From: Dipteris shenzhenensis
Taxonomy: Eukaryota
Length of the DNA: 64,000 nt
Assembly (NCBI GenBank): GCA_047967505.1
Contig: CM106538.1
Strand: one strand, 5' to 3'
Shown here: one piece after another, positions 1 through 64,000 of the stretch
How the letters are laid out: every line of letters begins with the position of its first letter
Numbering within the stretch: the stretch's first letter is position 1
Made by a program: the position numbers and the translations under genes
The notes under the pieces: generated by a model
The model's database searches: none
Seen by the model: only the letters and a program-made list of their open reading frames with translations
What the model was told of the DNA's origin: nothing

Positions 1-1088
1 ACCTTAATAGGCCCTTCTTGGCTCCTGTTCCACTTTGTGGATGTCCACCGTTCTCTTTTTTTTGTTGTACAAATAGTCTTCGATGTCGTGGGTCAAGTTG
101 TTGCAGATTTCCCACCATTGGCCAACCAACACTTGTATGACCTTAGATTTTGCATTTGTGGCACTAGGGCTCACCCTTCTCTGGGTTTCCTTGGATGCCC
201 ACTTCTTTTAGGAGTTTTTTGGTTTTCTTTTTGGGGTACCACCTCTTGTTCTTCTCTTCTTCATCTTTGCTCTTAACTTCTTGAACGGGTGGCTTCTTTT
301 TCTTTCGAGATTCCATGTTTCTCTTTTCTAATGCAATCATGCCTCATTGGAAAAATTATCTCCATCTTGTGCAACTTCGTTCCCAAGGCAAGTCCACTCA
401 ACAACCATGACCTTAACATTGTCTTGTCTTGTGCATTGGTATGTTGGTTGGTTTGTTTCCAAGGCAAGGCCACTCAACAACCATGACCTTGACACTATCT
501 TGTCTTGCCTGTTGGTAAGTTGGTTGGTCAACACCCTCATCTTGGCTACAAAGTCATACACCGTTTTGATTTTCGCGTGGTCGATATTGTTAAGCTTTAC
601 CAATACGTCTTCCTCATTGGATACATGCTAAAACCTCTTCAGAGACATAGCCTTCAACTCATCCCATGTGGTGAAGTGCCCATCGAAAATTCTTGGTCAT
701 ACTATTCGATGGCCTTGCAGGTGAACGTGTACAATAAGTACTCCTGAGTGATCGCAAAAGTTCTTAAGAAATTTTGAACATGAGAATGGAGATGCTCTCC
801 CTCGCTCCCTTTTAAGTTTGGAAACTTGATCCTTACTATCGACTCCTCGGTGTGAGCTGTTTGGTGACGTTGAGAATCAGTCCCCTCTCTCATCTCGCTT
901 GGATCGATTGCCACCACTACCTTCCTCTTTGTTTCCGTCACATCTTCCCTTCCGTCTTTCATCTTGGTATTCTTCTCCTATCTCCTTGTTGTTGTTGTAG
1001 GCGTACCTCCACCGACTTCTTGCTCTTGCGTTTGGTCTCCATTAGCTTTTCTAGTGCACTCAAATTATACTCCCTAGTAGGACCACCA
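1..1088 (-). mobile_element. Decayed Ty3/gypsy gag region with PBS-like site (1070-1088); LTR probably begins at 1091
   Basis: Minus-strand fragments IKFPNLKGSEGEHLHSHVQNF, VYDFVAKMRVL..SWLLSGL and a degenerate knuckle (WWEICNNLTHDIEDYLYN) resemble the gag at 28038-29180. The minus strand reads ...AACA-TT-TGGTGGTCCTACTAGGGAG, the layout of an LTR end followed by a PBS. Confidence 0.6.
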
Positions 1089-2197
1089 AATGTTAATGCC
1101 AAAATGCTAACTCCGAACTCCTAACATTACTACGCATTATCAAGTCAATTGGTTGTCCCATGAGCCCTTTGTTCGTCTAGGTGGCAGCACGGTTGCCTTT
1201 TCCAGATAATCAGAGAGGTGACTGAATGCGAGACAAATGGTGAAAACATGCTGCTATGTTGAGTATTAAATAGTGAAGAAGGAAAGATAGAGAAATGGTG
1301 CAAAGATGGACGTTTGCTTAAGGAAATGGGGATCCAAATGTCTAGATACAATAGCACACTGCCTACCCTCACACACATCAAAGAGAGGGAGTTACCAAGT
1401 CTCATAAAAAAATCAATCTCAATTTTCTTTGTTAGTAATTTTCATTTTTTTTGGGAAGAATTCAAGCATAGATTATGTATTCAAAAGAAAATCTTATATG
1501 AAAGTATATGTTTGTACAAGGTGTAACTAACTTAGCAAAACTAGCCTTTTCTTACATTTGTTTAAGATGACAAGAATACAACAATAATTGAGTATTGCAC
1601 CAATTATTACTTTCAGATGATCCACAACCATGTAAAATTTGACACATCAATGCAACGAGCAATGAGAGCATACATACACTAGTTTTAACCAAAAACAAAA
1701 AACTCATAAAGGAGGTTGTACGATGAGAGTGCACATAAACTCATTTTAAGAAAATAAAACTCAACATGAAGGTTACATCTCAAAGCAAAGCAATGTATTC
1801 ATTAAAAAAAGGGGTCGCGAGACTAGCATAAGAAATTCAATGAAGCTTAATGAAAGTCACGAATTGCAGACAAATTCCTTTTAAAACTTTGCGAAATGCT
1901 TACTGCGATACATCATAAGGGGGTGTGTGGTTTTAAAACACGAGTTGATTGGCGATGTGGTGCAACTAAATCTAACCTACAAAACGCACAACGCTCTAAT
2001 CCCAAGGATTTGAAAACCATGCCTGAGCATGGCTGAATGCAATTGGGCAGCGCAGGCACAACTAGTTGTGTTCTTTCCTTTTAATAAATTATAATCTTTG
2101 TGTGAAAAAAAAGGCTTTTAAAAAAAAAAGAACAAAAATTTTATTAAGAATTCTAAGAGTGGAGAACTATGCTAAACTCATACGTGAGGGCCACCTC

Positions 2198-2570
2198 TTC
2201 TCTCTCTCTCTCTCTCTCTCTCCAATCTCTCTCGTTTGCTTTAGTTTAATTGATTAAACTAAGTTAATTTTTCCAAACCTCATTTTACCGGACTATTTAA
2301 ATCCCTAGCTACCATCATACGCCAGCCACCCTAAGGGAGGGGCCACATTGTCCTTAGCACACTTCATTCTGTCTTATGACGATAGTGGAGGATGGTTTAG
2401 CTGTAGATGATTAGACACACACTACAATCTCTCTCTCTCACACTACAATCTCTCTCTCTCTCTCTTTTGCTTGTTCAATTCTCTCTCTATCTCTCTCACA
2501 CACACACACACACTACATTCTCTTTGTAAAAATATCTCTCTCTCTCTCTCTCTCGCGCTCGCTCGCTCAA
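2198..2570. repeat. Cluster of (CT)n/(CA)n microsatellites with repeated CACACTACAATCTCTCT motifs
   Basis: Read directly; lies downstream of the ERF gene. Confidence 0.85.
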
Positions 2571-2717
2571 TTCTAATGTCTTTACAGAGCTGCCTACGCT
2601 ATCAACATAGAGTATGAGTGCTTACAAATACGACGGGCTGGCTGCGAAGTACGTCGCCCAGCTATGGAGGTTACAGGCCGCATGCAAAGAATGACTCATA
2701 AGCCCTCGTCTCTTCAG

Positions 2718-3299
2718 CTACGTTCTAAATAGTTCCTCTAGGTCCAAGAAACCTTCCTCGTCGTTCGGGGCCTCGCTGGTTGAAGGCCGGTTTCGCGTTG
2801 TCGAAAACTGCGATTCGCTCGAATCCGTCGACGCCCAGGTAAGACGGTGAGGAGCTCCTTGCGAAGAAGAATCCGTAATCTCTTCAGCTAGGGGCGCAAT
2901 GGGGAGCCGATTGTCATTCGACGTGGAGGGATGATTGTCAATGCGAAAGTTCGACGGACTGGCGTGAATTCTGTCATATCTTGCGCCCTCAGCTAAAGCG
3001 GCTCGCTGAATGGCCTTGGGCGACAACCCCGGATAACGGGCTGCAGCTGGGATCTGAGGCGGGGAGTCTGGGAAATTGAGCTGAGCAGAAGGTCCTCTAA
3101 GGTAAACGAGGGCAGTATCGTAAGCACGAGCAGCAGCCTCGGGCTTGTGATAGGAGCCCAACCAGATACGAGACCGCTTATGGGGCTCTCGAATTTCGGA
3201 AACCCATTTCCCCCAAGAACGCTGGCGAACTCCACGGTACCCGGGTCTAAGACTAGAGGCGTTCACCTTTGAGGGCCTTGCACCCTCGGAAATGTTCAT
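2718..3299 (-). CDS. AP2/ERF transcription factor, DREB subfamily (ERF group II / DREB A-5-like), intronless, 193 aa
   Basis: Single AP2 domain [46 protein letters not shown] with the DREB-diagnostic V14 and E19, followed by [10 protein letters not shown] and an acidic C-terminus. Confidence 0.93.
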
Positions 3300-3329
3300 T
3301 GGCAGCGTTGATTGACCACTAAATTTAGG

Positions 3330-3695
3330 CTTTCACGTCAAATCGAAAAGCGAGTGTAGAGCAAAATTCAAACAGGAAGAGTCTGCACTCTACGTGCGTG
3401 ATTGGAAACAATCATGGTTTACCAATATGGTCCGAATTTGAAGATCTCTTGGCGGTTAAAGAGGCGTGAGACTTTCTATCTCAGCTAGCAATAAAGAACA
3501 TGGCGACTCGCGAGTGCTTTCGAGACGCTTCGCACACGTATTTCCGTGATACCCACGTCAACCGCCTTACCGGCCAACTGCTCGCTATCATGGAAGGAGG
3601 CGTACCTCAACGTGGCACTGTGTTATAGATTACATAGAACTCTACGGCGAGCCTATCGATAAATCTTTAATTTGCTTGTATTAATCACGTGCGTA
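3330..3695 (-). promoter_or_regulatory. Putative ERF proximal promoter with clustered ACGT-core (ABRE/G-box-like) motifs
   Basis: CACGTC 3334, TACGTG 3391, CACGTA 3535, CACGTC 3554, ACGTGGC 3610 and CACGTG 3686, all within 400 bp upstream of the ATG. Confidence 0.45.
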
Positions 3696-4259
3696 ATTCC
3701 AGTTACATCATCGATGAGCCGAAATTCGAATCCCCGTCCAGAAGTTGTACGATGAGAACCACCGCCTAAGTTTTAAATCCCTCTATCTTCGAAATTACAT
3801 TCTGATTAACGTAGACTGATGCACAATTCCGTCACAAGCTGTGCAATGCGAACCACCGCCTAAGTTTTAAATCCCTCTAGAAATACTGAACACATCGGTT
3901 CGAAAAAGACTGAAGTTACATTCTAATTAAAGTGGAGCTTAGTAGACGTGATGCAAGTGCACAAGATACATACTATTGTTCCACCCAACTCGTGCTTATT
4001 CTAATTAATAATGTTTCTTCCCGATTGATTGAGCATAGTTGAAGTAACACTTGCATGATCGTCAAAGATTGACGAATATCCCATGGGTAAATTCCATTAC
4101 GAAGCAATGAAATATGTCTAAAAAGCTCAATCAAACCTGAGATCAGTCCTTTACTCAACCACATACAAGCCAAAAGAGCAATTAGAAAACGCGAGAAGAC
4201 ATATCTAATTTTGGTGAATACGGTAAGAGCTACTTAGCCAAACACTAAGCCTACACACC

Positions 4260-4897
4260 AAAAGTTTCTTTCTCAATTTTCTGATTGTTTCTTAGAGGAT
4301 TTACTACCTGGACTACCATGTTCTCGACCTGAAGATCATAGGATAGAAATTTTACCGGGCAATACTCCACCTTGCAAAGCTCCTTATAGAGTCAATCAGC
4401 TAGAACAAAAGAAAATTCAAAAGCAAGTGGAGAAACTGATAGAGAGAGGATTGATAAGACTTAGCAGTTCTCCTTATGGAGCACTTGTCCTATTAGTCAA
4501 AAAGAAAAATGGAGCCTATCGAATGTGCATAGACTATCGTGCACTAAACAAAATCACAGTGAAGAACAAATATCCAATCCCTAGGATTGATGATCTTTTG
4601 GACAAATTGAAAGGGGCCAAGGGCTTTAGTAAGATAGATCTCACATCCGGCTATCATCAAGTTTGTATGGTAGAAGAGAATATATACAAGACTGCATTTA
4701 GAACTAAAACGGGACATTATGAGTTCTTACTTATGCCTTTTGGGCTAACTAATGCTCCAGCTACTTTTAGTAGAATGATGAACCGAATCCTTCTTAAACA
4801 CCAAGATTGTGTGGTAGTATTTTTTGATGATATTCTGGTGTTTAGCAAAGATGTTGAGGAGCATAAAGAACATCTGAAGCATTCCCTCCCCTTCTAA
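4260..4897 (+). pseudogene. Isolated Ty3/gypsy reverse transcriptase fragment
   Basis: [71 protein letters not shown]. It is truncated after the DD box and no LTRs were seen. Confidence 0.9.
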
Positions 4898-5146
4898 TCC
4901 CTTTTCCCCACCCATGATAATGTTTTTTCCTCACGTTCTCCTTTCCTCTATGGCCCTCGAGCGTCGCCATGCTAAGTCTCTAGCCTCTTGTCTTGATTTC
5001 TTTTCTAGCTAATAGTATGTACTATATCTTAATAAGAATTTGTAATCACAATGATTAAAATGGATAAATATTTTAGTAAGGAGACGGATTGAATAAAACA
5101 TGCAATGGATTATCTCATGCAATTCCATGACATGATATGGACATAG

Positions 5147-8100
5147 TGTGAAGAGAGTGGGAGAGAAGTAAGGAGTCTCCTCGGAGTCTCACTTGTAGCT
5201 TTCTCACATACACAATGGGGGAATACACACAAAGGTGGAGGCTGAAAATAGTTTCCCTCTTCTTAGTTGTGAAAGCCAAAAGAACTCTCTCTTAGTACAA
5301 AAGGAATAGGTGAACCCTATATGTGGGTCTCAAACCAAACTCAGATAACCTAGGTGGCATACTAACTGAGCCACTAACTAGAGTACATAAAGATAGATGT
5401 CATCCAACTATTATTCATGGGCGGTGTACCAATCGCATCTGTAGCTAACAAGTCGGTGACATAAATGCACAACGGTCACCCTGGCATATCACGAGTGGAG
5501 CTCGATATCTCAACACTCCCCCTCGAGCTCAATCCCAATTCTTGCACACCAAGTAGGTCTTTGAACTTGCGTAGCTTCTCTGTGCCCAATGCCTTCGTGA
5601 ATATGTCAGCTACCTGTTCCTCTGTGCTGCCATAAACTAGATCAATAAAACCTACTAGAACCTTCTCCCGCACATAGTGATAATGCACCTCAATGTGCTT
5701 TGTTCTAGCATGATAGACTAGGTTATTTGCCAAGTGTAAACTGCTCATATTGTCACAATAAATGACAACTGGTCCATCTCTAAACTGATGCATATCATAA
5801 AGTAGCTTACGCAACCAAGCTACCTCACATATAGCCATTGTTCCACCCCTATACTCAACCTCTGTGCTCGACAAGGCAAATGTAGGCTGTTTCTTGCTGC
5901 TCCAAGTGACTACAGCACTCCCAAAAGAGAACACATATCCACCACTGGTAGATCGTCTATCAGAAATACTACCAACCCAATCAGCATCAGTGTATCCATG
6001 CAATTGTATCTGAACCCTAGCTCTTGCGATTGCCATCCTTGCAACCGGACTGAATGTTTCTTCATAATCAATGCCATATATTTGTCATACCCCTTGACAA
6101 CTAATCTTGCCTTGTGCATATTCACAGAACCATTTGCATTGTGCTTCACCTTATAAACCCACTTGTAGGCAATTGCATGCTTGTCTTTAGGCAAAGGCAC
6201 CAATTCCCATGTAGCATTTGCTTCCAAGGCATCCATTTCTTCATCCATGGCTTTCTCCCATTTTTCTTTTTCCATGGCTTGCTCTAAAGAAGTGGGTTCT
6301 AGTTCATGTATCACTTTGACCATATAGGCATAGTGAATGGCTGTAAATCCATCATATTTCAGCCTATCCACAGGATACTTAACTCTAGTAGACTTGTGCA
6401 AAATAGGCTCACTACCAGGTGCTCTCAAAACATCCCTTGTCTTCCTTCCTTCTGGTGTAACAATAGACGGAATACCCAACTCATCATCAAGGCTCTGTTC
6501 TGAGCCACTGGATTCACCATCCACATAAGAGTGACCTTCATTCACATCAAACATGGGCTGATCTACTTTGTCTTTTCCTTTTTGTGATACTTGCATACCA
6601 CTATCTGCATTGCTTTGAGGAGATCCTCCTGATCTCAATCTGCCTATCCATGGCAAAGTATGTGAACCACTACTAAGGACACTACAGGTCCACTAATATT
6701 TTGTGATTGCTGCTATGAATTCTGTGCATCTACATCATTAATCACATTTAATGGTTTATACCAGCTGCTCATCTCATCAAAAACATCTCTGCCTAATGTA
6801 AACTTACGAGTAGAAGGGTTATAGCATCTATAACCTTTCTGCTATAGAGAATAACCAATAAAGATGCACTTCTCATCTTTTGGATCCAACTTGGATCTCA
6901 AGTCATCTGGCACATAAACATAGGCAATGCAACCAAAAACTTTCAAATGAGAAATATCTAGTTTCTTACCAGTATACGTCTCCTCTGGCGTCATGCCATG
7001 TATTGCTACAGTGGAAGTCTATTCATTATGTAGACTGTTGTAGCAACTTCTTCAGCCCAATAATAATCTGGCAGGTCTTTTTCGTTGAGCATGGCATGAG
7101 ATACCTCTCCAATATGCCTGTTTTTCCTTTCTGCAAGTCCATTTTGCTGTGGGGTATGATTGCATGAATATTGCTGCTTTATGCCATGCTCCTGCATGAA
7201 CCTTGCAAACTCATTTGAGAGGTACTCTCCCCCTCCATCTGACCTTAGGCATTTTATTTGCAGGCATGTTTCTTTCTCAACCATAGCTTTAAAAGCTTTG
7301 AAATGCCCAAACACTTCACTTTTCTTTTTCATAAAATACACCCAAACTTTTCTACTGTAGTCATCAATAAAAGTGACAAAATAATGACAGCCTCCAATAG
7401 ATGCAGCTTTAGTAGTCCACACATCAGAGTGGATTAATTCCAATGGCCTCTTACTCTCTTGAACATGTCTAGGAAATGGTTTCCTTGCCTATTTTCCAAA
7501 TTGACAGGCTTCACATACCTTATGCATTTTTGCAACCTTGAACTTAGGCAATCCTACAATAATATTTTGGGCCTGCATTAATTTAAGTCATTGTACATTA
7601 ACATGACCAATGTGTTTTTGCCAGATATCAATATCTACAACTACACCGGTCCCATGTGCAAACATTGCTGCACTCAATTCAGGCATGTCCGCATCCAATG
7701 TAAACATCCTGCCCTTATTCTTCCCTTTTGCTATCAAGCGACCTTTATTTTTCATATCCTCAACAAAGCATCCATGAGGATTAAATCTGACCTGCAAGCC
7801 CTGCTCAACCATTTGACCAATAGAAACTAGGTTCTTGGTGATATTCGGGACATGAAATACATTAGACAGGTATTTCTTTTTCCCATCCTTCATAGACAAA
7901 GGAATTTTACCAATCTGCACAATAGGATGTGCAGATCATCACCAGTCTCCACAAATCCTGGTCTTTCCATTTTCCTTGCATCCTGCATCCATTCTGCATG
8001 ACCTGTCATGTGGTTTGACGCACCTGAGTCAACATACCACACATCATTGCTTTCTTCTGCACTTGTCAGAGAATCGGTCATGCCCTTCACCATAAACGAA

Positions 8101-9904
8101 TGCTCATTTCTGTCATCACCCTGTCTACTAGAGGATGCATAATTGCCTTGCTGCAATTTTCCAGTCATGATGTCATTCTGCTTTTTATAGCAGTCTTTAG
8201 CCATATGACCCATTTTACCACAGTAGTAGCATTCAACATTGTTGTTTGCATTTTGGCCTCTCTGCTATCCACCACGACCTCTTTGGCTCCCCCTGCCTCT
8301 AAAGTTACCACGTCCTCCTCCATAGGAGTGGTTTTCTTGAATTTCTTGCATATTCTGATTTCTGCCACGGCCTCCAGATTGGCGTGCTCTACCTCTACCT
8401 CTACCTCTTCCAGCATTTGAGTAGAAGATAGTTTCTTTTGAAGTTCCTCTTGAATAAGATGCACCACCATTTCTCTGCTCTTTAGAAATTAGAAGAGCAA
8501 TCAACTCCTCAAAATCGGAAAATGCTCACGGACAGCAATGGATGTACGGAATTGTTCATAATCCTTTCCTAGACCATTCAAGGTCTCATCATCTTCCACT
8601 AGCAACCCAATAGAAGCAAGTGCATCTACAATCTTCTTCACCTTCATATGGTAGTCATTGATGCTCATATTTTCTCTCTGCACATTATGCAACTTCTACT
8701 TGAGCTGCATTTTCCTGGCTTGTGTATTTGTGCTATACATTTTTGTCAAAGTATCCCACGCCTCCTTCGGCGTGCTTGCATCCTGAATATGCACAATCAT
8801 AGAATCTGAAATACTGATAGACAGCCATTACATAACTTTTTTGGCTCTCTCATGCCAGCCTTTAAATGCCTGCAACTCTTGTTGATTGGGAACATTAGGA
8901 ATAACTGGTTCTTGTTCAGCTCTAATAATGAACTCCTAATAGCCTTTTCCCTTAAGGAAATTCGTCATTCTAAACTTCAATGCATGGAAGTTGTTCTTGT
9001 CAAGCTTTTTAGTGACTATCTGTGAAAGAGCATCAGACGCCATTATAGAACACAGCAAAAATATTCTGTCACTGCAAAAAACACAACTTTTGCCTCACAA
9101 GGGCAAATCTGCAAAACTAACGAAAGTGGTATTTGACCACATAGTCACTTCCTAGTGACGATTTTGCATCAACAAGCAATAAGAATGATTCTGTCACTCC
9201 CAATATCTCTGTGCATAGGCATACGATGTAATTTTTGTGACAACTTTTCACCGACCTGTGGAATAGTGGTTGCACAGCAAAAACAGGGCACTTTTCTGAG
9301 TGCCTGTGGAAAACTTCTGCCACCAAAACGGGCCCCGAAATGGCCTCTAATCGAAATGCCCTCTCGCCACACTGCGAAGGGCATCCCAATCCGAGACAGT
9401 GCACTCTTGCACTTTCCAGCTGTGCTACTTGCATAGATTTGCTCCCAAACTCGAAAAAGGAAAGAAACACTAATCCTCTTACTAAGACACCGCAAACTTG
9501 GTTTGCTTTCTTGAGCTCCTTACCATGAAACTGAGCTCTGATACCATGTGAAGAGAGTGGGAGAGGAGTAAGGAGTCTCACTTGCAGCTTTCTCACATAC
9601 ACAATGGGGGAATACACACAAAGGTGGAGGCTGAAAACAGTTTTCCTCTTCTTAGTTGTGAAAGCCAAAAGAACTCTCTCTTAGTACAAAAGGAATAGGT
9701 GAACCCTATACGTGGGTCTCAAACCAAACTCAGCTAACCTAGGTGGCATACTAACTGAGCCACTAACTAGAGTACATAAACATAGCTGTCATCTAGCTAT
9801 TATTCATGGGTAGTGTACCAACCGCATCTACAGCTAACAAGTCGATGACATAAATGCACAACGGTCACCCTGGCATATCACGAGTGGAGCTCGATATCTC
9901 AACA
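5147..9904 (-). mobile_element. Ty1/copia LTR retrotransposon with both LTRs, defective (stops, frameshifts, RT core deleted)
   Basis: LTRs 5147-5515 and 9547-9904 (TG..CA); TSD CATAG at 5142-5146 and 9905-9909; tRNA-iMet PBS (GAGCTCTGATACCA on +) ending at 9546; PPT next to 5516. Gag ATG 9043, protease WYVDSGASNHM, integrase LIHSDVW/LRSDGGGEY, RNase H YTDADW..RRSTSG. Confidence 0.95.
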
Positions 9905-10604
9905 CATAGAGCTTATTACATTTTCATGCTCAAAATGGTGGCTCTCCTAAGACAAGAATATGAAGTTAATAAGAATCATGAGTACAACACTTTCTTGTAA
10001 TAAATGCATCTATGCAAAATGCGAGCCATAATGGTTCATTCAATGTCTAATAAGATTCAAACCAAAATTTTAGCTACCTTATTAAATTGTAGAGCTTACT
10101 TGGAGTTGAAACTTGTTCTAATGGAAGTTTCAAGCACCATATTCTTGTGGAGACTTGATTAAGACAATAAGACAAGAATGCATTGTAAATATTGCTTCAA
10201 TTGTTAGTGGAAGCTATAATAATCAGAGAGAACTATATATGTGGACATGCAAACCCAAAAAGGAATGTAGTCAATGTTTTGCTAATTCAAGGCCCATCAC
10301 TTTTGTAATCTTATAGATCTATGAACAAATAGCATAATGGCTTTAAGATATGGAATATATTTATCTCTTAGCTTGATACAACTCTATTTGATGGAAACAA
10401 AATGAGAACAAAACTTGCTTCAGTAATTGTTGCACTTCCTAAAATAGTTGATGACTACAATGCAAGGGAATGCATTGAATATATTATTTCAATTGTGAAT
10501 GGATGTTATAATTATTGGTGATAGGCAAACCAAAGGGAGGTTTATTGAGGGCAATTGGTTGGTAGATAGACATGGAGCAATGCATGGCGACGTGCATGTG
10601 CAGC

Positions 10605-10762
10605 TTGGAAGGCTGGTTGGGAGGATATGATCTTGTTGTTAACATGACTCCATTGTTGGAAGGTTGGTTAGGAGGTTATGATCTTGTTGTGATCATGACT
10701 CCATTGTTGGGAAGGCTGGTTGGGAGGATATGATCTTGTTGTGATCATGACTCCATTGTTGG
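10605..10762. repeat. Tandem minisatellite, ~51-52 bp x 3
   Basis: Unit TTGGAAGGCTGGTTGGGAGGATATGATCTTGTTGTGATCATGACTCCATTG occurs three times with few substitutions. Confidence 0.9.
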
Positions 10763-10881
10763 TGTAGTTTTTTCCAAGGTTGTCGTCGTTGAGATCTCAT
10801 CATGATGATGCAGCACCCATGATGTTTGTGGTGGATGTTGCAAATTCTCCTCCTGATCATGGCTCATGTTTTAGGTTGTAA

Positions 10882-11001
<120 letters not shown>

Positions 11002-13800
11002 TAACAAAGCTCTCGATTATGAATAAATGATCTGTCAAATTAGGGGATCGACTCTCCTAGTCACTAAGATAACATCCTAATACAACACTAATCTAAGGAG
11101 GATGCAACCTAAGTGCAAACATGATGAAGAGAGTGCTCATGACATGTACCTCAAGTCAATTAGGTTCCAAGATAGATTAGCTTGGACTCATAAAGAGAAT
11201 CTTGAGATAGTGCAAAGTGCTTGATTGATATTACTTCAAATGAACCTCCCTCTTAGAGGTGAGGGTACTTACATCCATATGCTTGCTCACATGTGGGATA
11301 TCTCCTCCATGCCATGTGGCAGCTTGCCCTTTACTCATATCTTTGCTCTACATGTGCTCATGGCACCACAACTCTCAATACCTCCCCTTAGTACCATGAT
11401 CCTTTGGCTACTGCAAGGTGGTCACATGTGAGTTACAAGATCAAATCCTACCCTGGGTGCTTTCATATCTACTCTCAGGTGGTCAGGTTTGATTTACAAA
11501 ATATAGGCAAGGTTGGCAAGGTTTTTGTTTCTCAATACATTCCATTGATGTCACCTTTTGGCTCATGGCTTGATGACGATGGCGTTTGCTTCTTTGCTTG
11601 GCATAGCTTCATGCATGATTCTTTGTTCTTCCATGTGCCTTGATGCTTTATGTGTGGATGCCATGCTCTGTGCTATGGTCATCTCATGCAGTTGTGCTTT
11701 TGGCATGCTTATGACAATGATGTGTGCATTCATGCTTTGATTTGTCATTTGTTGCAAAGGTCTTACCATGAGCTTCATTTTGCTTAGATGGCAGTGTCTA
11801 ATTGCATACAATGATTCTGACTTGATACGTGCATAGAGCTCAAAAAGACGATCACTTTTCCTTTTTGGAGCGAGTGCAAATTCTTCCTGGATTAGAAGTT
11901 ATGGCTTGTTGAAGTTTTTGTGAAGAAGAGGGGGCCTTGATGATGTGGCACAAGGATTCATATGCTGAATTCCAAACTGTGCTTGGTAGGGGCAATGTGC
12001 TTAGGTGGCACTGTTGACTGTGCATGCTTATCTGGTAGTTAACCAATCGTAACTCTAACCATCGTGGGTTAAGTTAACCAGACCATGATTGAGTCTTATC
12101 TACCACGTGGCAAAACTTTGACCAAACATCATTAAACTAAACCTAGAATTAACCACGGTTTGTGTGGGGGTTAAAGGTCACTGTGCCTTTACCCTGGTTA
12201 TGTACAATACTCAAACACATATATAAATGAATGAAAAAGAAGATTAGGGTGGTTCTGCACCCATCAAAACTTGTGTGGATCTCTGTCTCTCTCTCTCCTT
12301 CTTCCGTTCTTGCTTCCGTTGAGAGCACTCTCAACTGGTATCAGAGCCCGAGTGATCTAGCTGAGCGTGCATGAATACCTGGAAGCTCAACAACTCTATG
12401 GGAGGAAGGAGAAGCTCTGTGGGAAGCTTTGTGGGCGACTGTACTTGCATCCGAGTGTGCAGAGACCTTGGAGGAACCTTTGGAAAAGTCACTTTGGCTT
12501 TGCGAAGTGGTTTTGAGAGCCTGTTAAGTGTTTTCAAAGAAAAAGTCGTTTTTTGAGCTTTTCCCTGTTCCGTTCGATGACAGAGACTGCGTATTGACTT
12601 GTAGAGGCAACTATTGCTTGCTTTTGGTGTCCACTTCACTTAAGGAGCTTGGAAACACCTTCATTCTTGAATCTGGGATCATTTCATTGGATTTCTGACT
12701 CACTGTGTCAGTTTTCGCGTTTTTTGCCCGGGTGTTGGAACTCAAGTTTCGAGCAACCATTTGTAGATCTGTCAGTTCCGGTGGACTCAGGAGGTCCTAA
12801 ACCTTCTATGTTGCTCATCATTTGCACTCTGGTGGAGTTTACAAACAGCTCTGTTTCCAAAATGTTTTTCAGTCCGTGTGTTGGACCCAGTGGATTGAGA
12901 CCACGGTTTCCAAAACTGTCTATCCCATTGCGTTCCGGATGCCCAAAAACCCCTACCTGTCAGTTCTTGTGCGATTCAATGGAGGATTTTTAGAGTTATA
13001 GAACTTTGTGTATTCGATTTCGTCTCTCTGTTATGCATTTTTCATTCTAAGGTTTTGAAACCTTAGATTTATGCCACATGGCAGTGGATAAGTGTTGACT
13101 CCCATTTCTCACTCATCGGTTGGGATTTTGGAGTTTCGACAAAAGAGAGATATTTTCACATTTTCTTGCTGAGTCCGATTATGCAATGGCGCCCATGCTT
13201 TGAGGCATCTCAGGTTCTATTTTCAGTAGCGGTCATTACCGTGGGACCATGATTTCTTGAGCATAACTTATGCAGATCACTCTGGTTGCAGTTTGAGCAG
13301 TGTGCGCTCATTCGTGGTGTGCATTGGGTTGCAGTGGATGATTTATAGGCCATTTGGATGTATTGCGATCCTTATTAGATGTGCTGATAGGCCCAAATTG
13401 CCTTGTGGGATGCTATTTTTATGGACGCTTTGCACATGGATGCTATTTTATGCTAAGGGACAGTTTTGACACATTGCAGGTGATGCACTGATAGTGCTAT
13501 GCTCTCTTGGATGAGATATTATTAATGCATATGCCAGTGGACGGTGTTTATGCTTGAGTCATTTGGCACTTATTGGCATTTTGGATTGCCATTGCAGTTG
13601 GCATTTTCTTTTGGGCCAGATTTGCTCATATGGATGCATAGTACATGCACATGAGTCAGCTACATCTTTTTTTGATGCTTTGATCTTTGAGTTTTTGTGA
13701 TATTTCAGTCTATTGTGGCATACACATTTGGGTGCACCTGGTATTTGATGTGATTCTCTCTTACAGGCACTAGCATTTGGGATTTTGCTTTATTTGCATT

Positions 13801-14709
13801 ATGGCATCCTCTTCCATGTCTGAAAAGGAGTTTTTCAACATTAAAAAGTTTGACGGGACAAACTTTTCTTTGTGGAAAGAACAGATAAGGGATGTGCTTA
13901 TTCAAAAGAAGCAGATTAAACCCTTGGCAGGGATTGAAGCTAAGCCTGCAAATATGTCCGAGGATGATTGGAATGAGTTGGATGCATTAGCAAAGTCTAC
14001 TATTAGACTTCATCTTGTAGAGTCAGTTTATTTCACATTAGTAAATCAGCAAACTATGGAAGATTTGTGGAAGAAACTGTGTGCCACGTATGAGAAGGAA
14101 ACTGCCTCTAATAAAGTTTACCTCATGAAGAGGTTGTTTGAGCTACAGATGAAGGAAGGGGTCTCCATTGCTTCTCACTTGAATGAATTCAATATTATTT
14201 TCAGCCAGTTTCAGGCTCAGAAGATGAATTTTGATGCGGAGACTAAGGCAATATTTCTCTTATGTTCATTGCCATCCTCATGGGATACCTTCCGTACAGC
14301 TGTCAGTAACTCTGCACCTGGTGGAGTACTGAAATTTGATGATGTTGTGGGTAGCTTGTTGGCCGAGGAGATTAGACGGAAGTCTATGGACGGCAACAAG
14401 CAGGATGCAGCCTTAAATGTGCAAAGGGGCAGATCACAGTTCAGGGGGAAGTCCCAAGAAAGAGGGAAGTCTCGTAGCAAATCCAGGGCATGGAACATTG
14501 AGTGTTACCACTATGGCAAGAAGGGCCATATGAAAAAGGATTGCTACAAGCTAAAAAGAGAGCAAAAGGATAAGAAAAAGAATGCAAATTGGGGTGCAAA
14601 TCAAAAGGAAGAGAGTCCAAGGGAGGACAAAGGAAAAATGAAGATCGAGGAGATCAATGCACACATGATAGTGACAATGACGTTCTCTTCATGTCTAGTT
14701 TATCTGTAG
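13801..14709 (+). pseudogene. Copia Gag, frameshifted relative to pol
   Basis: KFDGTNFSLWK..., LLCSLPSSW, degenerate knuckle CYHYGKKGHMKKDC. Confidence 0.85.
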
Positions 14710-16917
14710 AGTTGCTTACCACTTCAGATGATGCATATTCCCAGGATTGGATTTTGGATTCTAGTGCTTCATTCCATGTTACTCCCCATAGGGAATGGTT
14801 CTCCACTTATGATAGTGGAAAGACAGGTTGTGTGCATCTTGGAAATGACTATGCATGTGACATAGTCGGAGCAGGTGACATAAAGTTTTCTTTTGCAAAT
14901 GGGTCTACATTTATTTTGAAACATGTGAGACATGTGCCTAAGTTGACCAAGGGTCTTATTTCAGTGGGTCAACTAGATGATGCTGGTTTTCACACCACTT
15001 TTGGCTTTCAGAGTTGGAAAATTCAGAAGGGCTCTATGCTTTTGGCCAGGGGTGCCAAGTGTGGGACTTTGTATCCCTTATATGTATCAGGGGTATTTGA
15101 TCATGTTGTTGCAATAACCAAGCAGCCAAGCACTTCTTTGTGGCATTGCAGGTTGGGGCACATGAGCCAGAATGGAATGAAACTCTTATGCTGCTTGGGT
15201 TATGTACCGCATTTGAGTTTCTCTGATTTTGAATTTTGTGAGTACTGTCTCTATGGGAAGCAGACTAAATCAGCCCATAAAAGAAGGGGAAAGAAAGAGT
15301 TTGAAAAGCTTGACTTGGTGCATTTAGACGTATGTGGTCTCATGCCTACATGGTCATTAGGCGGGGTTGAATACTATGTGACATTCATTGATGATGCAAC
15401 TAGGAAAGTGTGGGCTTATGCTATAGCTCAAAAGAGTGATGTGTTCCAAGTATTTCAGAAATGGCTGGCCTTGGTTGAGAATCAGTCAGGTAGAACGTTT
15501 AAATGCCTACGGACTGACAATGGTGGAGAGTATCTCTCTCATGACTTTCAGCATTTCTGTGATACACATGGGATTAAGAGGGAGCTCACATCCCCTCGTA
15601 CTCCAGAGCAAAATTTAGTTGCAGAAAAGATGAACCGTACCATTCAAGAAAGGTTGCAATGCATGCTTTCCAATGCAAGTCTTTCTGGTGGTTTTTGGGC
15701 TGAGGCAATGAAGACTGCAGTGCATGTGATCAATAGATCACCTAGTAAGAGTTTAGATGGTGGTATTCCTAAAGAGGCATGGAGTGGCAAGAAGCCCTCT
15801 TACTCTCATTTGCGTATATTTGGGTGTGAGGCATATGCACATGTGCCAAAAGCGCTTCGAAAGAAGCTAGACCCTAAGTCTAGGAAATGCATCTTTCTAG
15901 GTTATGGTGAAAGTGGAGAGATGGGCTATCGTCTCTGGGATCCAGAAGCAAAGAAGATCATACGCAGCCATGATGTAGTCTTCAATGAGAAGAAGATGCA
16001 TAAGACACCCATGAGGGATGTGGAAATGAGGAGAATCACTTTCCAGGATGTGAATCCACCTACATATGTTGATAGACAGCAAGCTGTCCATGCACCAAAT
16101 GTGCAAGAAATGGTACCACCAAGTACTCCCATAGGTATACAATTAAGGGTAGATGATGGATCATCTATTGGTGGAAATGATGAGCCAAATGTGGCTGATA
16201 TGTAGGTGGGACAGTAAGTTGAAATGCCTTTGAGAAGATCATCTAGAGTGTCTAGACAACTTGATAGGTCTGTTCTAGGGGTAGACTATGTGATGCTTAC
16301 TGATTGCGGGGAGCCTTCTTGCTATAGAGAGGCTATGATGCACGAGGATAAATGCAAGTGGGAGTATGCTATGCAATCAGAGATGAGTTCACTTATGAAG
16401 AATAAGACTTGGGACTTGGTTTCTTTGCCACATGGAAAGAAAGCATTGCCATGTAAATGGGTCTACAAAATGAAGGTCACAGGTGATGATGTGCCTAGGT
16501 ACAAGGCCCGTTTGGTTGCTAAAGGGTTCAAGCAAGAGAAGGGTGTGGACTTTGATGAGATATTCTCTCCGGTTGTGAAGATGACCACACTTAGATGCAT
16601 GCTTTGACTAGTGGCATTAGAGGATATGGAGCTTATGCAGATGAATGTCAAGACAGCTTTCTTGCATGGGGATTTGCATGAGGAAATTTACATGGTGCAG
16701 CCGGAAGGCTTTGAAGAAAAGGGCAAGGAGAATTTAGTTTGCAAGCTGAAGAAGAGTCTCTAAGGTCTTAAGCAAGCACCTAGAGAATGGTATCAGAAGT
16801 TTGATGCTTTCATTCGGTCCCAGGGTTTTAGAAGGAGTGAAATTGATCACTGCCTCTACACTAAAAGGGCTAAGGATAATAGCCTGATAATCTTGGCACT
16901 ATATGTGGATGATATGC
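14589..16917 (+). pseudogene. Copia pol (protease, GAG-pre-integrase, integrase, N-terminal RT) with stops
   Basis: [65 protein letters not shown]-like motif, LYVDDML. Confidence 0.9.
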
Positions 16918-17406
16918 TATTGAGCCTATGTTGTTTGAAGGAGCCGTCTGGCATTGGCACTGTAGGTTGTCGGTCTAGAGTTGTTGGCTCGAGTTCGGAG
17001 TTTCTGTTGCAAGGAGATAGAGCTCTTAGTGGTTGTGAAGGTTGTGAGGCTCATAGTTATGGCTCGTTGGAGGTGTTGGCAGCTGATTTGATAGGGCGCT
17101 ACTCGTTGTTGAGGTCACCATTGAATCCGAGTCGCTATAAGAGCTGTTGATATGGCTTGAGTCTGCTGGGTGCGGAGCGATGCTATGAAGGAGGAGCATG
17201 TGAAGGCACTGGGAGCCAGGCTATGAAGCTAGAGGAGAAGAAAAATAGAAGGAATTGCTAAGTGTATAAGGGCTGACTTGGGTTCTCCAGGGCATGGGTT
17301 GTACTCAGCTTCATTCCTCCTGAAAACATCCAAAATGTTATTGTTCGGCTTCCCCTCCCCAAACTTGTTCGCCTTCATTCAGTAAGCCCTGGTCTTCCCT
17401 CATTCC

Positions 17407-20070
17407 TGTTGGGATATCTCAAGGTGTATGCCTCAGGCACACCTTGGTTTCTATGTGTGAGTGCTAGAGGCACAGTTAGGTGCCCACAAGCACAGTTAGG
17501 TGGTGGAAGAGCCACATAGGATGATTGAGAGAATCTAGGAGCAGATTGAGGAGATGATTGTGGAGCTCTGAAGTCATCAGTGATGTCAGTGAGCATGTAT
17601 GAGGTGCCTACTTAAGGACCTCACTCTTCTTCATTCTACAAGCAAGTAATGCAAGTATTCTGAGTTTGTGTCCACTCTTTCCTTTCCTTTCAGTTTACCA
17701 ACATGGTATCAGAGCCCTTTGATCCCCCTTGAGCCCATTTCTGCCACATCATCTTCTTCTTCTTCATCTTCTTCTCCATTTTCCTCTTTCTTCCCAAAAT
17801 CTTTGAGAGCTTGGTTCTCCACCTACAAACGACCATTGCCCAAACCCTCTAAGCTAGAAACTCCTCTAGTATGGGCAAACTTCCACCTGCAAGCAATTGA
17901 AGAAAAAACGTCTGTGGTGGCTGCCATTCCCCAAAAAGCGCATTTTTTTACCATTTCTTCTATTGCTCAATACTCCCTACTTGCTCCGCCATTGCCTGAG
18001 CCCTCTTAGGAGTAGATGGGTGACCTCAAGACAAAGATTTTGAGCCATTTTTCAGCTCATTTGGTTTAGTAACGAGGGAGAAATCGTCAAAACTCAGGTT
18101 CAGCCTGTAGCAACTCCCCCGGCCAAAAGTGCGCACCATTTCGTCCAACCTCTGTGTTGGACCCTCTCTGGTATATGAGCTTTCTTTTGCTTTAGAAAGC
18201 CCTCTTTTCCTTGCTTTGAAGAGTGAGCTACAAGCCCTCCAAGTTCAGCCTTTTAGTTTTGACAGTTTTGGACAAGTTTTTGAAGATGATGCTACATAAA
18301 ATGCTACTCTAGCATTTCTGGTTTTTTGAAACTTTCAATAACTTCAGTACAAGTGTGGCTTCAGTTTTGTTTTGAATTGCTAGACCTGGTTTTGATTGGA
18401 AAGTATTCATTTTAGCCACTTCTATGAAGCATGTAAGAAGAAGCATCATTGATTGAATATTGGTCACTAGTCTTTGCTACATCAAGTGCTCATATTTTGG
18501 AAGTCTTTCAATTATTTTTTGCCTTGTAAGAGAGATAGACACTGCCCAATATCTGGGTTAGACCCTCTCATGGCTACCCTATTGAATCTAGAAAAGTTCA
18601 ATGGAAAGGGCTTCCACACATGGCAGATGAAGGTGAAATTTGCATTGATGAGGGAGAACTTATGGGGACTTGTCAAACCGACTCCTACCGCTTCTTCTAC
18701 GGCCTCCAATGCTGGAGAATCCTCCACTCCGACACGACCGGCAAGGGATCCAGCTAGAGAAGAAAAAGCATATGGTATCATTGCTCTTGCTTTAGGAGAT
18801 GATTATATTCACCATATCTCTGACTTGGAGTCTCCTTCAGAAGCTTGGCAGAAGCTTGACATGATTTTTGGTGCTAGCTCTCACATCTCTAAACTATCAC
18901 TTAAAATCTCTTTCTTTGAATTGAAGATGGCTAGTGGTACTACTTTAGCAGCTCATGTCAACTATATGCGGAGTCTTATGACTCAATTAGCTTCTATCAA
19001 CTCTCCTATTACTCCAGATGATGCTATGGCAGTGTTACTTAAGAGTATGCCTGAAGACTATGATCACATAGTTACCACTTTGAAAAATCTTCCTAACCCT
19101 AATCTTGAAGGTATTATCTCTGCTCTCCAAGAAGAAGAAAGGCATATGGAGCTCAGGAAAGGCAATGACACTGTTTATGCTGTAAAAGTCCAGAAGGGCA
19201 AGTATACCCCTTGCAATCACTGTGGAAAGACAAATCACCTTTCAAAGGACTGCTTCAAAATTAATCCATGCAAGCACTGTGGCAAGAACAACCATAATGA
19301 GAAGTTTTGCAGAGCCAAAGCAAAGACAGAAAATGCAAATCTACTTTCAGTTGATGAGCCTCCACAAGATGAGGCATCCTTTGAAGATTATGCATTTTAA
19401 AACATCTCTATGTATGCTCCAAATCTCTCTTTTTATGTCAAGGTACTCAGCCTGGATAGTCCTCCAAAATGAATGAAATAAACTATTGTGTTTTGTGTGT
19501 TTTGTAAACACCTCTGGTCACCTTATGATGTAGGCCATGTGTATGTTTTGCTCCATGGTACCTTCTGCAGACATTGTGTGCATGTACATGCAGGGGAGAT
19601 AACCATTGGAAGGTCTTTTTGTATCCCTTTTGTTTACCTTACACCCATGGGAACCCTTGCTAGCATGAGAACCTAGCCATAGATTTATCCTTGACCACCA
19701 TGAGATGGCATGAGAAACTATGAGACTAGATGTATCCTTGACATAGCCTGAGGCATTCCCTTGAGGGGGGGTTTGTTGGGATATCTCAAGGTGTATGCCT
19801 CAGGCACACCTGGGTTTCTATGTGTGAGTGCTAAAGGCACAATTAGGTGCCCACAAGCACAGTTAGGTGGTGGAAGAGCCACATAGGATGATTGAGAGAA
19901 TCTAGGAGTAGATTGAGGAGATGATTGTGGAGCTCTGAAGTCATCAGTGATGTCAGTGAGCATGTATGAGGTGCCTACTTAAGGACCTCACTCTTCTTCA
20001 TTCTACAAGCAAGTAATGCAAGTATTCTGAGTTTGTGTCCACTCTTTCCTTTCCTTTCAGTTTACCAACA
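17407..20070 (+). mobile_element. Intact Gag-only non-autonomous LTR retrotransposon (TR-GAG type), 2664 bp
   Basis: 297-bp LTRs 17407-17703 and 19774-20070 with ~4 mismatches by eye; TSD ATTCC at 17402-17406 and 20071-20075; PBS TGGTATCAGAGC at 17704; PPT GAGGGGGGG at 19763-19771; no pol. Confidence 0.95.
18570..19400 (+). CDS. Copia-type Gag, 276 aa, two CCHC knuckles
   Basis: MATLLNLEKFNGKGFHTWQMKVK..LW; LLKSMPEDYD; CNHCGKTNHLSKDC and CKHCGKNNHNEKFC; ends FEDYAF*. Confidence 0.9.
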   Translation: MATLLNLEKFNGKGFHTWQMKVKFALMRENLWGLVKPTPTASSTASNAGESSTPTRPARDPAREEKAYGIIALALGDDYIHHISDLESPSEAWQKLDMIFGASSHISKLSLKISFFELKMASGTTLAAHVNYMRSLMTQLASINSPITPDDAMAVLLKSMPEDYDHIVTTLKNLPNPNLEGIISALQEEERHMELRKGNDTVYAVKVQKGKYTPCNHCGKTNHLSKDCFKINPCKHCGKNNHNEKFCRAKAKTENANLLSVDEPPQDEASFEDYAF

Positions 20071-21291
20071 ATTCCTTGACCAAGCTTTGGTGAGCTTTGG
20101 ATTAAGGCTCCTGTTAGGAAATCGTGGCTTGTCTTGGATGTCACCGACCTTGAAGAATCGCGCTGTTTCACTTAAGTTTTTGAATCGAATTCCTGGTTTC
20201 TATTTGTCCTCAAAAAACCTTCTAGAAACATGTGTGATCATGAGCTCAGCCGGAGGATTGTCATAGCATTAGCTTTGTGGCTTGCTTGAAGCTTTGGAGC
20301 TACAGGTCTCCAAGATGGCAGAACATCGGCTGTTTGTGATGCCCGTCTCTCCTCTCGGAATAGGAGGAGACTAGATCTCTATCTCACAAGGGATCTCTGT
20401 GAAGAACTTCACAATTTCTTGTCTCAATGGAAACACCTCTCTCTCATGGACGGAATGGATGGAATGAACAAATGGAAAAGAGCCAACATTGGTATCAGAG
20501 GCAATGTAGAGAAGATGGAAAGCAAATCCAAACATGAGGTGAAGCTAATTGATTACAATAGCACCAACTTTCCTATTTGGCAGCTCACGCTTTGTTTGTA
20601 TCATGGAGAAGGCTTTTGGTCGATTGTCTTAGATGTTGAGAAGAAACCAACAGGGAGAAAGGCTCATGACTCTCCTAAATTAGTAGAGAGATTGGAGGAA
20701 AGGAATGACAAGGCTCTTGGAATTCTGGGGTGAGCACTTGGTGGGAGGTATAGCCATCATCTCAACTTCTCCAAGATGGCATGCGAGAACTAGACTGTAG
20801 TGGAGACCTTGTTTAGTAGGCCGAGGCTCCAAAATTCAAAGGTATTACTCAATCATCAATTCTTTTGTTTGAATATTACAGAGGATCAAACACTTGGAGA
20901 GCATCTAAATCAGATGCACTCAATCCTTTGACAACCATTGATCTCGGTGTATGTATGGAAGACGATGATTCTAAAGTTGTACTTATTTCTAGCCTTACAC
21001 CATCATATGATGATCTTGTTAAGATCCTAAGAGTTAAAAATGATGCAAGTCTCTTATAAATGATTTCCATGCTACTAGAAGAGAGGCACAAGGTACTGAC
21101 GGGTAAAAGTGTGGATATTGTTGGAAGCTTGGACACAGAAAATAAACCTGTTTCAAAATGCGGGATGATATCACTCAGAAGAACAAAGAAAAAGGTAAAG
21201 AAAGTGTGCATGCAATAGAGGATTTTGCGAGACTCTATGTTGCAAGTGCAAGCGATGAAGATGAATGGGCATTCTAAACTCGGTGTTCATG

Positions 21292-24200
21292 TGTTGACTC
21301 TGTGCCAACATGAACTTATGAAGAAAGAGAAGGTGTTACAACTTTGTGATACAACTTTGTGTTACAACTTTCTGTTACAACTTCTAGACACAACCTTGTG
21401 TTACGACTTTGTGTTACAACTTCTACATGAAGAGAGAGAATGTGTTACGACTTTGTGACACAACTTTGTGTTACAGCTTTGTGTAACAACTTTGTGTTAC
21501 AACTTTGTGTTACAACTTCTACATGTAGAGAGAGAATGTGTTACAACTTTGTGTTACAACTTTGTGATACAACTTTGTGTTACAACTTTGTGATACGACT
21601 TTGTGTTATATGCAGAGAGAGAAGCTCTCCAACTTGTATAAATACCCCATAATGGAATGAAGCCCACACTCTTTGGGGCATTGTGTTGAGTCTACTTTGG
21701 TATTCTAAGCATTTGTCTCAAGTGTCCATGCTTCCTTGCACTGCACGTCCAAAAGCATGTCCTAACCTTACAACTCCTCCTTCCCTCTCCTCCAACCTTG
21801 CAACTCATCCTCTCCCTCTCCTCCTCCCTCCTCCTCCTCCCTCCTCCTCCTCCTCCTCCTCCCTCCTCCTCCTCCTCCTCTCCTCCTCCTCCCTCCTCCT
21901 CCTTCCTCCTCTCTCTTCTTTCCCCCATGCTCTTACACCTTTTTCCTCTCCCACTCCTATGCTTTCCTAAACCCTTTGTTCCTCAACCCTTAAACTCCAT
22001 GATCTACGAGGGAGACGAGTTCTCCACCATGTACTCTACTCTGAACCTTGGATCCTCCTTCTAACCTTGGACTCCTTCTAAACCTTGGAACCTCCTTCTA
22101 AACCCTGGAACTCTTTCTGAACCCTGGAACCTCCTTCTAAACCTTAAACTCCTCCTAAACCCTACAACCCCCAATGAAGGCGAAATAAAGATGATTTACG
22201 TTCCTTTTACACATGCATGCACTTTGTTTTCTTACCACACTTAAGCCTACGTCTCTCACCGAAACACGACTCGAGGTCCTAAGCTACACATCTACTACAA
22301 CCGACAATCCCAATATATCTGTAGGTGACAAAAATCCTCGGAACCTTGCAAACATAGAATACCCAGCTCTTCCTACGAAAGTAATAGGAAAGAGCCAACA
22401 TTTGTGGTAAGCAAACAAAGTGCATGCATGTGTAAAAGGAACATAAATCATCTTTGTTGAAGTAACGAAGGCTTTCGCCTTCATTGGGGGTTATAGGGTT
22501 TAGGAGGAGTTTAAGGTTTAGAAGGAGGTTCCAGGGTTCAGAAAGAGTTCTAGGGTTTAGAAGGAGGTTCCAAGGTTTAGAAGGAGTCTAGGGTTGTTGA
22601 CTTTGTGCCAACATGAACTTATGAAGAAAGAGAAGGTGTTACAACTTTGTGACACAACTTTGTGTTACAACTTCTAGACACAACTTTGTGTTACGACTTT
22701 GTGTTACAACTTCTACATGAAGAGAGAGAATGTGTTACGACTTTGTGACACAACTTTGTATCACTCCTATGCTTTCCTAAACCCTTTGTCCCTCAACCCT
22801 TAAACTCCATGATCTACGAGGGAGACGAGTTCTCCACCATGTACTCTACTCTGAACCTTGGATCCTCCTTCTAACCCTGGACTCCTTCTAAAACTTGGAA
22901 CCTCCTTCTAAACCCTGGAACTCTTTCTGAACCCTAGAACCTCCTTCTAAACCTTAAACTCCTCCTAAACCCTACAACCCCCAATGAAGGCGAAAGCCTT
23001 CATTACTTCAACAAAAATGATTTATCTTCCTTTTACACATGCATGCACTTTGTTTGCTTACCACACTTAAGCCTACGTCTCTCACCGGAACACGACTCGA
23101 GGTCCTAAGCTACACATATACTACAACCGACAATCCCAATATATCTGTAGGTGACAAAATTCCTCGGAACCCTGCAAACATAGAATACCCAGCTCTTCCT
23201 ACGAAAGTAGTAGGAAAGAGCCAACATTTGTGGTAAGTAAACAAAGTGCATGCATGTGTAAAAGGAACGTAAATCATCTTTGTTGAAGTCATGAAGGCTT
23301 TCGCCTTCATTGGGGGTTGTAGGGTTTAGGAGGAGTTTAAGGTTTAGAAGGAGGTTCCAGGTTTCAGAAAGAGTTCTAGGGTTTAGAAGGAGGTTCCAAG
23401 GTTTAGAAGGAATTGTTGACTCTGTGCCAACATGAACTTATGAAGAAAGAGAAGGTGTTACAACTTTGTGATACAACTTTGTGTTACAACTTTGTGTTAC
23501 AACTTTGTGTTACGAGTTCTAGACACAACTTTGTGTTACGACTTTGTGTAACAACTTTGTGTTACAACTTCTACATGAAGAGAGAGAATGTGTTACGACT
23601 TTGTGACACAACTTTGTGTTACAACTTTGTGTAACAACTTTGTGTTACAACTTTGTGTTACAACTTCTACATGTAGAGAGAGAATGTGTTACAACTTTGT
23701 GCTATAACTTTGTGATACAACTTTGTGTTACAACTTTGTGATACGACTTTGTGTTACATGCAGAGAGGGAAGCTCTCCAACTTGTATAAATACCCCATAA
23801 TGGAATGAAGCCCACACTCTTTGGGGCATTGTGTTGAGTCTACTTTGGTATTCCAAGCATTTGTCTCAAGTATCCATGCTTCCTTACACTGCACGTCCAA
23901 AAGCATGTCCTAACCTTACAACTCCTCCTTCCCTCTCCTCCAACCTTGCAACCCATCCTCTCCCTCTCCTCCTCCCTCCTCCTCCTCCCTCCTCCTCCTC
24001 CTCCTCCCTCCTCCTCCTCCTCCTCTCTCCTCCTCCTTCCTCCTCTCTCTTCTTTCCCCCATGCTCTTACACCTTCTTCCTCTCCCACTCCTATGCTTTC
24101 CTAAACCCTTTGTTCTGCAACCCTTAAACTCCATGATCTACGAGGGAGACGAGTTCTCCATTATGTACTCTACTCTGAACGTTGGATCCTCCTTCTAACC

Positions 24201-27200
24201 CTGGACTCCTTCTAAACCTTGGAACCTCCTTCTAAACCTTGGAACTCTTTCTGAACCCTGGAACCTCCTTCTAAACCTTAAACTCCTCCTAAACCCTACA
24301 ACCCCCAATGAAGGCGAAAGCCTTCATTACTTCAATAAAGATGATTTACGTTCCTTTTACACATGCATGCACTTTGTTTGCTTACCACACTTAAGCCTAC
24401 GTCTCTCACTGGAACACAACTCGAGGTCCTAAGCTACACATCTACCACAACCGACAATCCCAATATATCTGTAGGTGACAAAAATCCTCGGAACCCTGCA
24501 AACATAGAATACCCAGCTCTTCCTACGAAAGTAATAGGAAAGAGCCAACATTTGTGGTAAGCAAACAAAGTGCATGCATGTTTAAAAGGAACATAAATCA
24601 TCTTTGGTTAAGTAACGAAGGCTTTCGCCTTCATTGAGGGTTGTAGGGTTTAGGAGGAGTTTAAGGTTTAGAAGGAGGTTCCAGGAATCAGAAAGAGTTC
24701 CAGGGTTTAGAAGGAGGTTCCAAGGTTTAGAAGGAGTCTAGGGTTGTTGACTCTGTGCCAACATGAACTTATGAAGAAAGAGAAGGTGTTACAACTTTGT
24801 GATACAACTTTGTGTTACAACTTTGTGTTACAACTTCTAGACACAACTTTGTGTTACGACTTTGTGTAACAACTTTGTGTTATAACTTCTACATGAAGAG
24901 AGAGAATGTGTTACGACTTTGTGACACAACTTTGTATCACTCCTATGCTTTCCTAAACCCTTTGTTCCTCAACCCTTAAACTCCATGATCTACGAGGGAG
25001 GCGAGTTCTCCACCATGTACTCTACTCTGAACCTTGGATCCTCCTTCTAACCCTGGACTCCTTCTAAACCTTGGAACCTCCTTCTAAACCTTGGAACTCT
25101 TTCTGAACCCTAGAACCTCCTTCTAAACCTTAAACTCCTCCTAAACCCTACAACCCCCAATGAAGGCGAAAGCCTTCATTACTTCAACAAAGATGATTTA
25201 CGTTCCTTTTACACATGCATGCACTTTGTTTGCTTACCACACTTAAGCCTACGTCTCTCACTGGAACACGACTCAAGGTCCTAAGCTACACATATACTAC
25301 AACCGACAATCCCAATATATCTGTAGGTGACAAAAATCCTCGGAACCCTGCAAACATAGAATACCCAGCTCTTCCTACGAAAGTAGTAGGAAAGAGCCAA
25401 CATTTGTGGTAAGCAAACAAAGTGCATGCATGTGTAAAAGGAACGTAAATCATCTTTGTTCAAGTAATGAAGGTTTCGCCTTCATTGGGGGTTGTAGGGT
25501 TTAGGAGGAGTTTAAGGTTTAGAAGGAGGTTCCAGGGTTCAGAAAGAGTTCCAGGGTTTAGAAGGAGGTTCCAAGGTTTAGAAGAAGTTGTTGACTCTGT
25601 GCCAACATGAACTTATGAAGAAAGAGAAGGTGTTACAACTTTGTGATACAACTTTGTGTTACAACTTCTAGACACAACTTTGTGTTACGACTTTGTGTAA
25701 CAACTTTGTGTTACAACTTCTACATGAAGAGAGAGAATGTGTTACGACTTTGTTACACAACTTTGTGTAGCAACTTTGTGTTACAACTTTGTGTTACAAC
25801 TTCTACATGTAGAGAGAGAATGTGTTACAACTTTGTGCTATAACTTTGTGCTACAACTTTGTGATACAACTTTGTGTTACAACTTTGTGATACGACTTTG
25901 TGTTACATGCAGAGAGAGAAGCTCTCCAACTTGTATAAATACCCCATAATGGAATGAAGCCCACACTCTTTGGGGCATTGTGTTGAGTCTACTTTGGTAT
26001 TCCAAGCATTTGTCTCAAGTGTCCATGCTTCCTTGCACTGCACGTCCAAAAGCATGTCCTAACCTTACAACTCCTCCTTCCCTCTCCTCCAACCTTGCAA
26101 CCCATCCTCTCCCTCTCCTCCTCCCTCCTCCTCCTCCCTCCTCCTCCTCCTCCTCTCTCCTCCTCCTCCCTCCTCCTCCTTCCTCCTCTCTCTTCTTTCC
26201 CCCATGCTCTTACACCTTCTTCCTCTCCCACTCCTATGCTTTCCTAAACCCTTTGTTCCTCAACCCTTAAACTCCATGATCTACGAGGGAGATGAGTTCT
26301 CCACCATGTACTCTACTCTGAACCTTGGATCCTCCTTCTAACCTTGGACTCCTTCTAAACCTTGAAACCTCCTTCTAAACCCTGGAACTCTTTCTGAACC
26401 CTGGAACCTCCTTCTAAAACTTAAACTCCTCCTAAACCCTACAACCCCCAATGAAGGCGAAAGCCTTCATTACTTTAACAAAGATGATTTACGTTCCTTT
26501 TACACATGCATGCACTTCGTTTGCTTACCACACTTAAGCCTACGTCTCTCACCGGAACACGACTCGAGGTCCTAAGCTACACATATACTACAACCGACAA
26601 TCCCAATATATCTGTAGGTGATAAAAATCCTCGGAACCCTGCAAACATAGAATACCCAGCTCTTCCTACGAAAGCAGTAGGAAAGAGCCAACATTTGTGG
26701 TAAGCAAACAAAGTGCATGCATGTGTAAAAGGAAAGTAATTCATCTTTGTTGAAATAATGAAGGCTTTCGCCTTCATTGGGGGTTGTAGGGTTTAGGAGG
26801 AGTTTAAGGTTTAGAAGGAGGTTCTAGGGTTCAAAAAGAGTTCCAGGGTTTAGAAGGAGATTCCAAGGATTAGAAGGAGTCCAGGGTTGTTGACTCTGTG
26901 CCAACATGAACTTATAAAGAAAGGGAAGGTGTTACAACTTTGTGATACAACTTTGTGTTACAACTTCTAGACACAACTTTGTGTTACGACTTTGTGTAAC
27001 AACTTTGTGTTACAACTTCTACATGAAGAGAGAGAATGTGTTACGACTTTGTGACACAACTTTGTGTTACAACTTTGTGTTACAACTTTGTGTAACAACT
27101 TTGTGTTGCAACTTTGTGTTACAACTTCTACATGTAGAGAGAGAATGTGTTACAACTTTGTGATACAACTTTGTGTTACAACTTTGTGATACGACTTTGT

Positions 27201-27329
27201 GTTACATGCAGAGAGAGAAGCTCTCCAACTTGTATAAATACCCCATAATGGAATGAAGCCCACACTCTTTGGGGCATTGTGTTGAGTCTACTTTGGTATT
27301 CCAAGCATTTGTCTCAAGTGTCCATGCTT
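21292..27329 (+). repeat. Composite tandem array: six LTR-like blocks separated by five ~190-bp inverted-repeat modules; contains 13-bp TGTTACAACTTTG subrepeats, (CCT)n tracts and ~21-bp CTCCTTCTAAACCYTGGAAC subrepeats
   Basis: Blocks start TGTTGACT(C/T)TGTGCCAACA at 21292, 22595, 23414, 24745, 25589 and 26888. IR arm pairs are 22063-22239/22403-22595, 22873-23065/23229-23411, 24197-24389/24553-24745, 25049-25241/25405-25586 and 26340-26532/26696-26888, each around a ~163-bp spacer. Confidence 0.92.
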
Positions 27330-28037
27330 AGTATAACTGAGAGTTAGTTACCCTAACTAGGTTAGTTGAACTAACTGTGGGCAGTTTAACCCTAACTAAT
27401 TAGGCATCTAACTTAACTTCATCTAACTAGATCAACTTGGTTTCAACCCCTCGGTTGGACTTAAAGTCCATTCACACCACCATTAGGACCCCCGCAACGC
27501 AAAATTTACCCCTACTTTAACCCCTCTAAACTCATCCGTTTGGGACCCAAATTGAACCCCGTTTGAACCCAGATTTCACACACGGAAACACCACGTTACG
27601 AGGTATTTTTCCAGCCCATTGCACACCATTTCGGCATCCCTAGCACACGTTCATTCGTGCCCCCGTGTGGGCCTCATTTTGCATTAATTCACTCGTATTT
27701 TCACGCCATGACTTCCGATTAACGATCCGTCTGCACCGGCACATTTCCCTACACACGTAGGACAATCTTAGGCACATTATTAACACGACGGTCCCTACAC
27801 AAACTAACACCACTCTAACTCTCCGAACAACACCACCTCCACACCCGCACTTGGGGTAGCGACACCCTTGGCAAATCACGCACAATTTGCATGCAGTTAC
27901 GTTCCGGCCAACGACTTCGACTCCAACGATCGCCCCATCCACAACTAACTCCACTGCAACAACCGCCCCCGCCTATCCTCTACCCCGAATCCCCCCCTGA
28001 GATTCAACAACTCCCTTTAACTCCTCCACGCCCCAAC

Positions 28038-29180
28038 ATGGCTGGACGTCGTCATGACCATGATGGGGATATCGAGCTCGATGCAGAGGCTGACAACTCT
28101 TTCAATCGATGAAATCACAACAATCAAGGCCGATGCCCCTTGGGAAAACTGGAACTTCCCAAATATAATGGTAGGGGAGACCCAGCTCGCTTCCTCCAGC
28201 ATTTTGATGCCGCATGTCGAGCAGGTGGTGATCAATCCCATGAAACCAAGGTGGCTTGGTTTCCAATGGCCTTAACTGATGAAGCGTCAGAATGGTACCT
28301 TGACCTTCTCGTGGAAGAATGCGCCACATGGGACCTACTTCAAACTGAATTCAAATGTCGCTTTCAAACGGAGAGACTACAAGATGATCCCGCTCTCCAA
28401 CTCAACAAGATCGAACAAGGCTGGAGAGAAGATGTACGCACATACCTGGGAAAGATGAAGAGATTGATCGCCAAATGTGACCCACGCCCAGATGCAAAGT
28501 ACCTCACGGCATGGTTCATAGCAGGTCTAAGAAAGAAAATCCGCAAGGATATGAAAAAGATAAGTAGCTATGAAACATTCAGTGTTGCTCATGCGGCAGC
28601 CATTGACATCGAAGATGGCATGACAGATTCAGACGATTCAGACACTAGTAGTGATGATGCCAGATCAAATACACGAGATAAGTGCTTGAAAAAAGGTAAA
28701 TCAAAGGACACTGCCAAAACATCCAATGAAGATCGCCTAGAGGCCATGACTTTGAAGCTGAAAGAAGATATGATGCAGGCCATGGATCAAAAACTCCACT
28801 TGTCTCAGCCGCCAACTCAAACATATCCACGGCGAGAAAATGTCTGGTGCTCACACTACTTGGCAAATCATACAGCAAATGAATGCCCAGTCCTAAGAGC
28901 AAGGATCAGTGCACAAGCAAATCCACCGCCACGGTTGTGGTGCCATATCTGTGTCATCGGCGGCCATGATGAGAACAGTTGCATCTTCAACATGCGCAAC
29001 AATCCGCCTCGACCTCCACAATACCAAGCGGCACCCATGCCAGTATACAGGCAACCGGCACTTGCACAAGCGCCCCCAGCTCCAAGGCTAAATCATGTTC
29101 CCGTTCGGACACAAGTCCCACAACTACTCAGGAATCCGAATCCACGACCGTGTCCAAGAGCACCTAATCCAGCTCCTTAG
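28038..29180 (+). pseudogene. Ty3/gypsy-type Gag (retrotrans_gag-like) with one in-frame TGA at 28110; degenerate continuation to ~29640
   Basis: KLELPKYNGRGDPARFLQHF..FPMALTDEASEWY..W..LQTEFK.RF..EDVRTY..WFIAGL; Cys/His knuckles; downstream INVITRQQ motif. Confidence 0.8.
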
Positions 29181-29643
29181 CCAGTTCCCATACATCAATT
29201 ACAAGCCGAGGAAGTAGACTCACTATTTGAGTATGAAGCAGAGTACCCAGTGTACTATGTAGAAGGTGCAGAGGGTCTCATACCAGTTTATGCAAATCAA
29301 GTACAACCCAACACATATCGAGCACCAATCAAGTGTTACAGTGATCGTAGAGTGCCCTCATCGTGGTAGCCCCGCTACTTTCCAACACTCTGCAGAGATT
29401 GTGGCATAGGACATGCCTGTATGGATTGTCCCATGAAAAATAAGGTCCTAGAATAAACAGAGGTTAAGCCTGACATCCCCATCGGCATCATTGGGGTGGA
29501 CCATCAAAGTCTAGGTCCGGCAATTCTAAGGTCACAACCTATCAATGTAATTACACGCCAACAGAAAGAGATCACGAAGGACCCTATCATTCCAATCCAA
29601 CTAAAGTGACTTCTGAAAAAGAAAGCACAAGTGCCTCCACCTC

Positions 29644-32600
29644 CGCAGCAGTAATCGAGGGAATTCCCGAGGAAGTCACAGTCATTTTGCAAATGAACAT
29701 GGAAATATGTTTCTTGCAAGTGAAGAATTGCATCAGACTAATACAATGCACCTAGACACTGATTTCAATCCCAAAGAGGATTACAGCTATCAAGTCGACC
29801 AAGTGGAACAGGATCCTTGGTACATCGACAGCAGTGCATCATCTCATATGACAAATCATCAAGAATGGTTCACAGAAATGAAGCCATTAGAAGGTCAAAA
29901 TAATGTCATCTACACAGCAAACAATACACCGAATCCGATTCAAGGGACAGGTGTTATCCCTATGAAAATTTTCACTGGTACAAAAGGATTAGTCAAAGAT
30001 GTGCTCTATGTTCTGAAGCTCAGCAAGAACCTTTTGTCAGTAGGTCAAATGATGGAACACAACTACAAAGTCATCTTCGACGGTGATGAATGCACTATCA
30101 GAGACAAATCCAAAAGAGGTCAGCTAGTAGCAAAAGGTGTCAAGGAAGGACGCTTATACAGGATGCTAGCTACTGTACTAGATAAGCATGCCATGTCAGC
30201 TCAAATGCAATAGATGCCACTATCTGCAAAATGGCACAAGAGATATGGTCATGTCAACTTCAAGTACTTGTTAGATCTCAAAATCAGAATATGGCAATTG
30301 GGATTCCGAAGCTACAGTTTCTTGGAAAGGTTTGTGAAGCATGCTGCTTCGGCAAACAAAAGCGAACCAACTTTGTCAGAAGTACCTCTCGTGCACGAGG
30401 TATTCTTGATTTGATTCATACAGATGTATGGGGTTATGCCCAGACCCGCAGCATCAATGGTTCACTTTACTACTTGACCTTCATCGACGACTATAGCAGA
30501 TATTGTTGGGTCTACTTTCTGAAAGAGAAATCTGAAGTGTTTTTCAGATTCCAAGAATTCAAAGCCATGGTAGAAAACCAAACAGGCAGAAAGATCAAGG
30601 TCATGAGATCAGACAGAGGAGGTGAATACATGTCTTCAGCATTCATGAACTTTTGCGAAAATCACGGCATACGAAGACAATTCACATGTGCAGATACTCC
30701 TCAGCAAAATGCAAGAGCTGAAAGGAAGAATGGGACTTTAGCAGACAGTGCTAGAGCAATGCTTAGTGAAAAGCATCTTCCGAATCAGTATTGGGTAGAA
30801 GCAATAGCTACAGCTAACTACTTGCTTAATCGGCTTCCTACCGAACCGATACAAGGTATGACTCCTTATGAAGCATTCACTGGACACAAGCCACGCATTG
30901 GGCACCTCCGCATATTTGGTTGCATAGCATATGCCCACATACATGATGATCATCGCAGGAAATTGGATGCGAAGTCACGCAAATGCATCATGGTTGGCTA
31001 CAGTGAAGAAAGCAAAGCATACAAATTGTATGATCCCATCAACCGCAAAGTCATTATCTCCAGAGATGTAATCTTTGATGAGGAATCAGAATGGAAAACC
31101 TCACCTACACAGGAGATAGAAGCATCGACTTCACAGTCATCTACAAAACAGGTTGATGAAGAAGAGCAAGAATTGCCAGCAACACCCCAAGCAAAGCCAC
31201 AGCAGCTCAGACGGTCTACTAGGGAAAGCAGACCACCAGCCAGATTGACATATGCTCAGAAAGGCAAAGCAATTCAGGTGGAAACCACCAACTATGCTCT
31301 TATGACTACCATCATGGCTACAGAAGAGCTAGTGTACTTCGAAGACGCAGTAGATAAGCCAGAATGGCAAATTGCTATAAATGAAGAAATTGCTGCTTTG
31401 TATAAGAATAACACTTGGGAATTATGCGACCTTCCACCAGGAAAGAAGGCCATAGCCAACAAATGGGTATACAAAGTGAAGTACAATCCAGATGGCAGTA
31501 TTCAGAGATATAAAGCCAGATTAGTTGCAAAAGGATTTGCACAACAATATGGTCAAGACTATGATGAGACTTATGCTTCAGTAGCAAAGATGGATTCCAT
31601 ACGGTTCTTGATATCACTAGCGACACTCAGTAAATGGAATGTGTATCAGCTCGATGTCAAGAATGTATTTCTCAATGGTTATCTAGACGAGGAAGTCTAC
31701 ATGCAACAACCAGCAGGTTATGTTGAACCAGGAAAGGAGAAAAAGGTTTGCCATCTCAAGAAAAGTCTCTACAGCTTAAAGCAAGCACCCAGAAGTTGGT
31801 ACAGCAGAATTGACAAGTATTTTGCTGATCTGGGATACATGAAGTCCAATGCAGATCATACTCTCTACTACAAAGTTCAAGGGGAAGACATTACTATTGC
31901 ACTTTTGTACGTAGATGATCTGATTGTGACAGGAAGCAAGGATAGCTTCATCAGAAAATTAAAACAAGACTTATCTGCAGAGTTCGACATGAAAGATCTT
32001 GGACTTATGCACTATTGTCTTGGAATTGAGTTCTGGAGAGATTCAGATAGCACATTCATGAGTCAGCTCAAGTATGTTGACAATCTCCTGAAGAAGTTTC
32101 ATATGGCAGATTGCAAGATTGCAGCCACTCCCATGGAACAGAGTTTGAAACTTACTAAAGATTCAGAAAAGCCTACAATCAATGACAGATACTACAGGCA
32201 GCTCATTGGATCTCTTATATATCTGACAATCACACGGCCAAATATTTGTTATGCAGTAAGCTCACTAGCACAGTTTATGGCAAATCCAAAACAGTCTCAC
32301 TGGAATGCAGCCAAAAGAGTCTTGAGATACATCAGAGGTACAAGACATTTTGGGATAGAATACAGAGGAAGTCATCCACGGTTGCATGGATACTGTGACA
32401 GTGACTATGCTGGAGATCATGAGACCAGGAGATCGACACAGGGATATGCATTTTTCCTTGGTCAAGGTGCTATATCATGGTTGTCAAACAAACAGCCAAC
32501 TGTTTCTTTGTCTTCGATTGAAGCAAAATATAGAGCACTCACTACAGGTGCATGTGAGGCTATATGGCTCAGAAGACTATTGTCAGAAACAGATTACTTC

Positions 32601-32876
32601 GATGAGTCAAAGCCAACAACAATATACTGTGATAATCAATCGGCTCAAGCATTGGCCAAAAATCCAGTATATCACTCCAGGACAAAGCACATTGATGTCA
32701 GAGAGCACTTCATCAGAGAAAGAGTGTTACTTGGTGACATCACATTCCAGCATTGTGATAGCAAAGAAAATGTTGCAGACATCTTTACCAAACCACTCGG
32801 TAAAGAGCTATTCGAGAAACACCGACTAGCTCTTGGTTTGACACAGAGGAAGGACATTCCCATTAAAGGGGTGTGA
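29644..32876 (+). pseudogene. Ty1/copia pol (PR-INT-RT-RNase H), nearly intact, with one stop and a frameshift near 30211-30280
   Basis: WYIDSSASSHMT; LIHTDVWG; MRSDRGGEY; YKARLVAKGFAQQYGQDY; LLYVDDL; GYCDSDYAGD..TRRST; HSRTKHID; ADIFTKPL. Confidence 0.93.
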
Positions 32877-33337
32877 TGGAATGTAATGCTCAGTCCTTCT
32901 TCGATTCCCTCATCATCTTGAGGGAAGGCCTACTTCATGATGTTGATCTTGAGGGAAGGTGTTGAGAGTTCACGCTCAACATCATGTGATCATGTGTGCA
33001 TAGCACCATCACGTGATCATATGTGCATAGCACTAACCTTATAGAGTGCTATAAAGGAAAGGGTTAGATTCCCTAACCCTAACCCTAAAAGGGTTTGTAT
33101 ATATTCTATTTTTTCAACTAAATCTAGTGTACAGTTAGTCATTTGTGGTGTGCTCTCTAGCTATGCCCTCTCTCCTCATCTCCACTCTTCTCCTCTCCCC
33201 TCTTCAAATTTTGTCAGGCATCTATGTGAACGTGGAATATTAGATTCTAGTCTAGGGCTTGTAATACCGATGTAGTGGCTAGGGCTAGTTTGAGAGTTTC
33301 GAAGGACACTTCTCGGTCCACTCAAAGACTACTAACA
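32874..33337 (+). mobile_element. 3' LTR of the copia pol element; no matching 5' LTR in the window
   Basis: Follows the PPT AAAGGGGTG, reads TG...CTAACA, contains TATAAA, and is followed immediately by gypsy RT sequence on the minus strand. Confidence 0.7.
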
Positions 33338-36300
33338 GTTTGTATAGTGGCCACGCTATGTCTGTGTAGAACAGAATGAACCTTTGGTAGTAGCCCGTGT
33401 GGCTAGTAAATCACTGCACTCCCTTGGCATTTGTGGGGGTGGTAATTTTAGAATGAGCTTGATTTTGTTGTAGTCCATGGAGATACCATTCTGGGACACT
33501 ATGTGGCCGAGAATCACGTCATGTTTGACCCAAAATTGGCACTTAAGGGGATCCAGGGATATACAGTATAACTAGCACTTTTCCAAGACTAGTCTCAGGT
33601 ATCTCAGGTGATCATCCCACTCAAGCTCACGCATATGTCATCCAAGAAGTCTTCCACAAAGTCCCTTAGGTACTCCTTGAAGATGGTGATCATCAACCGT
33701 TGGAAGGTGGTAGGAGCATTGGTAAGCCCAAATATCATTATCCTAGCTGCATACAAACCCCACTCGGTTGCGAAGGCCATTTTGTGTTGATCCTGAGGAG
33801 TGATAGGCACTTGAGTGTACCCAGAGAATCCGTCTAGGAAGCTATCGGCTTCCTTTCCAACAGATCTATGCATACTCGAATCTTTCCATTGTTCTTCAGG
33901 ACTATCACAATGGGTGACATAGTCTGTATGCTCAATTTCATAGATGGATCCCGCATCTATGAGTTTTTGGATCTCCTCTCTCACTATGAGCGCATATTTG
34001 GGATTCATAGGGTAGGGACGTTGATGCACTGACCTGGCATCATCAAGCATGGGTATACCTTTCATATCTATGTATTTCTAGGTCATACAATCCTTGTACT
34101 CTTGAAGGAGGGCTATTAAAGCATTCTCCTCATTGGAGGTGAGATCGTCTCGGTGATGAATACCGGTTGGGGGTTTGGACCTTTCGGCGCTTGGTTTACC
34201 TCCTTGACCCAGGTTGGGCTGTCATATCCTTGGAAGTACCCGTCTTCCTGAGATCTCTTGTCCTGTTGGTATAAGATCTTGCAATCCTCAATCGTGTAGG
34301 CCTTGTAGTGGGCTGGTACCTGTCGTAGATCCTCCTTCTCTTCACCTTCCTCTTCCACTCCTTCTTGGGGGGTAGTCCTCTTGGTCCTAGTAGGGCTTTT
34401 GGATGTTGGGAGTTTCAGACCTGAAGGGGGCTCTTTCATGGCACTTATAGAGCCAATTGGGAGGTAACCTTGCTTACCTTTGCTCCCCAATTGGAGAAGA
34501 ACTCATGGTGGGTGGTAGTGGCACCAACATATGCTATCCAGTGGAGGTTTGATTTGACCCTTACTGTCCCCTTGCTCACCTCGAGGGGTTTGAGCATGTT
34601 GATCAACCTGAGGGGAGCCAACGAGGTCAACCGCTCGAGTTCGAGCATTGTCACTTGGAGCCCTATTCTCTTTGGGACATCAATGTTTGCCAGAATGTGC
34701 ATCCACTAGTTCTAAGAGAATTCCGCCTTGGGAAGAGGGGCATACCAAAATTCATTGGCCTCCTTCTCATCCTCTTCCTTCCCACAAGGTTGGAATAGTT
34801 TTAGGGATGCTGTCCAGATGGTTGTGTCAGATTCTGCGGCAAATAGTTGTCCTAACAATTGGTGGGTCTTGTAGGTGCACAAGTCCACTTGCATGATTTG
34901 CTCCTCATGCCACAAATAGATGATGTTGGTGCGCCAATTGTGTATGAGTCCGGACATCTGCAAGAAGGGCCTGCCTAGGATGGCTTCATATCCCAGTTGC
35001 TGGGTAAAGTCCATGATTACGAACCTAGCGGTGTACATGAAGCCAAATACTTTAATATTAATATCGATGAGGACTCCCAAGGGTGGCAAAGTTCTGCCAT
35101 CGACTAACTTCACTTCTAGATGGGTTTGCTCGAGCACGGGTTTTCCCCACTTCACCCGATATTCCTTGGTACAAACACTCACTCCCGCTCCCCCATCTAG
35201 GATGGCATCCATCTTTTGGTTCTGGTAGGTTATGGAGATAGTCGCGTTAGTATCATCACCCTTCAAAGTATTGGCCCAGCTTATTGATGGGAATCTTGGG
35301 TAAGTTATGTCCCTTCTCTAGTGATTGATCGGCCTTGGGGCTAGTAGGTCTTGGGGGTAGGAATCGTCCATTCATCCAGCTCGATAGGTCTCGCCAGAGG
35401 GTAGGATTCCCTCATAACAAGGAAGCGATCGGCATTTTTACCTTAATGGAGAGGAAGGCTGCCAACCCCTATCGCAAGGTTCCCGAGAGAACTCTTTACC
35501 CACTGATAGCAGATCCTAAAAACCGTAAAGGTCTCCTTCTTCTTATAAGTTCTGCAATACTGGGTACTCTTGGAACATTCAATGCATCAAGTCTGAAGCC
35601 TCTGATTTACCGAAGCTAGAACGTTCCTCTTCTTCTACCCTTTCTAGCACCCTAAGCGCCTTTGCCCCTCTGTGCGTGGACAGGTGGATTGGGTGCATGG
35701 TATCCTAACCCTCTGCTAGCCTTGAGTCTATGATCGAACTTTTTCTGGCACTCCCGTACTGTCCTGAGCCTCTATTACATATTGTTTTTCCAATGCTGGG
35801 TTTGGATAGGTTCCCTTATATGGAGGTGGGGATGTGAGGCCTCGGGCCTGCACTGGCTTGTTTACATATGGGTCACTTTGGGAGGGAGAGGAGGTGGCAA
35901 GGGTGGCTGTCTCCTCATCAGAGCTGTCTTGAATGAACACCTCGTCGGCTCCTTCACCTACCTGTATGGCCTTCTTGGACCGGGTTTGCAGTGGTTGAGA
36001 CACCTCAGGATTTTGTGGTAGGGGCGCTTTATCCTTCCTTGCCTATTTCTTCATTTCCCTGCCTATGGCTTTGGCCTACATCCTTGTGATGACCTTCAAG
36101 GGTACCACTGCTACTTGACCTTGTTCAATACTTATAGCAAAAGTTAAGGCCGATGCTCTTAGGCGGGGTGATCGGAGTTGTTGGTCATCCCAAGGGACAA
36201 TCCTTGAATAAATGTTCTATTCTGCAACCAGCACACAAGGATGTAGGGCCTTTTGTGGGTGGGACTGCTAGGGTAAGACCTTTGTAAGGGAAGTCCTTTA

Positions 36301-38009
36301 AGAAATGCGGCCCCTGGCACTTGAAGCATGACATCGGAGGGTCTGCGAAGCCCTTATAGGGGCCCTGTGTGGACCCTGGCAAGTATAACACTGGATTGGA
36401 GGCCTTCATGTAACGGAGTTCATGTCTCTCACCCTTGCGGTCCGGGGGGCGATCTGGAACATTGGAACTTGTTGGTCCTCATGTAGGAGGTAGTGACTTA
36501 GGGTGCCACTTCCTTCCTTGTAAGGGTAATAGTCAAGGTGACCGTGGTTCGGATCTACTTCCTCCCAATTGTTGGGCACCTCCTCTACCAATACTTGATT
36601 AACATGAGTTATACGAGGTGGGGGAGTATGGGCGGCGGTAAGAGAGCCTGTTGTGCTCTGTACTACCCAGGGCTAGCCAAAGGGGCACCTTGTGTGTTCA
36701 TAGGGCTAGGTGGGGCCGTCAGGGCGTGGGGGTCTCGCTTGGTACATAGGTTGGGGGATAGGGCCCTCGGGAATCTGCATTGGGAGGTGTTTCCCCATGT
36801 ATGACAGTGTGCACAGTAGAGGGCTTGCCTTGCCCTAAGACGGGGGCACTCATTGGAAGGATGGTTGCCGTTGCATACCCCGCACCACACGTTGTCTCTC
36901 TGTGGAAACAAATGGGGGTTACTCAGTGCCTCCTTGGAGGACCCTAACTTCCACTACTGGCCCAACTGATTCAACAGATTTGAGGCCAGCTCTCGCTCAT
37001 ATCCAAGCCCTTGGGCTCGTTGTTCTCCTTCTTGGTAGGCTCCACACTCAAAGACGTCATCGGTCCTAGTGCATTCACCACGATGTGCATCGCCTCATCT
37101 AATAGCACTGTTTGGGAAGGTGGTGGAGGCAGCACCGTTGTGGGACTTACAGGTCGTAGTGGTGGCCTCACAAGCCTAGCCCTAGTGGTAGAATCCACTA
37201 AGTTGCTAGTACTGGCATTGCTATGCAGGCGAAAATGGTCGAGCTCCAAGAGGGGGCGGGTCATGAGGCATCTGCATGGAGCTTCCTTGCATTGGGCGGT
37301 AGGGTAGAACTTGTGGTGCCACATAGCTAATGAAGGTGGGGGGCACTTAGAAGATCGGAAGTTCATAAGAATTCCCCCCATGAGAGCCTCGTGCATCTCC
37401 TCGGCTAGGGTCTCATCCTGCAAAGTCACTCATCCATGGGTCTTCATCATCCATGCGTTCCCACTGAGGATGCCTTGTGAAAGCTGTGGGCCTCGAGTCC
37501 ACAAAGGTGGTTTTAGTCCCTATCTGTGGCTCAAGAGTTGGTTGTTGCTGACCTTCCCTTCCCACGGACATACTGGCGAAGGGGTTCTCCATGTCTGCTA
37601 AATTCATCCGGCCCAACCATCCAAACATGTTGGTGATCGTACCTCTTAACTTGGATGCTACGGAAGGAGCAGGAGAGTTGGGTGGAGCCAAACTGGTGAA
37701 GGGGGCTTTGGAAGCCCTCTAATCTGAGGGGTCTTGCATTTCCTCGTTCAAGCTCTCCGTCTTGTCGGAGCTAGATGGATCCTCCCGTCAAGGCCCTAGC
37801 ACTGAGTGGGAGCTAGGAATCAAGCTTTCGGTTTGGACTGATCCCAAACTCGGGTGAAAGGTGGGCTGAGCGTAAGCGTAGCTTGAAACACTATCCTCTG
37901 GACAAAATTCTTCTAGATCTCAAGTGCATGTATAAGATCTCTAAAATGGTACACTTTGGCTGAAACTTTAATTCGGTATTTTTTTGGACTACCCCAGAGA
38001 TATCTCGAG

Positions 38010-38125
38010 GGTCGTGGGGATAGGGCTAAGGCGACGGTCGTAGGGATGAAGCTAAGGCAACGGTCGTAGGGATAGGGCTAAGGCGACAGTTGTAGGGATG
38101 AAGCTAAGGCAACGGTCATAGGGAT
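38010..38125. repeat. 26-bp tandem repeat x ~4.5 in the gypsy leader; degenerate copies continue to ~38690
   Basis: Unit GGTCGTAGGGATRRRGCTAAGGCRAC. Confidence 0.8.
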
Positions 38126-39578
38126 GGGAAGCGACACGTGTCGGAGGGATGGGATGTAGGTGGTATCCCCACGGTCGTGGGGCTAGTGCTAAGGCTACGG
38201 TCATAGGGATGATAAGGTCAGTGGGATGCGAGTATTGTGACAGGTGTGGGGTTGATAGTAAGGCAACGATCGTAGGGATAGACCTTGGGCGTCAGTCATT
38301 GGCGGGGGTTATCTATCTTGGCGAGATATGAGTATGGCGACGGGCGCGGGGTTGACAATAGGGCAAAGGTCATAGGGATAGACCTTGGGTGTCGATCGGC
38401 GGGTTATCTATCTTAGTGGGATATGAGTATAACGGTGGGCACGGGGTTAACAATAAGGCAACGGATTGTGGGCATAAGCTCAAGGGCACTAGTCAATGCA
38501 TGTTAGACCGGTGGGATCATTGATTCTGACATGTATTACTTAAGGCGGCAGGTTAGACGATGGTCAGAAGTTAGGTCGTGGGGATAAGGACTAAGCCAGT
38601 GGGTCAATGCAAGTTTGACCACTGGGATAGCGCTATGGCAACGGGTCGACGGGTTAACGCTATGGCGATGACCTATGGGGATAGGAAATTTGTGGGAACA
38701 AGAATTTCGCCGACTTCTGTTTGGTGATTTCTAGTGATTTCTGAGTGTTTGTGGGTGCTATGCACTACCTAAACCACCTATACTAAACAAAAAAGAGCAA
38801 AAAGCATCAACTTTGGGTGCATGAATGAAAGATTTCTACAAGCTGGGTTGTTCACCCTCAAGAACCATTTTGAAATTGAGCTTCCATCTCCATTTTTCGG
38901 TGTTTTTGTTAGGATTTGCTATCACCCACACCTTAGCAATCTTATAAACTACCTTCCTATCAGTTCAAAACATTAACAAACATAAAAAACAAGCTTCCCA
39001 TGCTCAAAAATGCCTTCCAACAGAAAATGACGGTTTTCATCTCTTTTCCATTCAAACACTCACTTCTTCACTCTTTCCACTCCTAAATTCCACTAACAAA
39101 GCTCCAAGTTAAGCTTGAAACAATGCGCAATGGGTAAATTACGAGAGAAGGCAAATGCAATGCAAAAGCATACCTTGAACCCCCGGTAGCGACGCCAAAG
39201 ATGTGGTCTCAACGGTGACTCATGTGTCGTGGGGATCTTGAAGGAATGCCAATGGAGCCTCCACTCCAAGCTACTCCTTGTGAGAGCAATGCAAGGCATA
39301 AGCCATCTGCATGTGTCACTCAAGCGTTGCAATGTGTTTCCACAAGAGAAAGAGGGAAGGGGGAGAAGGGAGAGGAGAGGAAGAAGGGGAGAAGAGAGGG
39401 GAGAAGGGAGGGAGAAGGAGGAGGGAAGGAGACAGTGAAGGGGGATGGAGTAGCAAACACAAAGGCACTACAAGGGAAACAAGAGAACACCCAAAGACAC
39501 TCTTGAAAGAGAACAGGGTGCTTGTATTCCAAACTTATGCATACAACAATGAAGACCAAAGTCAACCATTTGACCTTT

Positions 39579-39930
39579 TATACAAGTCACCTTTTGAAGG
39601 GAGGGCCAATCCTTTTCCTTTTTGCACTCTCCCTTCCTTTACATTCACAAGGCTCTTGGGCCCATAGGGTGCCAAGGCGTATTCTCTATCCTTTCCTTCT
39701 CTCTTCTATTGTTACGTCTATCCGTGTGTCGAAAATAGCACCTGTGTTAACCATATACAAGTCACCTTTTGAAGGGAGGGCCAATCCTTTTCCTTTTTGC
39801 ACTCTCCCTTTCTTTACATTCACAAGGCTCTTGGACCCGTAGGGTGCCAAGGCGTCTTGTCTATCCTTTTCTTCTCTCTTCTATTGTTATGTCTCTCCGT
39901 GTGTCAAAAATAGCACTTGTGTTAACCATA
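39579..39930. repeat. 175-bp tandem duplication inside the gypsy LTR
   Basis: TATACAAGTCACCTTTTGAAGGGAGGGCC...TGTGTTAACCA occurs at 39579 and 39754. Confidence 0.9.
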
Positions 39931-40249
39931 TAAGAGCGCTTGGGACAAACCGGGCATTAGGAGGGGTTCCTAATCGGGTCCCAAATAGCACTTGTGTTAA
40001 CCTTGCCCATTCGAGTCCTAAGCCATCTGAGGCTCAAAACCCATCTGTGAGGCTTAAAACTTGGAGTGGCGAGGCCGAGATCTTAAGCCATTTGTGGCTC
40101 AAACCCTGTAAAGCATGGAACTATACTCCTTCCATGGCTGCGACCGTCGAAGTAAATCATGAAGCCTAATCACCTCTAATCACTCATTACCATGCATTTT
40201 GCGACTGTACTCTGTGGATGTTAACAGGGCTACAAAGGAAATCTTGTTT

Positions 40250-40850
40250 ATTCTATCCCCTTGATTGCTACTTTTTCACTTGAGGATGTTCTTCTTCACG
40301 AATGTTTCATTTTCCAAATGCTAATGTTCATGTACTCTATGTATTGCCAAAAAAGGAGCTCCCAAACTTTGGGACCAACACGAGGAGCCTCCAACACATA
40401 TGGACTCAACTTCCAATGGCTAGGAGATCATTCTTTTTGTTACGTTTGGCCCATTCCCTAACGCCTATTACCATTACAGGAAATCTGGTCATTTTGCAAG
40501 GAACTATCCTTTGATGTTCCATCAGCTCCACAATCTAATAATTTGGTCCAAGATAAGATTGCGGTTGATCACATGCTTTTGATGTTGACGTTCAGCAGGC
40601 CATTAGTGGTTCTAAGGAAGTGGTTGCCAATATATACTCCTGAGCAACTGCCATATATACTTTCAGCAATAGAACTAAGTCCTCTTGGCCCATTAGTGAT
40701 AGCTATCAAATACCATCTCCGAGCCATTGAGCATAGTAAACTTGCAATTGAGAGAATCCAATCTCGACTTAAATGGCTTGATTGTGGTGATAGACCTCTT
40801 GATTTTTTTCCAAACACATAAAGGGAAAAAAGCTAAAGGAAAATATTATT
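40250..40850 (+). pseudogene. Old L1-type LINE ORF2 fragment (endonuclease end and linker)
   Basis: IQSRLKWLDCGDRPLDFF resembles the conserved W...GD.NT.FF linker motif; GDH upstream resembles the endonuclease SDH. Confidence 0.5.
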
Positions 40851-41224
40851 TCCAAGAGAGTTTGCTAACAACGCTGAGTCACCACAAACTGGTCACATGA
40901 GAGACGTAATATGAGCGCGTAAACCCAGAACCCTGCAGCATATATTACGAATTTTGCTCTGTGTTCCTCTGGTCTTCTTCTGTGTTGCTCTGTTGTCTTT
41001 GAACGATCCATTGCTCTATCTATCATCAAGTTCTGGTAATTTTAGTCTGGAGTTTTGTTTTCCTCCTCCTCCATGTAGTGATCCTCTTTCAAAGTACTCC
41101 CTCTTTTCATCGTCCTGCTTTTTCAATTGCTCCTTGTCCAGGATTGATTCGCGCCTAGTGCATTGTATTCTCGTCCACATTGGCTTCAAAACATTTGATT
41201 CCTACATTCAATTTGTCTGAAGCC

Positions 41225-44200
41225 ATGACGCCCGAGACGGAATCTCGTTTGCAACCCCGCCCGAAGCGGTTGCGGTCGCCTTCTCCAACTTTAGAAGAGG
41301 AATTTTCCCAGAAACCCGATGACACTTCCAGGGTATCCGTGGATGAACCAGAGTCCGAAAATTACGACTTTGGAGAGGAGTGGAGAGAGCCTCTGCAAGC
41401 AGAAGCGATTGGTATTCATTTTCCTTTAATCACCAATTACAAATTTCAAATGTCAAATTTCATTGCCGATTGCCGTGTCCTAGTGCTGAAGGTGCCACAC
41501 ATACTTCAACTGGTTACTATCTTTGCTGAAAATGTTGCAGTTTTAAGAAAGATAAATGTTTGGTCCCTGACGTGTTTTTTGGTGCTTGGGTCAAGCACAA
41601 GGCAAAGAAGATGCAGAATTAGAAGCAGGCTTCTTACGTTTGGAGGATTTGGACGAGAGGATCACGAGAATATTAGCTGAAATCACGTCTAAAAGACCCA
41701 CCGAAGCTCTTATAGAGTTCCGGGAGCTTTTGAGAGGCGTTGATGGCGGGAAGTTTCTCCTGCAGTATGTATTGCTTTCTCCAAAATGTATAGAAATTAT
41801 GTCCGCTTGGTCTTTAGGGCCTGTTGCAGAATCTGCAGTGCCTTTGTTGCTTCTGGTAGACGAGCTAATGCGGCATCCTATTGGTAAAGATGGTGCACAA
41901 CAAGATTCGATGGGTGCTTTCCAGCATGGTAAAGGGGACCCGCAGAAGATATTGCTGTTAGTGCGGGTAAGGCTAGATAAATTAGCACGCTCCATTGTAT
42001 CTACCAAGCTGAAAGACATCTATGCACACCTAACGTCTAATGAACGGAGCCGTCAAAAGGCAGCATTGCTTCTCATGGCGGCCATTGTTAAGCGAGGGAG
42101 TATGTTAGCATCAGAGGTTGCCACAACGTTTGATTTTAATTTAAGCGTCCTGCCCAAGTTGTCAAAACCAGCCAAGGGTTACGAACAAAAAAGGGGAGAG
42201 AGAAAGCCGGAGGATGTTTTAAAGAGGACAACACGGTTTACATTCATTGAATTTGCCCTATCCTTCTTGGAGGTTTGTCACGCTGCCCTTTTACGATGGG
42301 TTCTGCAGATTCGGCCTTTGTATGCAGGTGTGTTGCATAAGCTTGCCAGCGATGATGAAATGACAATAGTGGCTGTTCTCAAGATACTCCAAAATAAAGT
42401 ATTGGATTCAGCTGCCATGGTGCCTCCAGGGCTTCAAAGTGCCATATTTGGAGATGCCACTCTCGAGCAACTGGCCATCATATCTTGCAGCTCGTTACAG
42501 TTTGAGGCAGTACAAATAGCACATCACACCCTTTTGCTGCTTTGCACCGATCCTATTCATGGAATTTGTCCAGAGCCATCTTTATCATGGGGTGCTCCAA
42601 CAGGGAAGTCAGGTAGTTACGGAGGTGGTCAAGGACGGTTAGTGAGGCTAATGCTGAAATTAAGAGCAACCGAAAACCAAAATCACAGGGAGTTACTTTT
42701 GTCCATAGCAGCGGGAAGACCATTGCTGGTCGCCACGTATTTTGAGTCTTTTCCATACTCTCTCGAACCAAGGGCTTCTATTGCATGGTAATTTGGGCTG
42801 ATTCAACTGCATGGATCAATTTTGAAAGCATATTTTCCACGCTATAATGAGCTTGCGTTTTGTTCTTAGGCGTTCCACAGATTTGTGATTTTTGTATCTT
42901 GGCCTTTACATCTCTGATTCAGGTTAAACAAACATGCCATGACATTGGAGCAGTTTGCAGGTTTGCAGCTGTCTCGCTCATTTCTGAGATAATTTCTGTC
43001 ACCAAGGTGCAACCTCCATTTTCCATACTGGCAGTTCAAGGTCTTCCACCTCCTGCTGTTGACAGTCCTTTGATCCAGGGTATGCTAAGGAGTGCATTGC
43101 CCCGGAATTTAACTCGCTTAGTGATAAACAGGGCCCTCCTTCATGCAAACATGCGGGTTAAGCATGCGTGTTTGAGGATGCTGCTGGAGGTGTTGTCCTC
43201 AGTTGAATTTTATTTAAGTTCAGTGTTCAATGCACATGTAACTTTTCAGCAAAAGCACAGCACCAGAGATTTATCAGAGCAGACAGCTGAGAATATAGCT
43301 GGGAAACAGAAGGTTCTGGAGTCTTTTGTAGGTGGTAGCATGGAGCCAAATAGTTCTGTCGGCTTACTTGCATGTAGAGATATCGAGGTCTTAGCTCGTG
43401 ATTCTGGTTGCAAAGATTGGCTCGACTGTCAAAGATGGCTGGCCCTTGGAAAATATATTCAGGATGAACAGCGTTCTATGTTACCTGATCCTCAGGTTCT
43501 GCTGTCATTGCTGCCTTTAAAGCATGCCAACGTTGAAGACCTTGCTGTTTCGAAAAGGAAGAAAAATGAAGGCTTCTTAGAAGGCATTTCCATCAATATG
43601 ACTATGGATAAGAGCAACTTGAAGAGAGAGAGCTTCCCAGAAAATGATGGTGATGTGGAGTTTGGGGATGATAAGAGTGATGCTTTGGATCATAGAGAAA
43701 ATGAAGAGGCTACATTGGAACAGATTTGGAATGCGGACTCCCACTTAATTGAAACGGGTGATCTTGAAGATATCGGGAGCTTTCTAAATGCAAAGCTCCT
43801 CGAAGTGCTGGCTGCTTATCAGGTATTTGCTGATTGCATTGACTGCTTGAAGTGATCCAGCATTCAGTTTGCACTTACATTTTGAACTCAAGATGTAAGG
43901 AATCCCATTGATTTAATCGCATTTTTGTCCATGAAAAGCCTGAAAGGAGCACAAGAGAATCACACTAGGAGCAGTAAAGTGAATGGTATATAGAAAATGA
44001 AGAGAATGAATGGTCCCTTATATAGAGAAAGAGAGAAATAAAGTTTATGAAAGTCTTTGAAAGAACGAAGGGTGATCTCATATCTTCACCTTTGCATGTA
44101 TTGGGCATGTCATGTGTGCTAGAGAGCTTTCAGTTTGGTTTAGGATTAATTACAGGTAAAAAGAGGGGTAGGTAGACTTTATGTTCTAGGTCAGGACTTT

Positions 44201-47200
44201 CATGATGTTATGTCATGGACAAGGATTATAGATTTTAAGGGGCCACATGATGTTGTAAGCCTCCACATGGACGAAGTGGATGGGTGCCACATGGCACTAA
44301 TCAAATGGTCTATCTCATGTGGCTTTGCCACCTCACACAAACATGCACTCACCATGTCACTCACTCTGGGGCATCCAATTAGATGCAGGTATTGCATCTA
44401 TGGCATGTGTTTGATGAATTTTGATTGGGCACAGTGTGTCAGTGTGCCACCTAGATGGGGCTGAAGAGGGTTTGCTATGTATGAGATTCATTGTGTGATT
44501 GCAGTAGTTGCTGCATTTTCAGTTTGGTGCGTCCATTGTAGCCAGTGGTTGGCCATCCATTTGGAGCAATACATTGTGCACGCATCCTACTTGTGTATCT
44601 GTGGGAGGGCATCACAGAGTTTTGTGAGCCTCCCTTGTTTTCTTTCACATAGGCACATGCGCGCACACACATAATAGCACGTGCGCAAATGTGCACACAT
44701 AATGCACACGCCTGCTTGTATGCATACACACATGCACACAGCTTTCCATATGACTAGAATGTATCTTATCTAACAATTAATGTATATTCTTGTCTTCTTG
44801 CAATGTAGAGAATCATCCCTATGGCTTTGGTGGACAGTTGCTTTGATGTATTCAAGCTTCTCCCAGATGAGCCACTATCTCTGTCATGGTCTCAGCAGAA
44901 AGCCTTATTAACATTGCTGTTAGCAGCAACAGGGGAATCTTCTGTGCTGAATATGGGTTACATTTCTCAAACAGGAGGTGGAAATCCTCATCTTAGAAAT
45001 TTGTATACGCATTTGAAGCCTTTGATAAAAGTAATGCTTGGATCAAAGGTTGCGTGGATGAGGGAGCAGGCTCAATGTCTTGCTGACAGAGCTATGGCTA
45101 GCTCTGGAGCTTTTGAAAGCAATAAGAATGAGATTCGTGTATGGCTCCAGTCCCTCTCACCTTGGAGTGATGCTGTTATATCATTTTTATGTGACGCTGT
45201 GAGCACTATTGGAAGGAACATTGACAAGCATTTGGATGTGCTTATTTCCATCGTCTATTCAGATACTAAAGAAGGTATGCACGTTTGGACGATCTTTACT
45301 GTTTGATCTCACAATTTTAAGCAATTAGTTTCACTGTAATGTAATATCAGTGGGTTACATGCAGATGTTTTCGGTACGACAGAGTTCGGTCCACTGGTAG
45401 TCTGCATCCTCGATAAATGTCTTCGAGTGCTGGCATCAAGTGCGAAGAATTTGAAACTTCCTCAACGAACAAGTATCTCTCTCTATGTTGCTACTACTCT
45501 GGAACTACTTTTGCAGTCACAGGTGGGCCATGTCTTTTTCTTGAAAACAAATAAATAGCTTTGACCTTTTTCTATTTTGTGCCATTCTTCTTTGATACAA
45601 TGTGTGAAATCATTTTTGTTTGTATTGCTCCAGGGTTACCCAAAACCCCTAGGGGCTGTCATAAATGCATTGTTATGCTCAGGACTAAAGAATAGTGGCC
45701 AGTCTTTGGAGAACATGAACAGTTTCAGATCTGAGTGGAACCCTTTACAAAGACTGTATCTCTATGTGCAATGTGTTTTGAGAAAAGAAGATAAAATTTC
45801 ATTCTGGGATTGTGACAGTTACAGCTTGGCAGTAAAGCAGAATGAATTTTCAACTGGGAATCTTGCAAAGGCACTTCAACTTTGTAAACAGGATGAAAGA
45901 AGCTCCTTGCAGGCAAAAGCTTCTGCTCTGAGCTCTTGTCTCCTTTGTGTTCCCCTTGAAGACATAGTTGACAATTTGCCTTTATTGATGGATAATTTTT
46001 TCCACATATTCAAAGGGAAATGCCCTATTTTAATGGCATTGCTTGGTGCGTACAAGCAGTTGCTGTTTTCCATTGCAGAACGTTGGCCTGACCTTTTTAA
46101 TGAGTGTTTGTCACTGGCTTCTAGCTTGGCACATTCTGGAAAGGACATGTACAAAAAGTCTGATTTGTCCCAAGGGCAAGGGAAACATATTCTATCAGGA
46201 GAGTTACCCAATTCAACATTTGAAGATGAAGACACGCTGATGTCCTCAGCATCTTCAAACAGCACAACTCTTGCATTTTCTGCATTCTTGTTGGCTCTAC
46301 CATTTGGAATTATTTTCCCTGCAGCTGCACGTAGCCACGAGGCACGATTTCTAAGTTCCAATGTATTTAGAAGCATCCTTGAAGCCGCACTTGCTGAAGT
46401 GCCACCAGGGCAATGGCTTATTACAGCTAGGGTAATTTTGTTTTGGATTGAAGAAATATGGATTCTTGGCCAGAATGGCTCAGATGTGGCATGTCAACTG
46501 GAAACCTGCTTCTTTCTTTTGAAAGATCTGATTCTACCGCCTGAAGACAAGGGCTGGTTAAGGCTTCTACAAAATGAACAAGATACAAGTACATATCTTC
46601 CTCTGATTGAAGATCTCATCAAGGGGGTCATGGCACACCCTGTAATGACTGTCCATCAAAGAGACTATGAAGTTCCTCAACAAGTTTCGAGTGGATATTA
46701 TGATAAATTCAATAATTGTGACTTAGAGGCTGGTGAGATGGAATCATGGCTTTCTAAGGGCAGATGTGAACTTGCTTTGATAGACCACTATACCATTGAT
46801 ATTTTGAAGGAGCTTCTGTTCTGGGCTTCTAAGTTATCCAAAGCAGACTTGTCAGCTGCAGCTTTGAAAAGCTATGAAGTTGTTCAGAGGCGAATTTTAG
46901 CTGCCTGCAAGCCTTTCCTAACATGCATTATAGATGGTATGAAAAAGGAGGTCATTGAAAGTCAGAAACGTCATTTAAATGGTCTTTCACCATCTAAAAA
47001 AACATTCATAGCTTTTACGTTCTTGTCTCTCACTGATGTCCACTCACTATTGGACCTTGCTTACACCCTTCTCTCACAAGAACCTTCTGATCGAAATGTG
47101 GACAATAGATTTTCCACAGTAGTTGGCATGCCCTACCACTATGTGGGTCTTTATATGGCCACTTTGGCTTTTGATAGAATCTTGCTTTTGTCTGCGCAGA

Positions 47201-50104
47201 CAGAGGCTGATGTGCATGCTTCTATTGTGTGGCAGTGGGAATCAGAACACATGAATATGTCTAAGGACAGTTTATTGCAAGATCTGTATGATAGAATAGT
47301 GCAGTTAGTGTTAACAAGACCATCTGAAAGGGCGATGGCTTGCTTCTTGGCTGCCTTGGAAGCATTGTGCAATTGTGGTCACTCCTGTCCTGATCAACCC
47401 CTGTACAGACTGTCAAATGCTGTGCTATCACCTTGCATACACAGAACACCGGTGCAAATATTAAGGCATCTCATGATAGATTTGAATAAAACAAAAGCAA
47501 AGATAGTCTTCCTTTTAGTTCAGGTAAGTCAGTTTTATCTCTTGGAGTTTGCTGAGATATTCGCTTGTAATGTGGGATATACAAAAAATGGTCTTACATG
47601 TGCACCCAGTTTCAGACTAGCTTCTGTAATTTTACATGCATCACAATCAATCCTTAGTTTCAGTAATGCTGAATATTCACTTAAAGATATGATTCTCCTT
47701 CTGCCAGCAGTCCACTGGTTCATCACTAAGGTGGTGTCTAATGAGCAGCTGCCAGTTAATAAAATGGTGGAACATGTTACTCTGGTCTACTTGAAGGCTA
47801 GTACAGAGATGTTAAAGGATTGGGATACTATACTTACTGATGTGAATAATGAGGAAGTTCTTTTATATATAAACAAAACTCAAGCAAACACGGATTTCTC
47901 TAAATTGGTTGATCTGACAGCCCCTGGACAGATTGCGTTAATGATGGAACAGTGCCTTGCCCATCACATGCTTAACTCAAAGGAGAGGGTAGAACTGTTT
48001 ACATTGCTATTGCAAAAAAGTTATCCTTTACTAGATTCATCGGTTAGCACCATCAGCATGTCTTCTCTAGAGGATACGGTGAAGTCAGTAAGCTCTATGA
48101 TTGCCAAGGCAATGATGGCAAGGCTGTTAATTTTTCCCGATATATGTGAGGGTGGTACTAGGCCCGGTGATGCTGGCGCAGGGCGTCTTCATGGAGCCAG
48201 ACTCCAGGAAATGCTAGAAAAGACATGCAACCTCCAAGCTGACAGCTTTGATGTTGCTAATATGCTAATTCATACACTTGGCGTGATTTTTCAGCAGAAT
48301 GTGTCAGGGATAAGAGAAGTTGAGGGTTTTGACTGTGTTCTAACGGCTCCTGGAGGTGGAGGTGAGGTTACCAAAAGCAGTTTGCTGAATTTTTTAGAGA
48401 TGACGTTGTTGAATCATCTGAAAGAGATCTCTAGGACAGGGATCCCTGCCTCACGTCAAGGCCAATATACCTTCCTACTGACGAAGTTCACAAAACTGGT
48501 GCTCCGTTATAGATTTGGAGAAGGTTTACCCATGCAAGTTTTACGGTGCCTTGCATCCAGGCTAGTACGGATTCCGGAATTAGCGGGGCAATATGGTTCG
48601 CATGCATTTGATTTGTTAGTTGGGCATTCTAAATTTGTACCCACTCTTCTATCATGTGGGCCTAGCACAAAGCATAATCTGCTTGTTGGCAAAAACAATG
48701 AGAAAGATACGAGTGCAAGATCTCTTTCCTCTGTGTTGTATTTATTGAAGGCCCCATACAGGCAGCACTCAGTCGGTGATCCTAATAATCTTGATCGCCT
48801 TGATACAAAGAGCATTGAGGTAAAGCACGAAGTGTTGGTGCCAGGATGTGGCTTTTCTCAAAAACTTGAGCTGCTGAGGCTTTTAAGGCTATTGTACCAT
48901 TTAAAGCGGCAAGGTACAGAATCTAATACATCAGCATACCCGGCATTAAACTCAAATGAGTTGCTATCTTTGTTGTTGGCGGCATATGGTGCTTCAATGA
49001 GTGAGGTAGATAAGGAAAACTTACTGTTAATGCATGAGCTGGAGTCATATGAGGGGGCAGGATTTTCTGGTCTTGTGGGGATGGATTATTTGTGGGGTGA
49101 AGCTGCTTTGAAACGATGGCAAACAAATGTTGAGGTAGATCAAGGGTTCAGTGCTTTGGAAACTGCCAATGAAGAGACCATCAAGGAAGTTCGTAAAAGG
49201 TGGTTTAAGGAGGACTTAGTGCTGGATCCAGTAAGGTGTGGTCTAAGTGTGCTATTCTTCCCTTCAAGAAGAAACGTGGTCACTGGAGCAGTGGCATTGA
49301 CCAGAGGATTTGAAGAAGCCGATGAGGTGTGAACTAATAACTCTAGTACTGTATTTTATCACCTTAGAATCTGTGTGTTTGTACCTGGTAGGGAGCCATG
49401 TTTACCCATTTAGACAACAGAGTAGAAAGATTTTGGGCCTGGTAGGGAGCCATGTTTACCCATGGCTGAGTCTGCCCTTCACCTCTGGAGTGCCGACAGA
49501 AACTCAGTACGAAGACTTTGTATAAATGGATGCTCAAGTATGTGTGGGTGTGTGGATTTGTATGTGTGAGAGCATATTTTTATACTATGGTCTACACCCA
49601 CTGTTGGGCGCTGATGACGTCAGTGGGGATGTCATAGTAGCTAGTCCCTGCTATGCATGATGGAGTTTATGGTTTTCAACCTTGTGAGTGACTATCATGA
49701 AATTGAAACTGCACTATGTTGTGTTTTTAGAGGATGAGTTTGGGAATGTTCCTGGATTCATCTAGGTATATAACAGAGTAGAAAGAGTTTGGGTATTTCT
49801 TATCACTTATCCTATGGCGTAATAATTTGGCTCTTCGTGCTTCTCCATGTGGTTCCCCTTGTTTTTCCTGCAGGTACAACTGCCTATCTTGGAATCTGGT
49901 GAGAAAGTACTGATGGAGGCAGCATATGACCCTTCTTTCATTTTGACGTTTGCTTTACACAGCATATCCTCTGGTTGGGTTGACGCAGAAGATTTTGTAC
50001 TCAAAGGGTTGCTGGCTATAGCCTTTGCAAGTATCGCTTCTGCAGAAGAAGGCATGCGGAAGCTTGGCTATGACGTTCTTGCAAAGTTCTTCACTGTCCT
50101 TGAG
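41225..50104 (+). CDS. URB1: Nucleolar pre-ribosomal-associated protein 1 (URB1/Npa1), exons 1-7; the gene continues beyond the window
   Basis: GT-AG, phase-consistent exons: 41225-41411, ~41596-42787 (acceptor uncertain), 42961-43822, 44809-45274, 45365-45522, 45634-49326, 49874-50104. Npa1-like motifs KAALLLMAAIVKRG..LASEVA..FDF, LLRWVLQ, FPYSLEPRAS..W, FGPLVVCILDKCLR, ELLSLLLAAYGASMSEVD, MDYLWG and NopRA1-region YDPSFIL.FALHS..GLLAIAF. Confidence 0.88.
49487..49772. repeat. 286-bp near-identical copy of 51274-51559, in URB1 intron 6
   Basis: GGAGTGCCGACAGAAACTCAG...TTCATCTAGGTATATA is present at both sites. It is flanked by AACAGAGTAGAAAGA(T/G)TTTGGG at 49416 and 49772. Confidence 0.9.
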
Positions 50105-50647
50105 GTATTTGCTTCATTCAATATTGTATATCAATCCGTTTACTCGTTATTCCTTTGAAGATTCAGTCTCTATATTCTTCAAAAGAATGTGCCAAGTCCC
50201 TTGCAATCTCTTATGCCTTGGAAAATTATTGGAGCTGCCCAAACTTTTCGTGCAAGAATAAGTATAGATTCACTGTTATACACCCACAAGTTTAAAAACC
50301 ATCCACTCCCTTATACACTTTTGGACTAGCTTTTACGACATTCCCTTGATCAGCGCCTAGCAATGTACCAATGGGTGTAGAATTGGTATTAGTAACATGG
50401 TAGCAAGGGTTATAGAGCACATCACAATCTTGACCTTGAATGCTGCATACAACAATGTTGATAAGCTTGCCTGCCAACACAATGCTCCAACCAATGAAGA
50501 AACAAATATTTGCCAGAACATGTAAGAGTAGAGCAGAAAAGCTGTTGGAACATGTGCCAGACCCAAGGGGAGTATTTGATTTTCTAGATTGGAGATAGGG
50601 TTGACGATTTGAAGTACATAGGTTGAAGCTAGTTTAGTTTAGGCTTG

Positions 50648-51559
50648 AATGAAGAAAGAAAGAAAGAAAGAAATTTTATTAGAGTCTTCGGAAGACCGAT
50701 GGGTCTATGAGACTGAAAGAAAACATGATACTGTAAGGGTGGAGCTACTGAAACGAGCATCATCACCCGTGCTGAACCCTAAGTCTGATCATACATAATC
50801 AAATACATCTGGATGTAACAATGAAAAGAAAAGGACTGGAGCGGAGCGGAATCCTCCGTATGTCATGTCGCCCTGGCTGGTGCATAGCCGGTGATGGGAC
50901 GCTGGCGCCCGTCAAGGGGTGCCGTGCGTCTCGGTCTCCTGGACGAGGCTCGACACAAGACCAGAGCCACCGTGACTCCCGTGGGACGTATCCCGGGTCC
51001 AAACAATGACGGGAGGTCCCCCAGAGTGATCTGTGTGTCCCCTCGATGTCTCATGTGTCGTGCTGCAGTCGTCGGGTCGGGGTCCCTGTCACGTCTGCAG
51101 CTAGAGACTGGACGATCAATGTCACTCGATGGAAAGAACTCTGTGATCCTGCTTTGAGAGGTGTCTGATGATGTGGCCAAGCCCCGTCGCCTGAGTAAGT
51201 ACTCTCTGTGTCGGACCCCCTCGTGAATGCCTTCTTCTTTAGTGCTAGCCTTCTCCTTTAGTGCTAGCCTTCCGGAGTGCCGACAGAAACTCAGTACGAA
51301 GACTTTGTATAAATGGATGCTCAAGTATCTGTGGGTGTGTGGTTTTGTATGTGTGAGAGCATATTTTTATACTATGGTCTACACCCACTGTTGGGCACTG
51401 ACGATGTCAGTGGGGATGTCATAGTTGCTAGTCCCTGCTATGCATGATGGAGTTTATGGTTTTCAACCTTGTGAGTGACTATCATGAGATTGAAACTGCA
51501 CTATGTTGTGTTTTTAGAGGATGAGTTTGGGAATGTTCCTGGATTCATCTAGGTATATA
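50648..51559 (-). mobile_element. Short non-LTR retroelement (LINE 3' end or bipartite non-autonomous derivative), 912 bp
   Basis: 14-bp TSD TTAGTTTAGGCTTG at 50634-50647 and 51560-51573; minus-strand AATAAA followed by a (TTTC)n tail; ORF remnant RHREYLLRRRG...QSRITEFF. Confidence 0.75.
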
Positions 51560-54018
51560 TTAGTTTAGGCTTGTCTAGTTTAAGGCAGCTCAATGTAAAT
51601 AGATGGTTTAAAGTAGTTGCCCCTTAACCCTTTACTTGTTTCAATTTGGTACAAGAGAGAACTCACTTGAATTGTTGAAAATGGGTTGGTCACGTCCCCA
51701 TCTATAAGCTGCCATATGAGGAGAGCATTTTGTTGGGCGGGGGGGGTTGAACCAAAGTGTGATGTGGCTGCCACAGCATACAAACAACAAAACATGGAAG
51801 CATGGGCCTGCCACATGGGCAGCACATGGGCTGCCATGTGGACAACACAAAGGGGACGTGCCTGACTGTGATGACGTGGACCTGCACAAGACGGATGATG
51901 TCAGCAATAGTACAAAAAAGGGAAGGTACCTGACTGTGATGACGTGTCTGGCAATGGTTGGCAGGAGCAAATCTGTACAGGGATCACAGGTAGGAGACGC
52001 TGCGATGATGTGATGCTGACATCAGCATCAGTACGGAGCTGTTTGGAGGACATCTAGGGCCTGCCAATGGCCACAGAAGAGGCGGATTGCAGGCGGAATA
52101 CAAAGGCTGAAGAGGCGACTGCTTTGGGCAGGTTTGGGCCTGGAAAAGGACAAACACAGGTCGGTTTTAGGGCAGGACTGCCTGGGCCAGTGGCAGCCTG
52201 CCACGTGGCCAGGCAAGGCCTACAAGCCCTCAGTTGATGTGCCCTTATGAGTCAGTTGTTATAGACTGGGTGGGTCGGCTGATACAGGGCTGCGAGTTGG
52301 CCATTTTAGGGGGCTACCTGAAACCGGCCTCTAATCACTCAGAGGGCAGTGGAACTAAACCTTTAATCACTTCAGCACTTATTTACAGCTCACAAAGCAT
52401 TTATCACAACCATTAACCATTGCATGATCACCATTTGGCATTTACCCATTTGTTCACAAACAAAATTACTGAAAAAGGGATGTGAAAAAGGGATGGAGGC
52501 TAGAATGCCCCTGCTCAACTGACATAGACAAGTGCACCTGATTGGCCCCAAACACTGTGGCGCCCCTTTCAGTATTTCTTTATATTTCACAGTGAAATGA
52601 TTACAAGTTGCATCTGGGAGACCTTCCCTGTAACTGAGCACGCAGCCCCAATTCACTAAGCCTTCGCAAGGCTTTCAAGCATAGAACACCATCACATAAG
52701 TACACTTAACCCATAGGCTCAACCCAAAGGCATTCTCTTTTCTGAGTGCAATTCCATTGGCTGTCCAGATGCAATCACACTGCACCCCAGCTGCACTCTC
52801 TTTGAGTGGTTTCTAGATGGCATTCACAAAGCTTTTTAAAGCTCCAAAATAAAATCAGCAAAGTACCCAACCAAAGACAAAGAATGACTCATGTAGCACT
52901 GCCTGGGCACCTGTGAGCCAAGAAAGAGGCGGCACACGAGGCCAACCAATAGCTTATGGCAAAAAGAAATTGCAGTAGCAAAATCACAACTCACCAAGCC
53001 CTGAAAACTCGAACCAAGTCCCCTCAATCGCCAAGAGGACATAGTAGCCAATGCCCAATTGCATTCTCAGCCAAAGAGGAGTGCAAAGGCATGAAGAAAG
53101 AGCATTTACAAGAGCCGACCAGCAAGAATTCCACTAAAAAATGCGAAAAGAAGCACTTCTGTCACGAAGAAGTGGGAGTTCTTGGGCTCAAAAGAAGCGT
53201 GCTTCAGAGAGGAATGCATTGAGAAGGTTTTGGAGAAGTTTCATCGCCGGAAAGTCCTGCAAAACTGAGAAAAACCAGTCAACCAGCGCTTGGGACCACT
53301 CGAAATTCAACAGAAAGCTGTAGCTTTGCAAGAGGAGAGGCCCAGGAGGCGGTAGAAGCAAAAAGATCCAGAAAAAGCCACTTTTGCAAATTCGACCAGC
53401 AAAAGAAGTGCTCAGCTCTGCCCGTTCTACCAAACGCACGGAGGGAAAAGCATATCACTACGAAGGGGAGGCAGAGGGGAAGCCATCGGGCCAAACGGAA
53501 GTCGAGGAATCCAAACGGGTAAGGAGTTATGAAGAAAAACGGAATTTAGTTGAAGGAGGCTGAAAAACCAGTCCAAAATCTCAACAAAGGGAGAAGACGA
53601 GAGAGAAAACCACACATGTGAAGTTTAGAAGGCCCAGGAAGGTCCAAGAATGGCAAAGGAGCATGTAGAAGGCACTAGAGCCACCTGGAACTCTAGGGGG
53701 GCCACTGAAGGTACATGGCCCTCTAGGGAGCCCATTAAAAATGCCACATCATCATTTTCCAGCAACCACTCTTTTAATTCCTTGGAATGCCTTTGGGCCT
53801 AGGGATTAATTACGCTTATGTGCTAGGCACCATGCCGCGTTTAATTACACATTATTAAGCCCACGCTTGGACTTTTAAAACCAAAGTTGTCACGGTCTTG
53901 TAGTACATTAAAGTACTTAGAATTTCACGCCCCCGTGACATACCCCTCTCTTGAAATAGCAAACCACAGTTTGCTGCCCCAAAACACCGGAGCGAGCATG
54001 AAATATAGCATAAAAGAG

Positions 54019-57000
54019 TGTTAGAAAATACCCAACAGAGGGTACACGTAGCGGAAGACTTATAGTAATGCCCAGGAGCTCACACAGTGTGCGGTGTGGG
54101 TGTGGAATCACAAACTTCTTTACTTATGTGCATTCAATAGGTGTGCAGACTCATCAATAGACATTGAACCAAACTAGATAGAGAAACCACCAAATAATAT
54201 ATTTCCGTCCACAACTATGGACACAATACAAGAGTGACAGATCCAGAGTCCCACCAATGGTGTGGTCCTCTGATCTTACCACAAAGTCCTTCTCCTATCT
54301 GCTGGCTATCTCTAGACTAGAGTCCGCGTGCTCCACCTCGAGCGTGAGTAGACTTTCCGTCTAAAATGATCCTCTCCACCTTGCTGTCTGGGAACCAGCC
54401 TAGGTGGGCAGCTTCCTGGCTAACTCTGCAGCCCTGCTAGCACCTCTCTATCCTCCTGCTGTAGGTCCAGAGGGTGGCTACCTGCTGCTCCTTTCTGCTC
54501 TGGATCTGCTGCTGCAAGTGATGCTGAAATGAGGCTAAATGGCCTCTTTATATAGGCCCCAAGGCCTGCACCAAAAAACCAACCAGTCTGCTTGAAAAAA
54601 CCGACTCAGTCTGTACAAAAAACCGACCAGACTGCTTGGAAAAAACCGCCCTTAAAGGGCTCACAAGTCAGGCCTTTTATGGCCCAAACTTCCAGGGCTT
54701 TTGGCCCTCCATTCAAGGCAAATATGCAGCCTATAAAAGGGCTGCCACCTGCCCACTGACAGTCACATTCCTTGCTGCAGATCTGAGCCTGCACTCCCTG
54801 CCATGTCTGCGCCTCTGCAAACAGTGCGCCTCCATGTCCTAGATCCTTCGCAATCTGTCCCAGACTGTCTTGCTTCTGCTCCGGGCTTGTTCCAGCTCTA
54901 AGGCTCCTGCCTGAGCTCCGTATGCCAGCCGTACAGCAGGCATCTGTATTCTGCCATCCTTCCGTACTTTCCTGGCCCTTAACAGTTCTAGATGTGCTGC
55001 CCTCATGCCAGCCATGATGCTGTCTATGTGGCAGCCCCTTTCTCTCTTTTCCTGTTGGGTACTGCCCTAGGTCTCCCTCCCCCATGCTCTCCTCATATGG
55101 GGGCTTACAGATGGGGAGGTGACTTTTCCAACACCCCAACTAGCCGACACATCCCAGCCCAATGCCAACACGTCGATGAAGATGCTCCAGTAACTCCCTG
55201 GTCGTAGTCCTCTGGAACCTTTCGGTGTCAAAATCTTTTCCTGGCTTTTCATCCAGTGGCTCCTGGTCCACCAGGTCCGGTTCCGCTTCCGCACACCATC
55301 CTGGTACACAGGTCCATCTCTGGTAGCACCTCCTGGTACCACCTCCTTCAGTCGCATTCCCGCCTCTGAACTTGAGCAACCCAGCCGTCACGATCTTCCA
55401 GTCGTCCCCCTCATAATGAGTGAACAACCTGGAGTCTTCCAGGTACCATGCTCTGAGGGTCTGTTTCAACCCGTCCTTCCTTTGGCAAGGTCTGTAACCA
55501 ATGAATATTTCCAGATAACCTGGACCATGAACTCTCGCTGAGTTCTCAAGCAGGTACTCTTTAGGCTTCAGTACTCTTTGTCCACCACCTTCTAGCAATC
55601 TGCGTCCGAGATTTGAAGAAGCACCAATACTTCCCCTTCTGCCTTCGAAGAAGGCCAATTCCTTCCAATCTCTTATAACCTGAGACAAATGAAGAGCAGA
55701 ATCTCCCCACAGCATGCTATAAAGGCTCAAATGCAGAATATCAAATACATACCAGACTGTTGTACTGCCTGAATGTTCGCTCTGAAAGCAAACCCTGTAC
55801 CTCAATGAGGCACCCGCCAAGATCCTGTGTAATCCTGTTCTGTCCCCTTCTGAAGTCCAGCATCCATCTGACCATGAGACCCCAGGGCTTTCCATGGAAT
55901 CCACCCTCGTGTCAGTGTCAACAGCTACACACCTGGAAGGTACCAAGCGCTCCATACTGTCCTTCACCTTCACAAAGGCATCGGACTCCTCGTCGACCCA
56001 CATCTCTATGTCAGACATCCTTACTGTGATTTCAGGATCAACATACTTGACCTCGGTAACACTCGGTGATGTCACCAGGAACAATTCTTCGATTACCACA
56101 TTAGCTTTGGCCTTTCCCTCTGAATCTGGGTCAGACTCCTGTTTGTTTTTCAGATCCGCCTTTTTCTTTCTGCAGTCTTTTGCAAAATGTCTGGGCGTAT
56201 CACAATAGAAACACTTCTTCTTGTGCTTCCTCTTCGAAGTCCCCTCGTCGTCAGAGTCATCTTTATTGGACTTGCCACCGTTAGGCTTGCCCTTTCCTTT
56301 ACCAGCGGAATCCTTCACCAGCATCGCCTTTTCGTTTTTGTCCTCGTTGTAGAGCTTCTCCTGAGCTTCCTCCTGTAGCAGTAATGGACACAACTCCTCA
56401 AATGTCAGAGGTTTGGTCCGCTGTCCTGCTGTCACAGCCGTAACAAAGCTCTTGAAACTCCGAGGCAATCTCCTCAGTACCATCAAGGCCAGATGGCATG
56501 AGTCTTTCTTCTGACCAATCGCTGCTAACTGATCCCGCACCACCTTGACCTTTGTCAAATGGCTATGTACCGTATCGCCTTCTTCCATATCAAGATTGTA
56601 GAGTTGATGCTGAAGAAGCACGATCCGGGAGGTATTATCTGTCTTGTACAGATCCTTTAGGGTGGCCCACGCCTCTACTGAGGTCTTGGCCAGCTGGATA
56701 TGCGGAAGAACAGAGTCCGCCGTAGTCCCTATGATTATTGCCAGGGCATGGGCATCTCTTTCTTCCCAAGCTTCAAGCTCCTCTCTGTCTACTGCCATGA
56801 GTACCTTCCCTTTATTGTCCACCATGTCTGCCGGCTTCGACTCCTCTCCTGTGGTCAGCTTCCACAACTTCCGAGCCACTAAATGACTCCGGATCTTCAC
56901 TTTCCAGATCGGGTAATTAGTCCCGTCCAGGTTCCCAGACTCTCCAAAGTTAGGAATAGTGAAAGAGAGAAAACTGGAGGAGGAGGAAGGGATAGCAGGG

Positions 57001-58360
57001 GCTGAAGAGGTTGTCGACATCTCTGCTGTATATACCACACAGCAAAGTCAACCAAACTCAAATGCAGTAAACCAGAACTCTGAACGCACATGACTGAACC
57101 TGAGTCACCCTCCTTCTCGCAAGGGCACAATCCTCCAGTCGTGGAAGTCGATTCCCTAGAGCTTCTGAATCAGGGTCGTCCTTCAGCAAGGTCCCTGCCT
57201 TCAGGCTCCCACACCTGTGAGCCTCCTACTTGGGCTCTGATACCATGTTAGAAAATACCCAACAGAGGGTACACGTAGCGGAAGACTTATAGTAATGCCC
57301 AGGAGCTCACACAGTGTGCGGTGTGGGTGTGGAATCACAAACTTCTTTACTTATGTGCATTCAATAGGTGTGCAGACTCATCAATAGACAATGAACCAAA
57401 CTAGATAGAGAAACCACCAAATAATATATTTCCGTCCACAACTATGGACACAATACAAGAGTGACAGATCCAGAGTCCCACCAATGGTGTGGTCCTCTGA
57501 TCTTACCACAAAGTCCTCCTCCTATCTGCTGGCTATCTCTAGACTAGAGTCCGCGTGCTCCACCTCGAGCGTGAGTAGACTTTCCGTCTAAAATGATCCT
57601 CTCCACCTTGCTGTCTGGGAACCAGCCTAGGTGGGCAGCTTCCTGGCTAAGTCTGCAGCCCTGCTAGCACCTCTCTATCCTCCTACTGTAGGTCCAGAGG
57701 GTGGCTACCTGCTGCTCCTTTCTGCTCTGGATCTGCTGCTGCAAGTGATGCTGAAATGAGGCTAAATGGCCTCTTTATATAGGCCCCAAGGCCTGCACCA
57801 AAAAACCAACCAGTCTGCTTGAAAAAACCGACTCAGTCTGTACAAAAAACCGACCAGACTGCTTGGAAAAAACCGCCCTTAAAGGGCTCACAAGTCAGGC
57901 CTTTTATGGCCCAAACTTCCAGGGCTTTTGGCCCTCCATTCAAGGCAAATATGCAGCCTATAAAAGGGCTGCCACCTGCCCACTGACAGTCACATTCCTT
58001 GCTGCAGATCTGAGCCTGCACTCCCTGCCATGTCTGCGCCTCTGCAAACAGTGCGCCTCCATGTCCTAGATCCTTCGCAATCTGTCCCAGACTGTCTTGC
58101 TTCTGCTCCGGGCTTGTTCCAGCTTTAAGGCTCCTGCCTGAGCTCCGTATGCCAGCCGTACAGCAGGCATCTGTATTCTGCCATCCTTCCGTACTTTCCT
58201 GGCCCTTAACAGTTCTAGATGTGCTGCCCTCATGCCAGCCATGATGCTGTCTATGTGGCAGCCCCTTTCTCTCTTTTCCTGTTGGGTACTGCCCTAGGTC
58301 TCCCTCCCCCATGCTCTCCTCATATGGGGGCTTACAGATGGGGAGGTGACTTTTCCAACA
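54019..58360 (-). mobile_element. Young pol-less copia-derived LTR element (TR-GAG-like), 4342 bp
   Basis: 1115-bp LTRs 54019-55133 and 57246-58360 with ~5 mismatches by eye; TSD AAGAG at 54014-54018 and 58361-58365; tRNA-iMet PBS 57231-57245; a single internal ORF. Confidence 0.95.
55140..57020 (-). CDS. Copia Gag with a ~300-aa C-terminal extension of unknown function (~626 aa from ATG 57020)
   Basis: NLDGTNYPIWKVKI..LW, VLRRLPRSF and knuckle CFYCDTPRHFAKDC, then an uninterrupted frame with no DSG, DDE or YVDD motifs. Confidence 0.8.
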   Translation of the reverse strand: MSTTSSAPAIPSSSSSFLSFTIPNFGESGNLDGTNYPIWKVKIRSHLVARKLWKLTTGEESKPADMVDNKGKVLMAVDREELEAWEERDAHALAIIIGTTADSVLPHIQLAKTSVEAWATLKDLYKTDNTSRIVLLQHQLYNLDMEEGDTVHSHLTKVKVVRDQLAAIGQKKDSCHLALMVLRRLPRSFKSFVTAVTAGQRTKPLTFEELCPLLLQEEAQEKLYNEDKNEKAMLVKDSAGKGKGKPNGGKSNKDDSDDEGTSKRKHKKKCFYCDTPRHFAKDCRKKKADLKNKQESDPDSEGKAKANVVIEELFLVTSPSVTEVKYVDPEITVRMSDIEMWVDEESDAFVKVKDSMERLVPSRCVAVDTDTRVDSMESPGVSWSDGCWTSEGDRTGLHRILAGASLRYRVCFQSEHSGSTTVWYVFDILHLSLYSMLWGDSALHLSQVIRDWKELAFFEGRRGSIGASSNLGRRLLEGGGQRVLKPKEYLLENSARVHGPGYLEIFIGYRPCQRKDGLKQTLRAWYLEDSRLFTHYEGDDWKIVTAGLLKFRGGNATEGGGTRRCYQRWTCVPGWCAEAEPDLVDQEPLDEKPGKDFDTERFQRTTTRELLEHLHRRVGIGLGCVG

Positions 58361-61300
58361 AAGAGTATACAAGAAAGCCGCAGCTATAGTATACAGAGAC
58401 AGTGAAAATATGGCTAGGAGAGGCATGCATCCATGCATATATACTGCTTAAAATCTATGTGATCCTCGGCGATCAATAGTCAAGATGCATCAATATCATG
58501 AAGTCTCACAGCAGAAATACTGTCAGCTCAGTATCTCGGATGAAACATACAGTGTCATCAAGTGACCTCATGAAATCACAGTGAGCCCGTTTGTACTGAG
58601 GGAGTGGAGGTGCTACCCCCCTCTCGAACACTAGGTAATGCTCCAGACGCTCACTCTGCTGAACTACCTGTAGGAGCCTGGACCGCAGTCGGCTCTAATT
58701 GGAAAGCATCAAGCTAAAGCTGCAATATCCCAGGTGAATCTGCCAGTTCACCTTCCTCCATCCATTTCGCATCAAGTGATGGGTAATTTTGAAATTTTAC
58801 CAAGTAGCGACGGATAACTTTACCCTTGAGCTTTCTATCCCTGTGTAAAAGGTGCTTTACCTGTGGATGTAAGCATATTCCAGCAAAGGCAAATAATGCT
58901 CCCATTCGCTTTTGTGGTTTGAGACATAGCATTTAAACATATCCAAGATGGTAGAGTTTTCGTGCTCCGATTGTCCATCAGAATGAGGGTGAAAAGATGA
59001 CGAAAAATTCTGCGTAGTGCCCATATTATCAAACAGTCCTCTCCAAATGAGGCTGGTCATCCTCGGATCTCTATCACTGATTATGGATTCAGGCATCCCA
59101 TGATACTTGAAGACATGTTGCAAAAACAATTTGGCCATTTGATCTGCTGTAATTTTCTTTCTTACTAGCACAAAGTGGGCTTGTTTGCTAAACCTGCAAA
59201 TTATTGTCCACAATCCATCATGTCCAGTAGGTACGTGGAAGATCAAACATAAAATCCATAGCTATGCTTTGCCATGGTCTATCCGGAATTGGCAAAGGGT
59301 ATAACAACCCAGGTGCCTTCTGCCTGTCAAACTTTACTTTCTGACAAACCATGCATGTTCTCACATATTCTTCCACATCTTTCCTCAAAGATGGCCAATA
59401 AAAGTATTGCTCCACTGCTGTAATTGTTGCTGTAATTCCCCTATGTCTTGCATATGGAGGAGCATGACTTTCCATTATGACTTTCTGTCGCATCTGATCA
59501 GTGACACAGAGTTGTCCATGCATCAAAATGAAGCCCTCTTTCAACATATAGTGATCATGCCTTTGACCATCAGAAAGCTGATCATAAATAGTTGAAAAAT
59601 CAGCATCATTAACATATTGATCTTTCATCACATCTAACACATTGTTGTAAGCAATGCTCACTGCTGAAACACTGGGTTTCTTGGAGACTGCTTCAGGCTG
59701 TGGTTTCCTGGAAAGTGCATCAGCCATGACATTTTTGTTACCCGGCTCATGTACAATTTGAAAATGAAAGATTGAGAGGAAGTTAGCCCATCTCATGTGC
59801 TTTTCAGATAATTTTCTCTGCGTGAGAAAATATCTAAGTGACTGATGATCTGTCTGCACATAAAAGTCAGCTCCAAGAAAGGTAATGTTTCCATGTGGTC
59901 AAAGCATGTATCACTGCTAACATTTCCTTCTCGTATGTCTACAAGTACAATTTAGCATCTTTGAGAACTCTACTCTCATATGCAACCACTCTGCCATCCT
60001 GCATCAAAGTGCCTCCTATGCTGTTTCCACATGCATCACAAGTTACAGCAAAGGGTTTTGCAAGATCTGGCAAGATAATAACGGGTTCAGAACACAACTT
60101 TTGCTTCAGCTCTTCAAAAGCTGCATTTTCCTTTGGTCCCCACTGAAACGCTACAGCTTTCTTTTGTAAAGCATGCAAGGGAGAAGCAATTTCTGCAAAG
60201 TACTTTATAAACCTCCGATAGTATGAACACAACCCAAGAAAGCTTCTGACTTCATGTAGATTTTTCAAAATTGGCCAACTCCTTATGGCCTCAACTTTTG
60301 CAGGGTCCATCTTGACTCCATCCTTTGACACTATATGACCGAGAAAATGAATCTCATGCATAAAGAACTCACTTTTCTTGGTGTTTATTAATAGCTTGTG
60401 TCTTTTCAACTCTTGAAACACAATAGTGAGGTGTTTCCTGTGCTCCTGCTCATTTTTAGAGAACACAATGATGTCATCGAAGAAAGTGCCCACAAACTTT
60501 CTGTGTGCTCTAAAAATTCTGGCCATCATTCTATTGAAAGTGGCAGGTGCATTAGTCAAACCAAAAGGCATCACAAGGAACTCATATAAGGCAAATGAAG
60601 TGCGGAAGGCAGTCTTGTAGACATCTTCAGGCCGTATCCTTATCTGATGGTATCCACTTTTAAGGTCAATATGACTGAACATTGAGGAACCTTCCAACCG
60701 ATCCAATATATCATCAATGCGTGGAATTGGAAAACGGTTCTTAATTGTGACTTTATTCAAAGCCCTATAATCAATACACATTCTCCAACTGCCATCCTTC
60801 TTTTGCACAAGCAACACAGGGGAATAGTAAGGAGAATTACTTGGCTGTATTAATTCCTTTTCCAAGAGTTCCTTCACTTGTGACATTATCTCTTCCTGTT
60901 GTGCCTTACTGACACGATAGGGAGGTATATTAGGTGGTGAGCTTCCTGGAATTATATCAATTTGATGATCCTCGAGCCTCTTGGGAGGTAATTCTTGAGG
61001 AAGTGCATCTGAGAAACAATCCTGAAAATCTGAAATAAAAGCAGCCCTTTCTCTATCTAAAGCAGAAAGAGTAGAGCCTTCCTGAACTGGTTGGCTGTCC
61101 TCTTTGACAAAATCGAGTACGCTGAAATATGACGCTTTATTACATTGGAAATACAAGAAGCTGAAACTACAAGGATGGACTCCCCTTTCAACTTTACATC
61201 AAGTACATGCTTTTTGCCTCTATGAGTTAAAGAAATCTTCTTGTTTCTCATCTGCACATCAGCCCCCACCCTGTACATCCAAGGCATCCCAAGCAAAGCA

Positions 61301-62911
61301 TTACACTCTGGCAAAGGCATAATGTAGAAGTCCTCTGCATCCTGATATCCCTGGATATGCATCCTCAAAAGAAGCGTGTTTCAGAGAGGAATGCATTGAG
61401 AAGGTTTTGGAGAAGTTTCATCACCGGAAAGTCCTCCAAAACTGAGAAAAACCAGTCAACCAGCGCGTGGGACCACTTGAAATTCAACAGAAAGCTGTAG
61501 CTTTGCAAGAGGAGAGGCCCAGGAGGCGGTAGAAGCAAAAAGGTCCAGAAAAAGCCACTTTTGCAAATTCGACCAGCAAAAGAAGTGCTCAGCTCTGCCT
61601 GTTCTACCAAACGCACGGAGGGAAAAGCATATCACTACGAAGGGGAGGCAGAGGGGAAGCCATCGGGCCAAACGGAAGTTGAGGAATCCAAACGGGTGAG
61701 GAGTTATGAAGAAAAACGGAATTCAGCTGAAGGAGGCTGAAAAACCAGTCCAAAATCTCAACAAAGGGAGAAGACGAGAGAGAAAACCACACATGTGAAG
61801 TTTAGAAGGCCCAGGAAGGTCCAAGAATGGCAAAGGAGCATGTAGAAGGCACTAGAGCCACCTGGAACTCTAGGGGGGCCACTGAAGGTACATGGCCCTC
61901 TAGGGGGCCCATTAAAAATGCCACATCATCATTTCCCAACAACCACTCTTTTAATTCCTTGGAATGCCTTTGGGCCTAGGGATTAATTACGCTTATGTGA
62001 TAGGCACCATGCCGCGTTTAATTACACATTATTGAGCCCACGCTTGGACTTTTAAAACCAAAGTTGTCACGGTCTTGTAGTACATTAAAGTACTTAGAAT
62101 TTAACGCCCCCGTGACACTACCAGCCCCTATAAGAGGGCCCCCTTGGGGCCTCATAAGTTATCACTTGAAGCAGCAGTTCAAGAGCAGACCAGAAGCTTG
62201 GCAAGGAGCAGATGGGCTTAGGGATCTAGAAGTGTTATGGAGGTAGTAGGACAACACCTTTTGGGGTAAGGACAAAGGACCACGATTTGGACTTCTTTTG
62301 TAATGTGTCCTATTGGACCGAAATATATTTTGGTTGGCTCTATATCTCTTGTGGAGCATTGTCTATTTATTGGCTTGCACATATACACATGTTTGTTGAC
62401 TACACACAAGTAAATAAGTTTTGGATTCCGTAGTTAAATACTTCCGTGTGCAATTCTTGGGTAGCTCTTTCAGTTTTCCGCTGTGGGATACCCTCTGTTT
62501 GGTTCATTTCTAACATGGTATCAAAGCCTTGATCAGAAGTTCATGGGAAGTGGAGCTTGAAGGCAAGGACCTTGCTGAAGGACGACCTTGATTCAAAGCT
62601 CAGGGGAATCTACTTTGACATTTGAAGGATTGTGCCCTTGCAAGAAAGAGTGTCACGGGGAGGTGAATTTTCTAGACCTGTGAATACCTTTGGCCTCTCA
62701 TTGATTAGAATTGTAAAAAGTGCTAATCGAGTGTATTAATTCCATGGGCCTGGGCAAGGAGCTGAAGGGCAAGAGAGGGGTAAAAATCCCATTGCTAAAA
62801 ACAGCTCCATGGGTCACATTTGGCAAGGTGGCTTGGAAGCGAGCAGAAAAGTTGAAATTTACTTTGAGGTAGTTCAGAGAGAGGGAAGTCGCAAGCTGGG
62901 AAAGTGCCCTA

Positions 62912-64000
62912 TGTTGGTATCAAAGTACGAGATTTTACTTAGAATGAAAAGCAATAGTTCACACGTGATATCAAAGTAGTAATACATTAAAAAGATGACA
63001 AAAACTCTGGGACAACAGAGTTACAAGCAAAGACCTAATGGCTCAGCCCGACCAAGCTTGTTGCAGTTTTACAAAGGATGCTATGATCTCAACACACAGT
63101 CGAGCTTGTGACTACAACAATGTCTGACACACAAACTGCTCGTAGAAGACCACACAGGCCGAGATGCACTGCTTTACTATAAGAGCACACAGCTCCAAAG
63201 AAAGGCGACACATGCCTTAGATCATCCATCATAGCGAGATGCTTGAAGAAGGCGCCATATATGAAGATCGGCTAACTACCAAGACAAGCTGGAGGCAAGA
63301 AGTCGTGCCGACAGTGATTCCAATGATCCATCACCAGCCATCATAGTTGCTCCAATCCCAAACTCTTGGAGTGACTCTCATCCTAAGCCAAAGGTTGAGT
63401 ATCCAGCTAGACAATCGGAGACGACAAGTGGCGCCTTCCAAAGCACCGCCTTGCTCTTGACACGTCCATGCATGCATGCAATAACGCCAAGTGGCTGATC
63501 ACTGCCACCTCAATCTACCCTACGAGGTTTACTAATGCTAACAAACGCAACAATCCCCCCATAAACCAAGGAGGGGAGAATCTAACTGGAAACACAACTG
63601 CAGACAAAAGCAACACACCACCAAAAATGTTGCTCACGCTAGAGCTTAAAAAGCATAATTATCATTGAGGTAGCTATCGTCTTCCAAATCGATTATAGGA
63701 ATGCCGTCTTCACGTACCAAGCCGGCTATCTCATTTGTATCACTATCTTCGAGTAGACAAGCCTTTGAACTGTTGCCATGCTTATCATCATACACTTTCT
63801 TGTAGCAATGCTTCTCCTTGTGTCCTTCTTTCCTACAGTATTTGCAAGTGACCATTGGATTTTTCCCATTGCTCTTTTCTCCTTGGCTGCAAAAAATTGC
63901 TCACCATTGCCAACTGTATGCATCTCTGCTCGTGTCTCTTCACTCAACATAATCGAAAGCACTTCTTGAAAGGTTAATGCATCTGAATTTAGACGAAGTA
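62912..64000 (-). mobile_element. 3' part of another Gag-only copia-type element: gag C-terminus (stop 63646), PPT, LTR 62912-63552
   Basis: CKYCRKEGHKEKHC knuckle; ends ..EDDSYLNDNYAF*. About 90 bp later the minus strand reads TGGGGGGAT-TGTTG. The LTR reads TGTTG..CAACA on +. Confidence 0.75.

Follow-up and report, generated by a model that had tools for sequence, protein, structure and literature searches.

Three gag ORFs in the window, by which we mean the entire 64,000-nucleotide stretch of Dipteris shenzhenensis DNA that was analysed (assembly GCA_047967505.1, contig CM106538.1), probably descend from a single old Ty1/copia lineage, non-autonomous and carrying gag alone, whose copies have since diverged and which has a conserved end at the Gag-protease junction. 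Each of the three, here called Gag1, Gag2 and Gag3, terminates with acidic residues, a Tyr or Trp, Ala-Phe and a TAA stop codon, as a preliminary description of this DNA had noted.

Gag1 is carried by element 1 (17407..20070, plus strand; 2,664 bp), a complete gag-only LTR retrotransposon of the TR-GAG type that was inserted recently. Its two LTRs (17407-17703 and 19774-20070, 297 bp each) are in direct orientation, have TG..CA ends and are 98.65% identical, and the element is flanked by a perfect 5-bp target-site duplication, ATTCC (17402-17406 and 20071-20075). Immediately 3' of the 5' LTR is a primer-binding site (PBS), TGGTATCAGAGC (17704..17715, plus strand), which we take to be the initiator-tRNA-Met site that is usual in copia elements. 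A polypurine tract (PPT), GAGGGGGGG, occupies 19763..19771 on the plus strand, and the 3' LTR starts two bases on.

The Gag1 ORF (18570..19400, plus strand) is intact and codes for 276 amino acids, including a capsid domain (PF14223 Retrotran_gag_2, E 5e-32), two CCHC knuckles (zf-CCHC) and an acidic tail that ends E-D-Y-A-F. The C-terminus reads ...DEASFEDYAF, and its last codons and stop lie at 19389..19400 on the plus strand (tat gca ttt at 19389-19397, TAA at 19398-19400). Gag is the sole protein family matched by Pfam within element 1. Searches with Pfam, a protease profile and tblastn found none of the pol-encoded domains (protease, integrase, RT and RNase H) in the element, and tblastn of 14 full polyproteins against the stretches flanking the ORF gave no match under E 0.04. 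The capsid helices are confident in an AlphaFold2 model of Gag1, and residues 256-276, with pLDDT below 50, are predicted to form a disordered tail.

The protein cluster nearest to Gag1 has 22 near-identical members spread over many contigs. Contigs approximately 98% identical are found in sequencing runs labelled as three other organisms, and seven of the eight differences listed for these contigs inside the ORF are synonymous, which points to selection on the ORF. The host gene in the window, for its part, is closest to a Ginkgo-style entry. Relatives of Gag1 have intact ORFs that span 26-80% identity over many database clusters, and a fern genome annotation lists such ORFs as gene models for hypothetical proteins. 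These observations, like the mostly synonymous changes, are what might be expected if the ORFs were host genes derived from the Gag family and not mobile elements. We give this explanation almost no credence, however, because Gag1 sits in an element with nearly identical LTRs, a target-site duplication, a PBS and a PPT, because its nearest family is repeated on many contigs, and because the other two copies in the window are decayed.

The frame of Gag2 (20446..21277, plus strand) changes twice and is interrupted by an in-frame stop at 21057-21059. Its last frame (21146..21277, plus strand) ends ...SDEDEWAF, with the TAA at 21275-21277, and Pfam Retrotran_gag_2 matches a fragment of it only (E 0.0019). 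A tandem array begins 15 bp past the stop. A matching 5' LTR was sought for Gag2 and not found, and this copy has no LTR pair in the window. Gag3 (63646..64000, minus strand) is the C-terminal part of a gag with one frame change. Its last frame (63646..63855, minus strand) ends ...NDNYAF, with the TAA at 63648-63646; a CCHC knuckle and blastx matches are the only signs that this fragment is a gag. The window end cuts Gag3, and its 5' end lies outside. Gag1 is thus the only intact copy, Gag2 being decayed and Gag3 both frame-changed and incomplete, and element 1 alone among the three has an LTR pair within the window.

The preliminary description had treated the three elements as unrelated, while also offering one old Gag-only lineage as an explanation for their common end. 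A tree of Gag sequences speaks for the latter. The protein set (158 in all) consisted of the 150 top-ranking database matches to Gag1 together with eight other matches. The tree was built from 104 rows, each trimmed of its last three residues or of the whole stretch that begins at the W. A clade of 28 rows with SH-aLRT support of 99 includes Gag1 and Gag2 and contains all 14 [YWF]AF rows, six of the eight x-[LM]-F rows and eight other short rows, and its only named members come from a fern, Adiantum nelumboides. None of the 56 protease-bearing rows in this tree falls within the clade. One of them, P0153, shares a polytomy with it, and protease-bearing relatives nearer to other clade members may be missed because the rows are the best 150 matches to Gag1. 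Blastx searches with the other two copies, run against this same Gag1-collected set, gave P0105, itself ending ...DEEWAF, as the top match for Gag2 (E 8e-19), and P0019 (E 2e-5) and P0122, both ending in WAF, for Gag3. Since Gag1 and Gag2 belong to one clade and the best matches of Gag3 are [YW]AF-enders, the common end of the three window copies is by descent.

The same results bear on the idea that unrelated gag-only elements were truncated independently and that selection favoured an aromatic-Ala-Phe signal, which might for instance help the protein co-assemble with helper particles. Some database proteins outside the clade would fit such convergence: P0088 ends ...ECAF, P0199 breaks just past ...SDYAF and continues into integrase, and two x-L-F enders, P0022 and P0043, are placed just outside the clade. 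We nevertheless consider it very improbable, given that every [YWF]AF row falls within a single well-supported clade that lacks protease-bearing members and that Gag3 also points there. In addition, a fourth non-autonomous element in the window that retains gag (54019..58360, minus strand; LTRs of 1,115 bp, 99.55% identical) belongs to another lineage and reads past the motif. Its 626-amino-acid ORF (55140..57020), which lies outside the clade in the tree and for which Retrotran_gag_2 and DUF4219 are the only Pfam matches, continues ...E-E-L-F-L-V-T... with no stop at this point.

Within the 158-protein set, a [YWF]AF end is found in 13 proteins and an [LM]F end in 12 more, although a few ends in this sample of best Gag1 matches may be contig ends. 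The recurrence of the [YW]AF end across these relatives is not due to chance. Among the 27 intact clade rows, the terminal residue is F in 19, A occupies position -2 in 13, W or Y occupies position -3 in 15 (W in 10), and an acidic residue is found at -5 in 18. Only 21% of the 229 Gag columns match the conservation of the last residue, and the linker of clade members is otherwise unalignable. A selected C-terminal signal, which had been proposed earlier, is partly supported by the frequency of terminal Phe in the clade. Two results speak against strong selection on A-F: the exact [YWF]AF ending requires at least six changes on the Gag tree, and in the family nearest to Gag1 seven of 10 full tails end Y-V-A and one each ends Y-V-S, Y-V-F and Y-A-F.

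Two autonomous copia copies in the window serve as references for where the stop lies. At the first junction (14703..14768, plus strand), the sequence V-E-L-L|T-T, which represents an upstream motif, is followed by 10 residues and then W-I-L-D-S-S. The W marks the start of the protease barrel: the Pfam Pol_BBD match begins there, and order in an AlphaFold2 model of the autonomous copy begins at the W-I-L-D strand. The second junction (7960..8110, minus strand) reads N-E-H-S-F|M-V, 21 residues and W-Y-V-D-S-G-A-S. As a separate observation, GTGAAG hexamers occur 3 and 7 nucleotides past the motif Phe codon in two autonomous copies of the window, which we regard as no more than a hint that a splice donor may lie at this codon.

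The preliminary description placed the stop at the catalytic Asp. Accordingly, [W/Y]-A-F would correspond to W-Φ-Φ, the strand with which the protease barrel begins, and the lineage would have been truncated exactly there. In the MAFFT alignment the tails do fall in the W-x-x columns, and global hhalign pairs WAF with 'Wii'. Ten of the 27 clade tails have Trp at -3, and 54 of 56 autonomous rows have a W at the matching position, three residues before the Asp. Trp-type tails score higher at this site (5.1-7.5 bits) than on the upstream motif (-1.6 to 2.4 bits). Several proteins, namely P0184, P0105, P0122, P0019, P0022 (by comparison with P0153) and Gag2, also keep three landmarks in order. For instance, some have an internal upstream motif at the usual distance from the end: P0184 has ESAL|TV (10.8 bits) and a 12-residue spacer before its terminal WAF; the internal TTLF|AS of P0022 resembles TTFLF|VAS of the protease-bearing P0153; and Gag2 has an internal RLY|VA, eight residues and then WAF. 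P0097 has VAF|PA, 11 residues, W-I-Y and its end.

Placement at the W, however, is carried by the Trp alone. In anchored semi-global alignments of tails to 45 autonomous rows, unmasked Trp-type tails land at W-x-x in 39% of pairs (shuffles 2%), but this drops to 3%, the shuffled level, when the Trp is masked, and global hhalign then aligns the terminus with a different Phe, one within the protease. The W-x-x triplet carries A-F in none of the 56 autonomous rows and L-F in two, and the scores there are -0.7 to -9.3 bits for tails of the Tyr and x-L-F types. The x-L-F tails measured extend 16-47 residues (median 23) past the last zinc knuckle, whereas the W of autonomous rows is at least 29 residues away.

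Sequences after the stops were also examined for protease remnants. As previously described, the Gag2 frame continues T-R-C-S after its TAA at 21275, which is near the T-G-C-S of proteases and could be taken in favour of a stop at the Asp. However, when a profile built from 43 protease segments was used to score the downstream stretches in all frames, the three stops were followed by scores of 0.0, -0.9 and -2.3 bits, not above wrong-frame controls, and the same profile gave 72, 41 and 39 bits for the two controls in the window. Searches of these stretches with the 14 full polyproteins by tblastn likewise gave no match under E 0.04. The earlier suggestion that T-R-C-S of Gag2 and S-S-V-S-N of Gag3 are protease relics is not borne out by the profile scores. 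Overall, we regard a stop that replaces the catalytic Asp as the less probable placement, to be held tentatively.

An alternative placement is provided by the upstream motif, [ED]-[VYIF]-[AGL]-[FL]|[VTAS]-[AV], which was derived solely from 51 autonomous linkers and ends a median of 12 residues before the W. Between 30 and 7 residues before the W, [AL]F occurs in 25 of 56 rows (shuffles: mean 7.9, maximum 15). The tails DYAF, EYAF and QYAF reach 8.5-10.8 bits on this motif, above the 99.9th percentile for random 4-mers (8.0), compared with -5.5 to -6.7 bits at the W-x-x site. Most x-L-F tails score positive on it as well. Counting against it, the upstream motif outscores the W site in only 12 of 27 clade rows. 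In the landing test, 52% of pairs involving Tyr-type tails, 28% of those with x-L-F tails and 23% of those with Trp-masked Trp-type tails end on the upstream motif (shuffled 8%).

Two proteins outside the clade terminate at a similar motif or break just past it. BLASTP aligns the ...EEDECAF end of P0088, unforced, to ...SDEEEVAF|VA of P0063, which lies 12 residues ahead of the W in that protein, and P0199 reads ...SDYAF|TS before its jump to the C-terminus of integrase. In favour of W-x-x, none of the autonomous rows carries a W at the position of the upstream motif that would correspond to the tail Trp. Local alignments (hhalign -loc and BLASTP) halt at the zinc knuckle, such that no tail placement is statistically secure.

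The C-termini of the clade, when aligned to autonomous Gag-protease junctions, are thus divided: Trp tails favour W-x-x, and Tyr and x-L-F tails favour the upstream motif. Judged from sequence, the Ala-Phe, the tail length and the Tyr-type tails appear to fit the upstream motif better than W-x-x, with only the Trp favouring the latter. On balance, we lean towards a shared end that corresponds to a junction motif, [DE]-Φ-[A/L/G]-[F/L], located about 14 residues upstream of W-x-x-D-S-G. Both placements put the end of the ORF at the border of Gag and protease.

A mechanism can be proposed on this basis. Each gag-only element would encode a complete capsid-nucleocapsid Gag and supply the cis signals (LTRs, PBS and PPT) itself. 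Its protease, integrase and reverse transcriptase would have to come from autonomous copia elements, a dependence that we infer. The ORF would end in the disordered linker that joins the zinc knuckle to the protease fold, and the acidic-[W/Y]-[A/L]-F-stop would have been inherited from a common ancestor and held in most branches by purifying selection. If the end corresponds to the upstream motif, the stop might mark the last residue that Gag needs, which would be the natural Gag/protease boundary, and the terminal residue could be the P1 position of a processing site. Deletion, together with trimming by nonsense mutations, presumably accounts for the loss of everything past this residue.

It is also conceivable, but unlikely in our estimation, that the acidic-[W/Y]-A-F terminus is a selected short linear motif of a parasitic Gag, one that copies the end which helper Gag acquires through processing or splicing where Gag meets protease, and that docks on helper Gag-Pol or protease. 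If so, the gag-only protein would recruit the helper's enzymes to particles carrying its own RNA, and the C-terminal motif would determine the autonomous family that such a lineage is able to exploit. Such a motif would also explain how the lineage survived while its Gag diverged to less than 30% identity.

Several known systems resemble the lineage in part. Plant copia Gag normally ends at the Gag-protease junction through splicing that removes the protease, as in Arabidopsis EVD and barley BARE1; in EVD, splicing "removes the entire protease", with a stop just past the splice junction, and splice donors around the protease are conserved among Arabidopsis copia elements (Oberlin et al. 2017, PMC5580714). 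The shGAG subgenomic mRNA of EVD and BARE1 and the window elements encode the same kind of Gag, one whose end abuts the start of the protease. Unlike shGAG as described there, the window elements have the stop written in the DNA, with no intron and no pol. The internally deleted copia P0199 likewise keeps Gag and has its breakpoint a few residues past S-D-Y-A-F, but it runs in frame into the C-terminal part of integrase, whereas the window lineage has no pol sequence. Barley BARE-2 is also a non-autonomous copia element that needs an autonomous partner, although it is the opposite case as characterized in the cited account, lacking a working gag and retaining pol (PMC4350172).

The closest counterparts are the terminal-repeat retrotransposons with GAG domain (TR-GAG; Chaparro et al. 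2015, PMC4350172), which are described from angiosperms as elements of less than 4 kb with LTRs, a PBS, a PPT and one copia-type Gag ORF (PF14223 plus zinc knuckle) and without protease, integrase or RT. Element 1 shows every TR-GAG feature, including LTRs, PBS, PPT, a length below 4 kb, a lone Gag ORF and multiple copies. The portions of that report on which we draw mention 'few similarities' to aspartic proteases in the C-terminal part and describe neither a conserved ORF end nor a deep gag-only clade, and the TR-GAG elements they describe are from angiosperms, whereas the named relatives found here are from the fern A. nelumboides. Thus, gag-only elements as a kind are already known, and it is the age of this gag-only lineage and its conserved end that are new.

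Three copia-type gag-only frames in the window end in [Y/W]-A-F followed by TAA, as the preliminary description had reported. Gag1 (18570..19400, + strand) is an ORF of 276 aa that ends in ...DEASFEDYAF and is the only intact frame of the three. It matches the Pfam family Retrotran_gag_2 with an E value of 5e-32 and also carries a CCHC knuckle. Gag2 is decayed, with a blastx alignment that needs three frames and an in-frame stop at 21057-21059. Its last frame (21146..21277, + strand) ends in ...SDEDEWAF, and beyond the TAA it reads onward as T-R-C-S. Gag3 (63646..63855, - strand) ends in ...NDNYAF, contains one frame change, and has its 5′ part beyond the window end.

Gag1 is enclosed by element 1 (17407-20070), a 2,664-bp element that includes LTRs, a target-site duplication, a primer site, a polypurine stretch and Gag. 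The LTRs are 297 bp each, have TG..CA ends and differ at 4 positions, and this high identity indicates a recent insertion. The 5-bp duplication ATTCC is present on both sides of the element. The sequence TGGTATCAGAGC, presumably the initiator tRNA-Met primer site that copia elements commonly use, is located directly 3′ of the 5′ LTR, and GAGGGGGGG is located shortly before the 3′ LTR. No protein family other than Gag was detected within the element. Element 1 carries all its cis signals and a full capsid-nucleocapsid Gag, encodes nothing else, and is a textbook TR-GAG element. Because pol is absent, it presumably depends on helper enzymes. No helper or partner was found in the window, and neither the leader of element 1 nor its post-stop stretch has a further match there.

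For Gag2, no LTR pair was found in the window. A tandem array (21292-27329) begins 15 bases 3′ of its stop, with units starting at 21292, 22595, 23414, 24745, 25589 and 26888 that are 91-94% alike and alternate in length between about 1.3 kb and 0.82 kb. The units start with TGTTGAC, which resembles an LTR end, and the long units contain runs of a 13-bp repeat similar to TTGTGTTACAACT. The array may thus be made up of units akin to LTRs, an arrangement reported in other non-autonomous elements. A fourth gag-retaining non-autonomous element (54019-58360, - strand) has LTRs of 1,115 bp that are 99.55% identical. Its single 626-aa ORF comprises Gag plus about 300 residues without a Pfam match and extends up to the LTR edge. 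This ORF passes through ...EELFLVT... without a stop, and the Gag tree places it in another lineage than the clade described below. The element is nested in a gypsy-type element (53187-62122) whose 759-bp LTRs are 97.6% alike.

Several other features occupy the window. An autonomous-type copia element (13801-16205, + strand) has a gag ORF (13801-14709) and a pol ORF (from 14691) in different frames with a 19-nt overlap, which could reflect either a mutation or a programmed frameshift. Its protease motif reads D-S-S instead of D-S-G, as does that of a copy at 29617-30210. Within 28113-32873 (+ strand), the ORF that precedes a copia-order pol (protease barrel, integrase and RVT_2) has PF03732 Retrotrans_gag as its Pfam match rather than PF14223, the copia type. 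At 49484-51559, two small LTRs (289 bp each) lie 1,787 bp apart, show 97.2% identity and enclose no sequence that matches a protein family, so that they could mark a TRIM- or LARD-like element. The host genes between the elements are an AP2-domain ORF (2721-3332, - strand) and an Npa1/URB1-type ribosome-biogenesis gene (41571-49329, + strand). The latter includes an uninterrupted 1,255-aa frame, and its nearest match is a Ginkgo-style entry (52%), with angiosperms at 36-41%. On this basis, the window derives from a non-angiosperm land plant.

Seven relatives that share 42-80% identity with Gag1 over nearly its full length emerged from a word-indexed search, and six of them have the [YW]AF end. 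A full HMMER scan yielded 5,136 proteins at E <=0.001. Among 158 proteins, comprising the best 150 of the 5,136 scan matches for Gag1 and 8 others, 13 carry a terminal [YWF]AF, 12 terminate in [LM]F, and W-x-x-D-S/T-G is found further on in 55. The earliest long protein in the ranking is a 2,080-aa polyprotein at rank 24 with 31% identity. A metagenome scan for DNA of relatives, using a closer alignment as query, gave 190 pattern matches, none of which was confirmed. In about 18% of a single raw RNA run, no read matched 18119-19097 at a likeness of 85 or more, a sample that carries no weight for or against expression.

A maximum-likelihood tree was built from 104 Gag rows, in which short proteins lacked their last three residues and long ones were cut from W onwards. 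The ends were removed before tree building, so this trait could not shape the tree. Rows shorter than 225 aa and long rows with no recognisable D-S/T-G were left out. A single clade with an SH-aLRT of 99 holds 28 rows, including all 14 [YWF]AF rows (Gag1 and Gag2 among them), six of the eight x-[LM]-F rows and eight other short ones, and it contains none of the 56 protease-bearing rows. These findings support the earlier suggestion of one old Gag-only lineage. By the same token, and contrary to the preliminary description, the elements are not unrelated: Gag1 and Gag2 fall in one clade, although Gag2 is on a long branch and its exact place is unsure, and Gag3, which is too short for the tree, has WAF-enders as its best matches. 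Within the clade, Gag identities can be as low as about 26-30%, and on the tree the exact ending changes at least six times. The only named members come from the fern Adiantum nelumboides, where they are annotated as hypothetical proteins. The shared ending is real and non-random, and its main explanation is inheritance from a common ancestor within an element type that is already known.

The end itself is conserved but not invariant. Among 27 intact clade rows, the last residue is F in 19, position -2 is A in 13, position -3 is W or Y in 15, and position -5 is acidic in 18. The conservation of the last residue is matched by only 21% of 229 well-filled Gag columns, and the linker that precedes it is unalignable. 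An invariant F in one alignment is a circular figure, as the rows there were picked by their ends. In the family closest to Gag1, the 10 full tails end in Y-V-A (7), Y-V-S (1), Y-V-F (1) and Y-A-F (1), and the Y-V-A tails speak against a strict need for A-F. Among the differences listed against contigs whose sequencing runs bear the labels of three other organisms, eight are inside the Gag1 ORF and seven of these are synonymous (212 further differences exist). The ORF as a whole is under purifying selection. Residues 256-276 of Gag1 have pLDDT values below 50 in an AlphaFold2 model, which predicts that the end sits in a disordered tail, at the junction before the protease fold. We also observed that CCHC knuckles average 1.6 in the 13 [YWF]AF tails measured versus 1.06 in protease-bearing relatives, and many gag-only clade members carry two.

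Two placements of this end can be considered. The preliminary description proposed that the stop replaces the catalytic Asp of the protease, such that [W/Y]-A-F is the W-x-x strand before D-S/T-G. Indeed, [YW]AF falls on the W-x-x columns before D-S-G in MAFFT and global hhalign, and the ordered part begins at this same W both in the Pfam protease model and in an AlphaFold2 model of an autonomous copy. However, local hhalign ends after the zinc knuckle, and with Trp masked or with non-Trp tails only, global hhalign moves the terminal Phe to another conserved Phe inside the protease. Because masking Trp shifts the placement, it depends on one residue, and we rejected global hhalign as evidence for the Asp position. 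Moreover, the W-x-x triplet in the 56 protease-bearing rows carries A-F in none and L-F in two. No protease relic was detected after the three stops, where the profile gives at most 0.0 bits, whereas two autonomous copies of the window used as controls reach 39-72 bits, and tblastn with 14 polyproteins revealed no pol relic there. Thus, T-R-C-S after Gag2 and S-S-V-S-N after Gag3, previously read as protease remnants, find no support in the protease profile.

The second placement involves an upstream motif, [DE]-Φ-[A/L/G]-[F/L]. When the 40 residues before W were read in the 56 protease-bearing rows, a recurring motif was found well before W (DYLF|SV, EFLF|HV, EEVAF|VA, AYLF|MA, TFLF|VA). Expectation-maximisation on 51 autonomous linkers, with no gag-only sequence included, returned [ED]-[VYIF]-[AGL]-[FL]|[VTAS]-[AV]. 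The end of this motif is a median of 12 residues from W (IQR 10-14), and 25 of the 56 rows contain [AL]F at a distance of 30 to 7 residues ahead of W, compared with 7.9 rows on average and 15 at most in shuffles. The last four residues of Tyr-type tails (DYAF of Gag1, EYAF and QYAF) score 8.5 to 10.8 bits against the upstream motif and -5.5 to -6.7 against W-x-x. The corresponding values are 1.2 to 7.8 and -0.7 to -9.3 bits for x-L-F and x-M-F clade tails, and -1.6 to 2.4 and 5.1 to 7.5 bits for Trp-type tails. The upstream motif outscores W-x-x in 12 of 27 rows. An autonomous row typically scores 14.0 bits at its own W site, and so Trp-type tails are poor matches even there.

Tails anchored at the last knuckle were also aligned semi-globally to 45 autonomous rows. 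Tyr-type tails end at the upstream motif in 52% of alignments and at the W site in 5%, and x-L-F tails do so in 28% and 5%. Trp-type tails end there in 20% and 39%, which become 23% and 3% with Trp masked, and shuffled tails in 8% and 2%. The linker is a series of similar modules in which an acidic stretch precedes two hydrophobic residues, and alignment through it is therefore inherently ambiguous. Tail spacing from the zinc knuckle fits both placements.

Two independent cases point to the upstream motif. The database protein P0088, from outside the clade, ends in ...EEDECAF, which is aligned to ...SDEEEVAF|VA of another protein, P0063, 12 residues before its W, in one unforced BLASTP HSP that spans the whole Gag. 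A third protein, P0199, reads ...SDYAF|TS and then continues with the C-terminal part of integrase, the result of an internal deletion immediately after the upstream motif. A stop at the catalytic Asp draws support from several Trp-type tails that contain the upstream motif internally and with the expected spacing. In P0184 the copy reads ESAL|TV (10.8 bits) and the spacer is 12 residues long, and weaker copies are present in P0019, P0105 and P0122. The tail of P0022 holds TTLF|AS, which is close to TTFLF|VAS of P0153, a protease-bearing protein that shares one polytomy with the clade. Likewise, Gag2 has RLY|VA, 8 residues and then WAF, and P0097, on a 1,480-nt contig, has VAF|PA, 11 residues and a terminal W-I-Y. 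In BLASTP of P0022, P0184 and P0097 against protease-bearing rows, all alignments end at the zinc knuckle.

Judged by their sequences, Trp-type and Tyr-type tails (SFDSWAF, SFDKQYAF, SFEDYAF) are plainly the same site, which requires a single placement for all. We lean, with some reserve, toward the upstream motif as the clade end. A stop at the catalytic Asp is possible, but we think it the less likely of the two placements, and it is improbable that the end corresponds to neither. The sequence GTGAAG, which is like a 5′ splice site, is found at 8085-8090 (- strand) and 29720-29725 (+ strand) in two autonomous copia copies, 3 nt and 7 nt downstream of the Phe codon of the upstream motif, and it is not present in a third copy (14703-14768). 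This gives no more than a hint that the shGAG splice donor may coincide with the motif.

Gag-only LTR elements are usually seen as sporadic deletion products of autonomous elements. Those examined here form a deep clade of their own, in which the frame invariably stops at the Gag-protease junction and has an end that can be recognised. The pattern indicates a parasitic lineage that has persisted for long, as opposed to recurrent accidents. The lineage may have started with the loss of pol, either by deletion (as in P0199) or by the copying of spliced RNA. Afterwards, trimming would have shortened the frame to the final residue required by Gag, which would be the end of the final conserved motif ahead of the protease. 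Because of such trimming, a fixed end could arise without any special mechanism. Under this account, the upstream motif is a better match for the end than a three-residue leftover from a protease strand that has disappeared. Candidate roles for the motif are the P side of a Gag/protease processing site, a splice-donor region or a docking motif.

To our knowledge, experiments have answered where functional copia Gag ends only for a few elements of angiosperms, by way of their spliced shGAG RNA. The clade end provides a natural marker for this position, and the upstream motif offers a concrete candidate for the processing site or splice-donor region of plant copia elements. According to the available sections of one report, most Gag of plant copia elements is made from spliced RNA, from which the entire protease has been excised and in which the junction is followed by a stop, and splice donors are conserved around the protease (PMC5580714). 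Since spliced copia RNA yields it, a Gag that ends at the Gag-protease junction is the usual functional form.

Among known systems, element 1 has all the defining features of TR-GAG elements as given in the accessible part of the paper that describes them, which portrays the C-terminal part as only weakly similar to aspartic proteases (PMC4350172). The terms 'stop codon', 'C-terminal', 'splic' and 'deletion' are absent from that paper (PMC4350172). A 2026 survey of sugar beet mentions families that retain GAG/PROT and, in its accessible text, does not mention a conserved end (PMC13570524). In the literature available to us, we found no deep gag-only clade with a conserved ORF end and no mapped Gag/protease site for a plant copia element, although either may exist. 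Compared with these systems, what is new is the depth of the clade, its presence outside angiosperms, its conserved junction end and the upstream motif in autonomous relatives.

What the first reader, a model, noticed from the sequence alone, without database searches (positions are those of the whole stretch)
21292..27329. Tandem array of an LTR-like mini-element whose PBS position holds a 190-nt fold-back of its own LTR
Seen: each full unit reads purine tract GAAGAAAGAGAAGG, TGTTACAAC (21334), 13-bp subrepeats, TATAAATA, a CT-rich tract, then ..GAAAGAGCCAACA (22400) and TTTG-TGGTA. The end closely matches the real LTR/PBS junction at 20475-20494 (GAAAAGAGCCAACA-T-TGGTATC). After TGGTA the sequence is not tRNA-complementary. 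It is the reverse complement of ~190 nt lying 163 nt upstream, and it then runs into the next purine tract and unit. This occurs five times. Known: tandem TRIM arrays share LTRs, and S. pombe Tf1 primes reverse transcription with its own RNA annealed to the PBS. Inference: this may be a non-coding, tRNA-independent (self-priming or fold-back) TRIM-like element amplified as a concatemer. Alternatively it is a single template-switch accident at the TGGTA/TACCA microhomology that was later tandemly amplified. In either case a transcript from the TATA would form ~190-bp dsRNA stems, a likely siRNA source.
Basis: partly seen in the sequence, partly recalled or inferred. Interest (0 to 1): 0.82.

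Follow-up and report, generated by a model that had tools for sequence, protein, structure and literature searches.

The report
Tandem LTR array with inverted spacer
A plant retrotransposon's long terminal repeat is repeated six times head to tail, each copy followed by a 194-base backwards copy of part of itself; it looks like a one-off copying accident that was later amplified, not a new kind of self-priming mobile element.

Summary
Window 21292-27329 contains six head-to-tail LTR copies: three full, two sharing one deletion, and one cut off. Five 186-194-nt spacers separate them. Each spacer is TT plus a reverse-complement copy of LTR positions 752-944 (193-nt arms, 163-nt loop).

The anatomy needs correcting. 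The LTR most likely starts 42 nt earlier, at TGTTGAC. The supposed PPT is one of four copies of a purine motif inside U3. The spacer therefore has neither a PBS nor a clear PPT.

In contigs from other sequencing runs, near-identical LTR copies end at the same CCAACA-TT and continue TGGCGCCGCTGCCGGGG. That is an ordinary tRNA-Asp/Asn-type PBS. The family is tRNA-primed, and the fold-back replaces the PBS from its third base.

A shared deletion and shared variants show that a two-unit block was duplicated at the DNA level. The arms show 0 fixed and 0 compensatory differences.

Best reading: one aberrant product, probably a reverse-transcription fold-back, inserted into a copia element and expanded by unequal crossing-over. 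It may produce hairpin RNA, but this was not tested. It is a new variant of known tandem LTR structures and of modest interest. No whole genome was available, so the locus has not been shown to be unique.

The parts
21292..22400 (+). LTR copy 1, full (1109 bp). Starts TGTTGACTCTG and ends GAGCCAACA.
22401..22594 (+). Spacer 1 (194 nt): TT plus the reverse complement of LTR positions 752-944 (arm 2). The partner arm 1 lies at 22063-22239.
22595..23226 (+). LTR copy 2, deletion variant (632 bp). LTR positions 179-640 are missing, so it has no TATA box and no CT tract.
23227..23413 (+). Spacer 2 (187 nt). Its arm 2 is shortened at the 3' end, as in spacer 4.
23414..24550 (+). LTR copy 3, full (1137 bp), with TATA at 23785.
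24551..24744 (+). Spacer 3 (194 nt). It shares two derived sites with spacer 1.
24745..25402 (+). LTR copy 4, deletion variant (658 bp), with the same deletion junction as copy 2.
25403..25588 (+). Spacer 4 (186 nt).
25589..26693 (+). LTR copy 5, full (1105 bp). Contains the 13-bp/96-bp U3 subrepeats, TATA at 25934, the CT tract, 20-bp subrepeats, and arm 1 at 26340-26532.
26694..26887 (+). Spacer 5 (194 nt): TT plus arm 2. In other runs the contigs leave the sequence at 26693-26697 and continue as a tRNA-type PBS.
26888..27329 (+). LTR copy 6, full type, cut off at LTR position 442. Unrelated DNA follows, probably the 5' UTR of copia D.
20490..21291 (+). Left flank: PBS (TGGTATCAGAGG, tRNA-Met type) and decayed gag of copia element B, broken at the start of its Pol_BBD motif. 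This is the apparent insertion site of the array.

Best explanation
The region is a chromosomal tandem array of complete LTRs (about 1.1 kb, TGTTGAC...GAGCCAACA). The LTRs belong to a family that normally uses a tRNA-Asp/Asn-type primer binding site, so it is probably a non-chromovirus Ty3/gypsy family. A 186-194-nt spacer separates the LTRs. The spacer is the 2-nt LTR/PBS spacer (TT) followed by an inverted copy of LTR positions 752-944. It has no PBS and no clear PPT.

Shown:
- The family's normal PBS is replaced from its third base.
- All five junctions are identical.
- The arms were identical to each other when amplification began and have since decayed without compensation.
- At least one amplification step was a DNA-level duplication of a full-plus-deleted two-unit block.

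Inferred origin (about 0.4-0.5 on its own):
- Both spacer junctions coincide with the natural ends of plus-strand strong-stop DNA. These are LTR base 1 on one side and LTR end + TT + the first 2 nt of the PBS on the other.
- I therefore propose that a strong-stop-length DNA folded back on itself at a 2-nt TG/CA homology during reverse transcription.
- It copied 193 nt of its own LTR, then switched to the start of an LTR template.
- That produced one LTR-spacer-LTR product, which integrated into copia element B.
- Unequal crossing-over between LTRs then expanded it, one unit lost positions 179-640, and the block was duplicated.

Today it is decaying debris. The four TATA-bearing copies (three complete, and three followed by a spacer) could drive transcripts with a roughly 190-bp dsRNA stem homologous to the family's U5. 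That is a plausible but untested siRNA source.
For: Array structure and junctions.

Normal PBS in other copies:
- Contigs from 4 of 4 runs were laid: 377, 92, 74 and 98 contigs.
- Loose ends behind 26697 read GCGCCGCTGCCGGGGAG.. in 1 contig of X1 and 2 contigs of X2.
- X2 record 16 matches 26519-26697 with 2 differences and 1 gap before leaving the sequence.
- X5 records 27 and 30 leave at 26693; record 30 runs on for about 1.97 kb.
- TGGCGCCGCTGCC matches 12 of 13 nt of the ATHILA tRNA-Asn/Asp PBS TGGCGCCGTTGCC, which also follows a short AT-rich spacer (section 6 read).
- Neumann 2019 passages state that copia lineages primed by whole tRNAs use tRNA-Met, and that non-chromovirus gypsy elements use Asp and others.
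- A gypsy element in the window carries the same PBS type at 39180-39197.

LTR start at the unit start:
- All six units begin TGTTGACTCTG.
- The terminal inverted repeat with the 3' end matches 9 of 10, against 4 of 10 for TGTTACAAC.
- The purine motif recurs: 18 hits in the window, all inside the array, and 4 per full unit in units 1 and 5.
- An X1 contig diverges exactly before 25589.

DNA-level amplification:
- Units 2 and 4 share one deletion junction.
- Informative sites: (u2,u4) 6, (u1,u3) 5, others 4.
- Spacers 1 and 3 share two derived sites.

Single origin: 0 fixed differences between the five arm-1 and five arm-2 copies, and 0 compensatory changes among 74 departures.

Precedents:
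- Fold-back self-priming of strong-stop DNA by RT (PMC6088434, passages).
- Tandem LTR-RT structures sharing LTRs, possibly arising from single insertions (PMC11899658, abstract and sections 8 and 13).
Against: - No whole genome was held and both metagenome scans found nothing. I could not test whether the LTR-spacer-LTR form occurs elsewhere in this genome.
- laid contigs only. Contigs show presence, not absence. The normal PBS rests on 3 contigs, from runs that may be other accessions or species.
- Contigs of X1 and X5 do cover parts of 26698-26828. These may be ordinary LTR pieces that fit the arm, but junction-bridging contigs cannot be excluded.
- The LTR start at 21292 rather than 21334 is an inference. 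A perfect 14-nt purine run followed by TG at 21320-21335 is what a real PPT/LTR border looks like.
- The reverse-transcription origin is untested. The microhomologies are only 2 nt and 1 nt, the right end of the array is truncated so no target-site duplication can be checked, and a replication-based template switch gives similar junctions.
- The tRNA identity could not be checked against this organism's tRNA genes (none in the window).
- The array itself is not confirmed by long reads.
Confidence: 0.6

Rival explanations
1. Chromosomal origin. A resident copy of the element suffered a replication-fork or break-repair template switch (MMBIR/FoSTeS-like duplication-inversion-duplication). This put an inverted 193-nt LTR piece after the LTR and restarted copying at the LTR. 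Unequal crossing-over did the rest, with no reverse transcription involved.
For: The junction microhomologies of 2 nt and 1 nt are typical of such switches. The neighbourhood is heavily rearranged: copia C is cut at about 17144, B lacks its pol and 3' LTR, and D lacks its 5' LTR and PBS. DNA-level duplication of a two-unit block is shown.
Against: Both breakpoints would have to fall within 2 nt of the two natural LTR termini: LTR end + TT + TG, and LTR base 1. This is unlikely for random chromosomal breaks in a unit of about 1.3 kb. The argument weakens if the LTR really starts at 21334.
Confidence: 0.2
2. Extrachromosomal concatemer. A small circle or linear aberrant cDNA (LTR plus spacer, about 1.3 kb) was multiplied by rolling-circle replication or recombination. 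It was then captured at a double-strand break between copia B and copia D.
For: The array starts and ends at different phases of the unit (LTR base 1 and LTR position 442). It is flanked by two unrelated truncated elements. PMC11899658 section 13 discusses 1-LTR circles as a possible source of tandem LTR-RT insertions.
Against: The left edge is exactly LTR base 1, as expected for an integrase-type junction and not an arbitrary phase. The shared deletion and the (u1,u3)/(u2,u4) variant pattern need chromosomal block duplication anyway. There are no eccDNA data.
Confidence: 0.1
3. A non-coding mini-element that replicates without tRNA, primed from its own fold-back (Tf1-like), and amplified as a concatemer by retrotransposition.
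For: By the formal criterion of Neumann 2019 (at least 10 nt complementary to the 5' LTR, starting 0-5 nt after it), this spacer would be scored as 'self'. Full units keep a conserved TATA region (25904-26039 matched with 0-1 differences in the listed X1, X2, X3 and X5 contigs). Arm 2 ends purine-rich next to the following LTR.
Against: - Near-identical LTRs elsewhere carry a normal tRNA-type PBS.
- From one search's depth tables I calculate that X2 and X3 coverage stops at 26697. This is an inference, and it does not prove absence.
- The complementary stretch begins about 400 nt and ends about 600 nt after the TATA box, not at the RNA 5' end.
- There are no compensatory changes to keep the pairing (0 of 74).
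- Two of five units lack the promoter yet were copied, so copying was at the DNA level.
- There is no canonical PPT if the LTR starts at TGTTGAC.
Confidence: 0.05
4. Assembly artefact. The array or its unit number was created by mis-assembly of LTR reads.
For: The array was not verified with long reads. Repeats of 1.3 kb are hard to assemble.
Against: The units are distinguishable: 4 to 14 private substitutions per unit, different subrepeat numbers, and two units with a specific deletion. Collapsed or duplicated reads would not produce that.
Confidence: 0.05

Closest known systems
Tandem LTR-retrotransposon structures (LTR-internal-LTR-internal-LTR; Morales-Diaz et al. 2025, PMC11899658)
   Same: Alternating LTRs and inter-LTR segments that share their internal LTRs. 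The left edge is an LTR terminus, and unit number is shaped by recombination.
   Different: Here the inter-LTR segment is only 186-194 nt. It is an inverted piece of the LTR itself, with no PBS, PPT or coding sequence. Flanking target-site duplications cannot be checked because the right end is truncated.
Tandem arrays of TRIMs (Cassandra, PMC7215508 abstract; Wukong, PMC4528315 listing only)
   Same: Non-coding LTR plus a short spacer repeated in tandem. Unequal crossing-over is the proposed cause.
   Different: TRIM LTRs are small and their internal domain keeps a tRNA PBS and a PPT. This LTR is about 1.1 kb and the spacer has neither.
Self-primed LTR elements (Tf1/Sushi, plant Tcn1 and TAR lineages; Neumann 2019, PMC6317226 passages)
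   Same: The sequence directly after the 5' LTR is complementary to the LTR's own transcript.
   Different: In those families a short stretch at the very 5' end of the RNA is the primer, and the feature is family-wide. Here the complement is 193 nt long, lies about 400-600 nt downstream of the TATA box, and other family members have a tRNA PBS.
Fold-back self-priming of strong-stop DNA by reverse transcriptase (HIV-1 in vitro; PMC6088434 passages)
   Same: A strong-stop-length DNA folds back and is extended on itself, giving an inverted copy. This is the proposed origin of the spacer.
   Different: [quoted passage not shown] Here it would be a plus-strand-type product that was completed, integrated and fixed in a plant genome, and that is inferred only.
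Mu killer and other transposon-derived long inverted repeats that yield hairpin RNA (PMC3440606 abstract; LIRBase PMC8728187 listing; Sirevirus LTR palindromes PMC4728375 listing)
   Same: An inverted duplication of part of a transposon that can be transcribed into a long hairpin homologous to active family members.
   Different: Mu killer is a DNA transposon derivative read through from a flanking gene, with proven silencing. Here the promoter would be the LTR's own, and no small-RNA or expression data were examined.
Satellite DNA derived from LTR-retrotransposon tandem repeats (Vondrak et al. 2020, PMC7004042, listing only)
   Same: Retrotransposon sequence amplified in tandem at the DNA level.
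   Different: Those satellites arise from short subrepeats inside elements and form long arrays. This is a six-copy array of whole LTRs.

Membership tests
TRIM (terminal-repeat retrotransposon in miniature) | Small terminal repeats (roughly 100-250 bp) and a small total size | tested here: not met
   The LTRs are 1105-1137 bp. The size criterion is recalled, and is consistent with the abstracts seen.
TRIM (terminal-repeat retrotransposon in miniature) | Internal domain with a tRNA-complementary PBS next to the 5' LTR | tested here: not met
   After CCAACA-TT only TG of the family's PBS remains, followed by inverted LTR sequence.
TRIM (terminal-repeat retrotransposon in miniature) | PPT directly upstream of the 3' LTR | tested here: inconclusive
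   If the LTR starts at TGTTGAC, the preceding bases are ..AGAAGGAGTCCAGGGT, purine-rich but interrupted. If it starts at TGTTACAAC, a 14-nt purine run precedes it, but that motif recurs inside U3.
TRIM (terminal-repeat retrotransposon in miniature) | Dispersed copies with 5-bp target-site duplications | not testable with these tools
   No genome was held, the metagenome scans were empty, and the right end of the array is truncated.
Self-priming LTR retrotransposons (Tf1-like) | The PBS is complementary to the first nucleotides of the element's own transcript | tested here: not met
   The complement is LTR positions 752-944 and the TATA box is at position 346. The 3' end of the would-be primer lies about 570 nt past the expected start site. 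The start site itself was not mapped.
Self-priming LTR retrotransposons (Tf1-like) | The feature is shared by the family, with no tRNA PBS | tested here: not met
   Three contigs from two runs show a tRNA-Asp/Asn-type PBS after near-identical LTR ends (motif).
Self-priming LTR retrotransposons (Tf1-like) | Formal criterion of Neumann 2019: at least 10 nt complementary to the 5' LTR, starting 0-5 nt after it | tested here: met
   A 193-nt complement starts 2 nt after the LTR end (criterion read). This is met formally only.
Tandem LTR-retrotransposon structure | Alternating LTRs and internal segments sharing the internal LTRs | tested here: met
   Six LTRs and five spacers lie in register.
Tandem LTR-retrotransposon structure | The whole structure is flanked by one target-site duplication (single insertion) | not testable with these tools
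   The left edge is LTR base 1 next to ..GTTCATG. The right edge is cut at LTR position 442.
ATHILA / non-chromovirus Ty3-gypsy (parent family of the LTR) | tRNA-Asn/Asp PBS TGGCGCCGTTGCC after a short AT-rich spacer | tested here: met
   Other copies read CCAACA-TT-TGGCGCCGCTGCC, a 12 of 13 match. The organism's own tRNA was not available.
ATHILA / non-chromovirus Ty3-gypsy (parent family of the LTR) | Gypsy-type polyprotein of that lineage in the internal region | not testable with these tools
   No internal region of this family lies in the window, and the sequence of the X5 contig beyond the LTR was not returned.
Hairpin-RNA (long inverted repeat) siRNA locus | A transcribable inverted repeat that folds into a long stem | tested here: met
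   -355.3 kcal/mol, z = -33.7. A TATA box lies upstream in the full units.
Hairpin-RNA (long inverted repeat) siRNA locus | 21-24-nt small RNAs map to the arms | not tested

The most novel reading that the evidence does not exclude
The LTR-spacer-LTR unit is a living non-autonomous element. It is mobilised in trans by the parent family, and its minus-strand synthesis is primed from its own 193-bp U5 hairpin instead of a tRNA. The array would then be a concatemeric retrotransposition product rather than chromosomal amplification.
Probability: 0.04. Interest if true: 0.8.

Novelty: new variant of a known kind. Interest (0 to 1): 0.33.

Why it matters
If the proposed origin is right, this locus is a genomic fossil of a reverse-transcription side reaction: strong-stop DNA folding back and priming on itself. 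That reaction is otherwise known mainly from test-tube work on retroviruses. The locus would also be a concrete example of how a tandem LTR structure can start from one aberrant insertion.

It is also a candidate natural hairpin locus aimed at its own retrotransposon family, analogous to Mu killer. This can be tested with small-RNA data.

The finding does not reveal a new way of priming reverse transcription. The family uses an ordinary tRNA-type primer site.

Tried and rejected
- Whole-genome search for dispersed copies was not possible; no genome is held.
- Two metagenome scans found 0 hits each. One used a 26-letter LTR-end pattern and one a 31-letter TATA-region pattern.
- Earlier findings of this scan returned nothing by place, sequence, relatives or words.
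- One search listed 2 runs recorded as RNA (X19, X20) and 2 more guessed to be RNA (X12, X18), each holding 5-7% of the words. None was laid, so they say nothing about expression.
- I considered element B's LTR as the array's 5' LTR and rejected it. Only the last 19 nt match (17 of 19, E = 0.46), and B has a tRNA-Met PBS.
- I considered the gypsy LTR at 39201-40400 (minus strand) as a relative. It shares only the low-complexity CT tract (77.6% over 98 nt).
- I tested whether B's coding sequence continues into the unit's first 42 nt (Pol_BBD motif). Pfam found nothing on the read-through, and local alignments to three copia elements scored 18-20 only. The 23-nt likeness to the VDSGAS.HM codons at about 8042 is unresolved.
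- Rfam found 0 matches at gathering score in 17000-28500, so there is no Cassandra-like 5S or other known RNA. ARAGORN found no tRNA gene in the window.
- A Protein Atlas look-up of the Npa1-like ORF, tried in order to place the organism, gave nothing useful.
- I noted a weak gapped resemblance between the end of arm 2 (GGAGTCCAGGGT) and the pre-LTR letters of the X1 contig (GGATCCGGGAGTA). It was compared by eye only and is not used as evidence.
- Literature searches (listings only) showed no description of an LTR array whose spacer is an inverted LTR piece. These were few searches of an open-access library.
- The supplements of Neumann 2019 (Additional files 1 and 5, PBS per lineage) were not seen.

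Full report
CONTEXT

The window is plant-like, transposon-rich DNA. It holds an AP2-domain ORF (2721-3332, minus strand), an Npa1-domain gene (about 41.1-49.3 kb) and many copia and gypsy fragments. No whole genome is held for it.

Yes.
- BLAST of the unit 25589-26888 against the window finds full units at 21292-22595, 23414-24745 and 25589-26888. It also finds short units at 22595-23411 and 24745-25588, and a partial unit at 26888-27329.
- The inverted-repeat search gives arms of 183-193 nt at 94-97% complementarity, with 163 nt between the arms of one unit.
- All five LTR-end junctions read ..GAGCCAACA|TT|TGTGGTAAG...
- As RNA, 26330-26898 folds into one long hairpin at -355.3 kcal/mol (z = -33.7; 0 of 100 shuffles fold as well).

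The resemblance to the junction at 20475-20494 is 17 of 19 nt (E = 0.46), and nothing else aligns. That neighbour, element B, is a copia with a tRNA-Met PBS, so it belongs to a different family.

WHERE THE LTR STARTS

Three observations argue for a start 42 nt earlier.
- All six units, including the first one next to foreign DNA, begin TGTTGACTCTG.
- This start forms a 9-of-10 terminal inverted repeat with the LTR end.
- The purine tract is the first of four copies per full unit of a motif (ATG.AGA.AGAGAA) that punctuates the U3 subrepeats. There are 18 hits in the window, all inside the array.

In one search, an X1 contig diverges exactly before 25589. From the depth tables I calculate that an X3 contig covers only about 25589-25623 before diverging. 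That pattern is expected at a conserved LTR terminus.

I therefore read the unit as a complete LTR (1105-1137 bp) plus a 186-194-nt spacer. The spacer has neither a PBS nor a canonical PPT.

THE FAMILY IS tRNA-PRIMED

Contigs from four public runs were laid on 25560-26960. The numbers laid were 377, 92, 74 and 98, with 94, 22, 10 and 9 of them at least 99% alike.
- The LTR is a real, multi-copy family.
- Behind 26697, one X1 contig and two X2 contigs continue GCGCCGCTGCCGGGGAGACTAG... Those copies therefore read CCAACA-TT-TGGCGCCGCTGCCGGGG.
- X2 record 16 matches 26519-26697 with 2 differences and 1 gap before leaving the sequence.
- X5 records 27 and 30 leave at 26693; record 30 runs on for about 1.97 kb.
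- The ATHILAfinder preprint (bioRxiv 10.64898/2026.03.20.713144, section 6) gives TGGCGCCGTTGCC as the tRNA-Asn/Asp PBS of ATHILA, after a short AT-rich spacer. That is a 12 of 13 match.
- Neumann et al. 2019 (PMC6317226, passages) report that copia lineages primed by whole tRNAs use tRNA-Met, and that non-chromovirus gypsy elements use Asp and others. Its supplementary files were not seen.
- A gypsy element on the minus strand of this window has the same PBS type (39180-39197), but its LTR is not homologous beyond the CT tract.

In the array, the PBS is replaced from its third base by inverted LTR sequence, with a 2-nt TG/CA overlap.

From one search's depth tables I calculate that X2 and X3 coverage stops at 26697. 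X1 and X5 have coverage on the arm that may come from ordinary LTRs. Contigs cannot prove absence.

HOW THE ARRAY GREW

- Units are 95.4-98.8% identical.
- Among the five complete units, informative sites group (u2,u4) 6 times, (u1,u3) 5 times and other pairs 4 times.
- Units 2 and 4 share the deletion and a shortened arm 2. Spacers 1 and 3 share two derived sites.
- A full-plus-short block was therefore duplicated at the DNA level. Promoter-less units were copied too.
- The five arm-1 and five arm-2 copies show 0 fixed differences and 0 compensatory changes among 74 departures.
- The fold-back was thus made once, from the same LTR sequence, shortly before amplification. Its pairing has not been maintained by selection.

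ORIGIN (INFERRED)

With the LTR starting at TGTTGAC, the two spacer junctions sit at LTR base 1 and at LTR end + TT + 2 nt of the PBS. These are the natural ends of plus-strand strong-stop DNA. Random chromosomal breaks would rarely hit both.

I therefore favour a reverse-transcription accident:
- A strong-stop-length DNA folded back at TG/CA and copied LTR positions 944 down to 752.
- It then switched to the beginning of an LTR template, giving one LTR-spacer-LTR product.
- That product integrated into copia B at ..GTTCATG|TGTTGAC..
- Unequal crossing-over followed, as proposed for other tandem LTR structures (PMC11899658, sections 8 and 13).

Fold-back self-priming of strong-stop DNA is a known reverse-transcriptase side reaction (PMC6088434, passages).

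The rivals are a chromosomal replication or repair template switch, a captured extrachromosomal concatemer, a truly mobile self-priming element, and mis-assembly. They are weighed in their own sections.

WHAT IT MAY DO NOW

Four LTR copies keep the TATA box, and three of these are followed by a spacer. A transcript running from such a promoter through U5 into the spacer would contain the roughly 190-bp stem, which is homologous to the family's own LTR. That resembles transposon-derived hairpin loci such as Mu killer (PMC3440606, abstract only). No expression or small-RNA data were examined.

VERDICT

The self-priming TRIM interpretation is not supported.

The locus is a new variant of known tandem LTR structures and is of moderate-to-low interest. 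The main open point is whether the junctions are unique in the source genome.

Noticed in passing
17407-20070 (+): A compact gag-only copia-type element nested in element B's LTR. It has 297-bp LTRs at 98.65% identity, a TGGTATCAGAGC PBS, one 309-aa ORF with the copia gag domain, and a 5-bp duplication ATTCC on both sides.
   Followed up: partly
17145-17406 + 20076-20488, 20490-21291 (+): Copia element B. Its 5' LTR is split by the nested element. It has a tRNA-Met-type PBS and a decayed gag, and it ends at the array. Its pol and 3' LTR are absent from the window. B's LTR itself cuts copia C inside its RT domain at about 17144.
   Followed up: partly
33600-40400 (-): A gypsy-type element with a tRNA-Asp/Asn-like PBS (39180-39197, 3 mismatches to the motif seen in other runs). 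Its LTR has 179-bp subrepeats (39579-39932), a TATA box and a CT tract. Its long 5' leader has short tandem repeats at about 38000-38700. It is truncated in RT near 33600.
   Followed up: partly
27330-33600 (+): Copia element D has gag, integrase and a full RVT_2 domain. Its 3' LTR starts near 32960 (TGTTGAGAG) after a GAGGGAAGG purine tract. It has no 5' LTR or PBS, and its leader abuts the truncated last LTR of the array.
   Followed up: no
53187-62122: Nested pairs of long direct repeats. The outer pair is 53187-53944 / 61364-62122 (97.6%), around gypsy RT and integrase ORFs on the minus strand. The inner pair is 54019-55133 / 57246-58360 (99.55%), flanking a 635-aa ORF in which Pfam finds only copia gag-type domains (gag and DUF4219).
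   Followed up: no
49484-49772 and 51271-51559: 289-bp direct repeats at 97.2% identity, about 1.5 kb apart, just downstream of the Npa1-like gene. This may be a small LTR element.
   Followed up: no
45565-49329 (+): An uninterrupted 1255-codon open frame downstream of the Npa1-domain exon (41571-42788). That is an unusually long exon for a plant gene, and it has no Pfam hit.
   Followed up: no
25589-26960 vs contigs of X1, X2, X3, X5: Where unit 5 differs from the family's contigs, the commonest class is window T against contig C (12, 8, 14 and 15 places in the four runs). This fits C-to-T decay of a methylated, silenced copy. Several of these are private changes of unit 5.
   Followed up: no
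21292-21333 and each unit start: The first 23 nt of the LTR (GTTGACTCTGTGCCAACATGAAC) resemble, with gaps, the codons of the copia motif VDSGAS.HM in the element at about 8042 (minus strand). They sit right after B's own decayed copy of that motif. This may be chance or a trace of recombination; it is unresolved.
   Followed up: partly
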